Below, one piece after another: positions 1 through 64,000 of a stretch of DNA of 64,000 nt. The stretch covers positions 1,170,417 to 1,234,416 of the forward strand of contig OZ241380.1 of assembly GCA_965200765.1 (NCBI GenBank). Direction: 5' to 3'. The notes under the pieces are model-generated. The model saw nothing but the letters and a program-made list of their open reading frames with translations. It searched no databases and was not told the origin of the DNA. Both the position numbers and the translations under genes were made by a program. How positions within the stretch are numbered: the stretch's first letter is position 1; each line of letters starts with the position of its first letter. This stretch comes from Arenicellales bacterium. GTDB taxonomy: Bacteria; Pseudomonadota; Gammaproteobacteria; Arenicellales; JAJDZL01.

Positions 1-747
1 TATTGTATCGGGACCAGCGCATTGCCCCAACTCGACAACATTGTCGCGCACTGTCCAGTAATGCTTTTCGTTCACGGTGATGATTCCAAGCATAGCGTCG
101 GAATGCCCGGTGATGTATTTTGTCGCAGCATGGATGGATACATCGACTCCCAAATCGAATGGCTTGAGGTAAACCGGAGTTGCCCAAGTGTTGTCAATCG
201 CAGTGACAATGTCATGCTCTTTGGCTACAGAAGTAATGGCCGGTATGTCCTGAATCTCGAAAGTTTGCGACCCGGGAGATTCCAGAAAGATCAACGAGGT
301 GTTTGGACGAATGAGTTCTTCAATGCCGTTGCCCACGCAAGGGTCATAATAGGTGGTTTCCACCCCCATTCGCTTCAGCATGGTATCGCAGAAATGACGA
401 GTAGGGTGGTACACACTGTCAACCATCAGAATATGGTCGCCACTTTTCACAAACGCCAGCATTGCTGAAGTAATTGCGCCCAGCCCTGACGACGCAGTGA
501 CAGCAGCGAAGCCGCCTTCCATTTCAGCAATTGCCTGTTCCAGTGCAAAACTCGACGGCGTTCCTAGTCGTCCATAGGTTACTTGGTACAGTTCGCGTCG
601 TTTTTCTGGTGATGCCATCAAATCTTCGTATGAATCATACAAAACGGTTGATCCGTGATAGATTGGCAAATTGACATAACCGGCACTTGCTTTTCGGTTT
701 CGACCGAGATGAGCAGCGAGAGTGGCAGGCGAGTATTTTTTATCCAT
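1..747 (-). CDS. metC: cystathionine beta-lyase (PLP-dependent Cys/Met metabolism family), N-terminal 249 codons; 3' end runs off the window
   Basis: Absent from the ORF track because there is no in-window stop. The reverse-strand ATG at 747-745 gives MDKKYSPATLAAHLGRN... and continues ...LIFLESPGSQTFEIQDIPAI..IDNTWATPVYLKPFDLGVDVSIHAATKYITGHSDAMLG. This is collinear with E. coli MetC, including DNTWA and the PLP-lysine motif ATKYxxGHSD. Track ORF 22..468(+) is antisense to it. Confidence 0.85.
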   Translation of the reverse strand, partial: MDKKYSPATLAAHLGRNRKASAGYVNLPIYHGSTVLYDSYEDLMASPEKRRELYQVTYGRLGTPSSFALEQAIAEMEGGFAAVTASSGLGAITSAMLAFVKSGDHILMVDSVYHPTRHFCDTMLKRMGVETTYYDPCVGNGIEELIRPNTSLIFLESPGSQTFEIQDIPAITSVAKEHDIVTAIDNTWATPVYLKPFDLGVDVSIHAATKYITGHSDAMLGIITVNEKHYWTVRDNVVELGQCAGPDTI

Positions 748-841
748 GTCTAGCAATCAGCAAGAAGTTTGAGTGTTGGCCTGATTGAATCTCCTTGGCG
801 AACTCCTGATTTTAGGAGCGGTGTATTCAGATTGTGCAACG

Positions 842-1438
842 CTAATATATTTGAAAGTGCGCTTCTGTTGGTGCGCGGTCGATTCCATTGATTGGAAGCA
901 TGTCCTGGGGGCAGGCCGAGAACGCAATTACACAGTCCATTACGGAACGAAACAAAATGTACTCGCCCGGCTTGCTGACGGGTGCTTCCCATGACAATTG
1001 TCCTTCTGAAGTCCAAGGTATATTCATGAACAAATTCATCGGACTCGGCACATCGGCAATTTCCATGTCCAGATCATTCATCGCTTTCAACAGATTGTCC
1101 GAGCAGTTGTCGTGGTATTCAGTACAGCCAAGCAACTTGTAGCGATAGTTGTCGCAAGCCGCCATAAGCAAGTCGTGTACTCCCGGAGTCGTATCTTCGA
1201 CTACATCAAGAATTGCCCTGCGATGGTTGGTATAGAGTGAGTCTCCGGGCTTGAAAGTCATGCTGACAAGAGTGGCCCGAGTATGTTCATTCGACTGGAA
1301 CTCGGTCAAATCATTGGCATTGAATGCCCACGTGTCAACCACTTGCGTGCCATGGGTATTGATTACCTTGATGTGCTGACCGGCCTTGACCAGTACTGAT
1401 TTGCCGCTTCTGGCGGGTATGGTGATAATGTCATTCAT
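842..1438 (-). CDS. DUF1989 / urea carboxylase-associated family protein
   Basis: 198-aa ORF starting at ATG 1438. IPARSGKSVLVKAGQHIKVINTHGTQVVDTWAFNA...HRRAILDVVEDTTPGVHDLLMAACD..YRY..LGC..YHDNC...ACPQD..PING fits the conserved DUF1989 pattern as I recall it. The overlapping small ORFs (750..1016, 785..994, 888..1142) are discarded. Confidence 0.75.
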   Translation of the reverse strand: MNDIITIPARSGKSVLVKAGQHIKVINTHGTQVVDTWAFNANDLTEFQSNEHTRATLVSMTFKPGDSLYTNHRRAILDVVEDTTPGVHDLLMAACDNYRYKLLGCTEYHDNCSDNLLKAMNDLDMEIADVPSPMNLFMNIPWTSEGQLSWEAPVSKPGEYILFRSVMDCVIAFSACPQDMLPINGIDRAPTEAHFQIY

Positions 1439-1837
1439 TTGGATTCAATGAGGCTCAAGAGTGATATGGAGTTTCAATGATGAAACAAAAAAGTGATTAT
1501 ACAAGCCGATTCAGTTTGATTGAAATTTTGCGACAGACTAACGCGGTTTGTTTGGCGAGTCCAGTCCAATATCTTCAATGCCTGGAATTTACTCCCAAGC
1601 TTTTGTCCATCTGGTTCAAATCAACGATATAATATGCCTCCGCACCTACAATCGTCTTGTTGGTACAAGATACACGAGCGATGTCGACAATGGTTTTCAA
1701 CGTATTGGTTCAATAGCAGATCTTACCAATGCTAGCGGTTGAATCGCAATACGTACTCGTTGACATAACTTGGAAGACATTTGACAGGGAAGGGGAGTAC
1801 GGTCTATGTTTCACTGATTAGCAAGGAGGGAGATGAG

Positions 1838-2041
1838 TTGTCGATTAACAACAAAAAAATAGATAAGGTAGCATGTGCTAGAGTTATGCGCCTCTATGGT
1901 TGCAAATCACGAGTCGAGGCTATCAATTTCGCTTTGCGAGTTGTTGCTGTAAAACCTTTGAGTATAGAAAAAGCTTTGCAACTTCGCGGGTCTGGCTGGG
2001 AAGGCGAGCTTGACGAGATGCGCGGTACACGGAAGTTTTGA
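1838..2041 (+). CDS. vapB: type II antitoxin, VapB/DUF2191-like
   Basis: The track ORF is 1781..2041. AAGGAGG at 1823-1829 followed 8 nt later by an in-frame TTG at 1838 argues for the shorter product LSINNKKIDKVACARVMRLYGCKSRVEAINFALR...LRGSGWEGELDEMRGTR. The A.rl.G.ks..EA...ALR ... W.GdLd.MR pattern is typical of this antitoxin family. Its stop overlaps the next ORF start (TTGA). Confidence 0.6.
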   Translation: MSINNKKIDKVACARVMRLYGCKSRVEAINFALRVVAVKPLSIEKALQLRGSGWEGELDEMRGTRKF

Positions 2042-2223
2042 TACCAGTTGATACGTCTGCGTGGATAGAATTTCTACGCAATACAGGCTCGCCAATCTGT
2101 CATTGCGTAGATGAACTGTTTGGTGCTGGTACCGCCTTTTTCGAACTTGCAACCTGTGATGCGATACGAATGGAAGTACTTACAGGTGCCCGAAGTGAGA
2201 AGCACTTGAAGCAACCAGCTTAG
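2038..2223 (+). pseudogene. vapC: truncated PIN-domain toxin (VapC), N-terminal 61 codons only
   Basis: IPVDTSAWIEFLR... is the canonical VapC N-terminus with its first acidic PIN residue. The ORF stops after 61 aa, whereas PIN toxins are about 130 aa. I found no continuation in other frames before nuoN starts at 2318. Confidence 0.55.
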
Positions 2224-2317
2224 AGGCATGTAATATAATTCTTGCATTGCATCTGGCGTTTCAATTGAACGTCCTGTCGCTGATGAGCTTCGAACGCAAC
2301 AACTACTATCCAAAGGA

Positions 2318-3769
2318 ATGCCTGTAGATTTTGAAATTCATAGATTGCTGCCGGAACTGATTATCAGTTTCATGGCCTGTGTCATCCTGATCGTTGATCA
2401 AACGAAACTGAAAGAAATTCGAGGTTGGAGTTTGCCGTATATTTTGGCAAGCGCAACACTTCTTGGCATTGCAATCGCGTTGCCAGGCAATTTCTCCCTG
2501 GATAGCGCGGTGGTTCTCAATGGCATGTATGTGGACGATCTGTTGTCTCGTCTCATCAAGTTTGCGATTTGTCTATTGACCTTGTTCGTTTTTGTGTACT
2601 CCTACTCCTACTCGAATAGCAGAGGGCTTCGAAAGGGCGAGTACTATGTTCTTGGTTTACTCGGCGTGGTTGGCATGATGACAATGGCATCGGCCGGGCA
2701 CTTGCTGGTACTGTATTTGGGATTGGAATTGATGTCGCTGTGCTTGTACGCAATGGTAGCGTTTCAGCGCGATTCTGCACAGGCAACCGAAGCCGCGATG
2801 AAGTATTTTGTTCTTGGTGCGATTGCTTCGGGCTGTTTGTTGTATGGCATGTCAATTCTCTATGGAATTACGGGTTCACTTCATATATCTGCGGTTCAGG
2901 AAGCAGTATCCGGAATGTCGCCAGACAATGCAGCACTGATTTTCGCATTGGTGTTTGTCATTGTTGCACTGGCATTCAAGCTGGGTGCTGCACCATTTCA
3001 TATGTGGGTGCCGGATGTTTACCATGGATCTCCAACATCAACAACCCTCTATCTGGGCACTGCGCCCAAGATTGCAGCTTTTGCCCTGGTGATGCGATTA
3101 CTAGTTGATGGATTGGACAACCTGCAACCGGTTTGGCAGGACATGCTGATCGTGATTGCATTGCTGTCCATCGTTGTTGGAAATGTCATTGCAATATCAC
3201 AGACAAACCTCAAGCGTATGCTTGCATATTCGACAATCGCACACATGGGGTACATGCTTCTCGGAATATTGAGCGGCAGTCAGGAAGGCTATGCTGCTTC
3301 GTTGTTCTACATCCTTGTGTATTCAACCATGAGTTTGGGGGCGTTCGGCATCATCGCGCTTTCGGCGAGAAAAGATAGTGAATCCGATTTGATTGAAGAT
3401 TTTTCGGGCTTGAATTCCAGAAATCCGTGGCTGGCGTTTTTGATGTTGCTATTGATGTTTTCACTGGCAGGGGTGCCACCTACGGTGGGCTTCTATGCCA
3501 AGTTGTCAGTAATTCAGGCACTGATTGGCGCAGGACTCGTGTGGGTTGCAGTTGTGGCAGTCATCTTTGCAGTCGTTGGCGCATACTACTATTTACGCGT
3601 GATAAAAGTGATGTATTTCGATGAGCTGACGGATGAGCGCAAGCCGTTCGATGCGGCAAATAATACAAAAATCTTGCTTGCAATCAATGCAATCGGAGTC
3701 GTTGCAATACTACCGTGGGTTGGAAATTTGCTGGAGATTTGTTCCTCGGCGATTGCGGGATTGTATTGA
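2318..3769 (+). CDS. nuoN: NADH-quinone oxidoreductase subunit N
   Basis: 483-aa polytopic membrane protein. LLPELIISFMACVILIVD..., KLGAAPFHMWVPDVYHGSPT, KRMLAYSTIAHMGYML and PPTVGFYAKL are NuoN/ND2 hallmarks. Internal and antisense ORFs (2556..2855, 2740..3108 and others) are discarded. Confidence 0.9.
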   Translation: MPVDFEIHRLLPELIISFMACVILIVDQTKLKEIRGWSLPYILASATLLGIAIALPGNFSLDSAVVLNGMYVDDLLSRLIKFAICLLTLFVFVYSYSYSNSRGLRKGEYYVLGLLGVVGMMTMASAGHLLVLYLGLELMSLCLYAMVAFQRDSAQATEAAMKYFVLGAIASGCLLYGMSILYGITGSLHISAVQEAVSGMSPDNAALIFALVFVIVALAFKLGAAPFHMWVPDVYHGSPTSTTLYLGTAPKIAAFALVMRLLVDGLDNLQPVWQDMLIVIALLSIVVGNVIAISQTNLKRMLAYSTIAHMGYMLLGILSGSQEGYAASLFYILVYSTMSLGAFGIIALSARKDSESDLIEDFSGLNSRNPWLAFLMLLLMFSLAGVPPTVGFYAKLSVIQALIGAGLVWVAVVAVIFAVVGAYYYLRVIKVMYFDELTDERKPFDAANNTKILLAINAIGVVAILPWVGNLLEICSSAIAGLY

Positions 3770-3909
3770 AGTAGCAGATCGAAAAATAAACGGTTTTTGC
3801 CAGTGGTCTGGCTTCAACCGTTGCAGTTGGCGTTCGATAACTGATGAATGGTGGTGCACTTTTGGTTGCATAGCGCAGAATTCCAATTCAAGACAGGTGC
3901 TTTACGTTG

Positions 3910-4359
3910 TCAAATTGCGAACTGAAAACGATTATCGAAACCAACGTGCAAATACCCTTTACAAATTACGTCTCGTCCCAGCAATCCTGAATAATTGCTG
4001 GTTGATCCTCTAAATTCAATCACAGAAAGGTTGCTAAAAATAACTATGTTTGTCTGGACGGCATTTGGTGATTCAGGACTTAATTCGCCGAACAAAACAC
4101 CAATATCGCAAACATAGGTTTGTGATTGTGCTATCCCACTAGGTGTATAAATCTCTGTTTGACTTGTTGACTTAATTTTAATACGATCTGCAACTTCACG
4201 AGAAATACTAGATAGAGTTGCTCCGGTATCAACCAGTAAATTTACAACTACCCCTTCGCTAGTATTTCCTGGGGCCGAAACCGTGGTTTGTATAATCGGG
4301 CCAATTGCCGGGTCGTATTGCTTAGAGATGATTGACATGAGAATAATGGCCGAAATCAA
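3910..4359 (-). CDS. retropepsin-like (clan AA) aspartic protease, about 140 aa
   Basis: Contains LLVDTGATLSSIS (the D-T-G-A catalytic motif) and the downstream GLLGRDVI (hydrophobic-G-x-D flap/dimer motif), the typical size and layout of single-domain bacterial retropepsins. The true start may be the second Met at 4338. It overlaps the upstream small ORF. Confidence 0.7.
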   Translation of the reverse strand: MISAIILMSIISKQYDPAIGPIIQTTVSAPGNTSEGVVVNLLVDTGATLSSISREVADRIKIKSTSQTEIYTPSGIAQSQTYVCDIGVLFGELSPESPNAVQTNIVIFSNLSVIEFRGSTSNYSGLLGRDVICKGYLHVGFDNRFQFAI

Positions 4360-4582
4360 CTATGCGGTATGTAACTTCTTGAATTGAAAACAATCCATCT
4401 GATTCAAATTTCAACTTGCCGTATTTCAATGCATCTCCGACACTGTCAAAGTATTCAACTATTTCTCCGTCGCGCAACAGGGCAAACTTGCCAAAGACTT
4501 CTTTCGGCAGTTCGGGGCGCATTTTTTTGAATGCGATAAAGTTATCTTGGACTTGTTTGTCCTGTTTGCTCAAGTTCGACAT
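4322..4582 (-). CDS. small hypothetical protein (86 aa), overlapping partner of the retropepsin-like protease
   Basis: ATG at 4582. ...GKFALLRDGEIVEYFDSVGDALKYG..FSIQEV resembles small partner proteins with the 'GKWVAI.dg.vv..' pattern (DUF5678-like, from memory). Its 3' end overlaps the protease ORF by 17-38 nt, suggesting translational coupling. Confidence 0.5.
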   Translation of the reverse strand: MSNLSKQDKQVQDNFIAFKKMRPELPKEVFGKFALLRDGEIVEYFDSVGDALKYGKLKFESDGLFSIQEVTYRIVDFGHYSHVNHL

Positions 4583-4659
4583 AATGACACCTCCGTATCA
4601 ATCCCAAGTGACCTTTTGTATAAATTCTACCACAATCGCGCAAAAATTGAAAATTTTTC

Positions 4660-5207
4660 TCTTGTCTCACTGTGTATCAGACTCAGTTAGCCATTCTTGT
4701 AATCTTTCGCAACCTCAATCTTCACGCCAAACACACGCCAAGGTCGGCCGCACCCCCTATATTCCGTTGCATTCCAATACTATTGAAATTTCACAGAAGT
4801 TGTTTTTTTGGTGAAAGGGGAGATCATTTTGAACAAGGGGGTGTGCGCAGGAACATCTTGTGTATAGGTAGCCGGAGATCGTCCAGTAATTCTGTATTGT
4901 GGGATGTTTGCGAATACATTTTTGTTTTCAGCAAGGGACCCTTCAATCAACAGGTATGAGTTCCTGGACTGGACAAACAACATCTAAACCTTTCCGATTG
5001 ACTGCGCGTAAAGGGCAAGGCATTCGGCTCCATTTCCTCTTCAACCGCCAACTCGACTATTTCACATGTACTTCTACGTGGGAGATGTTGTACCGGACCC
5101 ATTCATGGGTTCAGGAATAACCGCCAAGACAATCGTTTTGACAAGGAGAAAGCATAGCGGCCTATGAGATTGGGCAAGGGCATTTACGGACAATTTACCC
5201 TTGCTGA
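4660..5207 (+). pseudogene. decayed beta-class (PF01555-type) DNA methyltransferase, multiple frameshifts and stops
   Basis: Fragments in three + frames are collinear with the intact methyltransferase at 59815..60693. AKVGRTPYIPLHSNTIEISQKLFF matches VVTSPPYDNMREY..FREISLELL. DVCEYIFVFSKGPFNQ matches SFEYMFVFSKGLPKT. GKAFGS/HFLFNRQL matches GKGHSAS/HPAIFPEKL. VGDVVPDPFMGSGITAKT matches LVYDPFTGSGTTAVM. The AAYEIGQGHLRTIYPC* tail ends at 5207. Confidence 0.6.
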
Positions 5208-5227
5208 ATACCAATTCTTGTTATACT
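5200..5227 (+). promoter_or_regulatory. candidate sigma70 promoter of tRNA-fMet
   Basis: A cTTGCTg -35-like element at 5200-5206 and TATACT at 5222-5227, with a 15-16 nt spacer. The -10 ends 12 nt before tRNA position 1. Confidence 0.4.
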
Positions 5228-5239
5228 AGACTGATTGAT

Positions 5240-5316
<77 letters not shown>

Positions 5317-5458
5317 CACTTCATAAATTGATCACTCTGAAAGACACAGAAATTCTCTGTACTTCGAGACAAACAGGGCACCCTGCAACTTCAAAATTAC
5401 AGCACGTTCCATCAGCAATCAAGTTGGTCAGCCAGACAAATTTGTCAAAATTTGAGTT

Positions 5459-5636
5459 GAGGGACGAATGGGGGACGAATGGGGGACGAATGGGGGACGA
5501 ATGGGGGACGAATGGGGGACGAATGGGGGACGAATGGGGGACGAATGGGGGACGAATGGGGGACGAATGGGGGACGAATGGGGGACGAATGGGGGACGAA
5601 TGGGGGACGAATGGGGGACGAATGGGGGACGAATGG
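5459..5636. repeat. perfect tandem minisatellite, 16 copies of the 11-bp unit GGGGGACGAAT
   Basis: ACGAAT recurs exactly every 11 nt from 5464 to 5629 (16 occurrences), and the first unit is slightly degenerate. Because 11 is not a multiple of 3, all frames show the same 11-aa periodic pseudo-peptide (GDEWGTNGGRM) in the ORF track. Confidence 0.95.
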
Positions 5637-5693
5637 AAATTGCAAAGCCTTTCAAGTGATTTCGCTGGATAAGTCACTTATGTATTGAACCAG

Positions 5694-7171
5694 CAGCAAT
5701 TCTCATTTTAAAAAATAAGTGAATAAATACAACAAGATAGGAGACTTGATCTTTTGGATTGATGGTGATATAACTTGCCGCCATGAATCCGATGGTGGAT
5801 ATTTTGATTGGCGAGATGCGCCGATGCGTGGAACAGCTGGAGGATCCGAGCCGCGGCCGGAACACGCAGTATCGCTTCAGCGACATTGCCATGGCGGCCT
5901 TTTCGGTGTTCTTCATGCAGTCGCCGTCGTTTCTGTCGCACCAGCGGCGAATGGCTCAAAGCCGCGATGGCGACAGCTGTGCGGCCTCGTTGTTCGGGAT
6001 GGCTCGGATTCCGTGCGACAACCACATTCGCCAAAGTCTGGACGGGATTTCGCCGGAGTCGTTCTACGCTGTGCTTGACGCGGCACTGGCGGTGCTGCGA
6101 CAAAAGCCTGGAGGATTGAAGTCGTTTCGCCGGCTGGGCGGGCGATGCCTGATCGCGTTGGACGGCACTGAGTTTCATCGCTCCACCAAGGTGCATTGCG
6201 AGCTGTGCAGCACTCGAACCAGCAGTAGCACTGGCGAGATTCAGTATCTTCACGCAGTACTTTCGGCCACGCTGGTGGACCCCGGCCACAACCGCGTGGT
6301 GCCGTTGCGGCCGCAGTTCATTGAGCCACAAGACGATGCATCCAAGCAGGACTGCGAATTCAACGCGCTGAAACGATGGCTGGATGGCAATGCGGCCAAA
6401 TACCAAGCCCTCCGGCCGATCTATCTCGGCGACGCCCTGCACGCCAGCCAGCCGATTTGCCAAGCCATTGTCGAGCAGCATGGTGCAGACTTCATCTTCA
6501 CCGCCAAGAAAACCAAGCTTTCCACTTTGTACGAATACCATCAAGGCATCCAGCTGGAAAAGTTGCATATACAGGCGCGAAATGCGCGGCGACAGAAGGA
6601 AACCCGAATCTACCAGTGGTTCAACGACGTGCCAATCCGGGACGGCGACGAGGCGATGCGCGTCAACTGGATGGCACTGCAAATCCATCGCAACGGACGC
6701 AAAACCTACGAATGCCACTTCATCACCTCCATCCCGGTCACGCGAAACAACGTCAAGCAACTGCTTGATTGCGCACGAAGCCGATGGAAAATCGAAAACG
6801 AATCCTTCAACGAACTCAAGAACAACGGATACCACCTCGAACACAACTTCGGACACGGCCAGAAAGGCTTGACCAACGTGCTGCTGGTGCTCAACTTCAT
6901 CGCTTTCGCCATCCACACCGTCTGCGACGAGATGTGCCGGCTCTGGCAGAAAGCCCGGAAAAAACTCGCTGCCCGACGCGACTTCTTCACCGACTTGGCC
7001 GTGCTGCCCAAGTACCTGTACTTCGATAACTGGGAGTCACTGCTGAAGAAGCTGGTGCAAGGCCGACCGCCTTGGCCACCCTCGATTCTTCCAAATCCTT
7101 GTATATAATCGTTTTTTTCACTTCATTCAGGAGGTGACAATTTCACAAACCATTTAAAATGAGAATTGCTG
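5694..7171 (+). mobile_element. intact insertion sequence (1478 bp), IS4-superfamily DDE type; exact family not assigned
   Basis: Perfect 19-bp terminal inverted repeats: CAGCAATTCTCATTTTAAA at 5694-5712 and its reverse complement at 7153-7171. They bracket a single 441-aa transposase ORF. The interior is much more GC-rich than the flanks. No flanking direct target duplication is seen (left ..TTGAACCAG, right ACGTTCCAT..). Confidence 0.85.
5783..7108 (+). CDS. DDE transposase (DDE_Tnp_1 / IS4-like)
   Basis: 441 aa. LIALDGTEF, the YLGDALHAS region, and the C-terminal ARSRWKIENESFNELKNNGYHLEHNFGHG (the Y-x2-R-x3-E-x6-K-type signature of IS4-like transposases). The antisense ORF 5708..6916 and nested ORFs are discarded. 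Confidence 0.9.
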   Translation: MNPMVDILIGEMRRCVEQLEDPSRGRNTQYRFSDIAMAAFSVFFMQSPSFLSHQRRMAQSRDGDSCAASLFGMARIPCDNHIRQSLDGISPESFYAVLDAALAVLRQKPGGLKSFRRLGGRCLIALDGTEFHRSTKVHCELCSTRTSSSTGEIQYLHAVLSATLVDPGHNRVVPLRPQFIEPQDDASKQDCEFNALKRWLDGNAAKYQALRPIYLGDALHASQPICQAIVEQHGADFIFTAKKTKLSTLYEYHQGIQLEKLHIQARNARRQKETRIYQWFNDVPIRDGDEAMRVNWMALQIHRNGRKTYECHFITSIPVTRNNVKQLLDCARSRWKIENESFNELKNNGYHLEHNFGHGQKGLTNVLLVLNFIAFAIHTVCDEMCRLWQKARKKLAARRDFFTDLAVLPKYLYFDNWESLLKKLVQGRPPWPPSILPNPCI

Positions 7172-7283
7172 ACGTTCCATTTGAATGATGGGATCGTATG
7201 CGTGAAGTTCTTAACATTTTCAGGCATGTCTCCAAGTGTCGAATCACTATTCGTCAGTGCCACATTTCGTTTACCTGCATTGG

Positions 7284-7649
7284 TCAAATCAGCGTATCAA
7301 TTTTACGCAACACGCCTATCAACTTGGAAAGCTGTTGTGCCGAAATCTTGCCCTTGTCAGTGCCTATCAAGCAGACCGCTACGAACCTTTTGGCAGTAGC
7401 AAAGCAAGCAGGCTCGAAAACCGTCACGTCTGTCGACGAAACTTGCCAACCGCACTGGGCGCACTCATGCAAATGACGGTGCTTCGGTTGCCAGGACTTG
7501 TCGTGACCGCACTTCGGGTTGACCAATCTGTTTTTCCAGAGATGCTGGTTCAATTCTTCCGGACAAGCCGGCCGAGTTGAATACCTCTGTGTCCATTCAA
7601 AATTTCCAGAATTCTGCTGTATTTGAAATTTGCTCGCCAGCATGCTCAA
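7284..7649 (-). pseudogene. IS1595-family (ISXO2-like) transposase, N-terminal fragment (zinc-ribbon/HTH part only)
   Basis: ...NPKCGHDKSWQPKHRHLHECAQCGWQVSSTDVTVFE...KGKISAQQLSKLIGV follows the IS1595 N-terminal layout: C-x2-C ... C-x2-C zinc ribbon, then 'S.T.GT.F', then 'KKGISA.QL.R.LGV'. No DDE domain follows. The fragment is cut at 7171/7172 by the IS right end. Confidence 0.6.
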
Positions 7650-7750
7650 TCACGTGGTTACGATGTATTACAATGCAAACCTTTGCAATAGTGTGCCCAA
7701 TGCAATCCAATTTGGTGCTGCAAATGGAATTTGTCAATCCTGGAGGAACG

Positions 7751-7777
7751 TTCATAGTGAATTGATTTCACTATGAA
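7751..7777. promoter_or_regulatory. perfect palindrome (11-bp arms, 5-nt spacer) followed by T5: operator or weak intrinsic terminator/insulator
   Basis: TTCATAGTGAA-ttgat-TTCACTATGAA, then ATTTTTG. An identical copy sits at 22537-22563. Confidence 0.6.
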
Positions 7778-7789
7778 TTTTTGATTGAT

Positions 7790-7800
7790 GGGGGGGGGGG
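7790..7800 (+). repeat. homopolymeric G11 tract, promoter-proximal (candidate transcriptional phase-variation tract)
   Basis: 11 consecutive G located between TTGATT (7781-7786) and tgaaattcattcaat, about 45 nt upstream of a conserved TATAAT. The same G11 tract is found at 22574-22584. Confidence 0.8.
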
Positions 7801-7821
7801 TGAAATTCATTCAATCGCGAA

Positions 7822-7851
7822 TGAATTTTGCATGCCCGGATGGTTTATAAT
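7822..7851 (+). promoter_or_regulatory. candidate promoter of giant gene 1 (TGAATT-N18-TATAAT)
   Basis: A consensus -10 TATAAT at 7846-7851 is conserved in copy 2 (22630-22635). The -35-like TGAATT (copy 2: TCAATT) is weak. Confidence 0.35.
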
Positions 7852-8013
7852 AATTGATGATTCATTGGTCATTCGAAGCTGGGGTAGTTTCAGTAGTTTG
7901 TTGTAAAAATATTTTCTGGTACAAGTTGATGAAATTGATGTTGAAGCTGATTGGAACAATCGCTTGGCTTTGCAGTCGAAAGTGTTCTGTTGCTTTGGCG
8001 AAAAAATTAGCGA

Positions 8014-8024
8014 GGGGGGGGGGG
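8014..8024 (+). repeat. homopolymeric G11 tract inside the 5' leader/signal-peptide region of giant gene 1 (candidate translational phase-variation tract)
   Basis: 11 G. TAG 8008-8010 closes the giant frame just 5' of the tract. The ATG-initiated leader frame (7857 or 7929) crosses the tract in another frame and stops at 8129. G10 or G13 would fuse leader and giant ORF. Confidence 0.85.
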
Positions 8025-8118
8025 TGCATTCACTTGTATATCCGAAAGCCCAGTTCGCCGGCTCTCACTTGCCAAGCACATTACCTGCTGGCTACTGGTA
8101 GCGACAATATCAATATGC

Positions 8119-11100
8119 ATGCTGCCTGATGCTAATGCGGAAGGACGTGGCTTTACCAGTCCATCGGGAATTAGTGGAACTACAATTGGTGAGGGGCAAT
8201 TCGACACTGGTTCAGTTGCCGCGAAGTTTGTTGTTAAAGATACAGCTGGGTTTTGGAGTGGTTGGCAAAACTCTTATGTTCGGCTCCTAAATGCTCCCTC
8301 TGGTCTCACAATTGTTAATAGCCGAACATACCAGAATTCTACGCTTGGTTGCAATACGGGTAGCCCACGAGAATGTGTTGAAATAGACTTGGGCTGGTCT
8401 GCCACTGCCGATGTCTCATCGGATACAACAGTTACCGTTCAGGTTGTAGGTAATGGGTTTAATGCTGGCAGGCAATTCGGAGCCTGGTTTACCGTAGGCA
8501 CCTTCACGATCAAAGCGGATGTCGAGGAGCTACAGGTAAGCACCCCCACCAGCAGCAGCACGGTCACGGAGGCGGGCAGCAAGTCGGGGTTCACTGTACG
8601 GCTAGGGAAGGCACCGACGGCGAAAGTGACTGTCAATGTCTCTAGCAGCGACACCTCCGAGGGTTCTGTGTCGCCGGGCGAGTTGGTCTTCACGAGCGAC
8701 GACTACAATACTACGCAGTCGGTGACAGTAACGGGTGTCGATGACAGCATATACGACGGCAACAAAACTTGGAACGTGGTGCTAAACCCGTCGTCGACAG
8801 ATACCGGTTACAACGCTTTATCCAACGTGAATGTGGGGATGACCACCACCGACGACGAAGCTGCGCCTACTTTTTCGATCGACTCGCCGAGCGTGACAGA
8901 GGGCGACAGCGGCTCGGTGAATCTGACATTTACGGTTACGCTGAGTGCGGCGAGCGCATTGCAGCACAAGGTGAACTACGCCGATGCGGGCACCGGCACG
9001 GCGACGTCGGGGACCGACTACACGGCGCTTGCCGCCAGCAGCACGCTGACGTTTGCAGCGGGTGAGACGAGCAAGACGATTACGGTGCAGGTGACGGGCG
9101 ATACTGCAGTGGAGGCGAACGAAACGGTGGTGATCAACCTGAGCAATGCGACGGGCGGCGCCGGCATTTCGACGGCGAGCGGCACCGGTACGATCACGGA
9201 CGACGATTTGAAATTTTCGATCGACTCGCCGAGCGTGACGGAAGGCGACAGCGGCTCGGCGAACCTGGTGTTCACGGTGACGCTGAATGCGTCGGTTTCG
9301 ACGCAGCACACGGTTGACTTCGCCGATGCGGGTACGGGCACGGCAACTTCGGGGACCGACTACACGACTATTCCGAACGGCACGCTGACGTTTGCCGCGA
9401 ATGAGACCAGCAAGACGATTACGGTATCGGTGACGGGCGATACGGCGAACGAAGGGAACGAGACGGTTGTGATCTCGCTGAGCAATGCGACGGCCGGTGC
9501 AGGCATCGGAACAGCGAGCGGCACCGGAACAATCATAGACAACGACCTTACATTTTCAATCAACTCGCCGAGCGTGACGGAGGGCGACAGCGGCTCGGTG
9601 AATCTGACGTTCACAGTGACGCTGAGTGCGTCGGTCTCGTCGCCGCAAACGGTCGACTACGCCGATGCAGGAAGCGGCACGGCGACTTCGGGGACCGACT
9701 ACACGACTATTCCGAACGGCACGCTGACGTTTGCGGCGAACGAGACCAGCAAGACGATTGCAGTTTCGGTGACGGGCGACACGTCGAACGAGGGGAACGA
9801 GACGGTGGTGATCGAGCTGAGCAATGCGACAACCAGCATTTCGACGGCGCGCGGCACCGGCACGATAACGGACAACGATCTGGTATTTTCGATCGACTCG
9901 CCGAGCGTGACGGAAGGCGACAGCAGCTCGGTGAATCTGATATTCACAGTGACGCTGAGTGCGTCGGTCTCGTCGACGCACACGGTCGTCTACGCCGATG
10001 CAGGCACCGGTACGGCGACTTCGGGGACCGACTACACGAGCATTTCGGGCGGCACGCTGACATTTGCGGCGAATGAGACCAGCAAGACGATTACAGTATC
10101 GGTGACGGGCGACACGCTGGACGAGGGGACCGGCGAGACCGTGGTGATTTCGCTGAGCAATGCGACGACCGGCATTTCGACCGCGAGCGGCACCGGCACA
10201 ATCACGGACAACGATCCGAAATTTTCGATCAACTCGCCGAGCGTGACTGAAGGCGACGGCAGCTCAGTGAACCTGGTGTTCACAGTGACACTGAGTGCGT
10301 CGAGCACGTCTCAGTACACGGTTGACTATGCCGATGCGGGTAGCGGCACGGCGACTTCAGGGACCGACTACACGTCGGTCACCGGCAGCACGCTGACGTT
10401 TGCACCGGGGGACACGAGCAAGACAATTACGGTATCGGTGACAGGGGACACAATTGGAGAGCCGAGCGAGACAGTGGTGATCGAGCTGAGCAATGCGACG
10501 ACTGGCATTTCGACATCAAGCGGCACCGGTACGATCAGGGACAACGACCTGGTATTTTCGATCGACTCGCCGAGCGTGACGGAAGGCGACAGCGGCTCGG
10601 CGAACCTGGTGTTCACGGTGACGCTGAGTGTGACGAGCGCATCGCAGCACACGGTGGACTACGCCGACGCAGGCACCGGGACAGCGATGTCAGGGACCGA
10701 CTACACGTCAATCTCCGGCGGCACGCTGACGTTTGCACCGGGGGACACGAGCAAGACAGTTGCGGTATCGGTGAGGGGCGATACGCTGAATGAGGGGAAC
10801 GAGACGGTGGTGATTTCGCTGAGCAATGCGACGACTGGCATTTCGACATCAAGCGGCACCGGTACGATCAGGGACAACGACCTGGTGTTTTCGATCGACT
10901 CGCCGAGCGTGACTGAAGGCGACAGCAACTCGGTGAATCTGGTGTTCACCGTGACGCTGAATGCTTCGAGCACGTCGCCGCAAACGGTCGACTACGCCGA
11001 TGCAGGCAGCGGAACAGCGACTTCGGGAACCGACTACGCGTCGGTCACCGGCAGCACGCTGACGTTTGCAGCGAATGAAACCAGCAAGACGATCACGGTA

Positions 11101-14100
11101 TCGGTGACGGGCGATACGGCGAACGAAGGAAACGAGACGGTGGCGATCACGCTGAGCAATGCGTCGACCGGCATTTCAACGGCGAGCGGCACCGGTACGA
11201 TCATCGACAACGACCTGACATTTTCAATCGACTCGCCGAGCGTGACTGAAGGCGACAGCAGCACTGTGAATCTGACATTCACAGTAACGCTGAATGCGTC
11301 CAGCACGTCGCCGCACACGGTGGACTACGCCGATGCCGGGACCGGAACCGCGACTTCGGGGACCGACTACACGGCTGTTACTGCCAACACACTGACGTTT
11401 GCGCCCGGAGTGACGACCCAGACGATTACGGTGTCGGTGACGGGCGACACGGTCGACGAAGGACATGAGACGGTGGCGATCACGCTGAGCAATGCGACGA
11501 CCGGCATTTCGACCGCGAGCGGCACCGGCACGATCACCGACGACGACCCGAAATTCTCGATCAATTCTCCAACCGCGACGGAGGGCGACAGCAGCTCGGT
11601 GAACCTGACGTTTACAGTGACGCTGAGTGCGTCGAGCACGTCGCCGTACACGGTCGACTATGCCGATGCAGGGACCGGGACAGCGACTTCGGGGACTGAC
11701 TACACGGCTGTTACTGCCAGCACGCTGACGTTTGCGGCGGGGGAAACGAGCAAGACAATTACGGTGTCGGTGACGGGCGACACGGCGGACGAGGGAACCG
11801 GCGAGACAGTGGTGATTTCGCTGAGCAATGCATCGTCGGGCACGGCCATTGCGACGGCGAGCGGCACCGGGACCATAACGGACAACGATCCGAAATTCTC
11901 GATCAACTCGCCAACTGCGACAGAAGGCGACAGCAGCTCGGCGAGCCTGGTGTTCACCGTTACGCTGAGTGCTGCGGGTGCGTCGCCGTACACGGTCGAC
12001 TACGCCCAAACGGGCGGCACGGCAACTTCGGGGACCGACTACGCGGCGGTCGCCGCCGACACGCTGACGTTCGCGGCGGGGACCACGAGCCAGACGATCA
12101 CGGTGCCGGTGACCGGCGACACGCTGGACGAGTCGAACGAGACGGTGGTGCTCACGCTGAGCAATGCGTCGTCGGGCACGGCGATTTCGACGGCGACCGG
12201 CACCGGGACCATAACGGACGACGACCCGAAATTCTCGATCGACTCGCCGAGCGTGACTGAAGGCGACAGCGGCCAAGCGAACTTGATCTTCACAGTGACA
12301 CTGAGCGCTTCGAGCACGTCGCAGCTTACAGTCGACTACGCCCAAACGGGCGGCACGGCGACGTCGGGAACCGACTACGCCGCGGTCACCGCCGGCACGC
12401 TGACATTTGCGGCGAGCGAGACGACCAAGACGATTACAGTATTGGCGACGGGCGATACCGCGGACGAGTCGAACGAGACGGTGGCGCTCACACTGAGCAA
12501 TGCATCGGCCGGCACCGGAATCGCGACTTCGACCGGCACGGGCACGATCCGGGACGACGATCCGAAATTTTCGATCAACTCGCCGAGCGTGACAGAGGGA
12601 GACAGCGGCCAAGCGAGCTTGACGTTCACGGTGACACTGAGCGCTTCGAGCACGTCGCAGCTGACGGTGGACTACGCTCAAACAGGCGGCACGGCGACCT
12701 CGGGGACCGACTACACGGCGGTCGCCGGCAGCACGCTGACGTTTCCGGCGAACAGCACGACCCAGACGATTACAGTATTGGTGACAGGCGACACCGCGGA
12801 CGAGTCGAACGAGACGGTGGTGCTCACGCTCAGCAATGCGTCGGCCGGCACCGGAATCGCGACTTCGACCGGCACGGGCACGATCCGGGACGACGACCCG
12901 AAATTCTCGATCAATTCGCCGAGCGTGACAGAGGGAGACAGCGGCCAAGCGAGCTTGACGTTCACGGTGACACTGAGCGCTTCGAGCACCTCGCAGCTGA
13001 CGGTGGACTACGCCCAGACGGGCGGCACGGCGACTTCGGGGACCGACTACGCGGCGGTCACCGCCGACACGCTGACGTTTGCGCCGGGAACCACGACCCG
13101 GACAGTTGCGGTATCGGTAACGGGAGACACGCTGGACGAGTCGAACGAGACGGTGGTGCTCACGCTGAGCAATGCGACGGCCGGCACGGGCATTTCGACG
13201 GCGACCGGCACCGGGACCATAACGGACGACGATCCGAAATTCTCGATCGACTCGCCGAGCGTGACGGAAGGCGACAGCAGCCCGGTGAATCTGGTGTTCA
13301 CCGTGACACTGAGCGCTTCGAGCACGACGCAGCTCACAGTGGACTACGCCCAAACAGGCGGCACCGCGACTTCAGGGACCGACTACACGGCTGTTGCCGC
13401 CAGCACGCTGACGTTTGCACCGGGGGACACGAGCCAAACGATTACGGTGTCGGTAACGGGAGATACGACTGGAGAGGGGAACGAAACGGTGGAGATCACG
13501 CTGAGCAACGCCTCGGCCGGCACGGGAATCGCGACCGCGACCGGCACCGGCACGATCAGGGACAACGACCTGGCATTCTCGATCGACTCGCCGAGCGTGA
13601 CGGAGGGCGACAGCAATTCGGCGAGCCTGGTGTTCACCGTGACGCTGAGTGCGTCGAGCACGTCGCAGCACACGGTCGACTACGCCGATGCAGGAAGCGG
13701 CACGGCGACGTCGGGGACCGACTATGCGTCGATTGCCGGCAGCACGCTGACGTTCGCCGCGGGGGAGACGAGCAAGACCTTCACAGTATCGGTGACGGGC
13801 GATACGCTGAACGAGGGGAACGAGACGATCGTGATTTCGCTGAGCAATGCGACAACCGGCATTGCGACGGCCAGCGGCACCGGGACGATCGTGGACAACG
13901 ATCTGGTGTTTTCGATCGACTCGCCGAGCGTAGCGGAAGGCGACAGCAGTTCGGTGACCATGACGTTCACAGTGACGCTAAGCGCGTCAGCCTCGTCGCC
14001 GCACACGGTGGACTACGCCGACGCAGGTAGCGGGACGGCGACTTCGGGGACCGATTACACGGCAATCGCCGGCGGCACGCTGACGTTTGCGGCGGGGGTC

Positions 14101-17100
14101 ACGAGCAGGACGATTACAGTATCGGTGACGGGCGATACGGCGATCGAGGGGAATGAGACGATCGTGATTTCGCTGAGCAATGCGACGACCGGCATTGCGA
14201 CGGCCAGCGGCACCGGCACGATCAGAGACGACGACCTGGTATTCTCGATCGACTCGCCGAGCGTGACAGAAGGCGACAGCGGCTCGGCGAGCCTGGTGTT
14301 CACCGTTTCGCTGAGTACGGCGAGCGCCTCGCCGCACACGGTTGACTACGCCGACGCAGGCAGCGGGACGGCGAGTTCCGGGACCGACTACACGGCGGTC
14401 GCCGCCGGCACGCTGACGTTCGCGGCGAACGAGACCAGCAGGACAATAACGGTATCGGTGCGGGGCGATACGCTGAACGAAGGGAACGAGACGGTGGTGC
14501 TCACGCTGAGCAATGCGTCGGCGGGCACGGCGATTGCGACGGCCAGCGGCACCGGCACGATCAGAGACGACGATCTGGTATTTTCGATCGACTCGCCGAG
14601 CGTGACCGAAGGCGACAGCGGGTCGGTGAACCTGACGTTCACCGTGACGCTGAATGCGTCGGCCTCGTCGACGCAGACAGTGGACTACGCCGATGCGGGC
14701 ACCGGCACGGCGACGTCGGGGACCGACTACACGGCGGTCGCCGGCGGCACGCTGACGTTTGCGGCGGGCACCACGAGCCAGACGATTGCAGTGTCGGTGA
14801 CGGGCGACACGACTCAGGAGGGGAACGAGACGGTGGTGCTCGAGCTGAGCAATGCGACGACCGGCATTTCGACGGCCAGCGGCACCGGCACGATCACGGA
14901 CAACGATCTGGTATTTTCGATCGACTCGCCGAGCGCGGCGGAAGGCGACAGCGGCTCTGCGAACCTGACATTCACAGTGACGCTGAGTGCGTCGGCGTCG
15001 TCGACGCACACAGTGGACTACGCCCAAACAGGCGGCACGGCGACTTCGGGGACCGACTACACGGCGGTCGCCGGCGGCACGCTGACGTTTGCAGCAGGGG
15101 TCACGACCCAGACGATTGCGGTGTCGGTGACAGGCGATACGGCGGACGAAGGAAACGAGACGGTGGTAATCATGCTGAGCAATGCATCGACCGGCATTTC
15201 GACCGCGAGCGGCACCGGGACGATCACGGACGACGACCCGAAATTCTCGATCAACTCGCCGAGCGTGGCGGAAGGCGACAGCAGCACGGCGAACCTGGAG
15301 TTCACGGTGACACTGAGCGGGACGAGGTCGAGCTCGTCGCCGCTGTCGGTTGACTACGCCAGTTCGGACGGAACGGCGACAGCAGGCACTGACTACACTG
15401 CTGTTTCCGGCACGCTGACGTTTGCGTCGGGTGTGACAAGCCGGACAGTTGCGGTGTCGGTGACGGGCGACACGACGGACGAGTCGAACGAGACGGTGGT
15501 GCTCACGCTGAGCAATGCATCGGCGGGCACGGGGATTTCGACGGCGACCGGCACCGGCACGATCCGGGACGACGACCCGAATTTCTCGATCAACTCGCCG
15601 AGCGTTGTGGAAGGCGACAGCGGGCCGGTGAATCTGGTATTCACCGTTACGCTGAGCGCGTCTGCTTCGTCGCCGTACACGGTCGACTATGCCGATGCGG
15701 GGACCGGGACAGCGACTTCGGGAACCGACTACACAGCAGTCACCGGCAGCACGCTAACGTTTGCGGCGGGGGAAACGAGCAAGACAATTACAGTGTCGGT
15801 GACAGGCGACACAGTGGACGAGTCGAACGAGACGGTGGCGATCACTTTGAGCAATGCGTCGTCGGGCACGGCGATTTCGACGGCGACCGGCACCGGCACG
15901 ATCAGGGACGACGATCCGAAATTCTCGATCAACTCGCCGAGCGTGACGGAAGGCGACAGCAGCTCGGTCAACCTGGTGTTCACGGTGACACTGAGCGCTT
16001 CAAGCACGTCGCAGCTGACGGTCGACTACGCGCAGACGGGCGGCACGGCGACCTCGGGGACCGACTACGCGGCGGTCACCGCCGGCACGCTGACGTTTAC
16101 GCCGGGGACCACAACCCGGACGATTGCGGTGTCGGTGACGGGCGACACCGCGGACGAGTCGAACGAGACGGTGGTGCTCACGCTGAGCAATGCGACGGCG
16201 GGCGCGGGCATTTCGACGGCGACCGGCACCGGGACGATCATGGACGACGATCCGAAATTTTCGATCGGCAATGCGAGCGTGGCGGAGGGCGACAGCGGTT
16301 CGGCGAACCTGGTGTTCACCGTTACGCTGAGTGCTTCAAGCACATCGCAGCTGACGGTCGACTACGCGCAGACGGGCGGCACTGCGACGTCGGGGACCGA
16401 CTACACGGCGGTCGCCGCCGGCACGCTGACGTTTCCGGCGAACAGCACGACCCGGACGATTACGGTGCTGGCGACGGGCGACATGCTGGACGAGGCGAAT
16501 GAGACGGTGGTGCTCACGCTGAGCAATGCGACGTCGGGCGCGGGTATTTCTACAGCGACCGGCACCGGCACGATCCGGGACGACGACCCGAAATTCTCGA
16601 TCAACTCGCCGACGGCGACGGAAGCCGACAGCAATTCGGTGAACCTGGTGTTCACGGTGACACTGAGCGCATCAAGCTCGTCGCAGTTGACGGTGGACTA
16701 CGCTCAGACGGGCGGCACGGCGACGTCGGGAACCGACTACGCAGCGGTCGCCGCCGGCACGCTGACGTTTGCGGCCGGGACGACGAGCCGGACGATCACG
16801 GTATCGGTGACGGGCGACACGGCGAACGAGGTGAACGAGACGGTGATCATCACGCTGAGCAATGCGACGTCCGGCGCGGGCATTGGGACGGCGGTCGGCA
16901 CGGGCACGATCACGGACAACGACACGCCCGGCTTTTCAATCAATTCGCCGAGCGTGGCGGAAGGCGACAGCAGCACGACGAACCTGGTGTTCACAGTGAC
17001 GCTGAGTCCGGCGCCGGCGACTGCGGCGACGGTGAACTGGGCCGAAGGTACCGGGGGCACGGCGACGTCGGGGACCGACTACACCGCGATTGCGGGCGGC

Positions 17101-20100
17101 ACGCTGACGTTTTCGGCGGGGACCGCGACCCGGACGATTACGGTATCAGTGACAGGGGACACGACGCACGAAGCGGACGAGACGGTGGTGATCACGCTGA
17201 GCAATGCGTCGACGGGCACGAACATTTCGACGGCGAGCGGCACCGGCACCATCACCAACGACGATTCAGGCCTTTCGATCGACTCGCCGAGCGTGACGGA
17301 GGGCGACAGCGGGTCGGCGAACCTGGTGTTCACGGTGACGCTGAGTCCGGCGTCGTCGTCGCAGGTGACGGTGAACTACGCCCGCACGGGCGGCACCGCG
17401 ACGTCGGGCACCGACTTCACGGCGCTGGCCGCCAGCACCACGCTGACATTTGCGGCGAACGAAACAAGCAAGACAATCGCGGTGTCGGTGACGGGCGATA
17501 CGATCAACGAGGCGAACGAGACAGTGATTGTCACGCTGAGCAGCGCCTCGGGCGCGGACATCGTGACGGCCAGCGGCACCGGCACGATCACGGACGACGA
17601 CACGCCCAGCTTTTCGATCAACTCGCCGAGCGTGGTGGAGGGCGACAGCAGCACGGCGAACCTGGAGTTCACAGTGACGCTGAGTCCGGCCAGCTACCAG
17701 GCTACGACAGTGGACTATGCGACTGCAACTGCAGGCACAGCGACGGCGGGGACCGACTTCACGGCGATCTCGGCGACCACATTGACGTTTGCGGCGGGGG
17801 ATACGAGCAAGACGTTCATGGTGTCGGTGACGGGCGACACGACTGACGAGGGTGCGGGCGAGACGGTGGTGGCTGCACTGAGCGATGCGACCGGCAATGC
17901 AGAGATCGGGACATCGAGCGGCACCGGCACGATTACGGACGACGACCCGAAATTTTCGATCGGCAATGCGAGCGCGACGGAGGGCGACAGCGGTTCGGTG
18001 AACATGACATTCACAGTGACGCTGAATTCTGCGGGCAATTCGCAGTACACGGTCGACTACGCCAGTACGGACGGCACGGCGACTGCGGGAACCGACTACA
18101 CGGCGGTCTCGGGAACGCTGACGTTTGCGGCGGGGACCACGAGCCGTACATTGACAGTATCGGTGACGGGGGACGCGGCGAACGAGGCGAACGAGACATT
18201 GACGGTCACGCTGAGCAATCCGTCGGTAGGCACGGCGATTGCGACGGCGACCGGCACCGGCACCATCACGGACAACGATACGCCGGGCTTTTCGATCGAC
18301 TCGCCGAGCGTGGCGGAAGGCGACAGCAGCACGACGAGCCTGACGTTCACGGTGACGCTGAGTCCGGCGCCGGCAACCCAGGCGACGGTGAACTGGGCCG
18401 AAGGTACCGGGGGCACGGCGACGTCGGGTACCGACTACACAGCGATTACAGGCGGCACGCTGACGTTTTCGGCGGGGACCGCGACCCAGACGATTACGGT
18501 ATCAGTGACAGGGGACACGTCGCACGAAGCGGACGAGACGGTGGTGCTCACGCTGAGCAATGCGTCGAGCGGCACGAACATCACGACGGCGACCGGCACC
18601 GGCACCATCACCAATGACGATCCGGGCCTTTCGATCGACTCGCCGACGGTGACGGAGGGCGACAGCGGATCGGTGGACCTGGTGTTCACAGTAACGATGA
18701 GCCCGGCATCGTCGTCTCAGGTGACGGTGAACTACGCCCGCAGCGGCGGCACGGCGACGTCGGGAACCGACTTCACGGCGCTGGCCGCCAGCAACACGCT
18801 GACGTTTGCGGCGAACGAGACGAGCAAGACGATCACGGTGTCGGTGACGGGCGACACGGTGAACGAGCCAGACGAGACGGTGATCGTCACGCTGAGCAGC
18901 GCATCGGGTGCGGACATCGTGACAGCCAGCGGCACGGGTACGATCACGGACAACGACACGCCGAACTTCTCAATTGATTCGCCGAGCGTGGCGGAAGGCG
19001 ACAGCAGCACGACGAACCTGACGTTCACGGTGACGCTGAGTCCGGCGAGCTACCAGCCGGTGACAGTGGACTACGCGCAGACCGGCGGCACGGCGACCTC
19101 GGGGACCGACTATACGGCGGTCGCGGCCGGCATGCTGTCGTTTGCAGCAGGTGCTACGAGCCAGACGATCACGGTATCGGTGACGGGCGACACGATGTAC
19201 GAAGCGAGCGAGACGGTGGTGCTCACGCTGAGCAATGCGTCGTCGGGCACGAACATAGCGGCGGCGACTGGCACCGGCACCATCGCCAACGACGACCAGG
19301 GACTGCTGATTGATTCGCCGAGCGTGGTCGAGGGCGACAGCGGTACGGTGAACCTGGCGTTTACGGTGACGCTGGAGCCGGCAGCTGCGACGCAGGTGAC
19401 GGTGAACTATGCGGATGCAGGCGGCGGCACGGCGACCTCGGGGACCGACTACGCGGCAGTCGGCGGCACGCTGACGTTTTCCGCCGGGGAGACGAGCAAG
19501 ACGATTGCGGTATCGGTGACCGGCGACACGGCGGACGAGCCGGACGAGACGGTGGTGATTGCGCTGAGCAATGCGTCGGGCGCGAGCATCGTAACGGCGC
19601 GCGGCACCGGGACGATCGTGGACAACGATGTGCCCGGCTTTTCGATTGATTCGACAAGCGCGGCGGAAGGCGACGACGAGGCGAGCAGCCTGACGTTCAC
19701 GGTGACGCTGAGCCCGGCAAGCTACAGGCAGGTGTCGGTGAACTACGCCGATGCCGGCACCGGCACGGCGACGTCGGGGAGCGACTATGCGGCTTTTGGC
19801 GGCACGCTGACATTCTCGGCAGGGGAGACCAGCAAGACGATTGCAGTGTCGGTGACGGACGATGCGCTGGACGAGCCGGACGAGACGGTGGTGGTTGTGC
19901 TGAGCCATGCGTCGTCGGGCACGAGCATTGCGACGGCGAGCGGCACGGGTACGATCACAGACAACGACATCCCCGGCTTTTCGATCGACTCGCCGAGCGT
20001 TGTGGAAGGCGACAGCGGTTCGACCGTTCTGACGTTCACGGTTTCGCTGAATCCGGCGAGCCATCAGCCGGCCACGGTGCACTACGCCGATGCGGGTACT

Positions 20101-22125
20101 GGCACGGCGACTTCGGGGACCGACTACGAGACCCTTGCCGGCGGCACGCTGAGGTTTGCCGCCGGGGAGACCAGCAAGACGATTGCGGTGTCGGTGACCG
20201 GCGACGCGGAGTTCGAGCCGGACGAGACGGTGGTGATCGCATTGAGCAATGCGACGTCGGACGCGAGCATTGCGACGGCCAGCGGCACCGGAACCATCGC
20301 GAACGATGACGACACGCCGGTCTTTTCGATCGACTCGCCGAGCGTGGAGGAGGGCGACGCCGATTCGGTCAATCTCACCTTCACGGTGACGCTGACTCCG
20401 GCGAGCTTCGAGCAGGCGACAGTGAACTATGCGGATACCGGCACCGGCACCGCGGAAGCGGGCGAAGACTACAGGTCGATCGCCGGCGGCACGCTGACGT
20501 TCGCCGCCGGGGAGACCAGCAAGACGATTGATGTGTCCGTGCTCGGCGATGTTCTGTCGGAGCAGGACGAGACGATCGTGCTGATGCTCAGCGACCCGAA
20601 CCCGTCGTACACCATAGAGGAGGCCCGCGGCACAGGGACTATCACTGACAATGATGCGTCGGTGCTGGACGAGGTGGACACGGAGATTGTGGCGGAAGTG
20701 GCGCGCGAGGTTACCACGAGCGTGGTGACGGCGGTCGGCAACCGGATTGCTTCAGTGGTTGGCGGCGCGGCCATTGCACCGCCGATCGGCTTGCCGCCGG
20801 TCAGCGTGCCGCCCACTGGCGGATTTGCGGACGGCGGCCTGCTTTCGATACTGGAGCGTTCCGCGCGGCACAGCCGCGAGCGGGAGCGCGGCCTGGAGCG
20901 TTCGGAGATGTCGCTGTATCGTTCGCTGGACGGCGCCAGCTTCGTCTATACGCCGAGCGTTGCCGCTCTGGGTGCGAATGGTTCGGCCGACGCATCCGGC
21001 GGGACGCTTGCCGGCACCCCGACGGTGTGGGGTTCGGTTGACTATCGAAAATTGTCCGGCGGCGGTGCAGATGCGCTGCAGTGGGACGGCGAGCTGGCCT
21101 CTGTCAATATTGGCACCGACACGATGGTCGATGCCGGCGTTCTGGTGGGCCTGGCGGCCGGAGTGTCGAAAGGAAGCTTCGGCTATCAGGGCAGCGCCGG
21201 CGGCACCAGCGGCGTGGTGAAGGTGCGCGTGAAGTCATTGAATCCTTACATTGGCTGGTCGGTGTCGGATTCGGCGAGCCTGTGGGCGGCCGTTGGCTAC
21301 GGCAAGGGCAAGGTCAACTACAACGACGGTGCCACCGGAGAAGCCGCCAGCAAGATGTCGATCGCCAGTGCGGCTTTGGGCGGACGCTATCGTCTGCATT
21401 CGACTGATGGTTCATCGGACGGCCGTTTGATTCAGGTAGACCTGAAGGGAGAGGCCTGGGGTCTGCAGACCAAGGTTGACGGGGACGAGCGGCGTCCAAT
21501 GGGTTCAAAGTCCCGTGCGCACGGGGTGCGCGTTGCGGTTGAGAGGCTGCAAAACTGCGCGCTTGAATCCGGCGCTTCGCTGACGCTGTCTGGCGAAGCC
21601 GGCTTGCGCTGGGACGGCGGCGACGGCGACACTGGCACTGGCATCGAAATGGGCGGCACTGCGGACTACCACAACCCGGCAACCCGAATGAAGCTGGTGG
21701 CGACGGGCCGCGCCTTGCTGGACCATGAAAGCGAACGGAAGGAGTGGGGCGCCGGCGTGACAGCAGGGTACCGGCTGAATAGTCGAGAAACCGGACTGAC
21801 CTACCGATCTTCCCTGTCGCACGGGCAGACGGAAAGCGGAGTTGATTCTCTCTGGGACAGCCGCGTTGCCAGTCGTGCATCCGAAGATGCGGAGCCGACG
21901 ACGCGCCTGGACGCGGAGGTCGGCTATCGATTGTTTGGAGCGAGCGGTCTGCATACGCCGTACGTTGGATTCGGCGCGGAAGACAGCGGTACGCGGGACT
22001 ACCGCCTCGGCATGCGTTATGCAAGTGAATCCGAGCTGTCCTCGGGCCTGGAATTCGAGCGACGAGAAGCGAATGGCAAACAGCCTGACCACAGGGTCAT
22101 GCTGACCGGGCAGATTGACTGGTAG
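8119..22125 (+). CDS. giant Calx-beta repeat adhesin-like protein with autotransporter-type C-terminal beta-barrel (4668 aa as tracked; the homologous signal peptide begins upstream of the tracked ATG)
   Basis: A single 14,007-nt ORF. It has the end of a signal peptide (..LLVATISICMLPDANA|EG, partly 5' of 8119), a head of about 130 aa, 1 degenerate plus 35 canonical repeats of about 112 aa, a linker, and a barrel ending ..RVMLTGQIDW. Codon third positions are overwhelmingly G/C, unlike the flanking genes. All minus-strand ORFs inside it are antisense artefacts. Confidence 0.9.
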   Translation: MLPDANAEGRGFTSPSGISGTTIGEGQFDTGSVAAKFVVKDTAGFWSGWQNSYVRLLNAPSGLTIVNSRTYQNSTLGCNTGSPRECVEIDLGWSATADVSSDTTVTVQVVGNGFNAGRQFGAWFTVGTFTIKADVEELQVSTPTSSSTVTEAGSKSGFTVRLGKAPTAKVTVNVSSSDTSEGSVSPGELVFTSDDYNTTQSVTVTGVDDSIYDGNKTWNVVLNPSSTDTGYNALSNVNVGMTTTDDEAAPTFSIDSPSVTEGDSGSVNLTFTVTLSAASALQHKVNYADAGTGTATSGTDYTALAASSTLTFAAGETSKTITVQVTGDTAVEANETVVINLSNATGGAGISTASGTGTITDDDLKFSIDSPSVTEGDSGSANLVFTVTLNASVSTQHTVDFADAGTGTATSGTDYTTIPNGTLTFAANETSKTITVSVTGDTANEGNETVVISLSNATAGAGIGTASGTGTIIDNDLTFSINSPSVTEGDSGSVNLTFTVTLSASVSSPQTVDYADAGSGTATSGTDYTTIPNGTLTFAANETSKTIAVSVTGDTSNEGNETVVIELSNATTSISTARGTGTITDNDLVFSIDSPSVTEGDSSSVNLIFTVTLSASVSSTHTVVYADAGTGTATSGTDYTSISGGTLTFAANETSKTITVSVTGDTLDEGTGETVVISLSNATTGISTASGTGTITDNDPKFSINSPSVTEGDGSSVNLVFTVTLSASSTSQYTVDYADAGSGTATSGTDYTSVTGSTLTFAPGDTSKTITVSVTGDTIGEPSETVVIELSNATTGISTSSGTGTIRDNDLVFSIDSPSVTEGDSGSANLVFTVTLSVTSASQHTVDYADAGTGTAMSGTDYTSISGGTLTFAPGDTSKTVAVSVRGDTLNEGNETVVISLSNATTGISTSSGTGTIRDNDLVFSIDSPSVTEGDSNSVNLVFTVTLNASSTSPQTVDYADAGSGTATSGTDYASVTGSTLTFAANETSKTITVSVTGDTANEGNETVAITLSNASTGISTASGTGTIIDNDLTFSIDSPSVTEGDSSTVNLTFTVTLNASSTSPHTVDYADAGTGTATSGTDYTAVTANTLTFAPGVTTQTITVSVTGDTVDEGHETVAITLSNATTGISTASGTGTITDDDPKFSINSPTATEGDSSSVNLTFTVTLSASSTSPYTVDYADAGTGTATSGTDYTAVTASTLTFAAGETSKTITVSVTGDTADEGTGETVVISLSNASSGTAIATASGTGTITDNDPKFSINSPTATEGDSSSASLVFTVTLSAAGASPYTVDYAQTGGTATSGTDYAAVAADTLTFAAGTTSQTITVPVTGDTLDESNETVVLTLSNASSGTAISTATGTGTITDDDPKFSIDSPSVTEGDSGQANLIFTVTLSASSTSQLTVDYAQTGGTATSGTDYAAVTAGTLTFAASETTKTITVLATGDTADESNETVALTLSNASAGTGIATSTGTGTIRDDDPKFSINSPSVTEGDSGQASLTFTVTLSASSTSQLTVDYAQTGGTATSGTDYTAVAGSTLTFPANSTTQTITVLVTGDTADESNETVVLTLSNASAGTGIATSTGTGTIRDDDPKFSINSPSVTEGDSGQASLTFTVTLSASSTSQLTVDYAQTGGTATSGTDYAAVTADTLTFAPGTTTRTVAVSVTGDTLDESNETVVLTLSNATAGTGISTATGTGTITDDDPKFSIDSPSVTEGDSSPVNLVFTVTLSASSTTQLTVDYAQTGGTATSGTDYTAVAASTLTFAPGDTSQTITVSVTGDTTGEGNETVEITLSNASAGTGIATATGTGTIRDNDLAFSIDSPSVTEGDSNSASLVFTVTLSASSTSQHTVDYADAGSGTATSGTDYASIAGSTLTFAAGETSKTFTVSVTGDTLNEGNETIVISLSNATTGIATASGTGTIVDNDLVFSIDSPSVAEGDSSSVTMTFTVTLSASASSPHTVDYADAGSGTATSGTDYTAIAGGTLTFAAGVTSRTITVSVTGDTAIEGNETIVISLSNATTGIATASGTGTIRDDDLVFSIDSPSVTEGDSGSASLVFTVSLSTASASPHTVDYADAGSGTASSGTDYTAVAAGTLTFAANETSRTITVSVRGDTLNEGNETVVLTLSNASAGTAIATASGTGTIRDDDLVFSIDSPSVTEGDSGSVNLTFTVTLNASASSTQTVDYADAGTGTATSGTDYTAVAGGTLTFAAGTTSQTIAVSVTGDTTQEGNETVVLELSNATTGISTASGTGTITDNDLVFSIDSPSAAEGDSGSANLTFTVTLSASASSTHTVDYAQTGGTATSGTDYTAVAGGTLTFAAGVTTQTIAVSVTGDTADEGNETVVIMLSNASTGISTASGTGTITDDDPKFSINSPSVAEGDSSTANLEFTVTLSGTRSSSSPLSVDYASSDGTATAGTDYTAVSGTLTFASGVTSRTVAVSVTGDTTDESNETVVLTLSNASAGTGISTATGTGTIRDDDPNFSINSPSVVEGDSGPVNLVFTVTLSASASSPYTVDYADAGTGTATSGTDYTAVTGSTLTFAAGETSKTITVSVTGDTVDESNETVAITLSNASSGTAISTATGTGTIRDDDPKFSINSPSVTEGDSSSVNLVFTVTLSASSTSQLTVDYAQTGGTATSGTDYAAVTAGTLTFTPGTTTRTIAVSVTGDTADESNETVVLTLSNATAGAGISTATGTGTIMDDDPKFSIGNASVAEGDSGSANLVFTVTLSASSTSQLTVDYAQTGGTATSGTDYTAVAAGTLTFPANSTTRTITVLATGDMLDEANETVVLTLSNATSGAGISTATGTGTIRDDDPKFSINSPTATEADSNSVNLVFTVTLSASSSSQLTVDYAQTGGTATSGTDYAAVAAGTLTFAAGTTSRTITVSVTGDTANEVNETVIITLSNATSGAGIGTAVGTGTITDNDTPGFSINSPSVAEGDSSTTNLVFTVTLSPAPATAATVNWAEGTGGTATSGTDYTAIAGGTLTFSAGTATRTITVSVTGDTTHEADETVVITLSNASTGTNISTASGTGTITNDDSGLSIDSPSVTEGDSGSANLVFTVTLSPASSSQVTVNYARTGGTATSGTDFTALAASTTLTFAANETSKTIAVSVTGDTINEANETVIVTLSSASGADIVTASGTGTITDDDTPSFSINSPSVVEGDSSTANLEFTVTLSPASYQATTVDYATATAGTATAGTDFTAISATTLTFAAGDTSKTFMVSVTGDTTDEGAGETVVAALSDATGNAEIGTSSGTGTITDDDPKFSIGNASATEGDSGSVNMTFTVTLNSAGNSQYTVDYASTDGTATAGTDYTAVSGTLTFAAGTTSRTLTVSVTGDAANEANETLTVTLSNPSVGTAIATATGTGTITDNDTPGFSIDSPSVAEGDSSTTSLTFTVTLSPAPATQATVNWAEGTGGTATSGTDYTAITGGTLTFSAGTATQTITVSVTGDTSHEADETVVLTLSNASSGTNITTATGTGTITNDDPGLSIDSPTVTEGDSGSVDLVFTVTMSPASSSQVTVNYARSGGTATSGTDFTALAASNTLTFAANETSKTITVSVTGDTVNEPDETVIVTLSSASGADIVTASGTGTITDNDTPNFSIDSPSVAEGDSSTTNLTFTVTLSPASYQPVTVDYAQTGGTATSGTDYTAVAAGMLSFAAGATSQTITVSVTGDTMYEASETVVLTLSNASSGTNIAAATGTGTIANDDQGLLIDSPSVVEGDSGTVNLAFTVTLEPAAATQVTVNYADAGGGTATSGTDYAAVGGTLTFSAGETSKTIAVSVTGDTADEPDETVVIALSNASGASIVTARGTGTIVDNDVPGFSIDSTSAAEGDDEASSLTFTVTLSPASYRQVSVNYADAGTGTATSGSDYAAFGGTLTFSAGETSKTIAVSVTDDALDEPDETVVVVLSHASSGTSIATASGTGTITDNDIPGFSIDSPSVVEGDSGSTVLTFTVSLNPASHQPATVHYADAGTGTATSGTDYETLAGGTLRFAAGETSKTIAVSVTGDAEFEPDETVVIALSNATSDASIATASGTGTIANDDDTPVFSIDSPSVEEGDADSVNLTFTVTLTPASFEQATVNYADTGTGTAEAGEDYRSIAGGTLTFAAGETSKTIDVSVLGDVLSEQDETIVLMLSDPNPSYTIEEARGTGTITDNDASVLDEVDTEIVAEVAREVTTSVVTAVGNRIASVVGGAAIAPPIGLPPVSVPPTGGFADGGLLSILERSARHSRERERGLERSEMSLYRSLDGASFVYTPSVAALGANGSADASGGTLAGTPTVWGSVDYRKLSGGGADALQWDGELASVNIGTDTMVDAGVLVGLAAGVSKGSFGYQGSAGGTSGVVKVRVKSLNPYIGWSVSDSASLWAAVGYGKGKVNYNDGATGEAASKMSIASAALGGRYRLHSTDGSSDGRLIQVDLKGEAWGLQTKVDGDERRPMGSKSRAHGVRVAVERLQNCALESGASLTLSGEAGLRWDGGDGDTGTGIEMGGTADYHNPATRMKLVATGRALLDHESERKEWGAGVTAGYRLNSRETGLTYRSSLSHGQTESGVDSLWDSRVASRASEDAEPTTRLDAEVGYRLFGASGLHTPYVGFGAEDSGTRDYRLGMRYASESELSSGLEFERREANGKQPDHRVMLTGQIDW
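8872..20655 (+). repeat. array of 35 tandem Calx-beta-type coding repeats (333-345 bp each)
   Basis: Each unit follows FSI[DN]SPSVTEGDSGS.NL.FTVTLS......TVDYA..G.GTATSGTDY.....TLTF..GETSKTI.VSVTGDT..E.NETVV..LSNA......A.GTGTI.D[ND]D. I counted this directly from the translation (35 occurrences of the [FL][SLT]I..[PAT]S..E[GA]D start). It matches the Calx-beta consensus (V.EG.G...V.R....TV.Y.T.DGTA.AG.DY....L.F..GE..K.I.V.I.DD..E..E.F.V.L). Confidence 0.9.
21022..22122 (+). other. autotransporter-type outer-membrane beta-barrel domain of giant protein 1
   Basis: TVWGSVDYRKLSGGG...WDGELASVNIGTDTMVDAGVLVGLAAGVSKGSFGY...LNPYIGWSVSDSASLWAAVGYGKGKVNY...AALGGRYRL... resembles the translocator pattern of classical autotransporters ('W.r.yg......g...y....g.q.G.d.....l.lG...gy'). 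The last strand alternates hydrophobic residues (V-x-L-x-G-x-I-x-W) and ends in an aromatic residue. Confidence 0.7.
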
Positions 22126-22428
22126 GCAGGAAAGAATCAACGCAGAGATATCCAGCGCTTTTGCCGGCAATTTCCGTATACCGCGCACAGCTGTGCAACT
22201 CGCATGTCCAGCACCTGTAGCAAAACTCTATGATCGCACTGGGAGCATGCGTGCAAACGACGGTGCTTCAGTTGCCAGAACTTGTCGTGACCGCACTTGG
22301 GGCGGATGAATCCGTATTTCCAGCGACTCCGGTTCAACTCTTCCAGACAAGCCGGCCGAGTTGAATACCTCTGTGTCCATTCAAAAATTGCCAGAATTCT
22401 GCTGGATTTGAAATTTGCTCGCCAGCAT
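22126..22428 (-). pseudogene. IS1595-family transposase N-terminal fragment, copy 2 (frameshifted)
   Basis: Reverse ATG at 22428 gives MLASKFQIQQNSGNF*. After a frameshift it continues as ..RPKCGHDKFWQLKHRRLHACSQC.. (track ORF 22137..22337). It is homologous to 7284..7649. Confidence 0.6.
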
Positions 22429-22536
22429 TCTCAATCAGGTTGTCAACGTTGCATCACAGTACAAGCCTTTACAATAGGTTGAGGCATGCAGTCCAATTTG
22501 GTGTAGCAAATGGAATATGTCAATCCTGGACGAACG

Positions 22537-22563
22537 TTCATAGTGAATTGATTTCACTATGAA
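22537..22563. promoter_or_regulatory. perfect palindrome, copy 2 (TTCATAGTGAA-ttgat-TTCACTATGAA, then T5)
   Basis: Identical to 7751-7777. Confidence 0.6.
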
Positions 22564-22573
22564 TTTTTGATTA

Positions 22574-22584
22574 GGGGGGGGGGG
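22574..22584 (+). repeat. homopolymeric G11 tract, promoter-proximal, copy 2
   Basis: 11 G. The sequence between TTGATT and the tract is 2 nt shorter here than in copy 1 ('a' versus 'gat'). Confidence 0.8.
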
Positions 22585-22734
22585 TGAAATTCATTCAATC
22601 AAGAATCAATTCTGGTTGCTTGAATGGTTTATAATAATCAATGATTCATTGGTCATTTGAAGCTGGGGTAGTTTCAGTATTTTGTTGCAAAAATATTTTC
22701 AGGTACAAGTTGATGAAATTGATGTTGAAGCTGA

Positions 22735-25700
22735 TTGAACCAATTGCTTGGCTTTGCAGTCGAAAGAGATTTGTTGCATTGGCACATAAAAATAGCGAGG
22801 GGGGGGGGGGGCAAGAATACTTGTATATTCGAAAGCTCTGTTCGCCAGTTTGCGCTTGCCCGGTACATTGCCAGTTCGCTGCTGGTATTGACAATATCAG
22901 TATGCATGCTGTCTGATGCTGATGCGGTTAATCTTGGCTTTAAAAGTCCGTATAGTGGAAATAGTATTTTTGCAGACCAATTAGCCGGCGGCGCGACGTT
23001 TGAGATTCGCGATAATTCACACGGGTTTGACACCCCGAATCTTAATAATTATCGGCTCCAAAATGCTCCCTCTGGCCTCTCAATTTCTAGTGTGACTGTC
23101 GACGCTAGTGACGATGCTCACTTGACTATGAGCTGGACTGGCACCAGCAGAACTGTCGCGATGGATACATTAGTTGCCATTCAAGTCCACAGGAATGGGT
23201 TTATTAGTGGATCAAGCTTAGCCGCTGGCTGGCATGACAGAGGCTCCTTCACAATCAACCCGACGCCCAAGGGGCTTGTCACAAGCACCCCTACCAACAG
23301 CAGCACGGTCACGGAGGCAGGCACCCAGTCGACGTTCACAGTGAGGCTAAGGGCGGCACCGTCGGCCAATGTGACAGTCGCTGTTTCCAGCGGCGACACA
23401 ACCGAGGGCAGTGTGTCGCCGAACACGCTAACCTTCACGACCCAGAACTACGGCACTGCGCAGACGGTGACAGTAACGGGTGCCGATGATAATATACAGG
23501 ACGGCAGCGTGAGCTGGAATGTGGTGCTCAATCCGGCCTCAAGTGGGGACAGCACGTACAACGGCTTGTCCAACGTGAATGTGGCAATGACCACCAGCGA
23601 CGACGAAGGTTCGCCCGCCTTTTCGATCGGTAGTGCGAGCGTGACGGAGGGCGACAGCGGCTCTGCGAACTTGACATTCACGGTTTCGATGAGTCCGGAG
23701 AGCACGTCGCAGTATACGGTGAACTACGCACAGACGGGCGGCACGGCGACTTCGGGGACCGACTACACGGCGGTTACCAGTAGCACGCTTACGTTTGCGG
23801 CGGGGGTGACGACCCAGACAATTACGGTGTCGGTGACGGGGGACGCGGTGGCCGAGGGGAACGAAACGGTGGTGCTCACGCTGAGCAGTGCGTCGACGGG
23901 TTCGACCATCTCGACGGCGACCGGCACTGGCACGATTGTGGACAACGACCTGACATTTTCGATCAATTCGCCGAGCGTGGTCGAGGGCGACAGCAGCTCG
24001 GTGAACCTGGTGTTCACGGTGACACTGAGTGCGTCGAGCACGTCGCAGCATACGGTCGACTACGCGCAGACGGGCGGCACAGCGACTTCGGGGACCGACT
24101 ACACGGCGGTTACTGCCAATACGCTGACGTTTACTGCGGGAACCACGACCCAGACGATCACGGTGTCGGTGACGGGAGACACGGTGGATGAAGCGGACGA
24201 GACGGTGGTGTTCACTTTGAGCAATGCGACGACCGGCATTTCGACAGGAAGCAGCATCGTTACGACGGCGAGCGGCACCGGCACGATAAGGGACGACGAT
24301 CCGAAATTTTCGATCGACTCGCCTACGGTGACGGAAGGCAACAGCAGCTCTGTCAATCTGGTATTCACGGTGACGCTGAGCGCTTCGAGCACGTCGCAGC
24401 TCACGGTCGACTACGCCAGTTCGGACGGCACGGCGACTGCGGGCGCCGACTACACGGCGGTCTCCGGGACACTGACGTTTGCGGCGGGGACCACGAGCCG
24501 TACATTTACAGTTTCGGTGACGGGGGACACGGCGAACGAGGCGAACGAGACATTGACGGTCACGCTGAGCAATCCGTCGGCAGGCACGGGGATTATGACG
24601 GCGACTGGCACCGGCACCATTACGGACAACGACACGCCCGGCTTTTCGATCAACTCGCCGAGCGTGGCGGAAGGCGACAGCAGCACAACGAGCCTGACGT
24701 TCACAGTTTCGCTGAATCCGGCGCCAGCAGCTGCGGCGACGGTGAACTGGGCCGTTACGGGTGGTACGGCGACGTCGGGGACTGACTTCACAGCCACTTC
24801 GGGCGGCATGCTGTCGTTTGCTGCGACTGAAACCAGCAAGACATTTACAGTGACGGTGACCGGCGACACGACGCATGAGGCGGACGAGACTGTAGTGGTC
24901 ACACTGAGCAGTGCGTCAACGGGCACGAACATTGCGACGGCGACCGGCACGGGCACGATCACCAACGATGATCCGGGTCTTTCGATCGACTCGCCGAGCG
25001 TGACGGAAGGCGACAGTGACTCGGTGAACCTAGTGTTCACGGTGACGATGAGTCCGTCATCATCGTCTCAGGTGACGGTGAACTACGCCCGTTCCGGCGG
25101 CACGGCGACCTCGGGCACCGATTTCACGGCGCTTGCCGCCAGCACCACGCTGACGTTTGCGGCGAACGAGACGAGCAAGACGATCACAGTGTCGGTGACG
25201 GGCGATACGGCGAACGAGGCGGACGAGACGGTGATCATCACGCTGAGCAGCGCTTCGGGTGCAGACATCGTGACAGCAAGCGGCACGGGCACGATCACGG
25301 ACAACGACACGCCGAACTTTACGATCGACTCGCCGAGCGTGGTCGAGGGCGACAGCGGTTCGGTGAATCTGGAGTTCACAGTGACACTGAGTCCGGCCAG
25401 CTACCAGCCGGTGACGGTGGACTACGCCCAGACCGGCGGCACGGCGACGTCGGGGACTGATTACACGGCGCTTGCCGCCGGCATGCTGTCATTTGCGGCG
25501 GGCGACACGAGCAAGACGATCACGGTATCGGTGACGGGCGACACGGTGTACGAGGCGAGCGAGACGGTGGTACTGACGCTGAGCAACGCAACGGCGGGCA
25601 CGAATATTGCGACGGCGAGCGGCACCGGCACGATCACCAACGATGATCCGGGCCTTTCGATAGACTCGCCGAGTGTGGTGGAGGGCGACAGCGGCGCGGT

Positions 25701-28464
25701 GAACCTGGCGTTCACGGTGACGCTGGATCCAGCGTCGTCGTCGCAGGTGACGGTGAATTATGCGGATACAGGCGGCGGGACGGCGACCTCGGGGACCGAC
25801 TACGCGGCGATCGGCGGAGGCACCCTGACGTTTTCCGCCGGAGAGACGAGAAAGACAATAGCGGTATCGGTGCGAGGGGACACGGCGGACGAGGCGGACG
25901 AAACGGTGGTGATTGCGCTGAGCAATGCGTCGGGTGCGAGCCTCGTGACGGCGCGCGGCACCGGCACGATCACGGACAACGAAGTGCCTGGCTTTTCGAT
26001 CGACTCGCCGAGCGCGGCGGAAGGCGACAGCGAGTCGACTAGTCTGACGTTCACGGTGACACTGAGTCCGGCGAGCTACAAGCAAGTGTCGGTGAACTAC
26101 GCCGATGCTGGAACCGGCACAGCGACGTCGGGGAGCGACTATGCGGCGATTGGCGGCACGCTGACATTTGCCGCCGGGGAGACCAGCAAGACGATTGCGG
26201 TGTCGGTGACGGATGATGCGCTGGACGAGCCGGACGAGACGGTGGTGATCACACTGAGCGGTGCATCGTCGGGCACGAGCATTGCGGCGGCCAGCGGCAC
26301 CGGCACGATCACGGACAACGACATACCTGGCTTTTCGATCGACTCGCCGAGCGTGGCGGAAGGCGACAGTGGATCGACCAGTCTGACGTTCACGGTTTCG
26401 CTGAGTCCGGCGAGCCATCAGCCGACAACGGTGAACTACGCCGATGCGGGCAGCGGGACGGCAACTTCGGGGACCGACTACGAGACCCTTGCCGGCGGTA
26501 CGTTGCGATTTGCCGCGGGAGAGTCCAGCAAGACGATTGCGGTGTCGGTGACCGGCGACGCGGAGTTCGAACCGGACGAGACGGTGGTGATCGCACTGAG
26601 CAATGCGACGTCGGACGCGAGCATCTCGACGGCGAGCGGCACCGGAACCATTGCGAACGATGACGACACGCCGGTCTTTTCGATCGACTCGCCGAGCGTG
26701 GAGGAGGGCGACACTGATTTGGTCAATCTGACCTTCACGGTGACGCTGACTCCGGCGAGCTACGAGCAGGCGACGGTGAATTATGCAGATGCAGGTACCG
26801 GCACTGCGGAAGCGGGCGAAGACTACAGGTCGATCGCCGGCGGCACGCTGACGTTCGCCGCCGGGGAGACCAGCAAGACGATTGATATATCTGTGATCGG
26901 CGATGTTCTGTCGGAGCAGGACGAGACGGTGGTGCTGGTGCTCAGCAACCCGAACCCGTCGTACACCATAGAGGAGGCCCGCGGCACGGGCACCATCACG
27001 GACAATGATGCGTCGGTGCTGGACGAGGTGGACATGGAGATTGTTGCGGAAGTGGCGCGCGAGGTTACCACCAGCGTGGTGACGGCGGTCAGCAACCGGA
27101 TTGCTTCAGTAGTTGGCGGCGCGGCGATAGCACCGCCGGTCGGTTTGCCGCCGACTGGCGGATTTGCGGACGGCGGCCTGCTTTCGATTCTGGAGCATTC
27201 TGCGCGGCACAGCCGCGAGCGGGAGCGCGGCCTGGAGCGTTCGGAGATGTCGCTGTACCGTTCGCTGGACGGCGCCAGCTTCGTCTACACGCCGAGCGTT
27301 GCCGCTCTGGGTGCGAATAGTTCGGCCGATGCGAGCGGCGGTGGACTTTCCGGCGGTCCGACAGTTTGGGGTTCGGTTGACTATCGAAAATTGTCCGGCG
27401 GCGGTGCGGATGCATTGCAGTGGGACGGCGAACTGGCCTCTGTCAATATTGGCACCGACACGATGGTCGATGCCGGTGTTCTGGTTGGTCTCGCGGCCGG
27501 AATGTCGAAAGGAAGCTTCGGCTATCAGGGCAGCACCGGCGGCACCAGCGGCGTGGTGAAGGTGCGCGTGAAATCGCTGAATCCCTACATTGGCTGGTCG
27601 GTGTCGGAATCGGCGAGCCTGTGGGCGGCGGTCGGCTACGGCAAGGGCAAGGTCAACTACAACGACGGTGCCACCGGAGAAGCCACCAGCAAGATGTCGA
27701 TCGCCAGCGCGGCGCTGGGCGGACGCTATCGGTTGCATTCGAGTGATGGTTCCTCGTGCAACTGCTTGATTCAGGTGGATCTGAAGGGAGATGCCTGGGG
27801 TCTGCAGACCAAGGTTGAAGGTGACGAGCGGCGTCCGATGGGGTCGAAGTCCCGGGCTCACGGGGTGCGCGTTGCGATTGAGAGGCTTCAAAGCAGTGCG
27901 CTTGAATCCGGCGCTTCGCTGACGCTGTCAGGCGAAGCCGGCTTGCGCTGGGACGGCGGCGACGGCGATACTGGCACTGGCATCGAGATGGGCGGCACAG
28001 CGGAATATCGCAACCCGGCAACCCGAATGAAATTGGTGGCGACAGGTCGCGCCTTGCTGGACCATGAAAGCGACCGGAAGGAGTGGGGCGCCGGCGTGAC
28101 GGCAGGGTACCGGCTCGATAGTCGTGAGACCGGACTGACCTACAGATCTTCCCTGTCGCACGGGCAACCGGAAAGCGGGGTTGATTCTCTCTGGGACAGC
28201 CGCGTTGCCAGTCGTGCCTCCGAAGACGGGGAGCTGACGACGCGCCTGGACGCGGAGGTCGGCTATCGATTGTTTGGAGCGAGCGGTCTGCACACGCCGT
28301 ACGTTGGATTCGGAATGGAAGAAGGCAGCAAGCGGGACTATCGCATCGGCATGCGCTATGCCAGCGAATCAGAGCTGTCTTCGGGCCTGGAATTCGAGCG
28401 ACGGGAAGCAGACGGCAAGCAACCCGACCACAGAGTCATGCTGACCGGGCAAATAATTTGGTAG
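22735..28464 (+). CDS. Calx-beta repeat adhesin-like protein with autotransporter-type C-terminal beta-barrel (1909 aa as tracked; the start codon is uncertain)
   Basis: Paralogue of 8119..22125. It has the signal peptide RQFALARYIASSLLVLTISVCMLSDADA|VN, a divergent head (about 22927-23274), 1 degenerate plus 10 canonical Calx-beta units, and a linker and barrel that by eye match gene 1 at roughly nine residues in ten, ending ..RVMLTGQIIW. The tracked start is a TTG directly after a TGA. Confidence 0.9.
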   Translation: MNQLLGFAVERDLLHWHIKIARGGGGKNTCIFESSVRQFALARYIASSLLVLTISVCMLSDADAVNLGFKSPYSGNSIFADQLAGGATFEIRDNSHGFDTPNLNNYRLQNAPSGLSISSVTVDASDDAHLTMSWTGTSRTVAMDTLVAIQVHRNGFISGSSLAAGWHDRGSFTINPTPKGLVTSTPTNSSTVTEAGTQSTFTVRLRAAPSANVTVAVSSGDTTEGSVSPNTLTFTTQNYGTAQTVTVTGADDNIQDGSVSWNVVLNPASSGDSTYNGLSNVNVAMTTSDDEGSPAFSIGSASVTEGDSGSANLTFTVSMSPESTSQYTVNYAQTGGTATSGTDYTAVTSSTLTFAAGVTTQTITVSVTGDAVAEGNETVVLTLSSASTGSTISTATGTGTIVDNDLTFSINSPSVVEGDSSSVNLVFTVTLSASSTSQHTVDYAQTGGTATSGTDYTAVTANTLTFTAGTTTQTITVSVTGDTVDEADETVVFTLSNATTGISTGSSIVTTASGTGTIRDDDPKFSIDSPTVTEGNSSSVNLVFTVTLSASSTSQLTVDYASSDGTATAGADYTAVSGTLTFAAGTTSRTFTVSVTGDTANEANETLTVTLSNPSAGTGIMTATGTGTITDNDTPGFSINSPSVAEGDSSTTSLTFTVSLNPAPAAAATVNWAVTGGTATSGTDFTATSGGMLSFAATETSKTFTVTVTGDTTHEADETVVVTLSSASTGTNIATATGTGTITNDDPGLSIDSPSVTEGDSDSVNLVFTVTMSPSSSSQVTVNYARSGGTATSGTDFTALAASTTLTFAANETSKTITVSVTGDTANEADETVIITLSSASGADIVTASGTGTITDNDTPNFTIDSPSVVEGDSGSVNLEFTVTLSPASYQPVTVDYAQTGGTATSGTDYTALAAGMLSFAAGDTSKTITVSVTGDTVYEASETVVLTLSNATAGTNIATASGTGTITNDDPGLSIDSPSVVEGDSGAVNLAFTVTLDPASSSQVTVNYADTGGGTATSGTDYAAIGGGTLTFSAGETRKTIAVSVRGDTADEADETVVIALSNASGASLVTARGTGTITDNEVPGFSIDSPSAAEGDSESTSLTFTVTLSPASYKQVSVNYADAGTGTATSGSDYAAIGGTLTFAAGETSKTIAVSVTDDALDEPDETVVITLSGASSGTSIAAASGTGTITDNDIPGFSIDSPSVAEGDSGSTSLTFTVSLSPASHQPTTVNYADAGSGTATSGTDYETLAGGTLRFAAGESSKTIAVSVTGDAEFEPDETVVIALSNATSDASISTASGTGTIANDDDTPVFSIDSPSVEEGDTDLVNLTFTVTLTPASYEQATVNYADAGTGTAEAGEDYRSIAGGTLTFAAGETSKTIDISVIGDVLSEQDETVVLVLSNPNPSYTIEEARGTGTITDNDASVLDEVDMEIVAEVAREVTTSVVTAVSNRIASVVGGAAIAPPVGLPPTGGFADGGLLSILEHSARHSRERERGLERSEMSLYRSLDGASFVYTPSVAALGANSSADASGGGLSGGPTVWGSVDYRKLSGGGADALQWDGELASVNIGTDTMVDAGVLVGLAAGMSKGSFGYQGSTGGTSGVVKVRVKSLNPYIGWSVSESASLWAAVGYGKGKVNYNDGATGEATSKMSIASAALGGRYRLHSSDGSSCNCLIQVDLKGDAWGLQTKVEGDERRPMGSKSRAHGVRVAIERLQSSALESGASLTLSGEAGLRWDGGDGDTGTGIEMGGTAEYRNPATRMKLVATGRALLDHESDRKEWGAGVTAGYRLDSRETGLTYRSSLSHGQPESGVDSLWDSRVASRASEDGELTTRLDAEVGYRLFGASGLHTPYVGFGMEEGSKRDYRIGMRYASESELSSGLEFERREADGKQPDHRVMLTGQIIW
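22799..22811 (+). repeat. homopolymeric G13 tract inside the 5' leader of giant gene 2
   Basis: 13 G, encoding RGGGG in the giant frame. The ATG leader frame from 22641 crosses it as EGGGGQ and stops at 22916. G12 or G15 would fuse the two. Confidence 0.85.
23620..27009 (+). repeat. array of 10 tandem Calx-beta-type coding repeats
   Basis: Same unit as in gene 1. Units 3-10 are collinear, unit for unit, with units 28-35 of gene 1. The marker strings appear in the same order: ..YASSDGTATAG.., ..NWA..GG.., LSID..NYARSGG..TDF.., ..SYQPVTVDYAQTGG..GMLSF.., ..NYAD.GGG.., ..SY[RK]QVSVNY..SGSDY.., ..SHQP.TV.Y..DYETLAGGTLRF.., ..EQATVNY..AEAGEDYRS... Confidence 0.9.
27361..28461 (+). other. autotransporter-type outer-membrane beta-barrel domain of giant protein 2
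   Basis: Collinear with 21022..22122, with few substitutions. Confidence 0.7.
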
Positions 28465-28573
28465 GCAGGAGAGAAGCAACGCAGAGACATCCAGCGCCGT
28501 TGCCAGCAACTTCCGTACACCGCGCACAGCTGTGCAGTTCGCATGTCCAGCACCTGCGGCAAACCTTTATGAT
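28465..28573. repeat. 109-bp IS1595-derived 3' tail, copy of 22126..22234; right edge of the GC-rich block
   Basis: gcaggagagaagcaacgcagagacatccagcg...cacctgcggcaaacctttatgat aligns with the 109 bp that follow gene 1. Homology ends at 28573, and AT-rich sequence follows. Confidence 0.8.
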
Positions 28574-28844
28574 AGTTAGAGGTATGTAAAAATTTTTTAT
28601 TTTCAGCAAGTTAGAGTGTATAATAAACTTCATTCATTTGATATATAATCAATATATTTCTTGCTTGACCGGAACAGTTGTGACAATTGGAAATTTGAAA
28701 TGGGCGAGCCACTGAACTCAGAGTCGCCTGTTGAATCACCGCCGTGCAACGGCCCGTATTGATTACTGGCAGCTCCCTTACATTCTCTAAATCACTCAGT
28801 TCTTCTTCACTCAAGTTTCCCCCAAAACTCTTCTAAAGTCATTG

Positions 28845-29369
28845 ATGGACAAGCAAAGCACTGAATTGTTCAATATAGTCAATGAACAGGACCAAGTGAT
28901 TGGTACCTTGCCCAGAGCAGTAGTTCATGCCAGAAATCTACTGCATCGTTCCGTGTACGGAATCGTAATCAACAGCTCGGGAGAAATTTTTCTGCAATTT
29001 CGCGCTGCATCAAAGGACTCAAGTCCGTGCAAGTGGGATTACTCTGTTTCTGGACATGTAGATGCCGGGGAAAACTACGAGCAGGCAATTGTGCGTGAAA
29101 CGAAGGAAGAGCTTGGGTTGACATTGAACGCAGTACCCCCGCGACTGTTCAAACTCGCGGCCAGCCCCGAATCAGAATACGAATTTAGCTGGATCTACAA
29201 AATACGCGACAACGGTCCCTTTGTGCTTGACCCGGAAGAAGCCAGCACGGGGCGTTGGTTTACAGTGGATGAGATCAACCAGGGTGTTCGCGAACGATCG
29301 CACGAATTCGCAACCAGTTTTATTCTTATTTGGAAGAAATTTATTTCGGATGGTTACATAAATGTCTAA
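28845..29369 (+). CDS. NUDIX hydrolase
   Basis: Nudix box GHVDAGENYEQAIVRETKEELGL (G-x5-E-x7-REUxEExGU). ATG at 28845 (the track starts at TTG 28842). Its stop overlaps the next gene's start. Confidence 0.8.
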   Translation: MDKQSTELFNIVNEQDQVIGTLPRAVVHARNLLHRSVYGIVINSSGEIFLQFRAASKDSSPCKWDYSVSGHVDAGENYEQAIVRETKEELGLTLNAVPPRLFKLAASPESEYEFSWIYKIRDNGPFVLDPEEASTGRWFTVDEINQGVRERSHEFATSFILIWKKFISDGYINV

Positions 29370-30099
29370 ACCTGTTATTGGTATTACAAGTGCACATCGC
29401 AATGATGAAAATCGTTTTTCTATGCACGCTGCATATGTTGAAGCTGTTGAAAGAGGAGGGGGTATTCCGGTCGCAATCACCACGCATGATACTGACCCAG
29501 GAAACTATGTGGACAAACTTGACGGATTTGTTTTCTCAGGTGGAGGTGATGTATGTCCGACCTTTTACGGTGGCAACGAAAATCACAAAGAGCTAGGATT
29601 TGTAAACAAGGAAAGAGACAAATTTGAAATTGCATTTGCAAAATTGCTGTTGAAACACAATCGACCACTGCTTGCGATTTGCCGGGGACTGCAGGTGGTT
29701 AATGTAGCAATGGGTGGCTCACTGCACGAGCATCTTCCCGAAGAATACGGGACCGAGGTATTGCACCGAGGACCCGACCGGGAGAAAATCAGCCACGATA
29801 TAGCAGTTGAACCTGAATCCAGATTGGCAAGCATACTTCAGGAAACTGAATTTAGTTGTCCTTCCTTTCACCATCAGAGTATCAAGGACTTGGCACCAGG
29901 ATTCAAAGTAGTTGCTACTGCTCCTGACGGAGTCATTGAAGCGGTAGAATCGCATTTGTATCCAAATCTGATTTCCCTACAGTGGCATCCTGAGTATTCA
30001 GCGGATACGGAAGTGGTTCATCAACGACCGTTTATCTATCTGGCGGAAATAGCCGCGTCGCGATCGTCCCAAGTTATGCCAGTTCGCGCTGTAGCATAG
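29362..30099 (+). CDS. gamma-glutamyl-gamma-aminobutyrate hydrolase family protein (peptidase C26, class I glutamine amidotransferase fold)
   Basis: VIGIT.., LLAICRGLQVVNVAMGGSL (nucleophile Cys) and SLQWHPE (catalytic His), as in PuuD-type enzymes. Confidence 0.8.
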   Translation: MSKPVIGITSAHRNDENRFSMHAAYVEAVERGGGIPVAITTHDTDPGNYVDKLDGFVFSGGGDVCPTFYGGNENHKELGFVNKERDKFEIAFAKLLLKHNRPLLAICRGLQVVNVAMGGSLHEHLPEEYGTEVLHRGPDREKISHDIAVEPESRLASILQETEFSCPSFHHQSIKDLAPGFKVVATAPDGVIEAVESHLYPNLISLQWHPEYSADTEVVHQRPFIYLAEIAASRSSQVMPVRAVA

Positions 30100-30266
30100 T
30101 TTGAAACTCCCTCAAAAAAACTTGTGCTTGGACTTGCTCGGGGCAGGTGTTCTTGCGCCTTGAAATCTGCTGTCTTCCAAGCAAGAATTTGAATAAAATA
30201 CAGGTATCACGAAACAGTTTGCTACGTCTGCAACTCTAACTTCAACGAAAATCGAGGTTACTTGGA

Positions 30267-31748
30267 ATGCCACAATTGAAGAACTACCAGATGCTGATTG
30301 ATGGCGAGTGGGTGGATGCCGCTGATGGCAAGTCTTTCACGAGTGTAAATCCCGCTACCGGTGACCCGTGGGCGAAGGTTCCGGAGGCAACTGCCGAAGA
30401 CGTAGACCGCGCGGTTCAAGCGGCGAACCGGGCGTTGAATCAGAAACCATGGGTTTCCATGTCGCCGACAGAGCGCGGACATTGCTTGCGCCGGCTAGCT
30501 GATCTGATGGTTCAGCATTCCGAAGACTTGGGGAGAACCGAGTGCCTGGATACTGGCAAGATGTTCAAGGAAACTCGCTGGCAAGCTAAATATGTTGCTG
30601 ATTTCTATTACTATTTCGCTGGATGTGCTGACAAGGTACACGGAGAGACGCTACCCATTGACAAACCCGACATGTTTGTCTTTACCAAGCGGGAACCAAT
30701 TGGCGTTGTCGCAGCAGTGGTGCCGTGGAACTCCCAGTTGTTTCTGAGCTCCATCAAGCTCGGCCCGGCGCTGGCTGCAGGGAATACGGTGGTGTTGAAA
30801 GTTTCAGAATGTGCACCTGCAACATTGCTGGAATTTGGCCATTTGATCGAACAGGCCGGATTTCCTCCCGGGGTTGTCAATATTATTACCGGACATGCCG
30901 AGCCTTGTGGCAAGTCGCTGACGTCTCATCCACTCGTCGGGCGTATTGCATTCACAGGGGGACCAGTAGCAGCACAACACATTGTGCATAATTCGGCTAA
31001 CAATTTTGCAGAATTGTCGCTGGAACTGGGTGGCAAGTCTCCGGTCATTGTGTTTGACGATGTAGATGTCGATAGTGCCGTCAACAATGCGCTTGGAGCA
31101 ATATTTGGTGCTTCAGGTCAAAGTTGTGTCGCCGGATCCCGTCTTTATGTGCAAGAAGGAATTGCTGATGAATTCATGTCCAAAATGGTTGAAGGGGCCG
31201 GCAAAATTCTAATCGGTGACCCGATGGTGGAAGAAACCCAGATGGGACCATTGTGCACCGTGGGTCAACTTGAAAAATGCAAGCAGGAAGTGGCTTTTGC
31301 CCAGGAAGAGGGCGGCAATCTTCTTTGCGGCGGGAAACAGCCGCAAGGATATGACGGTTATTTCTATGAACCGACAATTATTGATTGTCCGCGGCAAGAT
31401 ATGAGAATTGTTGATACGGAGCTTTTCGGGCCAGTCTTGAGTGTGTTGCGCTTCAAGGATGAAGATGAAGCCATTCATCTGGCAAATCAAACGAAATATG
31501 GCTTGGCCGCAGGCATTTTCACACGAGACGGTGCCCGCTCTTTGCGCGTGTCCGATCAGGTCAAGGCCGGAATTGTGTGGGTAAATACCTATCGTGCTGT
31601 TTCACCGATTGTTCCAGTTGGTGGCATGAAATATTCTGGCTACGGCAAGGAAAGCGGATTTCAGGCGATCTACGACTATACTCGTCCAAAGACCGTGTGG
31701 GTGAACACCTCCAGTGAACCTATGGGCAGTCAGTTTGTCGCTCGGTGA
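30267..31748 (+). CDS. NAD(P)-dependent aldehyde dehydrogenase
   Basis: 493 aa with VVPWNSQL, ELGGKSP, GQSCVAGSR (catalytic Cys) and EEPFGPV-like ELFGPVL motifs. Confidence 0.9.
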   Translation: MPQLKNYQMLIDGEWVDAADGKSFTSVNPATGDPWAKVPEATAEDVDRAVQAANRALNQKPWVSMSPTERGHCLRRLADLMVQHSEDLGRTECLDTGKMFKETRWQAKYVADFYYYFAGCADKVHGETLPIDKPDMFVFTKREPIGVVAAVVPWNSQLFLSSIKLGPALAAGNTVVLKVSECAPATLLEFGHLIEQAGFPPGVVNIITGHAEPCGKSLTSHPLVGRIAFTGGPVAAQHIVHNSANNFAELSLELGGKSPVIVFDDVDVDSAVNNALGAIFGASGQSCVAGSRLYVQEGIADEFMSKMVEGAGKILIGDPMVEETQMGPLCTVGQLEKCKQEVAFAQEEGGNLLCGGKQPQGYDGYFYEPTIIDCPRQDMRIVDTELFGPVLSVLRFKDEDEAIHLANQTKYGLAAGIFTRDGARSLRVSDQVKAGIVWVNTYRAVSPIVPVGGMKYSGYGKESGFQAIYDYTRPKTVWVNTSSEPMGSQFVAR

Positions 31749-31793
31749 CCGACAAATTTACAAACAACAACCGTCTCAACGAAAAATAAACGA

Positions 31794-32831
31794 ATGAAGT
31801 TTCAGCTTGTGATCAATCTGGAGCGTATGGACAACAGTGTCCCTGTGGAGAATGTTGTCCGACACACGCTTGAAATGGTGCAAATGGCGGACCGCGCCGG
31901 ATTCAATATTGTTTGGGCAGCGGAGCATCATGGATTGGAACTGACGATGGCCCCCAATCCATTTTTGATCTTGACTTGGCTGGCCAATCACACAGAAAAA
32001 ATTCGTTTGGGTACAGCGGTTGCTGTTGCAGCTTACTGGAATCCAATTAATTTGGCGGGTGAAGCGGCATTTACCGATTTGATCAGTGGTGGTCGCCTTG
32101 AATTTGGTATTGGGTCAGGTGCATATCAGCGAGAATTCGACCGCATGAAGCCGGGATTGAAGCAACCGGATGCTTACAAGTACATGCACGAGATGTTGCC
32201 AGCATTGAAGAAATTGTGGACCGGCGATTATGAACACAATGGAGAGTATTGGTCGTTTCCGACAACGACTTCTGTTCCCAAGCCAGTTCAGAAGCCACAT
32301 CCACCGATTTGGGTTGCTGCGCGTTCACCCATAACATTTGATTGGGCCATTGCAAACGATTGCAACATCATTGCATGGCCCATGACGCGCCCAGTTGCAG
32401 AAATTCAACTTTACAAGACTCAACTGGACGAGGCGATTGCGAAGCATGCGCCTCTCCGACCGCCTATTTTTGCAATTATGCGACACACTGCCTTGTACGA
32501 GGACAATGCCGGACGCACAGCTGTCATAGAAGCTGTTCAAAAAAGCATGGGTATGTTCGAAAATTTATTCCGAAATCTGGGGGATGTTGTTGAAGGTTTT
32601 CCAAAAGTCATTCCAGTGGAACAGCTTGCCGAGCGGGAACAGTACGATTCGAACATGCTTGAACAGAACTTGATGCTGGGTTCGCCTGACGATGTGATTG
32701 CAAAATTGAAGCAATACGAAGAAATCGGTGTAGATGAGTTTGTTTATATGGCAAGTATGGGGTTGGGGCAGAAGGAACAGAAAAAATCACTTGAGCTGTT
32801 CTGCCAAAATGTAATTCCGGCTTTTCGTTGA
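31794..32831 (+). CDS. LLM-class (luciferase-like) flavin-dependent oxidoreductase
   Basis: MKFQLVINLER...ADRAGFNIVWAAEHHG...IRLGTAV...GGRLEFGIGSG is the typical LLM N-terminal half. 345 aa. Confidence 0.8.
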   Translation: MKFQLVINLERMDNSVPVENVVRHTLEMVQMADRAGFNIVWAAEHHGLELTMAPNPFLILTWLANHTEKIRLGTAVAVAAYWNPINLAGEAAFTDLISGGRLEFGIGSGAYQREFDRMKPGLKQPDAYKYMHEMLPALKKLWTGDYEHNGEYWSFPTTTSVPKPVQKPHPPIWVAARSPITFDWAIANDCNIIAWPMTRPVAEIQLYKTQLDEAIAKHAPLRPPIFAIMRHTALYEDNAGRTAVIEAVQKSMGMFENLFRNLGDVVEGFPKVIPVEQLAEREQYDSNMLEQNLMLGSPDDVIAKLKQYEEIGVDEFVYMASMGLGQKEQKKSLELFCQNVIPAFR

Positions 32832-32948
32832 GCGGACTTGTATATTGGTACGATTTTTTTGTTTGAATTTTGTTTGTTCAAGTCTTGTGTTGACAACGCC
32901 AAGTTGTGTCGTCATTGAGACATTGCCTGATACGGGTAGCGCGGTTTG

Positions 32949-33746
32949 ATGATGCCCAGGTCAAGTAATGGTACTTCCTACAACTTGATTGGAAGGGCAA
33001 ACGCTGATAGTGTAGTCCTGATTCATGGACTCGGTGCCAATCAATGCATGTGGCAGGATTTTTTGCCGGAATTGTCGAAACAGTATCAAGTCTTGACGTA
33101 TGATTTGTATGGGCATGGTGAAAGCGTTGCACCGCCGAAAACACCGTCCCTGAAGTTGTTTGCGACTCAGCTCAGGAAATTACTGACTGAACTAGGTATT
33201 AATCGCTGTAGCATTGTCGGTTTTTCACTTGGCGGGATGATCAATCGCAGGTTTGCTATGGATTATCCGGATATGGTGTCTGGACTGGTGATCCTGAATT
33301 CTTCCCATGAGCGGGACCCGGAGGAACAGAAAATCATTGAAGAGCGAGTTGCCCAGACCTCTGCCGGTGGGCCCGCAGGCACTCTGGAGACCTCCATGAA
33401 AAGATGGTTCACCCCTGAATTCCTGGCGGCAAATTCCGAAATTGTCAAGAATATGCGTAGTTGGATACTGAGCAATGACCCGGATACCTATACACAATGT
33501 CGTATAGTGCTGGCCCATGGTGTAAAGGAGTTGATTCGACCTAGCCCACCCATTGAGTGTCCTGCACTAGTGATGACTTGCGAAAATGATAGCGGTAGTA
33601 CGCCATCCATGACATATGGAATTGCATCTGAAATTTCAGGTGCAACAGCGATTGTAGTACCGCATCTTCAACATGTTGGATTGATGGAGCGACCTTCTGA
33701 ATTTCTGAAGCCGATTCTGTCATTTCTGGAGGAGATTTCCGAATGA
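32949..33746 (+). CDS. alpha/beta-fold hydrolase
   Basis: VVLIHGLGAN...YDLYGHGES...IVGFSLGGMI (nucleophile elbow G-x-S-x-G) and a C-terminal H in VVPHLQHV. ATG at 32949. Confidence 0.8.
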   Translation: MMPRSSNGTSYNLIGRANADSVVLIHGLGANQCMWQDFLPELSKQYQVLTYDLYGHGESVAPPKTPSLKLFATQLRKLLTELGINRCSIVGFSLGGMINRRFAMDYPDMVSGLVILNSSHERDPEEQKIIEERVAQTSAGGPAGTLETSMKRWFTPEFLAANSEIVKNMRSWILSNDPDTYTQCRIVLAHGVKELIRPSPPIECPALVMTCENDSGSTPSMTYGIASEISGATAIVVPHLQHVGLMERPSEFLKPILSFLEEISE

Positions 33747-35428
33747 AAAGACTAACTGGCGGACAAGCTGTCGTAGAGTCTCTGAAAGTGGAGAATGTTC
33801 GTCACGTCTTCGGTTTGATTGGTTCAGCAGCTATGGAAGTATTCGATGCCTTGTACGATGCTGAGGAAATTCAATTCATTGGTGTGCGCGATGAACGCAC
33901 CGGGTGTCACATGGCCGATGGATATGCGCGTGCCTCGGGTAATGCAGGTGTAATCCTTGCCGGACAAAATGGCCCGGGTGCAACCAATCTTGCAACCGGG
34001 CTTGCTCAGGCAAAAGCAGCATTTTCTCCTGTCGTAGCCGTTGCTGGTGCATTGTCGTCCGAACATGTATACCGGGATGCATTCCAGGAAGTAGATCAGC
34101 AATCACTGTTTGCTCCAATAACCAAGCGTGTCTGGACAGTCGGCCAATCTTCTCGAGTGCCAGAAATATTTCGGGAAGCATTTCGCTTGGCAATGACACC
34201 CAGATGCGGACCGGTGATTGTCAATTTGCCGCGTGATGTATTGGCAAATACCGCTGAGTTTCCGAAATTTCAAAAACCGCAGCACTATCGTTCAACCAGC
34301 GTTCCAAGGGGAAACAAGGGTGATATCAAACGAGCTGCAGCTTTGCTTTGCGATGCAGAGAAGCCGGTGATTGTAGCCGGCGGGGGTATCAAAAATAGCT
34401 GTGGACACCAAGAGGCAATCGCTCTTGCTGAAGAACTGAATGCACCGATTGCAACATCGCCCGGACACGGTGATGCAATTCCATTCGAGCATCCTTTGAA
34501 TGCCGGACAAATGGGGCCAAGGGGAAATCCGGTGGCTTCGCAACTGGTTCAACAGGCCGATGTGATTTTAGCCTTGGGTACCCGACTTGGGTTCAATTCA
34601 ACCTTTTTTTCTTATGACAACATTAACGAGAATGCAAAGATCATTCAGGTTGAACAGGAGCCAACTGCAATCGGTCGTTACTTTCCTGTAGAAATCGGCA
34701 TTTGGGCAGATGCTCCTGCGGTTGCGCAGCAATTGCGGGAAGCGATTTCCCAAATTCAGTTGGAAGCCAAAGCACAGCAATGGACTGAAACTTTTAAATC
34801 TGAGCGCAGAAAGTATCTTGAAACACGAGACGAGCAAGTTGTTTCCGAGGTGCATCCGATTCAACCTTCAGAATTGTTTCAAGCACTTCGCAAGGTGTTG
34901 CCCAAAGATTCTGTGATTACTCTGGATGCGGGAACTTTATGTCTTCAAGCAACCGATGCGTTGAATTACTACCAGCCGCGCTCGCTGTTTACACCGCTGG
35001 ATTTTGGTTTGATTGGATTTTCCTTCGCCTGTGGCCTGGGTGCGAAGCTGGCACAGGCAGACCGTCCCGTGATCAGTCTCATGGGAGATGGCGGCTTCGG
35101 CATGACACTGTCCGAACTAAGTACCGCTGTCACCTACCAAATCAGCACAGTCACTTTGGTACTAAACAACCAGTGCTGGGGGGCCGAGAAAGCTTATCAG
35201 CGCGACTTTTTCAATCAGCGCTATATCGGTGCTGATATTCACAGTCCGCCATTTGACAAAATCGCTGAACTATATGGTGCCGTAGGTTTGCGGGTAGAGC
35301 GTACATCCGAAATCAGTGATGCCGTCTTGGCCGCATTGAACTGTGACAAACCGGCCGTAGTTGACATTGCCGTCGACCCCGAAGCACTCTACAGTTTTCG
35401 ACGAGATTCCTTCAAGCATCGCACGTGA
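33743..35428 (+). CDS. thiamine-diphosphate-dependent enzyme (acetolactate synthase large-subunit / sulfoacetaldehyde acetyltransferase-like family)
   Basis: 561 aa. N-terminal PYR domain (GLIGSAAMEVFDAL..DERTGCHMADGYARA..GPGATNL) and C-terminal ThDP motif GDGGFGM...NN. GGAGG RBS upstream, and a 4-nt overlap with the hydrolase gene. Confidence 0.8.
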   Translation: MKRLTGGQAVVESLKVENVRHVFGLIGSAAMEVFDALYDAEEIQFIGVRDERTGCHMADGYARASGNAGVILAGQNGPGATNLATGLAQAKAAFSPVVAVAGALSSEHVYRDAFQEVDQQSLFAPITKRVWTVGQSSRVPEIFREAFRLAMTPRCGPVIVNLPRDVLANTAEFPKFQKPQHYRSTSVPRGNKGDIKRAAALLCDAEKPVIVAGGGIKNSCGHQEAIALAEELNAPIATSPGHGDAIPFEHPLNAGQMGPRGNPVASQLVQQADVILALGTRLGFNSTFFSYDNINENAKIIQVEQEPTAIGRYFPVEIGIWADAPAVAQQLREAISQIQLEAKAQQWTETFKSERRKYLETRDEQVVSEVHPIQPSELFQALRKVLPKDSVITLDAGTLCLQATDALNYYQPRSLFTPLDFGLIGFSFACGLGAKLAQADRPVISLMGDGGFGMTLSELSTAVTYQISTVTLVLNNQCWGAEKAYQRDFFNQRYIGADIHSPPFDKIAELYGAVGLRVERTSEISDAVLAALNCDKPAVVDIAVDPEALYSFRRDSFKHRT

Positions 35429-35559
35429 CATTTTTGCTTGAAATGTGCTGAATAAAAAGCTTTGGCATGCATTCACTCTGCATATGCAACTCAGGAAACG
35501 ATGAGTATAACTGGAATCAAAAACTGTTATAAAATAATAGTTTAAGAAGTAAAATCTAA

Positions 35560-37131
35560 ATGGTAACTTCAACACAAATCAAGCGCAGAACTGCTGGAGA
35601 AAAGACTCGCGACAGTCGCAGGCGACAACGGGGCGAACGCGAACTTCAGGCAGCATTTCGGCCCGGTACTCCGATTCCACGTATATTCAAACCGTTCTCG
35701 GACCGAGATGCTCAACGAGTCCATGAAGCTGCCGTTGATCTGCTTGAAAAAGTCGGAATGGCCGATGCAACACCGCGCGCGATACAAATCGCATTGGATG
35801 GCGGTTGTAAACTGACGTCAAACGGACGATTGCTGTTTCCAAAGAGTTTGGTTGAAGATGCAATTGACAAGGCGGCAAAAGACTTTATTGCATACGGCCG
35901 GGATGAGAGATTCGATGTAGAAGCGCGCAATGGAATTATCAATACTTGCACAGGCGGAGCAGCAGTTACCATGCTGGACATGGATACCAGAGAGTATCGA
36001 CCCAGTACGCTGAAGGACTTGTTTGATCTTGCACGATTGTGCGACACACTTGAAAACATTCAGTGGTTTACAAGGCCAATTGTTGCGACGGATTTGGAAG
36101 ATTTGTACGAATTGGATGTAAATACCGTCTATGCATGTGCCTCCGGAACCAAAAAGCACATATCAACGAGCATTACAACCGGGAATCATGTTTACAAGAT
36201 GGTTCCGATGCTGGACCTGCTCGCCGGGGGTGAGGGCAAGTTTGCGACACGCCCCTTCTGCACTGTGCATGCTACAACCGTAGTTTCCCCGATGACCTTT
36301 GCTCCGGAAAGTCTGGATGTAGCATTTGCGGCGGTTGACATTGGCATGATTGTTCACTTGCAAACCGGCCCGCAAGCTGGTGCAACATCGCCGGCCGCAT
36401 TGGCAGGAACAGTAGTGCAAGGCTGTGCCGAGAGCTTGGCTTCACTCACAATATTGAATTTGCTGAAACCGGGACATCCAGTAATTGTCGGCAATTGGGT
36501 GTTTGTTTCGGATTTGAGAACGGGAGCGTTTAGTGGTGGCGGGGGAGAACAGGCTTTGCTCGGTGCGGCCTCAGGACAAATGGCCGCCTTCTATGGCATT
36601 CCGGGCGCGATGGGTGCCGGAATGACAGACTCGAAAGTGCCTGATAATCAAGCTGGCTTTGAAAAAGCACTGACATTGCTGACAGGAGCTTTGTCCGGGG
36701 GTGGATTCGTATTTGAATCGGCCGGTATGCTCGCTAGCCTATTGGGATGTTCATTTGAAGCGATGGTAATTGACGATGATATGCTCGCCAGTGTGCATCG
36801 CATTGCCCGAGGCATTGAAGTAACCGATGAAACCCTTTCCGTCTCGGTTGTAGAGGATTCGGTTGCAGATCCGGGACATTTTCTGGGCCATTCGCAAACG
36901 ATACAATTGATGGAAACTGAATACACTTATCCCAAGCAAGCAGACCGACAAACTCCATTGAACTGGAAAGACGCAGGCGGTCTGGATATCTGGGACCGGG
37001 CCACCGAAAAAGCCAGAAACATATTGTCTACGTATTATCCGCAATGCATTGACGACGAGACTGACAGGCAGATTCGGGAAATCTATGCGATACGGCTTCC
37101 GACACATCAATTTATGCACAGGTCCGGATGA
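35560..37131 (+). CDS. MttB-superfamily methyltransferase (non-pyrrolysine trimethylamine-methyltransferase homologue; quaternary-amine methyltransferase candidate)
   Basis: 523 aa with no in-frame amber codon. The overall length and blocks such as GGAAVTMLDMDT.EYRPSTLKDL.DLARL.D.L and the ..FESAGML.S....S.E..VIDDDM region match my recollection of MttB/MtgB-like proteins. This is a family-level call only. Confidence 0.65.
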   Translation: MVTSTQIKRRTAGEKTRDSRRRQRGERELQAAFRPGTPIPRIFKPFSDRDAQRVHEAAVDLLEKVGMADATPRAIQIALDGGCKLTSNGRLLFPKSLVEDAIDKAAKDFIAYGRDERFDVEARNGIINTCTGGAAVTMLDMDTREYRPSTLKDLFDLARLCDTLENIQWFTRPIVATDLEDLYELDVNTVYACASGTKKHISTSITTGNHVYKMVPMLDLLAGGEGKFATRPFCTVHATTVVSPMTFAPESLDVAFAAVDIGMIVHLQTGPQAGATSPAALAGTVVQGCAESLASLTILNLLKPGHPVIVGNWVFVSDLRTGAFSGGGGEQALLGAASGQMAAFYGIPGAMGAGMTDSKVPDNQAGFEKALTLLTGALSGGGFVFESAGMLASLLGCSFEAMVIDDDMLASVHRIARGIEVTDETLSVSVVEDSVADPGHFLGHSQTIQLMETEYTYPKQADRQTPLNWKDAGGLDIWDRATEKARNILSTYYPQCIDDETDRQIREIYAIRLPTHQFMHRSG

Positions 37132-38348
37132 TCGATACCCCAAGCATTGTCGTAATTGGCGGCGGCGTAGTAGGTTGCAGCGTTCTTTACAGTTTGACCC
37201 GTCGCGGATGGAATGATGCACTGTTGCTCGAAAGGAGGAATCTCACTTCTGGTTCCACTTGGCATGCGGCTGGCAATGTAACATTTTTCGGGCATTATTC
37301 CAGCATCACCGGACTGTATGTAAATTCGGTCCAATCATACCTTGCAGCAGAACAGGAGACTGGCCACAACGTTGGCTTTCATCCGGCCGGCAGTTTGCGA
37401 CTGGCGACATCCAAACAGGAGTTTGATTACTACCGCTCGCTTGAAACAACGTATGAAAAAATGGGAATCGAATATCAGGTGATTTCACCTGAAAGTATCA
37501 AGCAGTTTCATCCGTTTCTGGTTACCGACGGATTGTTCGGTGCGGCACATACGCCGCAAGATGGTCACGTGGATCCAACCGGCGCGACTTATGCTTTAGC
37601 CAAAGCCGCCAAATCCCGGGGCGCGAAGGTCAAGTTGAATTGCCCGGTTCAATTCCTGGAGCATCGCAACGACAACGAATGGAGAATTCACACTTCCGAA
37701 GGATACTATCAAACTGAACATGTCGTGATTGCAACAAGCTTTTGGGCACGGGAACTTGTTCAGAACTTGGGGTTGAATCTCCCTTTATATGCGATGGAAC
37801 ATCATGAATTGATAACGGACCAAGTTGCGGAACTTGATGAGGTTGGTTTTGAAGTCCCGACGGTTCGGGACCCGTATGTGCCAGCGAACTGGAGGCAAGA
37901 GCGTTCCGGTTTTCTTATTGGAATCTATGAGCGTGGACCCAAGCCATGGTCCATTGACGGGATTCCCCCAGACTTCAAGGAAGAACTGTTGGTGCCTGAT
38001 ACTGAGCGTCTGGAACCGCATTTTGACAAATTGATGCAACGAATGCCGGTTCTTGCCGATGTCGGAATCAAGACAGTGAACAATGGGCCAATCTGCTACA
38101 CGCCTGACGGTTTGCCATTGCTGGGTCCGGTAGCAGACATGCCCGGACTGTGGCTTGCTTGTGGTTACTGTGTGGGCATTGGAACAGGTGGCGGGTCTGG
38201 AGAATTTCTTGCGAGCTGGATCGTGGATGGCAAATCACCGTACGATTTACCTCAAGTTTATCCAGCAAGATTTTCCAATGACTTGTCCAAACAAGCATGT
38301 CTGAAGCAAATCATTCAGACTTATGAAAACGGATACTCGCTTCAGTAA
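37128..38348 (+). CDS. FAD-dependent oxidoreductase (DAO family; resembles the flavin domain of dimethylglycine/sarcosine dehydrogenases, with no C-terminal folate/GcvT domain)
   Basis: VVIGGGVVGCSVLYSL (dinucleotide fold) and LTSGSTWHAAGNV (the His-containing motif of covalent-flavin DMGDH/SDH). Only 406 aa. The ATGA overlap with the MttB-family gene suggests translational coupling. Confidence 0.75.
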   Translation: MIDTPSIVVIGGGVVGCSVLYSLTRRGWNDALLLERRNLTSGSTWHAAGNVTFFGHYSSITGLYVNSVQSYLAAEQETGHNVGFHPAGSLRLATSKQEFDYYRSLETTYEKMGIEYQVISPESIKQFHPFLVTDGLFGAAHTPQDGHVDPTGATYALAKAAKSRGAKVKLNCPVQFLEHRNDNEWRIHTSEGYYQTEHVVIATSFWARELVQNLGLNLPLYAMEHHELITDQVAELDEVGFEVPTVRDPYVPANWRQERSGFLIGIYERGPKPWSIDGIPPDFKEELLVPDTERLEPHFDKLMQRMPVLADVGIKTVNNGPICYTPDGLPLLGPVADMPGLWLACGYCVGIGTGGGSGEFLASWIVDGKSPYDLPQVYPARFSNDLSKQACLKQIIQTYENGYSLQ

Positions 38349-38485
38349 TGAAGTTGAAATGCGTGTCGGTTCAATCAGGCTGACCTGCAATCGTTCAAAT
38401 AATTGAGTTTCAACTTGATTATGTTGTTACAATGAAATTCGACTATATACAGAGTCAATAAAATATATGAAAAAGGGGGGATAAG

Positions 38486-39532
38486 TTGTCTGAGACAGTA
38501 ATCAAACTGGACGATGTCTGGAAAGTCTTCGGCGATGCCGCTGATGAAGCGATTCAGGCAATTCAAACAGAAGGTCTGGGGAAACCGGAGGTGCTCGAGA
38601 AATTCGGATGCGTCGTCGGTATTGCAGATTGTTCATTCGAGGTTGAACGCGGAGAGATTTTTTGTGTGATGGGTCTGTCCGGTTCCGGCAAGTCAACCAT
38701 GGTACGCCACTTGAATCGCCTCATTGAACCAACCTCAGGCTCAATTTCAGTTCTGGGACATGATGTACTGGCACTGAACAATGAAGAACTGAGAAAGCTC
38801 AGGGCGGCACACATTGGAATGGTATTCCAGCACATGGCGCTGTTTCCGCATCGAACTGTACGGGACAATGTAGCTTTTCCGCTTCAGGTACAAGGCGAAG
38901 CGCGGGCGAAGCGTTGGGAAGTTTCCCAGCGGTGTTTGTCATTGGTGAATCTCGACGGCTACGAAGATCGATTCCCCAGCGAATTGTCAGGTGGTATGCA
39001 ACAGCGTGTCGGATTGGCAAGGGCACTGGCTTCCGACCCGGAAGTTCTGCTTATGGATGAACCATTTTCCGCACTGGATCCCCTGATTCGCAGACAGTTG
39101 CAGGATCAATTTATGGAATTGTCAGCCGAGTTGCACAAGACAACTGTATTCATTACACATGACCTGGATGAAGCCATACGAATTGGAAATCGAATCGCAA
39201 TCATGAAAGATGGTGTGATTGTTCAAATTGGTTCACCGGAAGAGATTGTCACTAATCCGATTGATCAATATGTTTCAGATTTTGTGGAAGGAATCTCCAC
39301 ACTGAAATTGATTTTTGCACACACAATCATGGTGAAGTTTGACGAATACCAGTTGCAACCCGGCGAGGATTTGACACAGTCGCCGCGGGTATCTCATGAA
39401 ACCGACCTGAGCGGATTGATTGACGTGTCTGCAACGACAACTCAGCCGATCGTGATCACTGATGGCGGTGAAGATGTCGGTGTGGTCAACAAAACAACAT
39501 TACTTAAAGGAATCAAAAGGGGAGATGCGTGA
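38486..39532 (+). CDS. proV: quaternary-amine (glycine betaine/proline-type) ABC transporter ATP-binding protein
   Basis: Walker A GLSGSGKST, signature LSGGMQQRVGLARAL, Walker B LLMDEPFSALD, and a C-terminal regulatory extension. TTG start preceded by a GGGGGG RBS. Confidence 0.8.
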   Translation: MSETVIKLDDVWKVFGDAADEAIQAIQTEGLGKPEVLEKFGCVVGIADCSFEVERGEIFCVMGLSGSGKSTMVRHLNRLIEPTSGSISVLGHDVLALNNEELRKLRAAHIGMVFQHMALFPHRTVRDNVAFPLQVQGEARAKRWEVSQRCLSLVNLDGYEDRFPSELSGGMQQRVGLARALASDPEVLLMDEPFSALDPLIRRQLQDQFMELSAELHKTTVFITHDLDEAIRIGNRIAIMKDGVIVQIGSPEEIVTNPIDQYVSDFVEGISTLKLIFAHTIMVKFDEYQLQPGEDLTQSPRVSHETDLSGLIDVSATTTQPIVITDGGEDVGVVNKTTLLKGIKRGDA

Positions 39533-41085
39533 TGCAAGAAACTGAACTTTCAGCAGAATCCGAAAAGCTCGGTAGCTCAGTCAGTGAATTTGTAGATACA
39601 AATCAGGACTACTACACCCGAGAATTTGAAAAAATACAGTCGACGACCAAGTTTCCGTACTCCTGGAACATGATGGCGGCCATTGGCGGACCGTTCTGGG
39701 GAGCTGCACGTGGTCTCTGGGGCTATTTCTGGACTTTCATGGTGCTGGAAATTCTCGCTCTTGTACAGATCGGCAGGGGACTGTGGGGTGAATTGGGTGC
39801 TTCACAGATGGCAAGAATTGAAAAATTGCAGCCCAAGATTGAAGAGTTCATGTCCAAGCACGCCGAAGCAGTGGCACAAGGCAACACCGAAGCAGCAACT
39901 GGATTTCTGAACCGTGCAGAGAATCTGGAGAAAATCGTCGCGCGATTAATGGAAGAAATTGCTGTTGCTGAACAGGGAGTGTTTCTGGTGCTCGCTGCTG
40001 GCTTGATCATATTTGTTGGTTTACGAGTGATCCAGGGGTTCTACGGAAACATTCGATACGAACGGCAGTATTTGTCGTGGCGAGCTGAACCCAAGAAAGT
40101 TGCTACCGGTCTGAGTTGGAATCGCACGATATTCAGTGTAGTCTTGTGGCTGGCCATTGTACCTTTGACTCTCTATCGATTTACAGTAGGAAAAATTGCC
40201 CCCGAGTTTGAAATGTATACGCTCGGATTTCCTGTTGAAAAATCACAGTATTTTTCTCCGATAGCAAATGTGCTGGAGGCGGGGTTTGATTGGTTGTCTG
40301 CTCACGGGGCCGGTGCGTTTGATAGTGTAGTTTTCTCCATTCGTACGGTATTGGATGGTCTTGAGACGGTCTTTGTGGAGACTCCGTGGCCCGTTGTTAT
40401 GACTGTAATCGTTGTCATGGCGTGGAGATTGGCGGGCGCTCGCGTCGCGATATTTACCGCTGCTTCTCTTGCGTATCTCGGATTACTCGGTATGTGGGAA
40501 ACCAGTATGATTACAGTAGCGCTATTGGGTGCTGCTGCATTTCTGTGTTTGTTGTTTGGAATTCCGCTGGGCATTTGGTTTGGAAAGAGTCAACGTGCCT
40601 ATAACGCCGCATTGCCGGTACTGGATTTCATGCAAACAATGCCGGCTTTCGTTTATCTCATACCGATCATTGCGTTTTTTGGAACCGGCAAGCCGCCAGG
40701 TGTATTGGCAACGCTGATTTTCGGTATGCCACCTGTTGTTCGACTCACAGCATTGGGTATTCGAGGTGTTCCGGAGAACACCAAGGAAGCCGCGCGAGCA
40801 TTCGGTTGCACCAAATGGACATTAATGAAAGACATTGAGCTTCCGCTGGCAATGCCGTCGATTATGACGGGAATCAATCAAACCATTCTTATGTGCTTGT
40901 CTATGGTCGTAATTGCTTCGTTGATTGGAGCCAAGGGTTTGGGACAGGATGTGCTCGTCGCATTGCAATACGCTGCCAAAGGGCAGGGGGTTCTTGCCGG
41001 ATTGGCAATACTTTTCTGTGCGATGGTGATTGACAGGATCATTCAAGGACACTACAAGCAAAAAACTGGTCGTTTCAATAAATAA
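39529..41085 (+). CDS. proW: quaternary-amine ABC transporter permease with a long N-terminal extension (DUF2628-like)
   Basis: The C-terminal approximately 230 aa has the BPD-transporter permease core (..MQTMPAFVYLIPIIAFFGTGKPPGVLATLIFGMPPVVR..). The N-terminal approximately 280 aa adds extra TM helices and a YY..EF..I....F..SWN..A...GPFW motif. The start overlaps the proV stop (GTGATG). Confidence 0.75.
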   Translation: MMQETELSAESEKLGSSVSEFVDTNQDYYTREFEKIQSTTKFPYSWNMMAAIGGPFWGAARGLWGYFWTFMVLEILALVQIGRGLWGELGASQMARIEKLQPKIEEFMSKHAEAVAQGNTEAATGFLNRAENLEKIVARLMEEIAVAEQGVFLVLAAGLIIFVGLRVIQGFYGNIRYERQYLSWRAEPKKVATGLSWNRTIFSVVLWLAIVPLTLYRFTVGKIAPEFEMYTLGFPVEKSQYFSPIANVLEAGFDWLSAHGAGAFDSVVFSIRTVLDGLETVFVETPWPVVMTVIVVMAWRLAGARVAIFTAASLAYLGLLGMWETSMITVALLGAAAFLCLLFGIPLGIWFGKSQRAYNAALPVLDFMQTMPAFVYLIPIIAFFGTGKPPGVLATLIFGMPPVVRLTALGIRGVPENTKEAARAFGCTKWTLMKDIELPLAMPSIMTGINQTILMCLSMVVIASLIGAKGLGQDVLVALQYAAKGQGVLAGLAILFCAMVIDRIIQGHYKQKTGRFNK

Positions 41086-41188
41086 CGGATGGTTGTCAGA
41101 ACTGGTTCCATCGCAACAATATTGGTACGTCAGAGTCGTCAATGGATTCAGCAATAGGGTGTGGAGTTCTAGCATAGAATTTTGAAAT

Positions 41189-42400
41189 TTGGCATCAAAC
41201 GAATTTGATCCGACGGTTAGCAAACTGTCCAGGTCACCTGCCCAGAAACTGCCGGTAGAGGCTTATATTGACACGAAGTGGTTCAAGCAAGAACTACGAG
41301 AACTGTTTGGCAGAAACTGGACCTTCGCAGGACTGTCAAGTGATCTGAAGCGATCCGGGGATTACGTTACTGTTACTGCAGGCAATTGCCCATTGTTCGT
41401 GGTGCGCGGTAACGACGGTCGTTTGCGCGCTTTTCACAATATTTGCAGACACCGTGGTACGGAACTCCTGGAGGGTGCGGGTCAAACTGGAAAACGCATC
41501 ACATGTCCTTACCACCATTGGACCTATGATATTGACGGAAAACTTAGGGCAGTGCCGATGCAAAAACAATGTTTTCCAGATCTGGACCGAAATGACTATT
41601 CGTTGCATTCAGCCAGTTTGGGTGAATTCAAAGGCATGTTGTTGGTCCATCCGGACCCCGATGCGAATTTTACCGAATGGTTGGACGGACTCGAGGATAT
41701 AGCATGGCCGCATGAATTTAGCCGTCTGTGTGAAACTGCCGAAATGCAATATGAAATTCGATGCAACTGGAAAGTCTTCTACGAAAACGCGATTGACGGT
41801 TACCATTTGGAGTATCTGCACAGAAATTCTCTGGGTGGACCACGGACTGACAAGAACAAATGGGAGGTTCATGGTAGCCACCTCGTTTGGTATTCAACGG
41901 AAACTGGCAGAAAAAAATGCTTGCCCGAGGCACTTTCGAAGACAATCACGCAATGGGGAGGACCCATCATCAAGGATGCGCGTTCACAAGAATACGGCGG
42001 AGTATATATGCTGTTTCCGAGTACCATCATCACCGCAGATCCGACAGAAATATCAGTTTCTCGTCTGATTCCCGTTTCTTCTGGTTTATGTCATCTCAAA
42101 GTACGGACCTGGTGTAGTTGCGAAAGTGTTTCACCGACTGACAAGATGTCGGATGATTTGAAAGACTTGCCGGGCTTTGATTCTGACACTGGATTGTATC
42201 GCCTGGATTCACTGGATGAGCATCCGCTTGGAACCGGAGACTTTCAATGGGAAGACATTTGGGTTTGTGAAAAATTGCAACGGTCTATGAATTCACCATC
42301 ATTTTCATTCGGACCGATGGCTTCCGGGTCAGGTGCCGAATCACCAATAGAGTTCTTTCAGCAAATGGTTCTGAACAATTTGTCAGACACAGACATCTAG
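41189..42400 (+). CDS. Rieske [2Fe-2S] non-heme-iron oxygenase, alpha subunit (betaine/carnitine-type monooxygenase candidate)
   Basis: Rieske motif CRHRGTEL...CPYHHWTY and the mononuclear-iron motif NAIDGYHLEYLH. The start is uncertain: the track uses TTG 41189 and there is no nearby ATG. Confidence 0.8.
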   Translation: MASNEFDPTVSKLSRSPAQKLPVEAYIDTKWFKQELRELFGRNWTFAGLSSDLKRSGDYVTVTAGNCPLFVVRGNDGRLRAFHNICRHRGTELLEGAGQTGKRITCPYHHWTYDIDGKLRAVPMQKQCFPDLDRNDYSLHSASLGEFKGMLLVHPDPDANFTEWLDGLEDIAWPHEFSRLCETAEMQYEIRCNWKVFYENAIDGYHLEYLHRNSLGGPRTDKNKWEVHGSHLVWYSTETGRKKCLPEALSKTITQWGGPIIKDARSQEYGGVYMLFPSTIITADPTEISVSRLIPVSSGLCHLKVRTWCSCESVSPTDKMSDDLKDLPGFDSDTGLYRLDSLDEHPLGTGDFQWEDIWVCEKLQRSMNSPSFSFGPMASGSGAESPIEFFQQMVLNNLSDTDI

Positions 42401-42455
42401 AATTTTCGCCAAGAATTGGTAAACCTGACTGTGTCAATCAGCAGTTGTTGACAAA

Positions 42456-42480
42456 AAGGCGGCATTGAAAATGCCGCCTT
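42456..42480. terminator. GC-rich hairpin between convergent genes (intrinsic terminator, T-run on the minus strand)
   Basis: AAGGCGGCAT-tgaaa-ATGCCGCCTT, a 10-bp stem. On the minus strand it is followed by TTTTTGT, so it terminates the substrate-binding-protein gene. It may also serve the Rieske gene. Confidence 0.7.
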
Positions 42481-42720
42481 GATGCTCTTTCTTCGTAAAA
42501 TGCTTTGGTTTGCAGGCATTCACTCTATAAAGTACTTCCCGAATACCGAACCAAGGTGCTACACTGCAACAAAATCAGGCTCTACGAAACGTGTTCGGTA
42601 GTACCTTTGAGAACTGTAAAGCACCTTCAAAAAACCGCCACATCTGACTTTGGTCTCAATGCAAGTTGATTGTTTTTTCAAGACATTTGCAAAAGAGAAA
42701 AAAAAGTTCTCTGATTGCCG

Positions 42721-43683
42721 CTAACTTGATAGCCACGCATCAACAAGGTTTTGGTTGTTGTTAACCCAATCCCTTGCATAATCCGCCGTATCAATTTTAT
42801 CAACCACGACAGCGTAAGTCATCGCCGATAAATGATCGGTCGTGAATTGAACGCTGGACAGGAATTTTGCGACTTCTGGAAAATCCTGCTCTAACACGGT
42901 GGCAAACATGATATGCAAACTTGCAGTGTCCCAATGCATGGGTGCACTTGATTTTTCCAGCCAGTCGGGATCATCCGTCGGTTGAATGACAACCCATTTG
43001 TCTGCATCGTACGGTGGTTCCACAAGCGGAATCAAATTGTACAAAGTAAACATGTGGTGCGGGGTGTAGCACATGAATACAATATTTGTATTGTTGGCTA
43101 CCGCCGCATCAACATTCGCCATTGCCAACGTTTCGTCCATTACATCAAGATTCATGGTTTCATCGTAGCCGTAGCTCTTGGCACGAATCATTTCGATATT
43201 CGTAGATGCCCAGCCAGGTGCTCCGATCCAGATATTGCCTTTGCCATCGTCGTCCGTATCAAAGTTGGCCGCCATGTCCGGGTCCGCCAATTCCTCGATA
43301 TTCTTGATTCCTGTGCGCTCGGCAGTTGACTTTGTCACACACATTTCGCCTGGCGAGGAAGGTACGCCGTAAGGATTCATTTTCACGGTTTTCTTCTCTA
43401 CCACGTAAGTGTCATGCAAATTTTGTTGGTTGGGCAACCAGACTTCCGGATGAACATGCATTTTGCCTGCGTCCATGGCTTCGAACACAATCGGGTTGCT
43501 GGCGGTTTGAATTTCCACATCCAGCCCCAAGTTGTCTTCGATAATGACCTTCAGGATATCAGCAGTTGCTTTTACCGTTGGCCAATTGGGTACTCCCATT
43601 ATGACATCAGCTGCCATGGCAGTACCTGAAAGGCTCATGCTCACGGCAAGGATGCCGCTAAAGAAAGTTTTTCTGAGGTTCAT
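42721..43683 (-). CDS. proX: glycine betaine/quaternary-amine ABC transporter substrate-binding protein
   Basis: Signal peptide MNLRKTFFSGILAVSMSLSGTAMA, then ..IMGVPNWPTVKATADILKVIIEDNLG..VE.....NPIVFEAMDAG..HVHPEVW, typical of ProX/OpuAC. The ATG at 43683 has a GGAG RBS (the track starts at GTG 43692). Confidence 0.8.
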   Translation of the reverse strand: MNLRKTFFSGILAVSMSLSGTAMAADVIMGVPNWPTVKATADILKVIIEDNLGLDVEIQTASNPIVFEAMDAGKMHVHPEVWLPNQQNLHDTYVVEKKTVKMNPYGVPSSPGEMCVTKSTAERTGIKNIEELADPDMAANFDTDDDGKGNIWIGAPGWASTNIEMIRAKSYGYDETMNLDVMDETLAMANVDAAVANNTNIVFMCYTPHHMFTLYNLIPLVEPPYDADKWVVIQPTDDPDWLEKSSAPMHWDTASLHIMFATVLEQDFPEVAKFLSSVQFTTDHLSAMTYAVVVDKIDTADYARDWVNNNQNLVDAWLSS

Positions 43684-44061
43684 AATCACCACTCCAAAGA
43701 AAAAATATTAATAGAAAGTAGGGTATTTATAGCAGGTAACACTCGACGAATGAAAGAATATTTTGTGCCAATGTATGATTAAGCAAAATTCTTGAAAAAC
43801 GCATGTTCAAAGGGGTATGGTGAAGCATCGCTTCAATTGTTCGTACCGGTACCACACGCGCAAATATTGATACCGATTGCTTAAAGGCAACCGAGATGAA
43901 ACAATTCCTTCAATACCAAAGGTGATAGCTCACTCGTGCTAGTCTTGAGCAGTGTGCCTAATGGTAGCAGAGCGATTGGCGCTGACCCTCACCGGGTCAC
44001 ATTGCGGCCGGAACTTGACTGAGTTTCAGGTTCAACTTCTATGTTATTTGCCAAGCATATA

Positions 44062-45348
44062 CTAAGCGTTAGCAACCGCTTTCAGCTGATCTCCGTAGTA
44101 GGCATTTCGAACTTCTTCAGCAATGATTTCTGCGCCCTTGTTGAATATTTCCGGTTCTTGCGCGTAGCTTACACGAATGCACTCGTTCGCATGCGCCCAG
44201 TCTTTATCTTCGAGTCCGTAGAAAAAATAGTTGCCGGGCACGATAATCACACCGCGTTCCTTGAGCCGTCGATACAATTCAAGACTTGTGATCGGCAATC
44301 CTGGAAACCAGAGCCACAGGAAGAAAGCACCTTCGACACTATGTAGTCGGTACGGAACATCGGAGAAGTGCTCATGCACTGTTTTCGTTGCCTGCTGTGC
44401 GAGTTGCTTGTAGTGGGGATAAATCACATCGCGGCACAATGGCAAAATCTCGCCGGTTTCAATTGACTTTTCAACCAATGCCGCACCGAAGTTGCCAGTT
44501 GCCAAGGTTAATACAGCATTGGTACAGGCCACCATTTCAATGACTTCAGGGTTTGCAATAATGATACCTGTGCGACCGCCCGGACAGCCCAGCTTGGACA
44601 AGCTCAAAACCAGAATAATATTCTCGTTCCAAATGGGGGTTACATCCTTGTAAACAAGACCGGGAAATGGCAGGCCATAAGCACTGTCAATGATCAATGG
44701 AATTTCGTGTTGATCTGCAATGTCAGACAGTTGTTGAATCTCATCGTTGCTCAGAACGTTGCCAGAGGGGTTCGTCGGTATGGAAATGCAGATTGCCCCG
44801 ATTTCCTTGGTAACTGCCAAATTGTTGAAGTCAACACGATATTTGAACATGTTGTTTGGCAGTTCTTCAATTCTGGGTCGGTGAGAGCGAAACAGGGGAC
44901 GATCCTCGCCTGTGTCGCTATAGCCGATATATTCGGGTGATACCGGCATCAAAACCTGCTTGTGACTGCCATCCGGAAATTTGCCCGCCAGGATCTTGAA
45001 TAGCAGTGTAAAAGCCATTTGACTCCCGTTAGTCAACGCAATATTTTCAGGACCAAGATTCCACCCATACTCGCTATTCAACAGATTGGCAAGAGAATCA
45101 ACAAATTGCGGCAGTCCCTGGGGTCCGCCGTAATCGCCGACCAGATCATTGAATTCCTGCGAGCGATCCAGCAAATTTTGCATTTGCTTATGGAAAAACT
45201 GTTCTACTTCCGGGATTCTGGATGGTGCGCCGCCGCCAAGCATGTAGATTGTCTGATCGTCTGAAGACGGGCAGCAACTCAGGTCTTTCATCAGCGTTGT
45301 GATGCCGCTTTCATCCCGTATTGATGTACCCCAGTTTGAAAATTTCAT
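44062..45348 (-). CDS. avtA: valine-pyruvate aminotransferase (class I PLP aminotransferase)
   Basis: MKFSNWGTSIRDESGITTLMKDL....MLGGGAPSRIPE...YGGPQG...ALTNGSQMAF is collinear with the E. coli AvtA N-terminus (FSLFGDKFTRHSGITLLMEDL..MLGGGNPAQIPE..YDGPQG..ALTNGSQSAF). Confidence 0.85.
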   Translation of the reverse strand: MKFSNWGTSIRDESGITTLMKDLSCCPSSDDQTIYMLGGGAPSRIPEVEQFFHKQMQNLLDRSQEFNDLVGDYGGPQGLPQFVDSLANLLNSEYGWNLGPENIALTNGSQMAFTLLFKILAGKFPDGSHKQVLMPVSPEYIGYSDTGEDRPLFRSHRPRIEELPNNMFKYRVDFNNLAVTKEIGAICISIPTNPSGNVLSNDEIQQLSDIADQHEIPLIIDSAYGLPFPGLVYKDVTPIWNENIILVLSLSKLGCPGGRTGIIIANPEVIEMVACTNAVLTLATGNFGAALVEKSIETGEILPLCRDVIYPHYKQLAQQATKTVHEHFSDVPYRLHSVEGAFFLWLWFPGLPITSLELYRRLKERGVIIVPGNYFFYGLEDKDWAHANECIRVSYAQEPEIFNKGAEIIAEEVRNAYYGDQLKAVANA

Positions 45349-45481
45349 TATTGTCCTTTGTTAGTGCTTTGTGAAGTTGTTTTGGAGAATACCAATAGGT
45401 TCATTATATATGAACACAGTGCTTCCCTGCTTAGGCCATAGCAGTATCTACTATTGCTGGATGGCGGGTGCCTGACTTCAG

Positions 45482-47656
45482 TCAGATTCTTGGGGCATGA
45501 GGTTGAATACTGCTTGTAGCTTCCCGGTAGCCTTCATCATTGTCTGTTGTAATCAAATCGGCAAGTACATTCAAAGCTTCTTCCAACAGGGCATCGCCGG
45601 CAATATCTACGAAAGAACTGTCGTTTGCGAGGTCACGCAACGGTTCAAGTCCAAGTTGACCGCGCAGTTGATTGACTTGGATGAGACGGGCATCATTGTC
45701 GCGCCGCATTTCTGTTTTACGGTCATTTTCGTTCAAAGAGATGGATTTGATTTCGGAGCGTTCCACCCTGAATTCTTCCAGATCGACCAGATAGTCAAAG
45801 ATCGGATTCGCTTCGGTGCGAGAAAGACTGAATTGCTGAATTTCCGGTAATTTTCTGACTACCTGATCCGAGTCTTGCCACGGCGACACGTTGATGGCGT
45901 CAATGACATGTGCCGGCAATGAGTTTTCCAGCAAGCGTTCTCCATATGAATTTGAAAATTTGTCCGTTGGAAACAAAATATGCGGTTGCACCCCCACATG
46001 CTGGGTGCTTGTACCATTGATGCGATAGTATTGAGCTGTTGTCAGCTTGAGATTGCCGGTATTGTCGAAATTGATCCATCGATTCAGCGGCCACAAGGTT
46101 TGAATGATGCCCTTGCCATAAGTGGTTTCACCAATCAGAACACCACGGTTATAGTCTTTGATAGCACTGGCGAATATCTCTGATGCGGAGGCACTGTTTC
46201 GGTCAACCAGTACGACGAGCGGACCAGCCCATTCAATGGACGAATCTTCATCGTTAATGACAACAATGTTTCCCGAAGAGTCCCGAATTTGAATGACAGG
46301 ACCTGATTCGATAAACAGTCCAGTCAACTTTACTGCTTCGTCAAGTGCACCACCGCCGTTGCCTCTCAAGTCCAACACAACTCCGTCGACATTCTGAAGA
46401 ATCAAATCGTGCAGGTGTCGGCGAACATCTGATGACGAACTTCTTTCTTCTTCGTGTGATGAATCATTCTCTGTTAGCAAATTTGTATAGAAAGTTGGCA
46501 GCTTGACAACCCCGAGTTTCAGTAACTGGTTTTCGGTCGGAATTTCAACAGTTGAGATTTTCGCGGCCTGTTCTTCCAGTTTCACTCGGTCGCGAACCAG
46601 CGACAAATTTGTCGGTGTTGCACCGGGCAGAGCATCCTTGGCCAGAATTTTCAAATGAACTACAGAACCCTTGGGTCCCCGAATTCGGTCAACGACATCA
46701 GAAATACGCCATCCAATTACGTTGGTAAATCCTTTGCCGTCGGGGTTTCCAACTGCAACGATACGATCGCCAGGATGAATCAGCTCGCTTTGAGCAGCCG
46801 GTCCACCTGGAATCACCGACATGATGACCGTGTACTCATTCTCGGTTCGAAGCATCGCACCAATTCCTTCAATTTGCTGCGATATGTTGATTTTCAGATT
46901 ATCGGAATTGTGCGGCGAGAAAAATTCCGAATGTGGCTCGATCAAGCCTAGATATGCGTTCAGCAATACTTCAAGAACATCATCGGCCCGCAACTTTTCA
47001 ATGGACGAGAAAAACTGGTCGTAGCGTTGTGTCAGTGTTGTTTTAATTTCGTCTGTCGCCATGTTTTCAAGCTTGAGTCCAAGGAAATCGTTCTTGACAA
47101 TCTTTCTCCACAAAAGGTTGTACTCGTTTTCGCTGACAGCCCATTGAGCAGACTCGCGATTATGCTGGAACTGTTCTTTCAGCATGAAGTCGAATGGATA
47201 CTCCAGTAGCGATTTGGCATATTCTGTACGCTCCTTGACCCGAATTCGGAATATCTTGTAAATTTCATAAGCTAGATCCACTTTGCCAGTGCGCAGGAAA
47301 TCGTCGACATAGAAGCGATAGGACTGATATTCCTTGACATCGTCTGCCAGGAAGTAAATCTTTTGCGGATCCAGCGAGTTCAGGTACTCATTCAGAATTT
47401 CTTCGGAAAACTCATTGTCAAGCTTGCGTTTCTTGTAGTGATACATGTTGACCGCCTGAACCGCAGCAATGGCAGAGAATCGATGTTGTGCTTCAGGAAC
47501 CACGCCGCTTGAACTTTCCGGGGTTAGTTCAATCGTGGGTATTTCCGAGTTCCAGTTGGAAAAAACCGGAAGCAAAACAATGATTCCACAAACCAGAAAA
47601 CCCAATACGATGGTACTGGTGGTTCTTGAAATTCGATTTGATTTCTTCGTTGTCAT
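45482..47656 (-). CDS. prc: tail-specific (C-terminal processing) protease
   Basis: 724 aa with an N-terminal anchor, a PDZ region (..VMSVIPGGPAAQS..L.PGDRIVAVG) and an S41 catalytic region (..LVVLVDRNSASASEIFA.AIKDY.RGVLIGETTYGKG). Confidence 0.9.
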   Translation of the reverse strand: MTTKKSNRISRTTSTIVLGFLVCGIIVLLPVFSNWNSEIPTIELTPESSSGVVPEAQHRFSAIAAVQAVNMYHYKKRKLDNEFSEEILNEYLNSLDPQKIYFLADDVKEYQSYRFYVDDFLRTGKVDLAYEIYKIFRIRVKERTEYAKSLLEYPFDFMLKEQFQHNRESAQWAVSENEYNLLWRKIVKNDFLGLKLENMATDEIKTTLTQRYDQFFSSIEKLRADDVLEVLLNAYLGLIEPHSEFFSPHNSDNLKINISQQIEGIGAMLRTENEYTVIMSVIPGGPAAQSELIHPGDRIVAVGNPDGKGFTNVIGWRISDVVDRIRGPKGSVVHLKILAKDALPGATPTNLSLVRDRVKLEEQAAKISTVEIPTENQLLKLGVVKLPTFYTNLLTENDSSHEEERSSSSDVRRHLHDLILQNVDGVVLDLRGNGGGALDEAVKLTGLFIESGPVIQIRDSSGNIVVINDEDSSIEWAGPLVVLVDRNSASASEIFASAIKDYNRGVLIGETTYGKGIIQTLWPLNRWINFDNTGNLKLTTAQYYRINGTSTQHVGVQPHILFPTDKFSNSYGERLLENSLPAHVIDAINVSPWQDSDQVVRKLPEIQQFSLSRTEANPIFDYLVDLEEFRVERSEIKSISLNENDRKTEMRRDNDARLIQVNQLRGQLGLEPLRDLANDSSFVDIAGDALLEEALNVLADLITTDNDEGYREATSSIQPHAPRI

Positions 47657-47671
47657 TGCAGGCAGGTCAAA

Positions 47672-48289
47672 TTATTCAGAACAAGTGGCAATTGTGCAAA
47701 CTTCACGTAGTGTCCGATCCTTGATTCCAAGCGTTTCAAGATGATCTGCGGCCGACTTGACATATTCCAGGTTTTTCCCTCGTTTTCCGGCGGCTTGGGA
47801 GACAATTGACGCGGTTTGTTCAATGGTCAGATTTCTTGTATAGCTGGGATGCTCGCGTCGAACGATAAATGTCAATGCACCAACTTCATCGCCGGTGGTT
47901 AATTTGATTGGCTTAAGCATTGCCCGATAAACACCGTTGACCATTTCACGGTTTTTCAAGTATTCAATCACTTCCGTCAGATTTGCCAATGCTACATGAA
48001 ATGCAATGCCGGCGCAGGAACCGCCGCGATCCAACCCAAATACCAGGCCGGGGCGTTCCGGCGTACCACGGTATCGAATTGACTGAATACACAACGACCG
48101 ATGGTAGCCAAATACTTTTGCCGGAATTGCTTCATAGAATGGAAATCCCGGATTCCACATGAGCGAACCGTAACCAAACACCCAGAGATCATCGCGGGGT
48201 AGTTGAGCCTTGTCGGCAAAAATACAACCTTTGGAGGTGTTATTGGACATCCAGTTTACCGGTAATGCACTTGTCATACAGTTCTTCAA
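47672..48289 (-). CDS. chaC: ChaC-family gamma-glutamylcyclotransferase
   Basis: LWVFGYGSLMWNPGFPF and downstream RGT.E.PG.V..L motifs. The true start is probably an internal Met (48277 or 48250), because the tracked start overlaps the upstream gene by 50 nt. Confidence 0.8.
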   Translation of the reverse strand: MKNCMTSALPVNWMSNNTSKGCIFADKAQLPRDDLWVFGYGSLMWNPGFPFYEAIPAKVFGYHRSLCIQSIRYRGTPERPGLVFGLDRGGSCAGIAFHVALANLTEVIEYLKNREMVNGVYRAMLKPIKLTTGDEVGALTFIVRREHPSYTRNLTIEQTASIVSQAAGKRGKNLEYVKSAADHLETLGIKDRTLREVCTIATCSE

Positions 48290-49424
48290 ATCCTTCCTGT
48301 GTCATCTTGACCGGATTTGTTGCAGTTGATGGATCTGTTAATGCCATGGGTGCCAGTTTTGTCACATGCTCCTGCTTGATACCCAGTTCACCCAACGTGT
48401 TCGGGATGCCAATTTCTGCCCTCAAGTTAATCACCCAGCTAATGAGTTCGTCAGGCGAAGGAAAGGGCAGATCAAGCAATCTTGCGAGCGAGGTTAGCTT
48501 GTCTTCAATAGCGTATGCATTATATTCGAGAACATAAGGCATCACAACCGCGTTGGTTGTTCCGTGATGCGTGCCGAATACAGAACCACAGGGATGGCTC
48601 AGGCTGTGCATGGCACCAAGTCCTTTTTGAAATGCTGTTGCTCCCATTGTTGAAGCCACTTGCATTTGCGCGCGGGCTTCAAGATCGTGTCCGTTCTGGC
48701 AAACTTTTGGTAGCCAATCCCGAATCAGTCGTATGCCTTCGGTGGCGATTCCCTGTGCGAGTGGATGAAAATTCTGACTGCAATATGCTTCGAGATTGTG
48801 CGACAGTGCATCCATGCCTACACCGGCAGTGAGATTTGCAGGTAATTCTGTTGTCAATTCAGGGTCGAGAATCACGCATGCTGGCATCATGCGCGGATGA
48901 AAAATAATTTTCTTTGTTTCATCGCTCAGATCAGTGATCACCGAGGCGCGGCCAACTTCGGATCCTGTACCCGAGGTGGTCGGCACTGCAATGATCGGTG
49001 CAATTCCACTATCGTCTGCGCGGGTGTACCAGTCTTCCCGATCCTCGAAGTCCCAAATGGGTCTTGTTTGTCCGGACATGAAAGCAATCGCCTTGCCGAC
49101 ATCCAAAGCACTGCCACCGCCAAACGCGATGACACCGTCGTGTCCGCCTGATTTGAACTCATCGACTCCTTGCTGGACATTCTTTTCGACTGGATTGCCT
49201 TGAATTTCGGCAAAAACTGCACATCCATCAAGTTTTGACTTGCAGAGGTCCGCTGCCTGCTGCAACATTGGCAAAGATGAGATGCCCGGGTCAGTTACCA
49301 GCAGGGGATTGGAAAGTCCAAGCTCAAGGCAAACCTCCGGGAGCTCGGCAATACGCCCGTTGCCAAATCTTATGGAAGTCGGGTAGCTCCAGTTACCCGG
49401 TTGTGACGAAATGGTATACGTCAT
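48240..49424 (-). CDS. iron-containing (group III) alcohol dehydrogenase
   Basis: 394 aa with GGGSALDVGKA, the AVPTTSGTGSE region, and His-rich metal-site blocks (..DALSHNLE.., ..HSLSHP.G...HG). Confidence 0.85.
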   Translation of the reverse strand: MTYTISSQPGNWSYPTSIRFGNGRIAELPEVCLELGLSNPLLVTDPGISSLPMLQQAADLCKSKLDGCAVFAEIQGNPVEKNVQQGVDEFKSGGHDGVIAFGGGSALDVGKAIAFMSGQTRPIWDFEDREDWYTRADDSGIAPIIAVPTTSGTGSEVGRASVITDLSDETKKIIFHPRMMPACVILDPELTTELPANLTAGVGMDALSHNLEAYCSQNFHPLAQGIATEGIRLIRDWLPKVCQNGHDLEARAQMQVASTMGATAFQKGLGAMHSLSHPCGSVFGTHHGTTNAVVMPYVLEYNAYAIEDKLTSLARLLDLPFPSPDELISWVINLRAEIGIPNTLGELGIKQEHVTKLAPMALTDPSTATNPVKMTQEGFEELYDKCITGKLDVQ

Positions 49425-49863
49425 GTTTAACTTGATGGTTTATTGCAAATGCAGAGCTCAATTTCAAATGAAACAAGGCTTAATTTTATTCATTTTGCGA
49501 TTGAATTTTGCAGGAATTTTCATGTGATTACTTTTTAGCATAACGAAATACACCGAATTCGCATTGCAACTTCAAGTTGTGATCGTAGTGTAAAGAGAAT
49601 CGCTGGCGAAATTCAGGAAATTCGGCAAGTCAACTCGCAGACAGTTACTCTTGGCAATTCCTGTACAAAACACGGATAGAGAACAATTTAAATTTGTGTC
49701 GCAAAAATTCTGTAGCTTTTCAAAGTAAAATACTACCAAATTCGTGTGGCTTCCCGCAATGCCAAACTCGTGAACCGAGTTGGGGTCAGGATGACCGACA
49801 ACATCGCTTGAAGCCAGAGAATTGTTGATATTGTTATTGGTAGCAGAATACGGAGCAACTCTT

Positions 49864-50583
49864 ATGTACGATGTCTATTACTGGACAACGCCGAATGGAC
49901 ACAAAATCACTATGATGCTGGAAGAACTTGGTGAAGAATACAAGGTGATTCCAGTCAATATTGGAAAAGGTGAGCAATTTGAAGAGCATTTTCTGAAAAT
50001 ATCGCCGAACAATCGAATCCCGGCAATGGTTGACAAAGATCCGATTGGTAGCGAAAGAGATGTATCGTTGTTTGAATCAGGTGCGATGTTGCTGTACCTG
50101 GCTGACAAGCATGGTCAGTTTATACCGACAGATACAGAAGGAAGGGCTGAGGTGTTGCAGTGGTTGTTCTGGCAGATGGCAAATTTGGGGCCGATGGCCG
50201 GGCAGAACCATCATTTTGTGGTGTACACGACAGAGAAAATTCCGTATGCAATCAATCGCTATGTCAATGAAGTATCTAGGTTGTATGCGATTTTGGACCT
50301 GCACCTTCAGGGTCGAGAATTTATCTGTGGTGACTATTCCATTGCGGATATGGCCTGCTATCCCTGGATTGTGCCGCACAAGCGCCAAAAACAGGTGATC
50401 CAAGATTTTCCGAATTTGTACCGCTGGTTTTCAGATATTCGGTATCGTCCGGCAACGGTGCGCGCATACGATTTGGCGAAAGAGATCAATCCTTCGCCGG
50501 GTGAGATGTCAGAAGAAGCCAAGAAGATTCTGTTTGGTCAAAGCGCGAAGACGTTCCGCGAGCAAGTTCAAAAGAAGTCGTAG
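49864..50583 (+). CDS. yfcG: Nu-class glutathione S-transferase (YfcG-like disulfide reductase)
   Basis: MYDVYYWTTPNGHKITMMLEEL...GKGEQF...FLKISPNNRIPAMVD...SLFESGAMLLYLA.K...LQWLFWQ...GPM.GQNHHF...IPYAI.RY is collinear with E. coli YfcG. The ATG at 49864 has an RBS (the track starts at 49822). Confidence 0.8.
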   Translation: MYDVYYWTTPNGHKITMMLEELGEEYKVIPVNIGKGEQFEEHFLKISPNNRIPAMVDKDPIGSERDVSLFESGAMLLYLADKHGQFIPTDTEGRAEVLQWLFWQMANLGPMAGQNHHFVVYTTEKIPYAINRYVNEVSRLYAILDLHLQGREFICGDYSIADMACYPWIVPHKRQKQVIQDFPNLYRWFSDIRYRPATVRAYDLAKEINPSPGEMSEEAKKILFGQSAKTFREQVQKKS

Positions 50584-50614
50584 GCGTAGCCTTCATTAAA
50601 TTGGAGATAGAGTT

Positions 50615-51745
50615 GTGGTGAATGTAGTTGCTGGCCCATTGAAAGGGATTCGGGTTGTGGATTTTACGACGCTGGCTCCTGGTCCGCTTGCGTCGTTGAT
50701 ACTCGCACAGACCGGGGCCGAAGTAATCAAGATTGAACGTCCCGGCGTCGGCGATGAAATGCGCATCTATGAACAGGCATTCAAAGACAACGGCTACACA
50801 TTTTCTTTGCTGAATGCCGGGAAACGTAGCGTTGTTGCAGATTTGAAAAATCCAGAAGGATTGGAAAAGGTTCGCCAGCTTATTCTTGAATCGGATGTTT
50901 TGCTTGAGCAATTCAGACCCGGAGTGATGCAGAAATACGGGTTGGACTACCAGTCCTTGAGCGAGGAGCATCCAGGTTTAGTCTATTGTTCCATCACCGG
51001 TTTTGGACAGACCGGGCCCAAGTCGAACATTGCGGCCCACGACCTGAACTATGTCGCTGACAGCGGCATGCTTTCGCTGACCGGTTCTGAACAAGACGGG
51101 CCTGGCATTCCGCTGTTGCTGGCTGCTGACTTGGCGGCTGGCACCTATCCGGCCGTGATGAACATTTTGCTAGCGATCATTCAGCGTCAGGCAACCGGAA
51201 AAGGTGTCTATATCGATGTGTCCATGACAGACAATCTGTTTCCATTGATGTTCTGGGGACTTGGTTTGGGGTGGGGATCTGGCAAATGGCCGCAATACGG
51301 CAATCACCTGCTTACCGGGCTATCGCCCCGTTATCAAATTTACAAAACCAAAGATTCCCGTTTTCTTGCAGTGGCGGCACTGGAAGAACGATTCTGGAGT
51401 GAATTCTGCGATGCAATCGGTATTGACAAGAGTGAATTGAATGAGCACAACGATATGTCCGGCGCGTGCAGAAAGATTGCTGAAACAATTCTTGAAAAAT
51501 CTGCTGATGAATGGAAGGACATTTTCAAGGGACGAGATACGTGTACGGTAGTCGTGCAAACATTGGAAGAAGCGGTGAAAGATGAACATTACTTGACGCG
51601 TGGACTATTCAGCAAGCAGGTTGCAATGGAAAACGATGAACTTGTACCCTCTTTGCCATTGCCAGTCGTAGACGAATTGCAAGAAAAACCGGACAAGCCG
51701 TTCAAAACACCCAAACTGGGAGAACACACCGAAAGTTTTCAATGA
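50615..51745 (+). CDS. family III CoA-transferase (CaiB/BaiF family)
   Basis: GPLKGIRVVDFTTLAPGPLASLILAQTGAEVIKIERPG.GDE.R is the characteristic N-terminus of family III CoA-transferases. 376 aa, GTG start. Confidence 0.8.
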   Translation: MVNVVAGPLKGIRVVDFTTLAPGPLASLILAQTGAEVIKIERPGVGDEMRIYEQAFKDNGYTFSLLNAGKRSVVADLKNPEGLEKVRQLILESDVLLEQFRPGVMQKYGLDYQSLSEEHPGLVYCSITGFGQTGPKSNIAAHDLNYVADSGMLSLTGSEQDGPGIPLLLAADLAAGTYPAVMNILLAIIQRQATGKGVYIDVSMTDNLFPLMFWGLGLGWGSGKWPQYGNHLLTGLSPRYQIYKTKDSRFLAVAALEERFWSEFCDAIGIDKSELNEHNDMSGACRKIAETILEKSADEWKDIFKGRDTCTVVVQTLEEAVKDEHYLTRGLFSKQVAMENDELVPSLPLPVVDELQEKPDKPFKTPKLGEHTESFQ

Positions 51746-52725
51746 GCAGTAACCATTCAGAAAAAATGACGATTGGAATTGTTGGTGCCGGTCTCATCGG
51801 TTCCGGATGGGGAGCAAGATGCCTGGCTCGCGGACATGATTTGGCTTTCTATGATCCGTCCTCTAACGGAAAACAGGTTTTCACAGCGAATTTGGAAAAT
51901 GCTTGGCAAGCCTTGGAAAAACTTGGATTTGACCGGCAGACCGCAGGTGACTGGAAATTTGTTGACAGCTTGGAAGCCTTGGCATCAGTCAGTGACTTTA
52001 TTCAGGAGAATGCTCCTGACAACATTGACATCAAGCGGAAAATTCACACCGAGTTGGATCGCACCGCCGCATCCGATGTAATCATTGCTTCAAGCTCATC
52101 CGGGTTGTTGCCAAGCGAGATTCAAGAAGATGCAATACATCCGCAACGGATTGTAATTGGGCATCCGTTCAATCCGGTTTATCTTCTGCCGCTGGTAGAA
52201 ATTGTGAAAGGCAATCAAACATCCGAGGAAACTGCACAACAAGCCGCAGAGTTTTATCGTTCCATTGGCATGTACCCGTTGCATGTGAAAAAGGAAATTG
52301 ATGGCTATATTTCTGACCGATTGCAAGAATCAATTTGGCGGGAAGCGTTGCATATGGTGGCTGACGGTGTTGCCAGTACCAAGGATATAGACGATGCAAT
52401 TGTTTATGGTCCGGGTTTGCGGTGGGCGATTATGGGTACTTGCCTGACGTTTCATCTGGCAGGCGGTAACGAAGGAATGCGGCACATGCTGGAACAGTTC
52501 GGTCCGGCACTTGAATTGCCATGGACGCACCTGAAGGCACCTGAGTTGACAGACGAGTTGATCGACCGAATGGTTACAGGCACCAAGGAGCAAGCGATTG
52601 GCTACTCGATTCCGGAACTGGAACAATTGCGGGACAATTGTTTGATTGAAATCATGCAAGTCCTGAACAAATACAACTACGCTGCCGGACAAATCCCGCT
52701 TGGTCCCACGATTGATTCAAAATAA
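51742..52725 (+). CDS. lcdH: L-carnitine dehydrogenase (3-hydroxyacyl-CoA dehydrogenase fold)
   Basis: GAGLIGSGWGAR..., SSSGLLPSEIQ....HP.R.V.GHPFNPVYLLPLVEIV.G, and REALHMVADGVAST.DIDDAI.YGPGLRW..MGT.LT.HLAGG.EGMRH.LEQFGPAL.LPWT.L.APELT are nearly collinear with Pseudomonas L-carnitine dehydrogenase as I recall it. Confidence 0.8.
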   Translation: MSSNHSEKMTIGIVGAGLIGSGWGARCLARGHDLAFYDPSSNGKQVFTANLENAWQALEKLGFDRQTAGDWKFVDSLEALASVSDFIQENAPDNIDIKRKIHTELDRTAASDVIIASSSSGLLPSEIQEDAIHPQRIVIGHPFNPVYLLPLVEIVKGNQTSEETAQQAAEFYRSIGMYPLHVKKEIDGYISDRLQESIWREALHMVADGVASTKDIDDAIVYGPGLRWAIMGTCLTFHLAGGNEGMRHMLEQFGPALELPWTHLKAPELTDELIDRMVTGTKEQAIGYSIPELEQLRDNCLIEIMQVLNKYNYAAGQIPLGPTIDSK

Positions 52726-52806
52726 TTGCGAGTACAGTTGTGGCTTGCACCCAGAATCAAGAATCAGAAATTTCATCCGTTTGAGTCGTATTACTTGACT
52801 GTTTGT

Positions 52807-54858
52807 GTGAATTCACTTCGTCGCCTTTTGAGAGCTCGCAGCATCGCGGTTGTGGGCGGCACCGAGGCGGCAAAATCCATTATGCAATGCGACCGGCTTG
52901 GATTTGATGGCGAGATTTGGCCAGTGAATCCCAAGCAGAGTCAAATGGCAGGCAGAACTTGCTTTGCTTCAGTCAAAGAACTGCCTGCAGTTCCTGAAGC
53001 TGCGTTTGTTGCAGTGCCGCGCGAATCCACAATTCAGGTAGTACGACACCTCGCCGAGCTCGGAACAAGCGGAGTCGTGTGCTACGCGTCCGGATTTGCC
53101 GAAGTGGGTGATGAAGGAGTGGGTTTTCAGAATCAGCTTGTTGAAGCAGCCGGGTCAATGGCACTGATTGGACCGAACTGCTATGGTGTATTCAACTATC
53201 TGGACGGTTTGGCGTTGTGGCCGGACGAAAGCGGCGGACAACGTTGCAATCGCGGTGTCGCAATCATCAGTCAGAGTGGCAACATCTCGATCAACTTCAC
53301 GATGCAACGACGCGGCCTACCGATTGCGTACCTGATTTCGACAGGAAATATGGCAGGAGTGAAAACACATGACTATATTCATGCCATGCTCGAAGATGAT
53401 CAAGTGACAGCAATTGGCTTGTATCTGGAAGGAATCACTGATGCGGTAGCATTGTCGGAAGCGGCAATTTGTGCACTGAAGAAAAAGAAACCTATCGTCA
53501 TACTTGAATCCGGACATTCTGATATCGGCTCGCAAGTCACAAAAACCCATTCCAGTTCACTCAGTGGACAGAAAGAAGTCAATCGGGCATTCTTTCAGAC
53601 GTATGGCATGATTACTGTTGACACAATACCCACACTCCTTGAAACTCTGAAATTTGTGTCGTTAGTTCCGCCTATGGAGGACAATTCGATTGCAACAATC
53701 AGTTGTTCCGGAGGGGAAGCCGCATTGATGGCGGATCTGGCAGAGAAATACAATCTGGAGTTTGCCAGTTTTTCGGATGATCAGTGTAAAAAATTATTTG
53801 ATGTTCTTGGAGACAGGGTAGTTATTTCCAATCCGTTGGACTACCATACTTTTATCTGGGGCCTGTCGCACGAGCAAGAGCAATGTTTTCAGGCAGTATT
53901 CGAAGGGAATCAGGCAGTCACTATCAAGGCATTTGACTATCCCGACCCTGCATTGTGCGACACTGCAACCTGGGATGACACCATGGCAGCAGTCATTCAG
54001 GCAAAGAAAAAAACCAATGCGAATGTAGCACTGGTTGCTTCAATGCACGAAAACACATCTGAATCAATGCAAGCACGATTGCTGGAAAACGGTATTGCAC
54101 CTATGCTTGGAATGGACGAGTGTTTTCAGGCAGTATTTGCGTCGGTTGAGTATGCTACCCACTGTCATCAGGTGAATTCGCTTCAAGCATTGGTTGCAGT
54201 TCGTTTGGCCCAGCAATGCGACGTTGAGACACTGACAGAGCATCAGGGTAAACAGGAACTTGCCAAGTATGGATTGCGGATACCCGAAGGCATCGAATGT
54301 GTAACTGTTGAAGAATCCGTGCAAGCCGCAGAGACACTTGGATATCCAGTGGTTGTCAAGGCATCGTCCACAGAAATCGTTCACAAAACGGACGTGAATG
54401 CGGTGCATTTGAACCTACTGTGCGAAAACGATGTTCGCGCTGCAATTCGGTCCATGCAGAACATTGCCAATCGATTTCTTGTTGAGCGTATGGAAACATC
54501 GCCTCATTTGGAGTTATTTGTCGGTGTCAGGCATGACGAAACTTTTGGATTTGTGATGATTATTGGAGCAGGGGGTATTTTGGTTGAACTGGTTCAGGAC
54601 ACAACGATTTTGCTGTTTCCAATCAACAAGACAGGTATTCGGCAGGCACTGGACAAATTGAACATCGGCAAATTGATTGAAGGGTATCGCAACAAGCGAG
54701 GCAACATGGAAGCTGTAGTTGCAGCCATACTGGCAGTTGCCGCTTATGTAGAAGCAAATGCAGATTCACTGATTGAACTGGATGTGAATCCGCTTGGCAT
54801 AGACAGTTCAGGCGCGATAGTATTGGATGCCCATGTCAGGAAGTACAACCCTGTTTGA
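52807..54858 (+). CDS. ADP-forming acyl-CoA synthetase (CoA-binding plus ATP-grasp domains)
   Basis: LLRARSIAVVGGT (CoA-binding Rossmann), GPNC.GV.N, and a C-terminal ATP-grasp region (..GYPVVVKASS..I.HKTD..AV.L..). The probable start is GTG 52807; the track begins at TTG 52726. Confidence 0.7.
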   Translation: MNSLRRLLRARSIAVVGGTEAAKSIMQCDRLGFDGEIWPVNPKQSQMAGRTCFASVKELPAVPEAAFVAVPRESTIQVVRHLAELGTSGVVCYASGFAEVGDEGVGFQNQLVEAAGSMALIGPNCYGVFNYLDGLALWPDESGGQRCNRGVAIISQSGNISINFTMQRRGLPIAYLISTGNMAGVKTHDYIHAMLEDDQVTAIGLYLEGITDAVALSEAAICALKKKKPIVILESGHSDIGSQVTKTHSSSLSGQKEVNRAFFQTYGMITVDTIPTLLETLKFVSLVPPMEDNSIATISCSGGEAALMADLAEKYNLEFASFSDDQCKKLFDVLGDRVVISNPLDYHTFIWGLSHEQEQCFQAVFEGNQAVTIKAFDYPDPALCDTATWDDTMAAVIQAKKKTNANVALVASMHENTSESMQARLLENGIAPMLGMDECFQAVFASVEYATHCHQVNSLQALVAVRLAQQCDVETLTEHQGKQELAKYGLRIPEGIECVTVEESVQAAETLGYPVVVKASSTEIVHKTDVNAVHLNLLCENDVRAAIRSMQNIANRFLVERMETSPHLELFVGVRHDETFGFVMIIGAGGILVELVQDTTILLFPINKTGIRQALDKLNIGKLIEGYRNKRGNMEAVVAAILAVAAYVEANADSLIELDVNPLGIDSSGAIVLDAHVRKYNPV

Positions 54859-55181
54859 ATCGCCATCCCAAAATCGGGGCATCTTGGGAAGGATTTTTCA
54901 TTGAAAGCATTATTCAAATTCTTGGAATGGATGAACGACACTGTTATTTCTGGGCGACGCATGGCGGGGCAGAAATTGATTTTGTTGTAATTGAGAAAGG
55001 AAGTCTGCGGGGATTTGAAATCAAACGAACCTCTTCGCCGAAAATTACACCTTCCATGCGAATCGCAGTGGAAGATCTGAACCTGAGCCAGCTTGATGTG
55101 ATTCACGCAGGGGCACGGACATTCCAGCTTGATGAACGAATTCGAGCCGTTGCGGCAGATCGCTTATTGGAGGATATCTGA
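54855..55181 (+). pseudogene. C-terminal fragment of a DUF4143-containing AAA ATPase gene
   Basis: HPKIGASWEGFFIESII....YFWATHGGAEIDFVVIEKG...GFEIKRTSSP is the typical C-terminal third of proteins of about 400 aa. There is no upstream ATPase part and no genuine start codon. It is wedged between the acyl-CoA synthetase and caiD. Confidence 0.6.
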
Positions 55182-55348
55182 AACCGCAATGATCAAGCAA
55201 AGCATCTTTGATTCGCCTCGATTGTCCTGTGTTCAACCGGTGTGAAATTTGACAATGAGTATACTATTGGAAGCAGTATGGACAATTTCGTCTGTACGCT
55301 ACGCAATCATCAAATGATTTCAAAGTCAATCTATCAGGGAAACAGCAA

Positions 55349-56134
55349 ATGAGTGCAGAATTGAATGTCGTCCGAGACGGAGCCATTCTTGAAGTTACGA
55401 TCAATCGTCCGAAAGCGAATGCGATTAATGTCGCCATCAGTCAGGAAATGGGTGAGATTTTCAGTAATTTTCGAGACGATCCAGATTTGCGCGTTGCGAT
55501 TGTTACTGGTGCAGGGGAGAAATTTTTCTCGGCTGGATGGGATTTGAAGGATGTTGCATCAGGTGATGCGGGTTTCGATGATGACTACGGTGCTGGTGGA
55601 TTTGCCGGTTTGACGGAGATGCACGACCTGAACAAACCAGTTATTGCGGCTGTCAATGGTATGGCAGTAGGCGGGGGATTTGAAATCGCCTTGTCGTGTG
55701 ACATGATTATTGCTGCTGATCATGCAGAATTTTTTCTGCCAGAAATCAAGGTTGGGGTGGTCGCCGATGCGGCCACTTTCAGATTGCCTAATCGTATTCC
55801 GCGTGCCATCGCGATCGAAATGCTGATGACTGGCAGACGAATGTCGGCAGGGGAAGCTCATGGATGGGGACTTGTCAATCGCGTCGTGGATGCCAACCAG
55901 TTGATGGCTGCATCGCGCGAACTAGCAACTACCATCGCGGAAGGAGCACCAATTGTTGTGCGAGCTATCAAGGAGATTCTGCGCAAGACAGAGGGTGTTC
56001 AAGTTGAAGACTGCTATCGAATGATGCACGACGGGAAGTTCGAGGGGTATGAAGAAATGATGCACTCTGCTGATGCTTTGGAAGGCCCCAAGTCGTTTGC
56101 CGAGAAAAGAGACCCAAACTGGAAAGGCAACTGA
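55349..56134 (+). CDS. caiD: carnitinyl-CoA dehydratase (crotonase family)
   Basis: Collinear with E. coli CaiD across its length: ILE.T..RPKANAI......EMGE.F.NFRDDP.LRVAI.TGAGEKFFSAGWDLK...GGFAGLTE...L.KPVIAAVNG.A.GGGFE.AL..D.....MTGRRM.A.EA..WG.VNRVV...L...AREL......GAP....A.KEI.......GP..FAEKRDP.WKG. Confidence 0.9.
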   Translation: MSAELNVVRDGAILEVTINRPKANAINVAISQEMGEIFSNFRDDPDLRVAIVTGAGEKFFSAGWDLKDVASGDAGFDDDYGAGGFAGLTEMHDLNKPVIAAVNGMAVGGGFEIALSCDMIIAADHAEFFLPEIKVGVVADAATFRLPNRIPRAIAIEMLMTGRRMSAGEAHGWGLVNRVVDANQLMAASRELATTIAEGAPIVVRAIKEILRKTEGVQVEDCYRMMHDGKFEGYEEMMHSADALEGPKSFAEKRDPNWKGN

Positions 56135-56265
56135 GAACCTGCGAGATGAGTTAGTTCCGCAGTTACCAGGTTGTTGAATTTATGTGCAATTTTGATTGCC
56201 TTTGACTTTGAATACTTGAACAGGTTAAAATACTTCCCATCTTCACTACTACTTAGGAGAATCTG

Positions 56266-56511
56266 ATGAAGCAAACACCAACCAAATCCAAGAAAGACAG
56301 ATTGTTCTCCGGTGAATTAGATTTCATTGATGAGATTGGAGAGGCATTTACTCCACCCGATTTTATTGAATTGCCCAAGTCCAAGCCCAAGAGTATGTTA
56401 GAACTTCGTATGGAAAATATTCACAATATGCGCAATCATTTTCGCAAGGCATTAGCTGAATTGGGGCTTAAAAAGGAAAATTCGGACGGTAGTCAGAGGA
56501 GAAAGGGCTGA
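56266..56511 (+). CDS. hypothetical small protein (81 aa)
   Basis: An AGGAGA RBS sits 5 nt before ATG 56266. The protein is Lys-rich with no recognisable motif. Its 3' end runs into repeat copy A. Confidence 0.4.
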   Translation: MKQTPTKSKKDRLFSGELDFIDEIGEAFTPPDFIELPKSKPKSMLELRMENIHNMRNHFRKALAELGLKKENSDGSQRRKG

Positions 56512-56920
56512 TTGCGCGTGGCAGAGGCGGCAGGTGCGATGCGTCTGAATCTCTAAATCACCATTTTGCAACACGGAAAACCTCGGGTAAAGCCTCAAAA
56601 TCGCCTTCAAAGTCGTTTTCATACCGCAATCAACTATACGGATAACTTGACAAGAGGTCCCAGAAGCTGGAGCTCGCCGCAGCTGCTTTCTGTTTTTCGC
56701 CGCACGCGCTTCGGCAATTCTTTTTCTATTCACTCGTCCGAATGACCGAACCAGTTCGGTTGGTTCGTCTGGCACTTCTCGCTACGAAAATTCGTCGGGC
56801 TTGAAATCTTTCTTGTCAATGTTGCTCATTGTATTCGCGAATGCTATTCGACTGGCTTATATCCGCCTAGTGAATACTCCTTATGATGTGTCCTTTCAAG
56901 TTGTTTACTCATATCTTTGG
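56505..56920. repeat. direct repeat copy A (about 416 bp) of an unclassified element
   Basis: Aligns with 58965..59421 at high identity, apart from a roughly 42-bp indel. Its small minus-strand ORF (ATG 56829) is interrupted by TAG at 56782-56784. Confidence 0.85.
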
Positions 56921-57044
56921 AAACTAAAATAAAATTGATAAATCCTTGTCCAGTTAATTAGTAGGCCAAGACGATGTTTTCGTCTACAGAAATTATTTAT
57001 TTTTATTGGTATGGTTAGGATTAGTTATAAATCCCTTTCAATAA

Positions 57045-57752
57045 TCACTCTACAGATTCCGCGTCTAAGCAGGATAGCAGTGGACCCGCCCCTTTGCGCT
57101 GACTGTCACTGCCTTGACGCATCAATGAAGTGTCCGGATTGACTTCAATCTGAGAATATTCTTCGGCCCAAACTTGTTTCATGGAGTGTGCCATTGCACT
57201 TTCCCAACTTTGCTTCAATGTCCAATATCTGTTCTCGTCACTATAATCGGACAAGTTCTGTATCTGATCACGTGTTATAACCCTATCTTCAGCACCCGCA
57301 TGGTTTCGTATCAAAGCCAAGAAGCCGTTCTGTATAGCCCTATCTTCAGTGTCTGAAATCGCCCCCTGCATCGCAAGGGCCAATTCCGAGGAATGGTTAT
57401 TTTTCTGGACAAGCGAAGAAAGCGAACTCTCAACGACTAACTGATTGTCACTGTCTATTTTTCCGATTAGAATACTGTCAATGTCTATTTTGCTTGATTC
57501 TGTTACATAACCTATCGGATATGTATAAATTATTTCTATATTTTCCAAGATTTCTGGAGCAAATAAAGCCGCACCTGTCCAAAATGATACATCCAGCGGC
57601 GTAACTTTATTCACAGACAACAGGCAAGGATGCGCATCGTCTTGTGACTGGGCGAAAGCGGTGGGAACACAAGTTGCGATTAAAATGAAGTACAGGCCAA
57701 TTGCACAACATTTCAGAGGATATTTGACGTAAATCATCTTCAATATTACCAT
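57045..57752 (-). CDS. hypothetical secreted protein (signal peptide)
   Basis: The N-terminus ..KCCAIGLYFILIATCVPTAFA|QSQ looks like a Sec signal peptide. No recognisable domain. AT-rich. The start abuts the stop of the upstream membrane-protein ORF (shared position 57752). Confidence 0.55.
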   Translation of the reverse strand: MVILKMIYVKYPLKCCAIGLYFILIATCVPTAFAQSQDDAHPCLLSVNKVTPLDVSFWTGAALFAPEILENIEIIYTYPIGYVTESSKIDIDSILIGKIDSDNQLVVESSLSSLVQKNNHSSELALAMQGAISDTEDRAIQNGFLALIRNHAGAEDRVITRDQIQNLSDYSDENRYWTLKQSWESAMAHSMKQVWAEEYSQIEVNPDTSLMRQGSDSQRKGAGPLLSCLDAESVE

Positions 57753-58207
57753 TACCCAGGTACTAATGCGACCACTATGGCGGGCAAGAAGACACCTGCA
57801 AGAAAAAGCCGAATGTAACTATAACGAAATTCTGTTAACGATATAAGAAATCCAAGGTATGCAGAAAAACCAATGATCCAGGCCAATGCTATCCAGGACG
57901 ATGGTTCTATTAAATAACCTTTAAGTATAATGTTAGATATGTCAGGGTCAATCGGCCGTTCAGCCCGTCCATAAAACCTGGAAATGAGAACAATAATTAT
58001 ATAGGAAACTGCTCCTGATGTTGCAACAAGAAATCGCTTGAAAACATTAATCTTTTTTTCTGAACCAGAAAAATACGCATCAGTTAGTCTTCTTACGAGT
58101 TCGCCCAAGGCAATCGTCAGCACGACCGCCATGCTACCGGCGATGAGCAGATGCATGGTGGATTGGCCGCGCAGGAAATGGTCGTCGAGCAGAAAGTCGC
58201 GACCCAC
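57752..58207 (-). CDS. hypothetical integral membrane protein (about 4 TM)
   Basis: Four hydrophobic segments (LLIAGSMAVVLTIALG, FLVATSGAVSYIIIVLI, WIALAWIIGFSAYLGFLI, LFLAGVFLPAIVVALV). The probable true start is Met at 58156, because the tracked N-terminus runs into a GC-rich foreign-looking stretch. Confidence 0.5.
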   Translation of the reverse strand: MGRDFLLDDHFLRGQSTMHLLIAGSMAVVLTIALGELVRRLTDAYFSGSEKKINVFKRFLVATSGAVSYIIIVLISRFYGRAERPIDPDISNIILKGYLIEPSSWIALAWIIGFSAYLGFLISLTEFRYSYIRLFLAGVFLPAIVVALVPG

Positions 58208-58964
58208 GCGTGCGTTGATTTACTCTAGGGATTTTCGCCGGTCAAGGGTCTGCTTCCATTTGCGGGTGTTGCGCGGATATGGACCGAAGGTGCGTATGGG
58301 TTGCCTTGCCGTGAAAATCCTGGTATGTTTGAACGTGTAAAACCCTTACAACCTGATCATCGCAAAAAAAATTTGCTGTTCGAGTTGGTTTCGTAGTTGC
58401 CAAGTTGTTGATTTAACGCGCGAATTCGACTGCTTGAAATTTTTTGTACCCCAAGAATCGGCGTTTTTCAGGCTTCAAACACCAATTTGGCCTGTTTTTG
58501 CCGATTTTCTACCCCATGCTTCGCGGGCACGCGTCAGCATCCTCAAGATCTGGTGCAATTTGTTGTTTACATTCAAAAAAAGTGTTGCCATGAAAGTCCT
58601 CCAAAGATTCAATGAACCTAAATTTGAAGTCTTTCAAGAGGTACTGGAAGCTTCAGGAGAAGCAATCATGGCGAAACCCAATTCGATGTTCTATTGTAGC
58701 CTGCTCGGCGGGGAAAGTCTTGACGAATCCGCTTAGCTTGGTTCTTTTACGGACGGTGATAGAGCACATACAGTATGATGAGTTGGTGAAGATTTAGAAA
58801 TATTACTGGATAAGCGGTCGCGAGTACTGACCGGTGGATTTGATGCTCAATGCGTTCTACGCAGTGATGGTGTAGCAGTCGCTTGGTGGAGTCATTGCGG
58901 TGCAATCTGGCGGTATCTGGACTCTGAATAAGGTTTACGGATTCAAGCCGGAGACGGACAGACA

Positions 58965-59421
58965 CGCCTGAATGCGAGTGGCAGAGGCGGCATGTGCGAT
59001 GCGTTCGAATCTCGAAATCACCATTTTGTACCTTGGAAAACCTCGGGTAAAGCCTCAAAATCGCCTTCCAAGTCGTTTTCAACCGCAATCAACTTCGGCA
59101 CAGCGGATTAGTTTGCCTTCAAAAAATTTGGGAACTATACGGATAACTTGGTAATAGCTCCCAGAAGCAGGAGCTCACTGCAGTTGCTTTCTGTTTTTCG
59201 CCGCACGCGCATCGGCAATTCTTTTTCTATTCACTCGTCCGAATGCCCGAACCAGTTCGGTTGGATCGTCTGGCATTTCCCGCTGCGAAAATTCGTCGGG
59301 CTTGAAATCTTTCTTGTCATTGTTGCTCATTGTACTCGCGAATGCTGCTCGACTGGCTTATATCCGCCTAGTGAATACTCCTTATGATGTGTCCTTTCAA
59401 GTTGTTTACTCATATCTTTGG
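58965..59421. repeat. direct repeat copy B (about 457 bp) of the same unclassified element
   Basis: See copy A. It contains an extra segment ttcggcacagcggattagtttgccttcaaaaaatttgggaac and an intact small ORF. Confidence 0.85.
59175..59330 (-). CDS. small basic hypothetical protein (51 aa) encoded within repeat copy B
   Basis: My own translation (too short for the track): MSNNDKKDFKPDEFSQREMPDDPTELVRAFGRVNRKRIADARAAKNRKQLQ*. The ORF contains the palindrome CCGAAC-ca-GTTCGG, and a short hairpin follows the stop. The copy-A homologue carries a premature stop. Confidence 0.35.
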   Translation of the reverse strand: MSNNDKKDFKPDEFSQREMPDDPTELVRAFGRVNRKRIADARAAKNRKQLQ

Positions 59422-59475
59422 GAGAATCCTGGGTTACAGGAATTGAATTTTCAGGAAAAGCGACTCAACCAAAAT

Positions 59476-59867
59476 CTAGTTTAGAGTTCCTTTTATCCAT
59501 TTGATTGCTCTTTTTAGCCTGTCAATATTATCTTTGAAGTTTCCCATTCCTGTATTGCAATCATTGCAAACATAGCCTCTTATTGCTCCAGTACTGTGAT
59601 TGTGATCTAGATTCACATCCCTATTTTTTTGAACGATCATGGTGCGTTTGCAGATAGGGCAAGTAAACTCATCTCCTATCTCGGGCGAGGATTACTGCTT
59701 TCAAAATCCTTTTTCAATCTGTCTGGAATGTGTGGATATCGCTTTGCTTTCTTTCTGCATTCTTTGCATTCACTTCGTCTTGCAACAATGTTTCCCTTGA
59801 AGTACTGATTTTTTTCAAATGCTTCGATGCTCAAGACACGTTGGCACGCCTTGCAACGTTTTTCCAA
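59476..59867 (-). pseudogene. endonuclease VII (PF02945-like) zinc-finger nuclease gene, split by a frameshift near 59676-59695
   Basis: The N-terminal ORF (59676..59867) is MEKRCKACQRVLS..ECKECRKKAK (Cys4-type). A different frame (59476..59691) encodes DEFTCPICKRTMIVQKNRDVNLDHNHSTGAIRGYVCNDCNTGMGNFKDNIDRLKRAIKWI, the C..C...DH.H.TG..RG.LC..CN...G signature. That second part has no own start codon before the CPIC motif. Confidence 0.65.
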
Positions 59868-60693
59868 GGTTCCAAGAAAGATTTTGCTGTTTTGCTCTTT
59901 CCAATCGTCCTATTGCAATCTGGCAATACTTTTCGTTTATTTCGCTTCCCAGGTACTTCCGTCCATTCGACTTTGCCATTACAGCAGTTGTGCCAGAACC
60001 AGTAAAAGGGTCGTATACAAGTTCGTTCGGATTGCTCCATGACACAATGTGGTCTTCTGCCAGCTTTTCAGGAAAAATCGCTGGGTGGGCAAATGCGATG
60101 GTGTCAGAGGCAGAGTGCCCTTTGCCAATCTTGTATTCCCAGACATTCGTTCTTCTGCCATGATTTTCATAGCCGGTGCGCTGGATTTTGAGCAGTGTTC
60201 CATCGCTCAGTCTCTTGGTGCTTCTGTCGCCCTTTCTTGCATCCTTGTTTTGGCGGTCTTTGATAAGATTGATCGTTTTCGGCAATCCTTTGCTGAAAAC
60301 GAACATGTACTCGAACGACTGCCAGTATGTCTTGCTGTTGCCGACAGCTCCTCTCGGTGGTTTCAGGTAGATCATTGTGTCGAACAAGTTGAAGCCAATT
60401 TCCTTGAAATGGAGCACCTGTCTAAACGATGTGCCAGATTCGTTGCCGTCAATTGTCTCATCTCCGACAATCCAGACAACTACGCCGCCTTTTTTCACAA
60501 CCCGTAAAAGTTCCAGACTAATTTCCCTGAATTCAATGAGAGAATTGCCTTCGTACTCTCGCATATTGTCATAGGGCGGGGAAGTCACAACCAAGTCTAC
60601 GAAATTGTCTGGCATATTGGCCATAGTAGCAAGACAATTTTCGTTCAGGATTTGATTCAACTGCAGTCTCTTGTTTTTTCGACTATCTTTCAT
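59815..60693 (-). CDS. beta-class DNA methyltransferase (N6-adenine or N4-cytosine; PF01555-type)
   Basis: Motif IV VVTSPPYDN near the N-terminus and motif I YDPFTGSGTTAVMA near the C-terminus (order IV then I indicates beta class). 292 aa. The 3' end overlaps the endonuclease-VII ORF by 53 nt. Confidence 0.85.
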   Translation of the reverse strand: MKDSRKNKRLQLNQILNENCLATMANMPDNFVDLVVTSPPYDNMREYEGNSLIEFREISLELLRVVKKGGVVVWIVGDETIDGNESGTSFRQVLHFKEIGFNLFDTMIYLKPPRGAVGNSKTYWQSFEYMFVFSKGLPKTINLIKDRQNKDARKGDRSTKRLSDGTLLKIQRTGYENHGRRTNVWEYKIGKGHSASDTIAFAHPAIFPEKLAEDHIVSWSNPNELVYDPFTGSGTTAVMAKSNGRKYLGSEINEKYCQIAIGRLERAKQQNLSWNLGKTLQGVPTCLEHRSI

Positions 60694-60818
60694 CTGTAAA
60701 CGTCGGTTGCTTTCTGATCTCTTGAATTATATACAAGCTATGTTCCTGTGAATGCGAAATGCCGTCGGCATCATGTTCGACTGCCTGGATGCTTACCCAG
60801 CTGGCTATTTCGCTCGCG

Positions 60819-61392
60819 CTAGTCGACATCGTTCACCATTTCTTTATATATCAGATGCTTGCCGTCCATGCCCTTGCCAACGCTTGCCGTCTGGTCGGTC
60901 GTGTCAAGCTCGCGGATATTATGCCTCCCAGCAAACTCATTTACATATCGGTGAAGATGCTAGATGCTCATTTGGTGGTATGGTTCCCATGTAGTCCCGC
61001 TTCAGCATCGCCCAGAACGACTCAATCCCGTTCGTATGCGCCATGCCGTTCATGAGATTCCCTAGCCGCATGCTTGACTGCGCTGTGCTCAAAATCAACC
61101 ACGCCCAAGTACGCTTTCGCTTCGTCTGTGAATACAGTCGATCCAGTTTCAACATTATCGGCAATGAACCCCTGCAATGTCGGCTTGTCGGTCTCGGATA
61201 CAGACTTCGCAACAACTTTCCAGCTCCCTCTCTCCTTTGTGCCTACTACGGCAATCTTGCCAACCGCCCCGCGCCCTGCATTCAACTACTTAGACGCATG
61301 CTTGTTTCGCTTCTTGCCGCCGACATAGGTCTCGTCCACTTCCACTACGCCCTCCATTCTGTCCAGCAAGCAATTCCCAAGGTTGTTGTATT
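60819..61392 (-). pseudogene. IS1595-family (ISXO2-like) transposase, C-terminal DDE part, with at least 3 frame disruptions
   Basis: Pieces in three frames: ..LLDRMEGVVEVDETYVGGKKRNKHASK*, then NAGRGAVGKIAVVGTKERGSWKVVAKSV....GSTVFTDEAKAY...FEHSAVKH.., then ..MAHTNGIESFWAMLKRDYMGT.., then ..HLHRYVNEFAGRHNIRELDTTDQTASVGKGMDGKHLIYKEMV*. This is the canonical order of IS1595 catalytic-domain blocks. Confidence 0.75.
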
Positions 61393-61488
61393 TTGCAAAA
61401 ATCTATGAAGTTGTGATAATATTATTTTTTGTCTATTCAAACAAAACGAAGTAGCAATGTTCAACAACCACGAGGGAGTGAAAGAAAA

Positions 61489-62364
61489 ATGAATGCAACA
61501 ACTACAACTGCTGAAAGAAAAACGTCCCGGCCAACGCCCCAGAAGTCGGACAAAAAGGAGCCGATTAAAGAAAATTTTGGTGTCAGTGGTGCATATCCGT
61601 ACAAGGACAGGCTTAAACGCAAAGAATACGAGGCTAAAAAGTCGGAGTTGCAAGTTGAACTTGTGAAGGCTCAAAACTGGGTCAAGGAAAATGGCGAGAA
61701 AGTCGTTATTCTGTTCGAAGGCCGTGATGCGGCGGGAAAAGGGGGAACGATCAAGCGCTTCATGGAACACATGAATCCGCGTGTTTCTCGAGTTGTCGCA
61801 CTGCCAAAGCCGGGTGAGCGAGAAATCGGTCAATGGTACTTCCAGCGATACATCGTGCATTTACCCACGGCAGGGGAAATGGTTCTGTTTGACCGGTCCT
61901 GGTACAACCGTGCAGGCGTGGAAAAAGTCATGGGTTTTTGCAATCGGGTGGAGTATCTCGAATTTATGAGACAAACTCCGTCCATGGAGCGAATGCTGGT
62001 TGATAGCGGGATAAAATTTTTCAAGTATTGGTTTTCTGTTAGTCGAGAAGAGCAACATCGACGTTTCTCGGCACGCGCCGATAATCCCCTGAAACGCTGG
62101 AAGCTCAGTCCGATTGACAAAGAATCCCTGAATTTGTGGGAAGAGTATACAGAGGCGAAGGAAACGATGTTTTTTTACACCGATACGCGCGATGCCCCAT
62201 GGACTGTGATTCGTTCAGATGACAAAAAACGCGCAAGACTGAATTGCATGCGACACTTTCTGGCAAACTTTGACTATCCAGGCAAAGACTTGGAGGTTGT
62301 GACCCCGCCGGATCCTGAAATTGTTAGCCAAGTCAAAAATATCTTGAATACACGCTCTGACTAG
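61489..62364 (+). CDS. ppk2: polyphosphate kinase 2
   Basis: YEAKKSELQVELVKAQ.W......VVILFEGRDAAGKGGTIKR (Walker A), FDRSWYNR and RW.LSP.D are PPK2 hallmarks. ATG at 61489 (the track starts at TTG 61429). Confidence 0.85.
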   Translation: MNATTTTAERKTSRPTPQKSDKKEPIKENFGVSGAYPYKDRLKRKEYEAKKSELQVELVKAQNWVKENGEKVVILFEGRDAAGKGGTIKRFMEHMNPRVSRVVALPKPGEREIGQWYFQRYIVHLPTAGEMVLFDRSWYNRAGVEKVMGFCNRVEYLEFMRQTPSMERMLVDSGIKFFKYWFSVSREEQHRRFSARADNPLKRWKLSPIDKESLNLWEEYTEAKETMFFYTDTRDAPWTVIRSDDKKRARLNCMRHFLANFDYPGKDLEVVTPPDPEIVSQVKNILNTRSD

Positions 62365-62406
62365 TCACCGGTGCCGCTCAGATTTCAATTGGAAATCCAA
62401 GGTGGG

Positions 62407-63198
62407 TTAGTGAGCGTATAGCATCCCGAATTCAGGGTGCCTGTCTTCAATACCGGCCAAGCGAAGGCAATGCCAGGCCATTGCATGGTTACTGGAAGTT
62501 ACCGGTTTGCCTGTTGCTTGTTCAATTTCAGTAACAATTGATGCTACCCGCAAATTTGTACAGGAAACAAATACCAGATCGACGTCGTCAAGCTGACCCA
62601 GATCAATCGCTGCCTCCTTGACCGAATCAGTGGAAATGAGGGCCACCGTATTATCATCTTCCTCGTTGAACGAACCAAACGCGGTAACATTGAAACCGTT
62701 GCTTTCAATGTACTTTGCGACGGCTTCGTTTACATCTTGACGATACGGAGTCAATACAGCGATGTTTTCAGCATCCAAGGTTCGAAACGCTGAAAATGCC
62801 GCTGTAACAGGGGTGGTACACTTCGCGTCCGGGCGAATTTCATTGATTCTTTCAAAGACGCGGTTTTCTCCAATCACCATCGAAGCGGACGTACAGCCAA
62901 AAGCAACGACATCAAGGTGAACATCCTTGAGGATTACGTCGGTGCACCACGGAATACGGTCTTCCATGGCCAATAGCGTTTCCGGAGTAATCGTGGCAGA
63001 GTTTTCAATTCTGCTTTCGTAGAAGGCTACGCCTTCAATATTCAGCAAGGTTCTGAATTCGTACTCGATGGTTTGGTCCGAGCCGAGAACAATGACTCCG
63101 ATTGTTGCACGTTCCCCGATACCTCCGTCCGTTTCAAAAGGAATGTGGTTCCGCAAAACTCTGGATTTCATTGGTACTGCAGTCGCTGGTTGCGCCAT
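62407..63198 (-). CDS. Asp/Glu/hydantoin racemase-superfamily protein (maleate isomerase / arylmalonate decarboxylase-like)
   Basis: Two Cys-containing active-site blocks with characteristic spacing (VVAFGCTSASM and VFVSCTNLR) and a C-terminal SSNHAMAWH. Confidence 0.7.
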   Translation of the reverse strand: MAQPATAVPMKSRVLRNHIPFETDGGIGERATIGVIVLGSDQTIEYEFRTLLNIEGVAFYESRIENSATITPETLLAMEDRIPWCTDVILKDVHLDVVAFGCTSASMVIGENRVFERINEIRPDAKCTTPVTAAFSAFRTLDAENIAVLTPYRQDVNEAVAKYIESNGFNVTAFGSFNEEDDNTVALISTDSVKEAAIDLGQLDDVDLVFVSCTNLRVASIVTEIEQATGKPVTSSNHAMAWHCLRLAGIEDRHPEFGMLYAH

Positions 63199-63277
63199 GA
63201 AAGTTGTACTCCCGATGTGGTTTGTTTTTTCCTATCTTACTTCAAATTTGATTGGAACAAAGCAAAATTGAAAGCAA

Positions 63278-64000
63278 TCACGCTTGACGAAACATTGCAG
63301 GGGGAAAATGCTTGTTCATGGTTTCTTGTACTCTTTTCTCTATCAAGTCGCAATACTCCGAATTCAATTCGTAGGCGATACACTTACGGTTGTTCACAAT
63401 ACATGCGCTGATGGTAGTGCCAGAACCGGCGAAGGGATCCAGAACAATGCCATTCGGCGGACAACTGGCCTTGACCATTCTCTCAACGATTTCAACAGGC
63501 TTCTGCGTTGGATGGTCTTCTCGTTCCGAGTGTTGCCGGTGCAACCTTGACACACTCCATACATCCTTGGGGTTGTATCCTACTTCCAGCCACTTGCTTC
63601 CTTTGAATCTGTCCCTGGTTCTCAATTTCTTCGTTTCAGGGTCGTAGGGTATCCGGACTGAATCCAGGTCAAAGTAATAGTCCCTGGACTTGGCGAACAA
63701 TCCAATCGTGTCGTGCACCGATGAAAATCTTCGAGTTGAACCACCCATGCTTGGCACTTTTCTGTCCCAGATGATTTCATTCAGCATAATCATGCGCTTT
63801 TTGATTGAGGAAAATATCTCTGGCGCATGTCTCCAGGTTGCAAACAGATACAAACAAGCGTTGTCGTTCATCTTCGGAAGTGTCAGGTCAACCCATCGAA
63901 GTGTCCAGTCGACAATCTCCTCGGCGCTTTTTTTGTCAGAGTCGTTGCCGTAATCCTTGCCAAGCCCGTATGGCGGGTCCGCGACAACCAAATCAATGGA
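63278..64000 (-). CDS. beta-class DNA methyltransferase (PF01555-type), 5' end beyond the window
   Basis: The reading frame is open to position 64000 (..SIDLVVADPPYGLGKDY = motif IV). Motif I LDPFAGSGTTISA lies near the C-terminus, along with a HPTQKP block. It belongs to a different subfamily from the 59815..60693 enzyme. Confidence 0.85.
   Translation of the reverse strand, partial: SIDLVVADPPYGLGKDYGNDSDKKSAEEIVDWTLRWVDLTLPKMNDNACLYLFATWRHAPEIFSSIKKRMIMLNEIIWDRKVPSMGGSTRRFSSVHDTIGLFAKSRDYYFDLDSVRIPYDPETKKLRTRDRFKGSKWLEVGYNPKDVWSVSRLHRQHSEREDHPTQKPVEIVERMVKASCPPNGIVLDPFAGSGTTISACIVNNRKCIAYELNSEYCDLIEKRVQETMNKHFPPAMFRQA

Follow-up and report, generated by a model that had tools for sequence, protein, structure and literature searches.

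Why should a run of eleven G residues stand just ahead of a gene for a giant surface protein, in a register that leaves the gene out of frame with its leader? The question is raised by a 64,000-nt stretch of contig OZ241380.1 (GCA_965200765.1; positions 1,170,417-1,234,416 of the forward strand) from an Arenicellales bacterium (Gammaproteobacteria), referred to here as the window. G/C homopolymers of at least 8-9 nt in 5' coding regions are classic slipped-strand contingency switches for surface proteins. A sequence-only reading of the window had proposed translational ON/OFF switching of a giant adhesin by this tract, and comparison with 12 related loci supports the proposal through natural in-frame alleles, a length difference between strains, and a variable frame offset. 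We give a probability of roughly 0.6 to the reading that the tract is a slipped-strand ON/OFF repeat within the signal peptide of the giant gene (gene 1), which would at present be OFF. The same comparison suggests switching at the DNA level and at a high rate.

The tract and a two-part signal peptide

From its first ATG, the ORF of gene 1 spans 8119-22125 and encodes 4,668 aa (window positions are used throughout, on the forward strand unless noted). The tract, hereafter tract 2, consists of 11 G at 8014-8024, and a TAG at 8008-8010, directly 5' of it, closes the giant frame at this length. Downstream, codons 8026-8118 are open, read AFTCISESPVRRLSLAKHITCWLLVATISIC, and align with those of the paralogous gene 2. 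The first in-frame start is ATG 8119, 94 nt past the end of the tract, and the stretch from the tract to the hydrophobic core contains no ATG, GTG, or TTG. The leader frame (ORF 7854-8129, with possible starts at TTG 7854, ATG 7857, and ATG 7929) crosses the tract in another register and ends at TGA 8127-8129, giving a 66-aa product from ATG 7929. All features that had been described from the sequence alone are borne out.

Editing the tract in silico reproduces the predicted fusion of leader and giant ORF at G10 (4,731 aa) and G13 (4,732 aa), where the tract codes for 3-4 Gly between two signal-peptide halves. From ATG 7929, lengths of G8, G9, G11, G12, G14, and G15 yield only 56-67 aa (66 aa for G11 and 57 aa for G12). 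Gain or loss of one unit thus moves gene 1 between a full-length and a truncated product. The tract lies in the 5' part of the frame, between ATG 7929 and the signal-peptide core, and exceeds the lower limit of ~8-9 nt for such repeats. Its length is far from chance: the 64 kb contain no G/C run of 7-10 and four G runs of 11-13, and the G11 pattern has six matches against 0.01 expected in shuffled sequence.

The first part of the leader (7929-8013; ATG 7929 ... MKLMLKLIGTIAWLCSRKCSVALAKKLA) encodes a hydrophobic segment at the N-terminus and, after it, basic residues. The second part, in the giant frame (8026-8139; AFTCISESPVRRLSLAKHITCWLLVATISICMLPDANA), contributes basic residues, a hydrophobic core, and A-N-A. 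By hydropathy, the fused form has its core at residues ~50-66, followed by A-N-A, and the product of ATG 8119 contains no hydrophobic segment, which supports the earlier reading as a signal peptide. Judged by hydropathy and inspection only, the basic residues, 17-residue core, and A-N-A are those of an N-terminal Sec signal peptide. The leader had no match to any known signal-peptide family, and the leader, the N-terminal domain, and the C-terminal domain had none in Pfam or NCBIfam. ATG 7929 has no Shine-Dalgarno sequence, as is the case for most genes of the window.

Conservation extends to both parts. ATGAAATTGAT is kept in all copies of the leader region and the leader frame is open in every one, including a related locus (L003) with an in-frame 3-nt deletion; the upstream ATG 7857 is not conserved. 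Variable leader sites fall 5/3/9 by codon position, an enrichment of third positions that amounts to a weak coding signal. All relatives retain the second part, and its codons between tract and core differ by synonymous changes (TGT/TGC, CCA/CCT/CCG, TTC/TTT); in gene 1, gene 2, L003, L004, and L111 no start codon precedes these codons. Annotated starts at ATG 8119 or its equivalents cut the signal peptide off the predictions of gene callers, so the predicted proteins would be mis-sorted as cytoplasmic.

In the protein of gene 1, an N-terminal domain is followed by ~40 Calx-beta repeats and, at the C-terminus, a probable outer-membrane beta-barrel. The C-terminal sequence of the window had no sequence match in Pfam, NCBIfam, or the PDB; homologues at 30-37% identity carry PF03797, the translocator barrel of type V (autotransporter-like) secreted proteins. 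Its AlphaFold model is all-beta (pLDDT 80) with ~18 strands, compared with 12 in classical PF03797 members, and Foldseek matched the model broadly to outer-membrane barrels, BrkA and EspP among them. These features point to a protein that needs export, and the repeats plus the barrel suggest an adhesin.

Could gene 1 be a recently inactivated pseudogene and the tract a relic? In each of the three available strains the gene is out of frame, and IS elements and fragments surround the locus. Against this, 4,699 sense codons run on after tract 2, the ORF is intact in the three strains, which differ at 0.5-6% of sites, and both the tract and its surrounding cassette are kept across diverged relatives. 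We regard decay as very improbable.

Tract length and reading frame in related loci

The comparison covered 13 loci with tract 2, which come from the window and four independent assemblies. The names of most contigs (such as ctgN_27.15x_l and ptg000354c) are in long-read style, from which a long-read origin is inferred; L113, from a scaffold-named assembly, is probably short-read. Short-read contigs with the neighbouring genes end inside the repeat gene, short of the leader. A leader 21-mer had no match in JGI metagenomes, and a look-up of a small upstream ORF gave nothing beyond the contig already known. Discarded candidates include 102 chance matches to the promoter-block pattern, none followed by a G-run (0/102), and L005, a chance match inside an Acidobacteriota kinase gene.

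Tract 2 occupies the same place ahead of the same signal peptide in all 13 loci, with lengths of 10, 11 (seven loci), 12 (three loci), 13, and 22, read from assemblies and therefore possibly off by one. One of these loci holds the predicted ON form. L004, on an Arenicellales MAG (OZ241916.1), has the flanks of gene 1 around a G10 tract and reads ...TRGGGAFTCISE... in frame, as a single frame (MKLILMLIEPVAWLCSRKSSVALANKLTRGGGAFTCISEIPVRR...) that starts at the leader ATG and stays open for at least 392 codons. In the distant relative L112, G22 is in frame from an ATG, and the gene caller predicted one protein (P0053).

Differences among related strains, which the switch reading would lead one to expect, are found for gene 2 and are absent from gene 1. 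The latter is G11 in 3/3 strains (the window, L110, and L111). Gene 2, listed as ORF 22735-28464 (1,909 aa), has a leader coding region at 22713-22798 (MKLMLKLIEPIAWLCSRKRFVALAHKNS), 1 nt longer than that of gene 1, followed by a G13 tract 2 at 22799-22811. Two related strains (L108 and L109, ~98% identical) have G11 here, and the flanks, ~40 nt on each side, are identical in L109 and differ by one base in L108. Overall, these contigs share 97.7-98.4% identity with the window and carry only 5-8 indels per 20 kb, the tract among them; the other strain-to-strain indels are rare and mostly outside homopolymers. The G13 allele does not share the frame of ATG 22713, for which G9, G12, or G15 would be required; its only in-frame starts are weak TTG codons at 22735-22774. 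Across the set, then, lengths differ between conserved flanks and in-frame alleles exist, as in contingency loci, with gene 1 itself at G11 in each of its strains.

An off-by-one call would offer another account: the true or dominant length would be G10, and gene 1 a plain in-frame ORF in most cells, with a tract that is perhaps mutable. Long-read-style names are in keeping with such an error, and an annotated G11 in B. breve proved to be a G11/G12 mixture (PMC9187656). Shortening every call by one G would bring gene 1, gene 2 of the window, L001, and L003 into frame. However, this uniform correction would switch L004 OFF and bring none of L108, L109, L002, and L114 into frame. G11 was called independently in the window, L110 (27x), and L111 (14x), other strain indels are rare and mostly not in homopolymers, and the assembly that contains L114 (G12 and G12) is not limited to 11. 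Miscalling is an improbable explanation.

Recoding at the RNA level appears about equally improbable. Here the DNA tract would be stable, and RNA polymerase would slip on the C11 template, or tRNA-Gly on GGG, so that a fraction of products is in frame; this implies constitutive low expression and no switching. G11 is longer than the RNA:DNA hybrid, so realignment during homopolymer slippage retains full pairing. The intact 14-kb ORF in three strains all called G11 agrees with such recoding, as does the shared +1 offset between leader and main frame in 6 of 11 independent loci. Yet the offset is 0 in two and 2 in three of these loci, and with all three values present there is no fixed recoding geometry, nor the conserved frame relation typical of programmed frameshifting or transcriptional slippage. 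A fixed +1 site, suggested when four of the first five leaders had offset 1, was rejected once 11 loci gave 2/6/3, which does not differ from random. DNA tract length also differs between strains and between paralogues, and no stimulatory structure is apparent (leader RNA folding, z = +0.51; no covariation support in the alignment fold). Moreover, a second tract of the same composition and length lies upstream of a predicted -10 box, where RNA-level effects are not expected.

A fixed recoding site would not be expected to vary in offset, whereas a contingency repeat would. Indels of lengths not divisible by three occur on both sides of tract 2 among relatives and, together with the offsets, fit a repeat that resets the frame. 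A point against the switch reading is that only 2 of the 11 independent loci are in frame with an upstream ATG.

Four relatives have possible start codons 1-33 nt past the tract: G12-C-ATG in L114, where the leader stop overlaps the start (ATGA), G12-ATTC-TTG in L113, G11-TATTC-ATG in L001, and GTG at +33 in L002. In these the tract can be 5' UTR, so it is not always within the coding region. This raises the alternative that the tract is generally a 5'-UTR element, either a G-rich ribosome-binding stretch or a spacer, with the MKL... leader as a separate uORF and the main start after the tract. The G-run could pair with the anti-Shine-Dalgarno sequence via one G-U pair, and the close starts and the ATGA overlap are consistent with this. 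But gene 1, gene 2, L003, L004, L111, and L112 have no in-frame ATG, GTG, or TTG from tract to core. The distance from the tract to a conserved ATA codon varies (10, 13, 17, and 20 nt), which makes a non-canonical start at fixed spacing unlikely, and L004 and L112 are true in-frame fusions. As a general account, a 5'-UTR role is less probable still than miscalling or recoding.

The two-tract cassette and a proposed mechanism

The four long G runs of the window fall into two pairs (7790-7800/8014-8024 and 22574-22584/22799-22811). One pair lies ahead of each giant gene, its members ~224 nt apart, within a duplicated upstream block of ~700 bp. The paired arrangement does not appear in the earlier reading of tract 2. 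The two tracts together belong to a conserved cassette of ~430 bp, which also precedes several paralogues in related genomes.

Homology between cassette copies begins at about 7726, with a conserved upstream block at 7726-7789. It includes a perfect palindrome (TTCATAGTGAA-5 nt-TTCACTATGAA) at 7751-7777, followed by a T-run, which may be an operator or a weak terminator. The block AATTGATTTCA..TGAATTTTT is kept in all aligned copies (gene 1, gene 2, L001, L003, and L004), and the hairpin of the upstream block is absent from the latter three. Next comes tract 1 (G11, 7790-7800), with a second perfect palindrome (AAATTCATTC-6 nt-GAATGAATTT) directly 3' of it at 7803-7828 that is partly conserved elsewhere. 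The sole promoter-like hexamer common to all cassette copies is TATAAT at 7846-7851, a predicted -10 box, and transcription is predicted to start near 7858-7861. In gene 2, tract 1 (G11) and the conserved TATAAT lie at 22574-22584 and 22630-22635.

Tract 1 measures G10-G12 in 9/9 copies of the cassette with the MKL leader and G11 in all six strain-level copies, so it shows no polymorphism at this depth. From its end to TATAAT there are 44-46 nt in seven copies; in L114 a 10-bp duplication brings the distance to 55 nt. In gene 1 the hexamer follows 45 nt downstream of tract 1, a position that makes an action on transcription probable. A consensus scan found only weak sites and no convincing -35 at 17 nt from TATAAT, and a sigma-70 promoter scan returned the same number of sites as shuffled sequences.

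Exactly 11 is the value of 16/24 tract calls in cassette loci, a share that could reflect length homeostasis or a technical mode. A G11 ceiling artefact, suggested by first ten and then twelve tracts of assembly ERZ25070167 that were all G11, was rejected on L114, which belongs to the same assembly and has G12 at both tracts.

The cassette was also considered as an RNA element and rejected. Rfam gave no match at E <= 1 across 7000-8400, the positive covariation term in an alignment fold of seven leaders lends no support, and the folding energy of 7900-8134 is no better than that of shuffles (z = +0.51). A 10-nt complementarity between the leader start (7934-7943) and the signal-peptide region (8105-8114) is likewise unsupported, as its pairs are either unchanged or G-U and L002 breaks it.

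IS elements and IS fragments occur around the gene 1 locus. One IS1595 fragment (7284-7649, minus strand) lies upstream of the cassette and is duplicated with it in this genome. The idea that the tract is part of an IS1595 end was dropped, as L001, L003, and L004 carry the cassette without the fragment and L001 has a tRNA in its place.

A mechanism consistent with these observations can be proposed. Tract 2 would be a hypermutable poly-G whose length changes by slipped-strand mispairing during DNA replication. It would split the long signal peptide of a giant protein that is secreted or sits in the outer membrane. ATG 7929, a hydrophobic stretch, and basic residues would come from the first half; the second would add further basic residues, the true core, and A-N-A as the cleavage site. 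A tract of G10 or G13 would join the halves and allow synthesis and export of the 4,731-aa precursor. With G11, ribosomes from ATG 7929 would end at 8129 after 66 codons, and the sole remaining ATG (8119) would give a protein without an export signal, so gene 1 is predicted to be OFF in most of the sequenced cells, and deletion of a single G would turn it ON. Tract 1, flanked by the two palindromes, would most likely tune transcription through the spacing of upstream sites to the core promoter. With the same cassette on several paralogues, cell lineages could vary which giant surface proteins they display.

More tentatively, the whole may be a 'two-key' cassette, one key at the promoter and the other the frame within the signal peptide, that has spread by duplication and recombination through the uncultured marine Arenicellales and there heads a whole family of giant outer-membrane proteins with Calx-beta repeats. 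The leader of L111 is a mosaic, which would show cassettes exchanging parts. If this possibility were true, a lineage outside the classical pathogens would have combinatorial surface variation comparable to the Neisseria or Campylobacter phasome, and the near-constant G11 of both tracts would be a selected set-point and not chance.

Relation to known phase-variable systems

To our knowledge, nearly all documented cases of repeat-driven phase variation come from cultured pathogens adapted to their hosts and from a few commensals. Our literature search found no paper connecting Arenicellales with phase variation. The present case would be a clean, testable switch in an uncultured marine gammaproteobacterial lineage, controlling proteins of up to 4,700 residues that are costly to make. 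The cassette (two tracts, TATAAT, and leader) offers a search handle for further switches in metagenomes, and its tracts are amplicon targets for ON/OFF ratios in natural samples.

Two repeats on one gene are known from N. meningitidis porA, which has a promoter poly-G plus a coding poly-A. There, as is proposed here, one repeat acts on transcription and one on translation. In contrast to porA, both tracts of genes 1 and 2 are poly-G, of near-equal length and on the same strand, in a cassette common to several paralogous giant genes. In Neisseria, pilC reportedly carries its tract within the sequence that encodes the signal peptide. Phase variation in this genus relies chiefly on G/C tracts of 9 nt or more, placed in reading frames or promoters, as in pilC (G9-20) and the autotransporter gene nalP (C9-13) (PMC5953494). 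As is proposed for tract 2, these are poly-G/C repeats of 9-20 nt in the 5' coding sequence of surface or secreted proteins whose strain-variable length sets the frame ON or OFF (PMC5953494). Unlike gene 1, they encode unrelated proteins of human pathogens and have no second tract in a shared cassette, whereas the lineage studied here is marine and uncultured.

For tract 1 as a putative transcriptional repeat, the analogues are the tpr genes and TprL of Treponema pallidum (PMC7864442), and opc of N. meningitidis (PMC3960869), in which the length of a homopolymer in or beside the promoter sets transcription of an outer-membrane protein gene. In those systems the position is known relative to a mapped start, whereas the start near tract 1 is predicted and the tract lies upstream of the would-be -35. 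The two-part signal peptide recalls ESPR (PF13018) of type V secreted proteins, with a first hydrophobic segment, a basic linker, and then a classical core and cleavage site. The likeness is one of layout only, as the fused N-termini of gene 1 and L004 had no match to PF13018 at E <= 10.

The B. breve UCC2003 sortase-pilus genes bbr_0113 and bbr_1889 resemble gene 1 in several respects. A G11/G12 tract parts an ORF with the start codon and Sec export signal from the rest of the surface-protein gene, and replication slippage joins the two (PMC9187656). Taken alone, the downstream ORF lacks a start or signal that could be used, and only certain lengths fuse the parts (PMC9187656). The annotated length disagreed with the mixture in the population (PMC9187656). 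The B. breve system differs in that it is Gram-positive, encodes an LPXTG pilin, places the tract after the whole signal peptide, and has one tract per gene; its switch has been shown by experiment (PMC9187656), whereas that of gene 1 is proposed from comparison.

The gene 1 leader and its poly-G tract

The sequence-only reading placed a run of 11 G at 8014-8024 (tract 2), between a leader ORF and the signal peptide of gene 1, the giant ORF from ATG 8119. Eleven G were counted there in the window sequence. TAG 8008-8010 lies immediately 5' of tract 2 in the giant ORF's frame, as that reading had it, and this frame is open from 8011 on. Codons 8026-8118 are open in the same frame and translate as AFTCISESPVRRLSLAKHITCWLLVATISIC, running on into MLPDANA/EG. 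No start codon precedes the hydrophobic core; the nearest in-frame ATG, GTG or TTG 3' of the tract is ATG 8119 (+94 nt). The leader frame crosses the tract in another register (ORF 7854-8129, closed by TGA 8127-8129). The claim that G10 or G13 would fuse it to the giant ORF held when the tract was replaced in silico: the ORF from ATG 7929 then spans 4,731 aa (G10) or 4,732 aa (G13), and merely 56-67 aa at all remaining lengths tested from G8 to G15. By hydropathy, residues ~50-66 of the fused N-terminus make up a 17-residue hydrophobic core. This core is absent from the ATG 8119 product, as expected of a protein without a signal peptide. The sequence observation as a whole is confirmed. Of the two leader starts proposed, the upstream ATG 7857 is not conserved and lies at or 5' of the predicted transcription start; the more likely start is ATG 7929. 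The idea that gene 1 is a pseudogene is very unlikely, as 4,699 open codons are retained in three strains.

The products of gene 1 and its paralogue gene 2 comprise an N-terminal domain without known family, tens of Calx-beta repeats, and a C-terminal domain of ~360 aa. A family search gave no direct match for the C-terminal domain, but homologues sharing 30-37% identity with it have the autotransporter beta-domain PF03797. Its AlphaFold model, built from 18 sequences, is an all-beta barrel (pLDDT 80) that, in structure comparison, resembles barrels of the outer membrane, the BrkA and EspP translocators among them. With such a barrel, the protein would have to pass through the inner membrane and need a signal peptide to do so. 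We infer that the giant protein is an adhesin. Automatic gene calls for gene 2 (L108, L109) and gene 1 (L110) in related strains begin at ATG or TTG codons in or after the hydrophobic core, equivalent to 8119. Consequently, database proteins of the giant Calx-beta family lack a signal peptide.

A two-tract cassette and its surroundings

The window contains no G or C runs of 7-10 nt and four G runs of 11-13, and the G11 pattern occurs six times where 0.01 matches would be expected, so the tract is not due to chance. The four runs form two pairs, one preceding each giant gene, a pairing absent from the sequence-only reading. Gene 1 has tract 1 at 7790-7800 (G11) and tract 2 at 8014-8024 (G11); gene 2 has them at 22574-22584 (G11) and 22799-22811 (G13). 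Each pair spans ~224 nt within a duplicated upstream block of ~700 bp, whose gene 1 and gene 2 copies are 86% identical. The gene 2 leader is longer by 1 nt, and its ON lengths, which put leader and giant ORF in frame, are therefore G9, G12 and G15. At G13, its ATG 22713 is out of frame, and only SD-less TTG codons are in frame.

Tract 1 ends 44-46 nt from a conserved TATAAT in the seven cassette copies measured; in the related locus L114, a 10-bp duplication extends this distance to 55 nt. Perfect palindromes flank tract 1 of gene 1 (7751-7777 and 7803-7828). No good -35 was found upstream of TATAAT, and a promoter consensus scan did no better than shuffles. Because tract 1 lies upstream of the core promoter and resembles tract 2, its most economical reading would be a DNA-level spacing effect on transcription.

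Mobile elements and a further repeat surround the cassettes. An IS4-type transposase gene (5783-7108) is preceded by a perfect tandem array of 16 copies of the 11-mer GGGACGAATGG (5461-5636, 100% matches); the array is shorter by two units in the L110 contig, making it a second length-variable repeat nearby. That contig (ctg394038) also carries an additional IS of ~1.2 kb with a DDE_3 transposase (L110 11895-13113), absent at window ~4207-4211. Both cassettes have, upstream and in divergent orientation, an N-terminal fragment of an IS1595-type transposase with the zinc-ribbon domain (7284-7649 and 22137-22337, both minus strand), which was duplicated along with the cassette. This arrangement recurs in L114, and in L113 an intact IS1595 transposase follows the gene on its downstream side.

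Tract length and frame among related loci

Related loci were collected by a leader 21-mer search (L003 and L004, both in OZ241916.1, a chromosome-level MAG named Arenicellales bacterium), by N-terminal-domain protein searches (L001, L002, L112, L113 and L114), and by exact-protein look-ups with neighbouring genes (L108-L111, on two contigs of one sample). The last are syntenic with the window at 98-99.5% identity and represent two further strains. In 13/13 loci, a poly-G tract directly precedes one shared signal-peptide segment, which reads (K/R)NTCIFES... or AFTCISES.... Tract 2 lengths, as assembly consensus that may be off by one, are 10, 11 (seven loci), 12 (three), 13 and 22. The assembly that holds L113 has scaffold-type names and was probably built from short reads. 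L112, on a 2.84-Mb hifiasm-style contig of a GC-rich relative, has a single G22 tract at the equivalent position (3037-3058), an unrelated leader and no tract 1. The presence of the tract in both indicates that it is real and old rather than a single-technology artefact. Exactly 11 G were called in 16/24 tracts of cassette loci; a suspected technical ceiling at G11 was rejected, since L114 in the same assembly has G12 and G12.

The predicted G10 ON allele exists in L004, with the same flanks as gene 1 (ATG to tract 85 nt, tract to anchor 79 nt) and a single frame reading MKLILMLIEPVAWLCSRKSSVALANKLTRGGGAFTCISEIPVRRFSLARQFACSFLVATISVCMLSDASA.... The G22 of L112 is likewise in frame, as MAPAFLLVRMMT-G7-VKSCTP..., with seven glycines (protein P0053). 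Comparing strains, as the sequence-only reading proposed, revealed a length change: tract 2 of gene 2 counts 13 G in the window, compared with 11 in L108 and L109. Over ~40 nt on each side, L109 is otherwise identical to the window and L108 differs by one base, and this change is one of merely 5-8 indels per 20 kb between strains. Across 11 independent loci, the upstream ATG and main frames are offset by 0 (two loci), 1 (six) or 2 (three), and indels of lengths not divisible by three are present both 5' and 3' of tract 2, which fits a frame-resetting repeat rather than a programmed recoding site. Comparison of loci (ON allele, strain length change and variable offset) thus supports the proposed slipped-strand translational ON/OFF switch, and sequence comparison supports extending it to a two-tract cassette common to a paralogous family.

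Slippage at the RNA level would be an alternative, but it is disfavoured: offsets vary among loci, DNA tract lengths really differ, the twin tract sits upstream of the -10 box, and there is no RNA structure signal. The leader start ATTGATGTTG (7934-7943) is complementary to conserved CAATATCAAT in the signal-peptide core region (8105-8114), and TGCTTGGC (7963-7970) to GCCAAGCA (8072-8079), together predicting a long stem around tract 2. This stem is preserved in 6/7 copies, though solely through unchanged or G-U pairs, with no covariation or energy support. A tract 2 call off by one base is possible, but G11 was called independently three times, and an error of +1 throughout would put L004 out of frame.

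Tract 2 of gene 1 is G11 in the window, L110 (identical leader) and L111, and tract 1 is G11 in 6/6 strain-level copies, all by assembly consensus, which may hide mixtures. The consensus state of both seems stable at the strain depth sampled. The two tracts of a locus are often equal (10/10 in L004, 12/12 in L114, 11/11 in seven loci), with window gene 2 (11/13) and L003 (11/12) the only unequal pairs; equality could be accidental, stem from a technical effect at each locus or result from tract exchange. The gene 1 leader in L111 (13705-14308, contig ctg393572) is a mosaic with a 379-nt insertion inside the leader ORF, adding another TATAAT together with a second leader start that resembles those of L003 and L004 (MKLILRLVDRIARLCSRK...), which suggests recombination between cassette copies. 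Elsewhere, a one-base A-run difference at window 35168 affects a thiamine-pyrophosphate enzyme gene (33743-35428), whose product spans 561 aa in the window, as in L108, and 517 aa in L109; the difference comes either from a frameshift in that strain or, at 14x coverage, from a mistake in assembly.

The segment between tract 2 and the hydrophobic core looks translated, as it varies synonymously (TGT/TGC, CCA/CCT/CCG, TTC/TTT) in loci without a start codon there. The leader frame is open in all copies, a 3-nt deletion in L003 is in frame, and variable sites by codon position (5/3/9) weakly suggest coding. Start codons follow the tract closely in L114 (ATG +1), L113 (TTG +4), L001 (ATG +5) and L002 (GTG +33), whereas gene 1, gene 2, L003, L004, L111 and L112 have no such start just 3' of it. 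In the former four, the tract may lie within the 5' UTR and could even bind ribosomes as a G-rich stretch, and such lineages may no longer be under frame control.

Relation to known switches

Among documented systems, the B. breve pilus switch comes closest, with a G-tract that parts a Sec-signal ORF from the remainder of the gene; the tract annotated there as G11 is a 37:60 mix of G11 and G12 (PMC9187656). Neisseria pilC and the autotransporter nalP are analogues of tract 2 (PMC5953494). For tract 1, the analogues are poly-G tracts in Treponema pallidum tpr promoters (PMC7864442) and the opc poly-C in Neisseria (PMC3960869). The fused N-terminus is similar in layout to type V extended signal peptides and gave no match to PF13018. 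A literature search found no paper linking phase variation to Arenicellales. The proposed mechanism is of a known kind; new instances of it are provided by the lineage that hosts it, by the protein family and by the cassette with its paired tracts.

Follow-up and report, generated by a model that had tools for sequence, protein, structure and literature searches.

Among the described systems, those closest to the locus reported here are the type V autotransporters, the giant RTX adhesins, the homopolymer contingency loci and the 'eukaryotic-like' proteins of sponge symbionts. From type Ve autotransporters it is known that a type V barrel can be passed by arrays of beta-sandwich domains. Poly-G/C contingency tracts are known in Campylobacter jejuni, Neisseria and Helicobacter, including their autotransporter genes. 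In giant adhesins, the extenders consist of sandwiches of the Calx-beta or cadherin-like type that have acidic motifs between the domains, and they are thought to be rigidified by Ca2+ (PMC12153261). Sponge symbionts are enriched in 'eukaryotic-like' fn3, cadherin and Calx-beta proteins (PMC11706023). Here we analyzed one 64,000-nucleotide stretch of DNA (the window) from an Arenicellales bacterium. Judged from their sequences, two giant neighbouring genes in the window, ORF1 and ORF2, probably encode very long surface fibres stiffened by Ca2+; G runs at the gene start appear to turn both genes on and off.

ORF1 (8119–22125) is 14.0 kb in length and encodes 4668 residues, whereas ORF2 (22735–28464) is 5.7 kb and encodes 1909 residues. 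Both are on the forward strand, with the sizes and positions given in the original prediction, which was made from the sequence alone. The two proteins share one layout: variable head, Calx-beta array, conserved helix and C-terminal barrel of ∼365 residues ending in Trp. In ORF1, the head (8140–8538, ∼133 residues) is followed by one degenerate Calx-beta-like unit (8539–8871; PF03160, E = 1.3e-3, under the gathering score), the stalk (8872–20658), the linker (20659–21021) and the barrel (21022–22125). In ORF2, the head and degenerate unit (22927–23619), assigned by Pfam and by identity comparison with ORF1, precede the stalk (23620–27012) and the linker and barrel (27013–28464, barrel from ∼27361). 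The termini, ...MLTGQIDW in ORF1 and ...MLTGQIIW in ORF2, agree with the terminal strand that had been proposed, and the last residue is aromatic. The heads are only 33% identical between the two proteins, compared to 67% for the degenerate units and 92% for the last 480 residues, in line with the variable tip of the original prediction. The N-terminal 300 residues, heads included, match no Pfam family, and no known head domain or ESPR-type extended signal peptide was identified in the N-termini.

Pfam PF03160 matches, all above the gathering score, cover 35 stretches in ORF1 (E = 0, 1409 bits) and 10 stretches in ORF2 (E = 3.9e-140, 460 bits); an HMM made from the window repeats also matches 35 domains in ORF1, between residues 252 and 4180. 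The repeats are spaced by 110–117 residues. The predicted 35 and 10 canonical repeats of ∼112 residues were thus recovered, as was the single Calx-like unit ahead of each array (E ∼1e-3). The forecast of ∼36 and 11 PF03160 hits compares with the 35 and 10 stretches obtained for the canonical repeats. Within ORF1, pairwise repeat identity is 53–90%; ORF2 repeats 5–10 correspond to ORF1 repeats 30–35, with repeat-to-repeat identities of 86–93%. The repeat profile matches the NCX1 CBD structures. The acidic motifs EGD, GD..E..E and D.D are at least 90% conserved across the repeats, and they probably bind Ca2+. Calx-beta is the sole Pfam domain in both arrays; one SH3_1 match in ORF1 gave 0 qualifying stretches and was dismissed as noise. 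The GGxGxD motif count is 0, and type I secretion (T1SS) was excluded because neither protein has RTX motifs or a Pfam RTX domain. T1SS, T9SS or lipobox features were not seen in ORF1 or ORF2.

On its 5′ side, the high-GC insert is bordered by an IS4-like DDE transposase gene (5783–7108, forward strand; PF01609, E = 1.6e-7); its GC3 of 0.73 looks foreign, like that of the adhesin genes, an anomaly that may stem from horizontal transfer or from GC-biased gene conversion. It is followed by the decayed remnant of an IS1595-type zinc-ribbon transposase (7284–7649, reverse strand; PF12760, E = 3e-5). The zinc-ribbon end of this remnant (from ∼7451) belongs to one unit of ∼700 bp that is duplicated upstream of both genes, with the second copy of the end at ∼22224–22434. 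The copies upstream of paralogues contain stops and frameshifts; because of this decay, we rejected the zinc-ribbon ORF as a divergent regulator. A look-up on the DUF1989 protein gave no result.

The window barrels themselves match no family in Pfam (E ≤ 1), no relevant family in NCBIfam (E ≤ 10) and no PDB sequence (E ≤ 10), and neither single-sequence searches nor searches with family profiles, one of them built from 46 sequences, gave a match for the barrel. The PF03797 or TIGR01414 match expected in the last ∼300 residues was not obtained. However, the C-terminal 480 residues as query retrieved 22 homologues, and homologues with E-values of 1e-23 to 1e-54 carry PF03797. This family is matched by 7 of 23 and then by 36 of 46 family barrels, with a best E-value of 1.7e-13 and some matches above the gathering score; NCBI names one homologue 'autotransporter domain-containing protein'. 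The C-termini of the family are all aromatic, mostly Trp or Phe. By transitive sequence comparison through these relatives, the window barrels are homologous to the autotransporter beta-domain. The 'autotransporter-translocator-like blocks' of the original prediction have no direct model match in the window C-termini and are tied to PF03797 only by way of the relatives. A second, word-indexed homologue search with the 46-sequence profile added only one further protein. Comparison of the family profile with an EstA-like classical autotransporter barrel from the L001 locus was not significant (hhalign, Prob 0.3%); a test of the barrel for an internally duplicated hairpin yielded no more than a faint signal (E = 0.01, Prob 4%), on which we do not rely.

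Two AlphaFold2 (AF2) runs, using an alignment of only 23 sequences, each predicted 18 strands in the barrel of the ORF1 C-terminus (pLDDT 72.5 and 79.6, pTM 0.70 and 0.74); the strands mostly have pLDDT of 80–94. Foldseek searches with the models found no solved barrel of equal size. The beta-domain of BrkA was among the top matches, but its fit is poor (TMt 0.52–0.56, TMq 0.32–0.38). In the relatives, the PF03797 matches reach only profile positions 1–204 of 255, and positions 205–255 are unmatched in every homologue. Counted from the beginning of the PF03797 match, every homologue has 360–373 residues up to its C-terminus; ∼165 residues remain past the match, roughly 100 residues above the need of one 12-strand barrel. 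We take the barrel to be an enlarged one, of 18 predicted strands. The linker contains one helix (EVDTEIVAEVAREV..., ∼20686–20760; residues 2–26 of the 480-residue query), which is predicted by AF2 and conserved throughout the family and across phyla, in support of the helix-like stretch noted originally. It is located ∼88 residues upstream of barrel strand 1 and so is probably not an adjacent plug. The predicted barrel departs from the 12 strands that had been anticipated.

Only four G runs of at least 8 nt are present in the 64-kb window, and all of them are in the 5′ regions of ORF1 and ORF2. Tract 1 of ORF1 (7790–7800, G11) is preceded by a 28-nt palindrome with a 12-pair stem (7750–7777), which is identical in the second upstream copy (22536–22563). 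The tract ends 27 nt 5′ of the −35 hexamer of one candidate sigma-70-like promoter (TTTGCA-16-AATAAT, 7827–7854), a consensus match only. Tract 1 of ORF2 (22574–22584), found by the G-run scan, is also G11. Tract 2 separates a conserved leader from the signal peptide. In ORF1, the leader coding segment (MKLMLKLIGTIAWLCSRKCSVALAKKLAR..., 7929–8013), defined by frame comparison among 11 copies, extends from the conserved ATG to tract 2 (8014–8024, G11), and the signal-peptide coding segment (..SPVRRLSLAKHITCWLLVATISICMLPDANA, 8025–8139), read from the sequence, has no start codon of its own. In ORF2, the leader (MKLMLKLIEPIAWLCSRKRFVALAHKNSE..., 22713–22798), defined by frame comparison with the paralogues, is followed by tract 2 (22799–22811, G13) and by the signal-peptide segment (..VRQFALARYIASSLLVLTISVCMLSDADA, 22812–22926), likewise read from the sequence.

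According to the frame table, the conserved upstream ATG and the signal peptide lie in different frames in both genes; G10 or G13 in ORF1 and G12 or G15 in ORF2 would place leader and signal peptide in one frame. ORF1 as called begins at one Met within the hydrophobic core (..ITCWLLVATISICM/LPDANA). Between this Met and the upstream TAG, there is neither an ATG nor a GTG nor a TTG. The ORF2 signal peptide can be reached only through a TTG-initiated frame; we rejected the TTG at 22735 as the start because its frame carries stops in the paralogues. No convincing Shine-Dalgarno sequence was seen ahead of the leader ATG. The original statement that each protein has a signal peptide does not hold as worded: the segment is encoded in both genes, but neither copy shares the frame of the conserved ATG and ORF1 has no start before it. 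Among the 11 copies compared, all have an open leader frame, and the two alternative frames are interrupted by stops. Leader and signal peptide are continuous in three of these copies (L004, L006 and L014), where the typical n-h-c signal sequence is in frame, and shifted in the others.

All complete Arenicellales paralogues have the same two poly-G tracts, of G10–12 (G10–13 in the frame comparison). Tract 2 of ORF1 is G11 in three assemblies, the window and two sister-strain contigs. In the 5′ 450 bp of ORF2, the sole difference between the window and one 98%-identical strain contig (L067) is the tract length, G13 versus G11, for which assembly error is possible; in long-read assemblies, nothing is less reliable than homopolymer length. 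The Binatia and Alphaproteobacteria relatives have poly-C at the equivalent 5′ place, and in Binatia one locus (L048) with C15 is in frame, whereas a near-identical locus (L051) with C14 is out of frame. As in contingency genes, a frame-setting 5′ tract is present and its length is polymorphic among otherwise identical sequences. The lengths seen for ORF2 (11 and 13) and for ORF1 (11, in three assemblies) are all OFF; therefore, no ON allele of either gene was observed.

The barrel family was found at 62 genomic loci, many of which have frames that stay open over 3700 residues or more, and mostly in sponge-associated metagenome-assembled genomes; the fusion does recur in other genomes, as the original prediction had asked. 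In the relatives, the passengers are beta-sandwich arrays of Calx-beta, fn3, cadherin or He_PIG domains. In the best 150 of 9320 representative matches, the barrel is at the extreme C-terminus in all, and the proteins reach 7178 residues. The combination is therefore not the rare extreme it was taken for, having thousands of relatives. Absent from the original prediction were the poly-G tracts, the out-of-frame condition of ORF1 and ORF2, the paralogues and the link to sponges. Literature searches found no description of a Calx-beta/C-terminal-barrel fusion and no report of a homopolymer tract between leader and signal peptide.

In our best explanation, to which we give a probability of about 0.65, ORF1 and ORF2 are paralogues in a multigene family whose products are Sec-dependent fibre adhesins that are anchored in the outer membrane, switched by poly-G and exported in type V-like fashion. 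The order of modules proposed originally, signal peptide, head, stalk, helix and barrel, is supported, with PF03797 in 36 of 46 relatives. The long leader and signal peptide would carry the protein over the inner membrane through Sec, and BAM would insert the C-terminal barrel. The N-terminal passenger would then move outward from C- to N-terminus, as in type V systems, and 11 or 36 Calx-beta sandwiches would fold in succession outside the cell, probably with Ca2+. The resulting stiff stalk would be roughly 50–160 nm in length, and the variable Ig-like head may touch host or matrix ligands. Slipped-strand change in the poly-G between ATG leader and signal peptide would turn translation on or off, with a possible contribution of the second, promoter-side tract; as sequenced, both genes would be OFF. 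Understood in this way, the family represents a hitherto undescribed variant of the type V adhesins, with phase variation and an enlarged barrel.

Three other explanations were weighed against this one. The barrel could be an ordinary type Va barrel of 12 strands with extra loops or one accessory subdomain, in which case the 18 strands would be an AlphaFold artefact of the shallow alignment. The 23 sequences in that alignment, the PF03797 matches of homologues above the gathering score and the presence of BrkA among the top Foldseek matches all favour it. However, the same 18 strands appeared in two independent runs with confident strands, BrkA fits poorly by both TM-scores, and the 360–373 residues from PF03797 start to C-terminus, together with the never-matched profile end, speak for a larger barrel; we regard the 12-strand explanation as unlikely. 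Alternatively, the barrel may be only a membrane anchor or pore, with the Calx-beta array in the periplasm or exported by another machine. Surface exposure of the array is proposed from the sequence, the window barrels match no translocator model directly, and the conserved helix is not next to strand 1. On the other side, the even strand count would place the passenger junction in the periplasm, as in type Va, one rigid 36-domain array would not fit across the periplasm, the family passengers are adhesion-type domains, and features of T1SS, T9SS or lipoproteins (lipobox) are missing from both proteins; such an anchor-only role is highly improbable in our judgment.

The remaining explanation concerns the genes rather than the barrel, namely that ORF1 and ORF2 are decaying pseudogenes and that the poly-G frameshifts are fixed lesions or sequencing errors. 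Consistent with decay, the conserved ATG is frame-shifted relative to both genes, ORF1 has G11 in all three assemblies, IS elements and remnants flank both genes, and one 91%-identical relative (L001) is split into pieces of 1594 and 478 residues and has a second frameshift in the leader. Yet the frames of 14.0 and 5.7 kb are intact past the tracts; the two tract positions are shared by all paralogues, and other phyla have a tract at the corresponding coding-strand position. Furthermore, the in-frame share of the copies is one third, the value that a three-state switch predicts, and between two strains the tract length alone differs in 450 bp. We therefore consider the pseudogene explanation quite unlikely and favour the switched, type V-like adhesins.

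Beyond the window, a wider reading can be put forward tentatively, and we hold it somewhat less likely to be right than wrong: an undescribed, enlarged-barrel (∼18-strand) branch of autotransporters may be the common outer-membrane anchor of the 'eukaryotic-like' fibre proteins with Calx-beta, fn3, cadherin and He_PIG domains that sponge-associated bacteria from at least ten phyla possess. Such genes would be horizontally shared, multigene (13 copies in one Arenicellales genome) and switched stochastically by homopolymer tracts that separate leader and signal peptide, and they may provide a variable surface coat, either to recognize the host or to evade phages and phagocytosis by the sponge. 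If true, 18 strands and passengers of 4000–6700 residues made of pre-formed beta-sandwich modules would extend the known range of type V systems and offer a natural test case for barrel size versus passenger type. The long-noted 'eukaryotic-like' adhesion proteins of sponge symbionts would also gain a concrete anchor and a route of export, and the surface of symbionts, like that of pathogens, would seem to vary stochastically. This variation is testable from existing long-read metagenomes through the tract lengths in reads.

Compared to the 'eukaryotic-like' proteins of sponge symbionts, ORF1 and ORF2 have the same domain classes and ecological setting; however, that literature counts domains, and neither the shared C-terminal barrel anchor nor homopolymer switching is described in it (PMC11706023). 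Like the RTX adhesins LapA, MpIBP and SiiE, and like BapP, the window proteins are large and come from marine or host-associated bacteria. Different from the RTX adhesins, they lack RTX repeats and the C-terminal T1SS signal; instead, a Sec-type signal sequence is encoded and they have their own C-terminal barrel. BapP of Pseudoalteromonas tunicata was rejected as a relative; it has no barrel anchor (PMC12153261).

The homopolymer contingency loci resemble our genes in the 5′ coding G/C run of 9–23 nt that sets the frame, in the second run near the promoter and in paralogues that are in differing states. They differ in that ours belong to uncultured sponge-associated bacteria of several phyla and have the tract between conserved leader and signal peptide, with switching proposed from sequence. 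Among type V systems, the type Ve proteins (intimin, invasin and their long Big-domain relatives) also combine an Ig-like sandwich array, a variable binding tip and an outer-membrane barrel; no homology to them was detected, and their 12-strand barrel is N-terminal, whereas ours is C-terminal. Like the type Va autotransporters (PF03797/TIGR01414; BrkA, EspP, AIDA-I and EstA), the window proteins have a passenger, a helix-containing linker, a C-terminal barrel and a terminal aromatic residue, and their genes encode a Sec-type signal sequence, here out of frame with the conserved start. As passenger, ours carry a tandem array of beta-sandwiches and theirs a beta-helix; our barrel has ∼365 residues and 18 predicted strands, compared to ∼270 residues and 12 strands. 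Only profile positions 1–204 are matched, in the relatives, with the window copies under all model thresholds, and the helix is located ∼88 residues before strand 1.

ORF1 (8119–22125, plus strand) and ORF2 (22735–28464, same strand) encode proteins of 4668 and 1909 aa, respectively, as translated from the window; the original prediction had placed both exactly. In both genes the coding modules follow the order signal-peptide segment, variable head, one degenerate unit, Calx-beta array, linker with a predicted helix and predicted C-terminal barrel. The number of Calx-beta stretches identified by Pfam is 35 for ORF1 (E=0, 1409 bits) and 10 for ORF2 (E=3.9e-140), with 110–117 aa between successive repeat starts, the same numbers of canonical repeats as had been read from the sequence alone. 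One HMM constructed from the window's own repeats located 35 domains in ORF1 (residues 252–4180) and 10 in ORF2 (residues 296–1426). The single degenerate unit predicted before each array is Calx-like (E about 1e-3). Against the roughly 36 and 11 PF03160 positions expected, 35 and 10 canonical stretches were recovered. The repeat consensus is FSI.SPsvtEGDS...FTVTL...TVdYA..gGTATSGTDY...TLTF...T..TitVsVTGDt..E.nETV..LSnA...GTGTI.D.D, and its acidic motifs EGD, GD..E..E and D.D are at least 90% conserved across the repeats. ORF1 repeats 30–35 pair one-to-one with ORF2 repeats 5–10 (86–93% identity). The last 480 aa of the two proteins are 92% identical, whereas the heads share only 33% identity; the tip is therefore variable, the base and anchor are conserved, and the arrays differ in length. 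No RTX motifs were found in the ORF1 and ORF2 sequences, and features of T1SS substrates are absent.

The window's last 480 aa have no match in Pfam (E≤1), in NCBIfam with TIGRFAMs included (E≤10) or among PDB sequences, either by phmmer or with family profiles. The homologue search returned 22 proteins with the C-terminal region; several carry precomputed PF03797 together with Calx-beta, He_PIG or cadherin domains, and one is titled 'autotransporter domain-containing protein' by NCBI. When family members were rescanned, PF03797 was above the gathering score in 7 of 23 and then in 36 of 46 (best E=1.7e-13). The autotransporter-type barrel that had been expected is thus found in the relatives but not by direct Pfam or NCBIfam matches of the window copies, whose membership of the autotransporter beta-domain superfamily is established by transitive homology. 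The last residue is aromatic in every family member, W or F in most. The PF03797 matches always span profile positions 1 to about 204 of 255 and are followed by about 165 residues to the C-terminus; from start to end the domain is 360–373 aa, roughly 100 aa above the need of a 12-strand barrel.

The barrel was modelled with AlphaFold2 from the last 480 aa (pLDDT 72.5, pTM 0.70) and the last 380 aa (pLDDT 79.6, pTM 0.74). Instead of the 12 strands originally predicted, both models contain an identical set of 18 β-strands; the turns are short, apart from one longer loop of low confidence. When the models were compared with the PDB by Foldseek, the 12-strand BrkA beta-domain was among the top matches with poor fit (TMt 0.52–0.56, TMq 0.32–0.38), the best TMq (about 0.45–0.52) belonged to 22-strand TonB-dependent transporter barrels, and no barrel of equal size was matched. 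A standard 12-strand autotransporter mis-modelled by AlphaFold2 would fit the BrkA match; given the agreement of the two models and the length of the domain, we consider it unlikely. The original assignment was right in kind, but the barrel is a divergent and probably enlarged form of the autotransporter anchor. The helix noticed in the linker (EVDTEIVAEVAREVTTSVVTAVGNRI) is indeed predicted helical, and its consensus ..LPEvARAmt.STl.Ai..RI is the most conserved element outside the barrel across phyla; it stands about 88 residues ahead of strand 1, and a low-confidence segment intervenes. That separation might suit an anchor without self-export, a reading we consider very improbable. Two barrel hairpins of ORF1, at residues about 4450–4510 (RLRLALEGS..LTPSLE.GLR) and 4590–4640 (RLDAElGYG..LLTPY.G), show weak profile similarity (hhalign E=0.01, Prob 4%), which is not significant and at most hints at extra strands from hairpin duplication.

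The 5′ ends of both genes, and the poly-G tracts in them, had been overlooked. Both genes are preceded by a copy of the same roughly 700-bp unit (7451–8140 and 22235–22927, 85.5% identity), and the only four G runs of at least 8 in the 64-kb window all lie inside its copies, on the plus strand: poly-G1, the promoter-proximal tract, at 7790–7800 (G11) for ORF1 and 22574–22584 (G11) for ORF2, and poly-G2 at 8014–8024 (G11) and 22799–22811 (G13), respectively. From a conserved plus-strand ATG (7929 and 22713), a leader beginning MKLMLKLI(G/E)(T/P)IAWLCSRK... extends to poly-G2. The ORF1 leader would join the signal peptide in frame at G10 or G13, the observed tract being G11; the ORF2 leader would do so at G12 or G15, the observed tract being G13. 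Read this way, both window genes are in a frame-shifted state set by the poly-G tracts. The predicted signal peptides are encoded, but the Met at which ORF1 is called to start already lies within the hydrophobic core of that peptide, and no canonical start codon lies between the TAG at 8008–8010 and that Met. The TTG at 22735 was rejected as the ORF2 start; it is fortuitous, since stop codons occur in that frame in every paralogue. A perfectly conserved 28-nt palindrome, GTTCATAGTGAATTGATTTCACTATGAA, is located at 7750–7777 and 22536–22563, 12 nt (ORF1) and 10 nt (ORF2) upstream of poly-G1; a regulator may bind there, or the palindrome may terminate transcription coming from upstream.

The same arrangement recurs among relatives. 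The Arenicellales MAG chromosome OZ241916.1 contains 13 paralogues (47–74% barrel identity); their open frames span 980 to over 3713 aa, and their Calx-type repeats number from 2 to at least 29. Wherever the fetched DNA includes the 5′ end of a paralogue, two poly-G tracts of G10–12 are present, 208–225 bp apart, and all but one of the homopolymers of at least 8 nt in 275 kb of paralogue loci sit in such leaders. Of the three frames, only that of the leader is open in 11 of 11 examined copies. In three of them (L004, L006 and L014) it passes without a break into the signal peptide, and in eight it is shifted; a three-state slipped-strand switch would be expected to leave one third of copies in frame. 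In other phyla, poly-C of 9–23 nt on the coding strand occupies the equivalent place between upstream ATG and signal peptide (Binatia L047–L053, Alphaproteobacteria L021, L022 and L037, Thalassobaculaceae L061); Binatia locus L048 is in frame with C15, the near-identical L051 out of frame with C14. The window locus is also present in two more contigs of ENA sample ERZ25070167 (98.3% and 99.5% identity). Over 450 bp around the ORF2 start, the sister-strain contig L067 differs from the window solely in poly-G2, G11 instead of G13, while the ORF1 tract is G11 in all three strain sequences; such lengths are subject to long-read homopolymer error. These comparisons demonstrate tract conservation, length polymorphism and the consequences for a homopolymer-dependent frame. 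The shifted frames of both genes would also be seen if they were pseudogenes, a reading to which we give a slim chance in view of the conserved tracts and the in-frame copies.

A sister strain (L073, about 13888–14222) has an insertion of about 330 bp separating poly-G1 from poly-G2 of its ORF1 orthologue, accompanied by a duplication of about 45 bp, and that orthologue is called at 4582 aa versus 4668. The 91%-identical relative in another contig (L001, 5182–11437) consists of two ORFs, one of 1594 aa with Calx-beta and one of 478 aa with the barrel, and its leader carries a second frameshift. Downstream of it lie a GDSL-lipase autotransporter of classical type (PF00657 and PF03797) and the suf operon. 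A G10 tract within the barrel-coding region of a Thermodesulfobacteriota homologue (L018, 10221–10230) could represent another type of switch or have arisen by chance.

The region is a hotspot of mobile-element polymorphism. The three near-identical strain sequences differ in their IS elements: an IS4-like DDE transposase gene lies 5′ of ORF1 in the window (5783–7108, plus strand), L072 has an extra DDE_3 IS (11920–13017) that is not in the window, and L073 has an IS605 OrfB/TnpB-like gene (3415–4695). The duplicated upstream unit contains a decayed N-terminal remnant of an IS1595-type zinc-ribbon transposase on the minus strand (7284–7649 and about 22224–22434); because this remnant, with stops and frameshifts, also lies 5′ of paralogues in other genomes, it suggests that the family spread together with the IS scar. 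GC3 in the repeats and barrel is 0.72–0.82, versus 0.38–0.52 in neighbouring genes, and the contrast recurs in all 13 Arenicellales paralogues (ORF GC 0.56–0.64, downstream flanks about 0.45 in most); it could reflect horizontal transfer from high-GC co-symbionts or GC-biased gene conversion among copies. The genes 3′ of ORF2 are ordinary metabolic ones (NUDIX, GATase, aldehyde dehydrogenase, MttB, betaine ABC transport). At 35560–43692, genes for an MttB-family methyltransferase, an FAD oxidoreductase, a glycine-betaine-type ABC transporter, a Rieske oxygenase and an OpuAC-type binding protein suggest quaternary-amine (betaine or carnitine-like) catabolism.

The fusion recurs in other genomes, as the original prediction had proposed to check: a pattern scan with the barrel alignment over 185,579 species genomes gave 62 loci, and HMMER, run exhaustively against 1.84 billion representative proteins, gave 9320 matches at E≤1e-3, with 3738 reaching E≤1e-30, the looser counts taking in some passenger-only matches, as the profile holds about 100 passenger positions. 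Nearly all of the 150 best of the 9320 (over 320 bits) align to the profile end at their extreme C-terminus, and they reach 7178 aa; ORF1 is therefore large, not extreme. The prediction was largely right in its observation and wrong in calling the proteins extreme for type V and the fusion unusual; the architecture is common, not unique. The proteins of other lineages have passengers built from He_PIG, fn3, cadherin, cadherin-like and Calx-beta arrays. Sponge-specific candidate taxa appear in some of the record titles (Ca. Synechococcus spongiarum, Ca. Poriferisocius, Poriferihabitaceae, Ca. Porisulfidus); other loci come from MAGs of Latescibacterota, Nitrospirales, Binatia, Thermodesulfobacteriota, Gemmatimonadetes, Trueperaceae, Myxococcota and Alphaproteobacteria, for which isolate names suggest a sponge origin. 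Sponge symbionts are reported to be enriched in 'eukaryotic-like' Calx-beta, fn3 and cadherin domains (PMC11706023). Our literature search found no paper tying these domains to an autotransporter-type anchor, nor any that describes sponge symbionts with homopolymer phase variation or autotransporters with 18 strands.

If the proteins behave like those of type Va and type Ve systems and like Ca2+-dependent RTX adhesins, Sec would export them, BAM would insert the barrel in the outer membrane, and the passenger would pass outward from C- to N-terminus, with its Calx-beta modules folding one by one outside the cell, possibly ratcheted by Ca2+. At an estimated 4–4.5 nm per domain, ORF1 would thus form a stiff stalk of about 160 nm presenting a variable Ig-like head, and each paralogue would be stochastically switched ON or OFF.

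Follow-up and report, generated by a model that had tools for sequence, protein, structure and literature searches.

The 64-kb window analysed here, the whole stretch of DNA taken from an Arenicellales bacterium, carries two giant genes with long G runs in their leaders, and the question raised by the second of them was whether the length of its run decides if a complete protein can be made. A preliminary description had placed 13 G at 22799-22811, which was borne out by the sequence; this tract begins 86 nt past a conserved ATG at 22713 and ahead of the hydrophobic region (h-region) of a signal peptide, which itself lacks a conserved start codon. Its probable role is that of a translational switch in a phase-variable gene of the simple-sequence-repeat kind (contingency locus), driven by slipped-strand mispairing. 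The anatomy of gene 2 around the tract is as follows.

22713-22798, plus strand: leader ORF of gene 2, with the conserved ATG and the N-terminal extension MKLMLKLIEPIAWLCSRKRFVALAHKNSE, up to the tract
22799-22811, plus strand: leader G13 tract of gene 2, the main subject here, with ON registers G9, G12 and G15
22812-22926, plus strand: remainder of the signal peptide in the giant frame, with n-region KNTCIFESSVRQFALARY, h-region IASSLLVLTISVCML and c-region SDADA with an A-x-A site, assigned by inspection of the translations
22927-28464, plus strand: mature protein of gene 2, comprising a tip, an fn3-like domain, 10 Calx-beta repeats, a helical linker and a C-terminal outer membrane (OM) beta-barrel

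As in contingency loci, a long repeat lies within the coding frame ahead of the part that carries the function, and the repeat number decides the frame. In the in silico series from G8 to G16 the ATG frame of gene 2 was joined to ..GGGGKNTCIFESSVRQFALARYIASSLLVLTISVCMLSDADA followed by VNLG at G12 or G15, reproducing the earlier claim, and additionally at G9. The giant frame itself is closed on its 5' side by a TGA at 22732-22734 and contains TTG codons at 22735, 22744, 22771 and 22774, all of which were located as previously described. The copy at gene 1 consists of the following elements.

7750-7778, plus strand: hairpin, identified from the alignments
7790-7800, plus strand: upstream G11 tract
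7929-8013, plus strand: leader ORF of gene 1 (MKLMLKLIGTIAWLCSRKCSVALAKKLAR)
8014-8024, plus strand: leader G11 tract, with ON registers G10, G13 and G16
8025-22125, plus strand: remainder of the signal peptide and a 4.6-kaa Calx-beta protein with a C-terminal barrel of the gene 2 type

In the series of both genes, and also in the related metagenome locus L012, the tract length determined whether the full protein or an early termination resulted. The two paralogues need different ON lengths (G10/G13 in gene 1 against G12/G15 in gene 2), and the 1-nt indel in the A-rich stretch 5' of the tracts, reported together with this difference, is present in their alignment.

The same order of elements (hairpin, G tract, TATAAT, leader ORF, G tract) precedes further giant genes as a cassette that can be written as the motif TTCACTATGAATTTT-N5-8-G>=9 ... 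TGGCTTTGCAGTCGAA-N30-45-G>=9. Copies were found in one Arenicellales MAG (L002) and in contigs of one ENA metagenome, sample ERZ25070167, in differing genomic contexts that included an IS1595 remnant, a PGM fragment and a tRNA. Apart from the two window genes, the cassette stands ahead of at least four distinct giant genes with leader tracts of 10, 11, 11 and 12 G, and the leader tracts range from 10 to 13 G across the loci. Both tracts are conserved across loci and species. With its G10, L002 reads from the ATG leader straight into more than 2,511 codons of the giant ORF. A scan of the genome collection with 22-mers of the leader DNA returned L002 as a true relative and L001 as a chance match, and the same scan of the metagenome contigs returned chance matches only, in AT-rich genomes such as Fusobacterium; no further leader was present on the contigs for P0002, P0004, P0005, P0006, P0011, P0060 and P0072, which begin inside the gene or have an unrelated 5' end.

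The ATG at 22713 (7929 in gene 1) was kept in all seven cassette copies, and in each of the seven its frame was the single one free of stops from the ATG to the tract. The distance between them varied from 82 to 87 nt and was unequal modulo 3, hence the ON lengths also vary (10/13, 12/15, 11/14 and 9/12) and the frame is conserved solely via the tract. The leader had previously been started from an ATG at 22641: the corresponding ORF does exist (22641-22916) and stops at 22916 as stated, but this ATG was rejected as the start because it is not conserved in the relatives, being absent from L002, L012, L018 and L020, and it abuts the TATAAT at 22630-22635. Termination followed by reinitiation at the ATG within 'CML' was also discarded, since the product would have no signal peptide. 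The leader peptide showed a slight third-position bias (variable sites 5/6/8 by codon position) and thus appears weakly constrained, which counts against a switch.

Inspection of the translations revealed n-, h- and c-regions and A-x-A sites (SDADA before V, PDANA before E), as in N-terminal Sec signal peptides, and within 22812-22926 of gene 2 no ATG, GTG or TTG start is found ahead of the h-region. In gene 1 and L012 the giant frame has a stop shortly before the tract and no start ahead of the h-region, so that the signal peptide can be supplied by the ATG leader alone; in gene 1 this stop is a TAG at 8008-8010 directly 5' of the tract, leaving the gene without an alternative in-frame start. 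The L025 copy likewise has a stop immediately 5' of the tract and no ATG, GTG or TTG before the h-region. Because the conserved upstream ATG frame is joined to the signal peptide via the tract, it is the tract length that decides between an exportable product and none. All three of these copies would be without a signal peptide if the tract belonged to a uORF or 5' leader, with the true start downstream or in the giant frame and the length modulating translation instead of switching it. This alternative, which we consider quite unlikely, draws on three copies with possible tract-independent starts that speak against a switch: gene 2 at G13 is open to the four TTG codons at 22735-22774, while L018 has a GTG at 4001 and L020 an ATG at 1182, each followed by a canonical signal peptide. 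The TTG codons, however, have no good Shine-Dalgarno sequence, as noted before, are unusable in gene 1 and L012, and lie in a frame that is closed at G11 in gene 2 of L022 and L023; the L002 fusion, in addition, is in frame.

The registers differed between the loci: the tract was one G past ON in gene 1, L012, L020 and gene 2 of the window, one G short of ON in L018 and in gene 2 of L022 and L023, and ON in L002 alone, so just one distinct locus is in the ON register, another point against the switch. The four loci lying one G beyond ON would suit a mechanism in which the out-of-frame length is the working state and the frame is restored by +1/-1 slippage of tRNA-Gly on GGG GGG or by stuttering of the RNA polymerase, the tract then fixing a low and constant expression of a costly giant protein. 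On a G run tRNA-Gly can re-pair perfectly in any frame, following the slippery-site principle, which favors such recoding. Nevertheless, it is judged very improbable: with 4 of 6 in a single named frame the +1 excess was not significant (P about 0.1), and the copies cannot be treated as independent; +1 as well as -1 states exist, together with one in-frame copy, and a conserved stimulatory structure is missing, with folding of the leader RNA no better than that of shuffled sequences (z = 0.55) and nothing credible in Rfam for 22100-23000. On the same folding result a riboswitch or other structured leader was rejected, and a role of a G-quadruplex was dismissed as a canonical three-tetrad G4 is impossible from an uninterrupted G11.

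The distribution of homopolymers in the window was strongly discontinuous: the G/C runs reached a maximum of 6 and then jumped to 11, 11, 11 and 13, which makes four runs of at least 11 against an expected 0.04. These four leader and promoter-proximal tracts are the sole G/C runs above 6 within the 64 kb and all belong to the two leaders; in 186 kb of related loci all 16 runs of at least 8 were cassette tracts.

Different lengths were called for one and the same locus, namely G13 for gene 2 in the window and G11 in the strain contigs L022 and L023 with identical or near-identical flanks, L023 being otherwise identical to the window over about 580 nt. This agrees with the earlier suggestion that the tract length may vary. 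The companion claim, that both genes are exactly one G too long, did not hold, as gene 2 with G11 in L022 and L023 is one G short. Moreover, 13 of the 14 tracts in the metagenome contigs were called G11, so that the length calls may be technically biased, and a state of exactly one surplus G cannot be relied upon. Long reads appear to underlie the assemblies, with contig names (ctgN_cov x_l) resembling metaMDBG output, and the G11 versus G13 difference could be a consensus artefact, which weakens the case for a switch. The authors of metaMDBG state that the polishing step mostly fixes homopolymer errors (PMC11392814).

Taken to its end, homopolymer miscalling would mean that the real tract lengths keep the frame and leave the genes ON, with the OFF states and the G11/G13 difference being long-read errors, and, in the strong form, that the tract is stable. 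It would account for the G11 calls in 13 of 14 tracts whatever the locus and for the other frame breaks in giant genes of several contigs (for example, GG to GGG at about L012:9945 at 27x coverage); homopolymers dominate the residual errors in such assemblies (PMC11392814), and subtraction of one G everywhere turns most copies ON. Yet no single correction turns all copies ON, since L002 would go OFF and L018 needs +1, and gene 2 needs +1 in L022 and L023 but -1 in the window. Furthermore, the giant ORFs of the window (4668 and 1909 codons) are otherwise intact, indicating a good consensus for shorter runs, and runs of 10-13 G are intrinsically unstable, yet they are retained here alone, with no other run above 6 in the window. 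Miscalling is therefore regarded as unlikely, and it changes the inferred state rather than the nature of the element. As a practical caution, ON/OFF calls at tracts of at least 10 G from consensus assemblies are unreliable.

A second G11 tract per gene, overlooked in the preliminary description, is located upstream of the leader at 22574-22584 in gene 2 and at 7790-7800 in gene 1. In gene 2 the upstream part of the cassette includes the following features.

22536-22564, plus strand: AT-rich hairpin with 12-bp arms around a 5-nt loop and a T-run after it, shortly ahead of the upstream G tract (a terminator-like match)
22574-22584, plus strand: promoter-proximal G11 tract, at an equivalent position in every complete cassette
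22630-22635, plus strand: candidate -10 box TATAAT inside the invariant ATGG(T/C)TTATAAT, invariant in 6 loci

In all complete cassettes the upstream tract ends 45 nt 5' of the invariant TATAAT, and its length varied just between 10 and 11, being G11 everywhere except for G10 in L002. A -35 element was not recognisable, and the sigma-70 consensus scan upstream gave no full promoter; like the small length variation of the upstream tract, this counts against the proposed reading. The hairpin is conserved in 6 loci with a single compensatory pair, which is no proof of a role as RNA; it marks the 5' part of the cassette and may serve as an insulating terminator or as a palindromic site for a regulator. 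The conservation of the cassette begins about 50-75 nt 5' of the upstream tract regardless of the sequence further upstream. Four expression states had been proposed from two independent switches; the ON lengths of the two genes do differ, while the count was too low, because the pair of promoter-proximal tracts would allow more than four states.

In the switch proposed here, translation would start at the ATG at 22713, read an extension of about 29 codons and then the G tract as a Gly run. With G9, G12 or G15 only, reading would continue into the n-, h- and c-regions, the Calx-beta passenger and the C-terminal OM barrel; at other lengths the ribosome would stop after about 65-70 codons, yielding no exportable protein. 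Slipped-strand mispairing during replication would alter the tract by +/-1, giving ON and OFF cells within the population, and the switch of gene 1 would act independently with a different ON register. The upstream G tract may tune transcription through the spacing or phasing between the hairpin/operator and the core promoter. A broader and much more speculative model, to which we give little credence, treats the cassette as a portable dual poly-G module that would keep giant adhesin genes low and tunable by slippage recoding on top of heritable length changes, with cassette-to-cassette recombination (suggested by a scar in L025) shuffling the driven gene; this would amount to a contingency system beyond the classical pathogens, in a marine lineage that is free-living or associated with animals.

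Gene 2 encodes a 1909-aa Calx-beta repeat protein (Pfam Calx-beta, E=3.9e-140). A comparison of the identity in the tip with that in the next domain showed that the tip of about 119 aa is divergent and the following fn3-like domain conserved. A protein search with the fused leader and tip domain found nothing, as the tip is too divergent. The C-terminal OM beta-barrel is located at about 27004-28461; its AlphaFold (AF2) model (pLDDT 71.5) had helices at the N-terminus and then about 18 DSSP strand segments, to be compared with the 12-stranded barrel and pore-spanning linker helix of classical type Va autotransporters, and the best Foldseek match was the BrkA beta-domain (TM 0.33/0.57), with generic OM barrels close behind. 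The C-termini of both window genes had no Pfam match, and neither the ESPR nor the autotransporter HMMs matched the window proteins directly, whereas PF03797 was matched by 5 of the 18 aligned homologues (best E=2.4e-6). When the barrel was searched against PDB sequences, both singly and in profile form, just a Calx-beta fragment was matched. The barrel is probably a distant relative of autotransporter barrels. With its A-x-A signal peptide, Calx-beta repeats, barrel akin to PF03797 members and fast-diverging tip, the product has the character of an exported surface-type protein, presumably displayed on the cell surface and possibly acting as an adhesin. Such proteins are the usual cargo of these switches, as far as the cited accounts of NalP/MspA (PMC3723659) and sabA (PMC2715451, PMC4081817) describe them.

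Homopolymer contingency loci are textbook knowledge for a few host-restricted pathogens of the genera Neisseria, Haemophilus, Campylobacter, Helicobacter, Bordetella and Moraxella. Poly-G switches in the 5' UTR or in the signal-peptide coding region are known in uspA1 and hag(mid) of Moraxella catarrhalis and in pilC of Neisseria; these tracts on surface adhesins are similar to the present ones by description, while the protein families are different. NalP and MspA, two autotransporters of Neisseria meningitidis, are switched ON and OFF by frameshift at homopolymeric tracts in their coding sequences (PMC3723659), and there, as here, a mononucleotide tract lies within the 5' coding part of a gene for an exported protein of autotransporter type. 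In contrast to NalP/MspA, the passenger here is a giant Calx-beta array instead of a protease, PF03797 is matched only by relatives of the barrel, the tract is placed ahead of the signal-peptide h-region inside a conserved N-terminal extension, a second tract is present upstream of the promoter, and the host is an uncultured marine Arenicellales bacterium rather than a human-adapted pathogen. The sabA gene of Helicobacter pylori combines a promoter T-tract rheostat with CT repeats in the 5' coding region (PMC2715451, PMC4081817) and thus resembles the present genes in having two separate tracts on one adhesin gene, of which in sabA the promoter-proximal one tunes transcription and the 5' coding one switches translation. 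In contrast to sabA, both tracts here are poly-G, the upstream one lies about 45 nt 5' of the -10 and not beside the -35, with a putative effect on the promoter, and several paralogous giant genes share the complete unit as a cassette. The leader is bipartite, with about 70 aa in which two charged segments are each followed by a hydrophobic one, and on this type V-like protein it recalls the ESPR (PF13018), from which it differs in that its extension is broken by the tract-encoded Gly run. The likeness had been put forward as architectural only; the HMM comparison agreed with this, as the fused leaders of gene 1, gene 2 and L002 gave no PF13018 match even at E<=10.

The logic of the pathogen loci recurs here in uncultured marine Gammaproteobacteria, in a lineage with an Arenicellales MAG among its relatives. 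The tracts sit on the largest genes of the region, which reach 14 kb, and several paralogues carry them within one conserved two-tract cassette. Should the switching prove real, stochastic surface variation would be used far beyond clinical settings, and the giant Calx-beta proteins would likely be under fluctuating selection, for example by hosts, grazers or phages. It would also explain to annotators the 'start-less' or truncated giant genes in long-read MAGs.

Upstream of both cassettes of the window lie remnants of IS1595-type transposases (PF12760, E-values of 3.5e-7 and 3.1e-5), one at 7284-7649 upstream of gene 1 and the other as given below.

22137-22380, minus strand: frameshifted remnant of an IS1595-type transposase N-terminus (Pfam PF12760), divergent to gene 2

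In L018 and L020 no IS1595-type remnant precedes the cassette, which places the remnant outside the functional unit.

Four long G tracts were present in the window, two for each giant Calx-beta protein gene (gene 1, 8025..22125; gene 2, 22927..28464; both on the + strand): a leader tract between the leader ATG and the signal peptide, comprising the reported 13 G in gene 2, and a promoter-proximal (upstream) tract. The upstream G11 pair had been missed in the preliminary description.

7790-7800, gene 1 upstream tract, G11
8014-8024, gene 1 leader tract, G11
22536-22564, conserved AT-rich hairpin with T-run, gene 2
22574-22584, gene 2 upstream tract, G11
22799-22811, gene 2 leader tract, G13

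The G/C runs in the 64-kb window reached a maximum of 6 (two of that length) before jumping to 11, 11, 11 and 13, with 0.04 runs of at least 11 expected under an iid model; the tracts are not due to chance. The upstream G11 tract lies directly 3' of the hairpin and T-run, and 45 nt separate its 3' end from an invariant ATGG(T/C)TTATAAT (22630-35). The upstream regions of genes 1 and 2 are 91% identical across ~540 nt. A structured RNA was not found, with no result in Rfam and z = 0.55 for the leader fold; the hairpin showed one compensatory pair.

Scanning the species-representative genome collection with a leader 22-mer recovered a single true relative, L002, on a 3.15-Mb MAG chromosome (OZ241916.1) labelled Arenicellales bacterium. 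Homologues of the barrel and of the N-terminus pointed to a further four loci in the ENA sample ERZ25070167: L012, L018, L020 and a second leader in L025, a strain contig of the window's own locus. All complete copies shared the same order of elements: hairpin, G(10-11), TATAAT, ~75 nt, ATG, 82-87 nt, G(10-13) and signal peptide. Conservation begins ~50-75 nt ahead of the upstream tract; beyond that point, the window, L002 and L012 have a frameshifted IS1595 Zn-ribbon remnant (Pfam PF12760), whereas L018 has a phosphoglucomutase fragment and L020 a tRNA. Downstream, signal peptide and tip domain can vary as well, the L018 signal peptide being unrelated. Since the flanks differ on both sides, it is the cassette that is conserved as a unit. 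The related loci (186 kb) contain 16 G/C runs of at least 8, every one of them a cassette tract, and the upstream tract was kept in every complete cassette. The feature is real and non-random.

The ATG-initiated frame 22641..22916 was present and ended as described. TGA 22732-34 closes the 5' end of the giant ORF of gene 2 (22735..28464, 1909 codons), in which TTG is the only possible start codon ahead of the tract. The proposed leader start at ATG 22641 was rejected, being missing in L002, L012, L018 and L020 and abutting the TATAAT. ATG 22713 (gene 1: 7929) was kept in 7 of 7 copies, and in each its frame was the sole one free of stops up to the tract. In an in-silico G8-G16 series, the ATG frame of gene 2 joined the giant frame at G12 and G15, as had been stated, and also at G9. 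Gene 1 did so at G10, G13 and G16, confirming the different ON lengths of the paralogues. Alignment of the two upstream regions likewise showed the 1-nt indel, which falls in the A-rich stretch preceding the leader tract. Among copies, the ATG-to-tract distance of 82-87 nt differs mod 3, hence the ON lengths differ (10/13, 12/15, 11/14, 9/12); the flanks therefore do not preserve the frame, which the tract alone restores, as is usual in phase-variable genes. The giant frames of gene 1, L012 and L025 have a stop directly ahead of the tract and no ATG/GTG/TTG before the h-region, so that the signal peptide is reached from the ATG leader only. The leader tract of L002 is G10, which places more than 2,511 codons in the frame of the conserved ATG.

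For the leader tract, the best-supported reading, and probably the correct one, is phase variation of translation by slipped-strand mispairing. Starts independent of the tract (TTG in gene 2 at G13, GTG in L018, ATG in L020) are possible for individual copies, as is recoding through ribosomal or transcriptional slippage, but neither accounts for all copies. More speculatively, gene 2 might have three expression levels: ON from ATG at G12, weakly ON from TTG at G13 and OFF at G11. The upstream tract may modulate transcription, a role less supported than the leader switch. The sole sigma-70-like consensus match in the region (TTGCCA-16-GACAAT, 22868-22895) falls inside the signal-peptide coding sequence and is probably fortuitous.

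In ERZ25070167, the window's own locus is represented by two strain contigs (27x and 14x coverage, 97.7-99.5% identity to the window). In the ~580 nt surrounding the leader of gene 2, contig L023 differed from the window solely in the tract (G11 vs G13); G11 was also found in L022, and L024 was identical to the window in the gene 1 region, both G11 tracts included. Tract-length heterogeneity, named earlier as the critical test, is thus seen between assemblies. Its origin is ambiguous and possibly technical, because 13 of 14 tracts in the metaMDBG-style ERZ25070167 contigs were given as precisely G11, further frame breaks in giant genes occur in several of them, and according to the metaMDBG authors homopolymer errors are what polishing mostly corrects (PMC11392814). 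Pure miscalling of tracts that are stable and in frame is possible for individual copies, but does not explain all of them. L002 was ON; gene 1, L012 and L020 were one G beyond the ON length (+1) and L018 one short (-1), and gene 2 was +1 in the window and -1 in L022 and L023. With the latter states and the ambiguous G11 calls, the earlier view of both genes as exactly one G too long is unsafe as a biological claim. L012 has two extra single-base insertions (~5135-5150, an additional G in the n-region of the signal peptide; ~9945, GG to GGG at the Calx-beta repeat/barrel junction), which break an otherwise orthologous gene despite 27x coverage and could reflect pseudogenisation or polishing errors in repeats. 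The window was closest to the 27x strain on the gene 1 side (99.5%) and to the 14x strain on the gene 2 side (98.4%), and therefore represents either a strain distinct from these two or a cross-strain consensus.

The cassette logic is like that of NalP and MspA, autotransporters switched by homopolymeric tracts (PMC3723659), and resembles especially H. pylori sabA, where a promoter-proximal tract acts as rheostat and a 5' coding repeat as switch (PMC2715451, PMC4081817). The leader had been likened to extended signal peptides of autotransporters; HMM comparison did not place it in ESPR. The literature search found no paper linking Arenicellales with phase variation. New here are the setting and packaging: an uncultured marine gammaproteobacterial lineage, giant Calx-beta passengers and a reusable two-tract cassette.

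By inspection, the giant frame 3' of the tract encodes a normal Sec signal peptide: its n-region is basic, its h-region hydrophobic, and its A-x-A site reads SDADA|V in gene 2 and PDANA|E in gene 1. The signal peptide is followed by a tip domain of ~120-133 aa, also present in L002 and L012.

8140-8538, tip domain, gene 1
22927-23283, tip domain, gene 2

The tip is the most divergent part of the protein (34-61% aa identity, compared with 65-85% in the next domain and 72-93% in the barrel), a pattern compatible with diversifying selection at the distal end. The Calx-beta repeats number 10 in gene 2 and 35 in gene 1. The last ~490 residues had no Pfam match of their own even at E<=10 but 16 homologues in the protein collection. 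The alignment of these with the C-termini of both window proteins comprised 18 sequences, of which 5 matched PF03797 (autotransporter beta-domain). An AlphaFold model on this alignment (pLDDT 71.5) predicted helices followed by a large beta-barrel, whose best PDB match was the BrkA beta-domain, with modest TM-scores and generic outer-membrane barrels close behind. Given PF03797 in some relatives and the modest BrkA similarity, the predicted protein is called autotransporter-like and not proven type Va.

Mobile-element sequences lie upstream of the giant genes.

5783-7108, + strand, IS4-like transposase ORF (weak NCBIfam match) between nuoN and gene 1
7284-7649 and 22137-22380, - strand, frameshifted IS1595-type transposase N-terminus remnants (Zn-ribbon PF12760), divergent to both giant genes

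The IS1595-type remnants recur upstream of L002 and L012, and none was found upstream of L018 and L020. The strain contigs differ from the window in their mobile elements at the IS4-like ORF region, L024 carrying a DDE_3 transposase and L025 no element. L018 contains a further cassette-driven giant gene (5278-6570, ERZ25070167 ctg393888), in tandem behind another giant gene and broken by an IS256-type (Transposase_mut) insertion. In the 14x strain, L025 13560-14460 (ERZ25070167 ctg393572) is the orthologue of the gene 1 upstream region and consists of a complete cassette, whose leader after TGGCTTTGC is fused to the final few codons of a giant gene (..GQMNW*), followed by a second leader (ATG 14223, G11 14308-18) without hairpin and upstream tract. 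It looks like a recombination scar, and this arrangement suggests that giant genes are deleted or shuffled between strains by way of the cassette.
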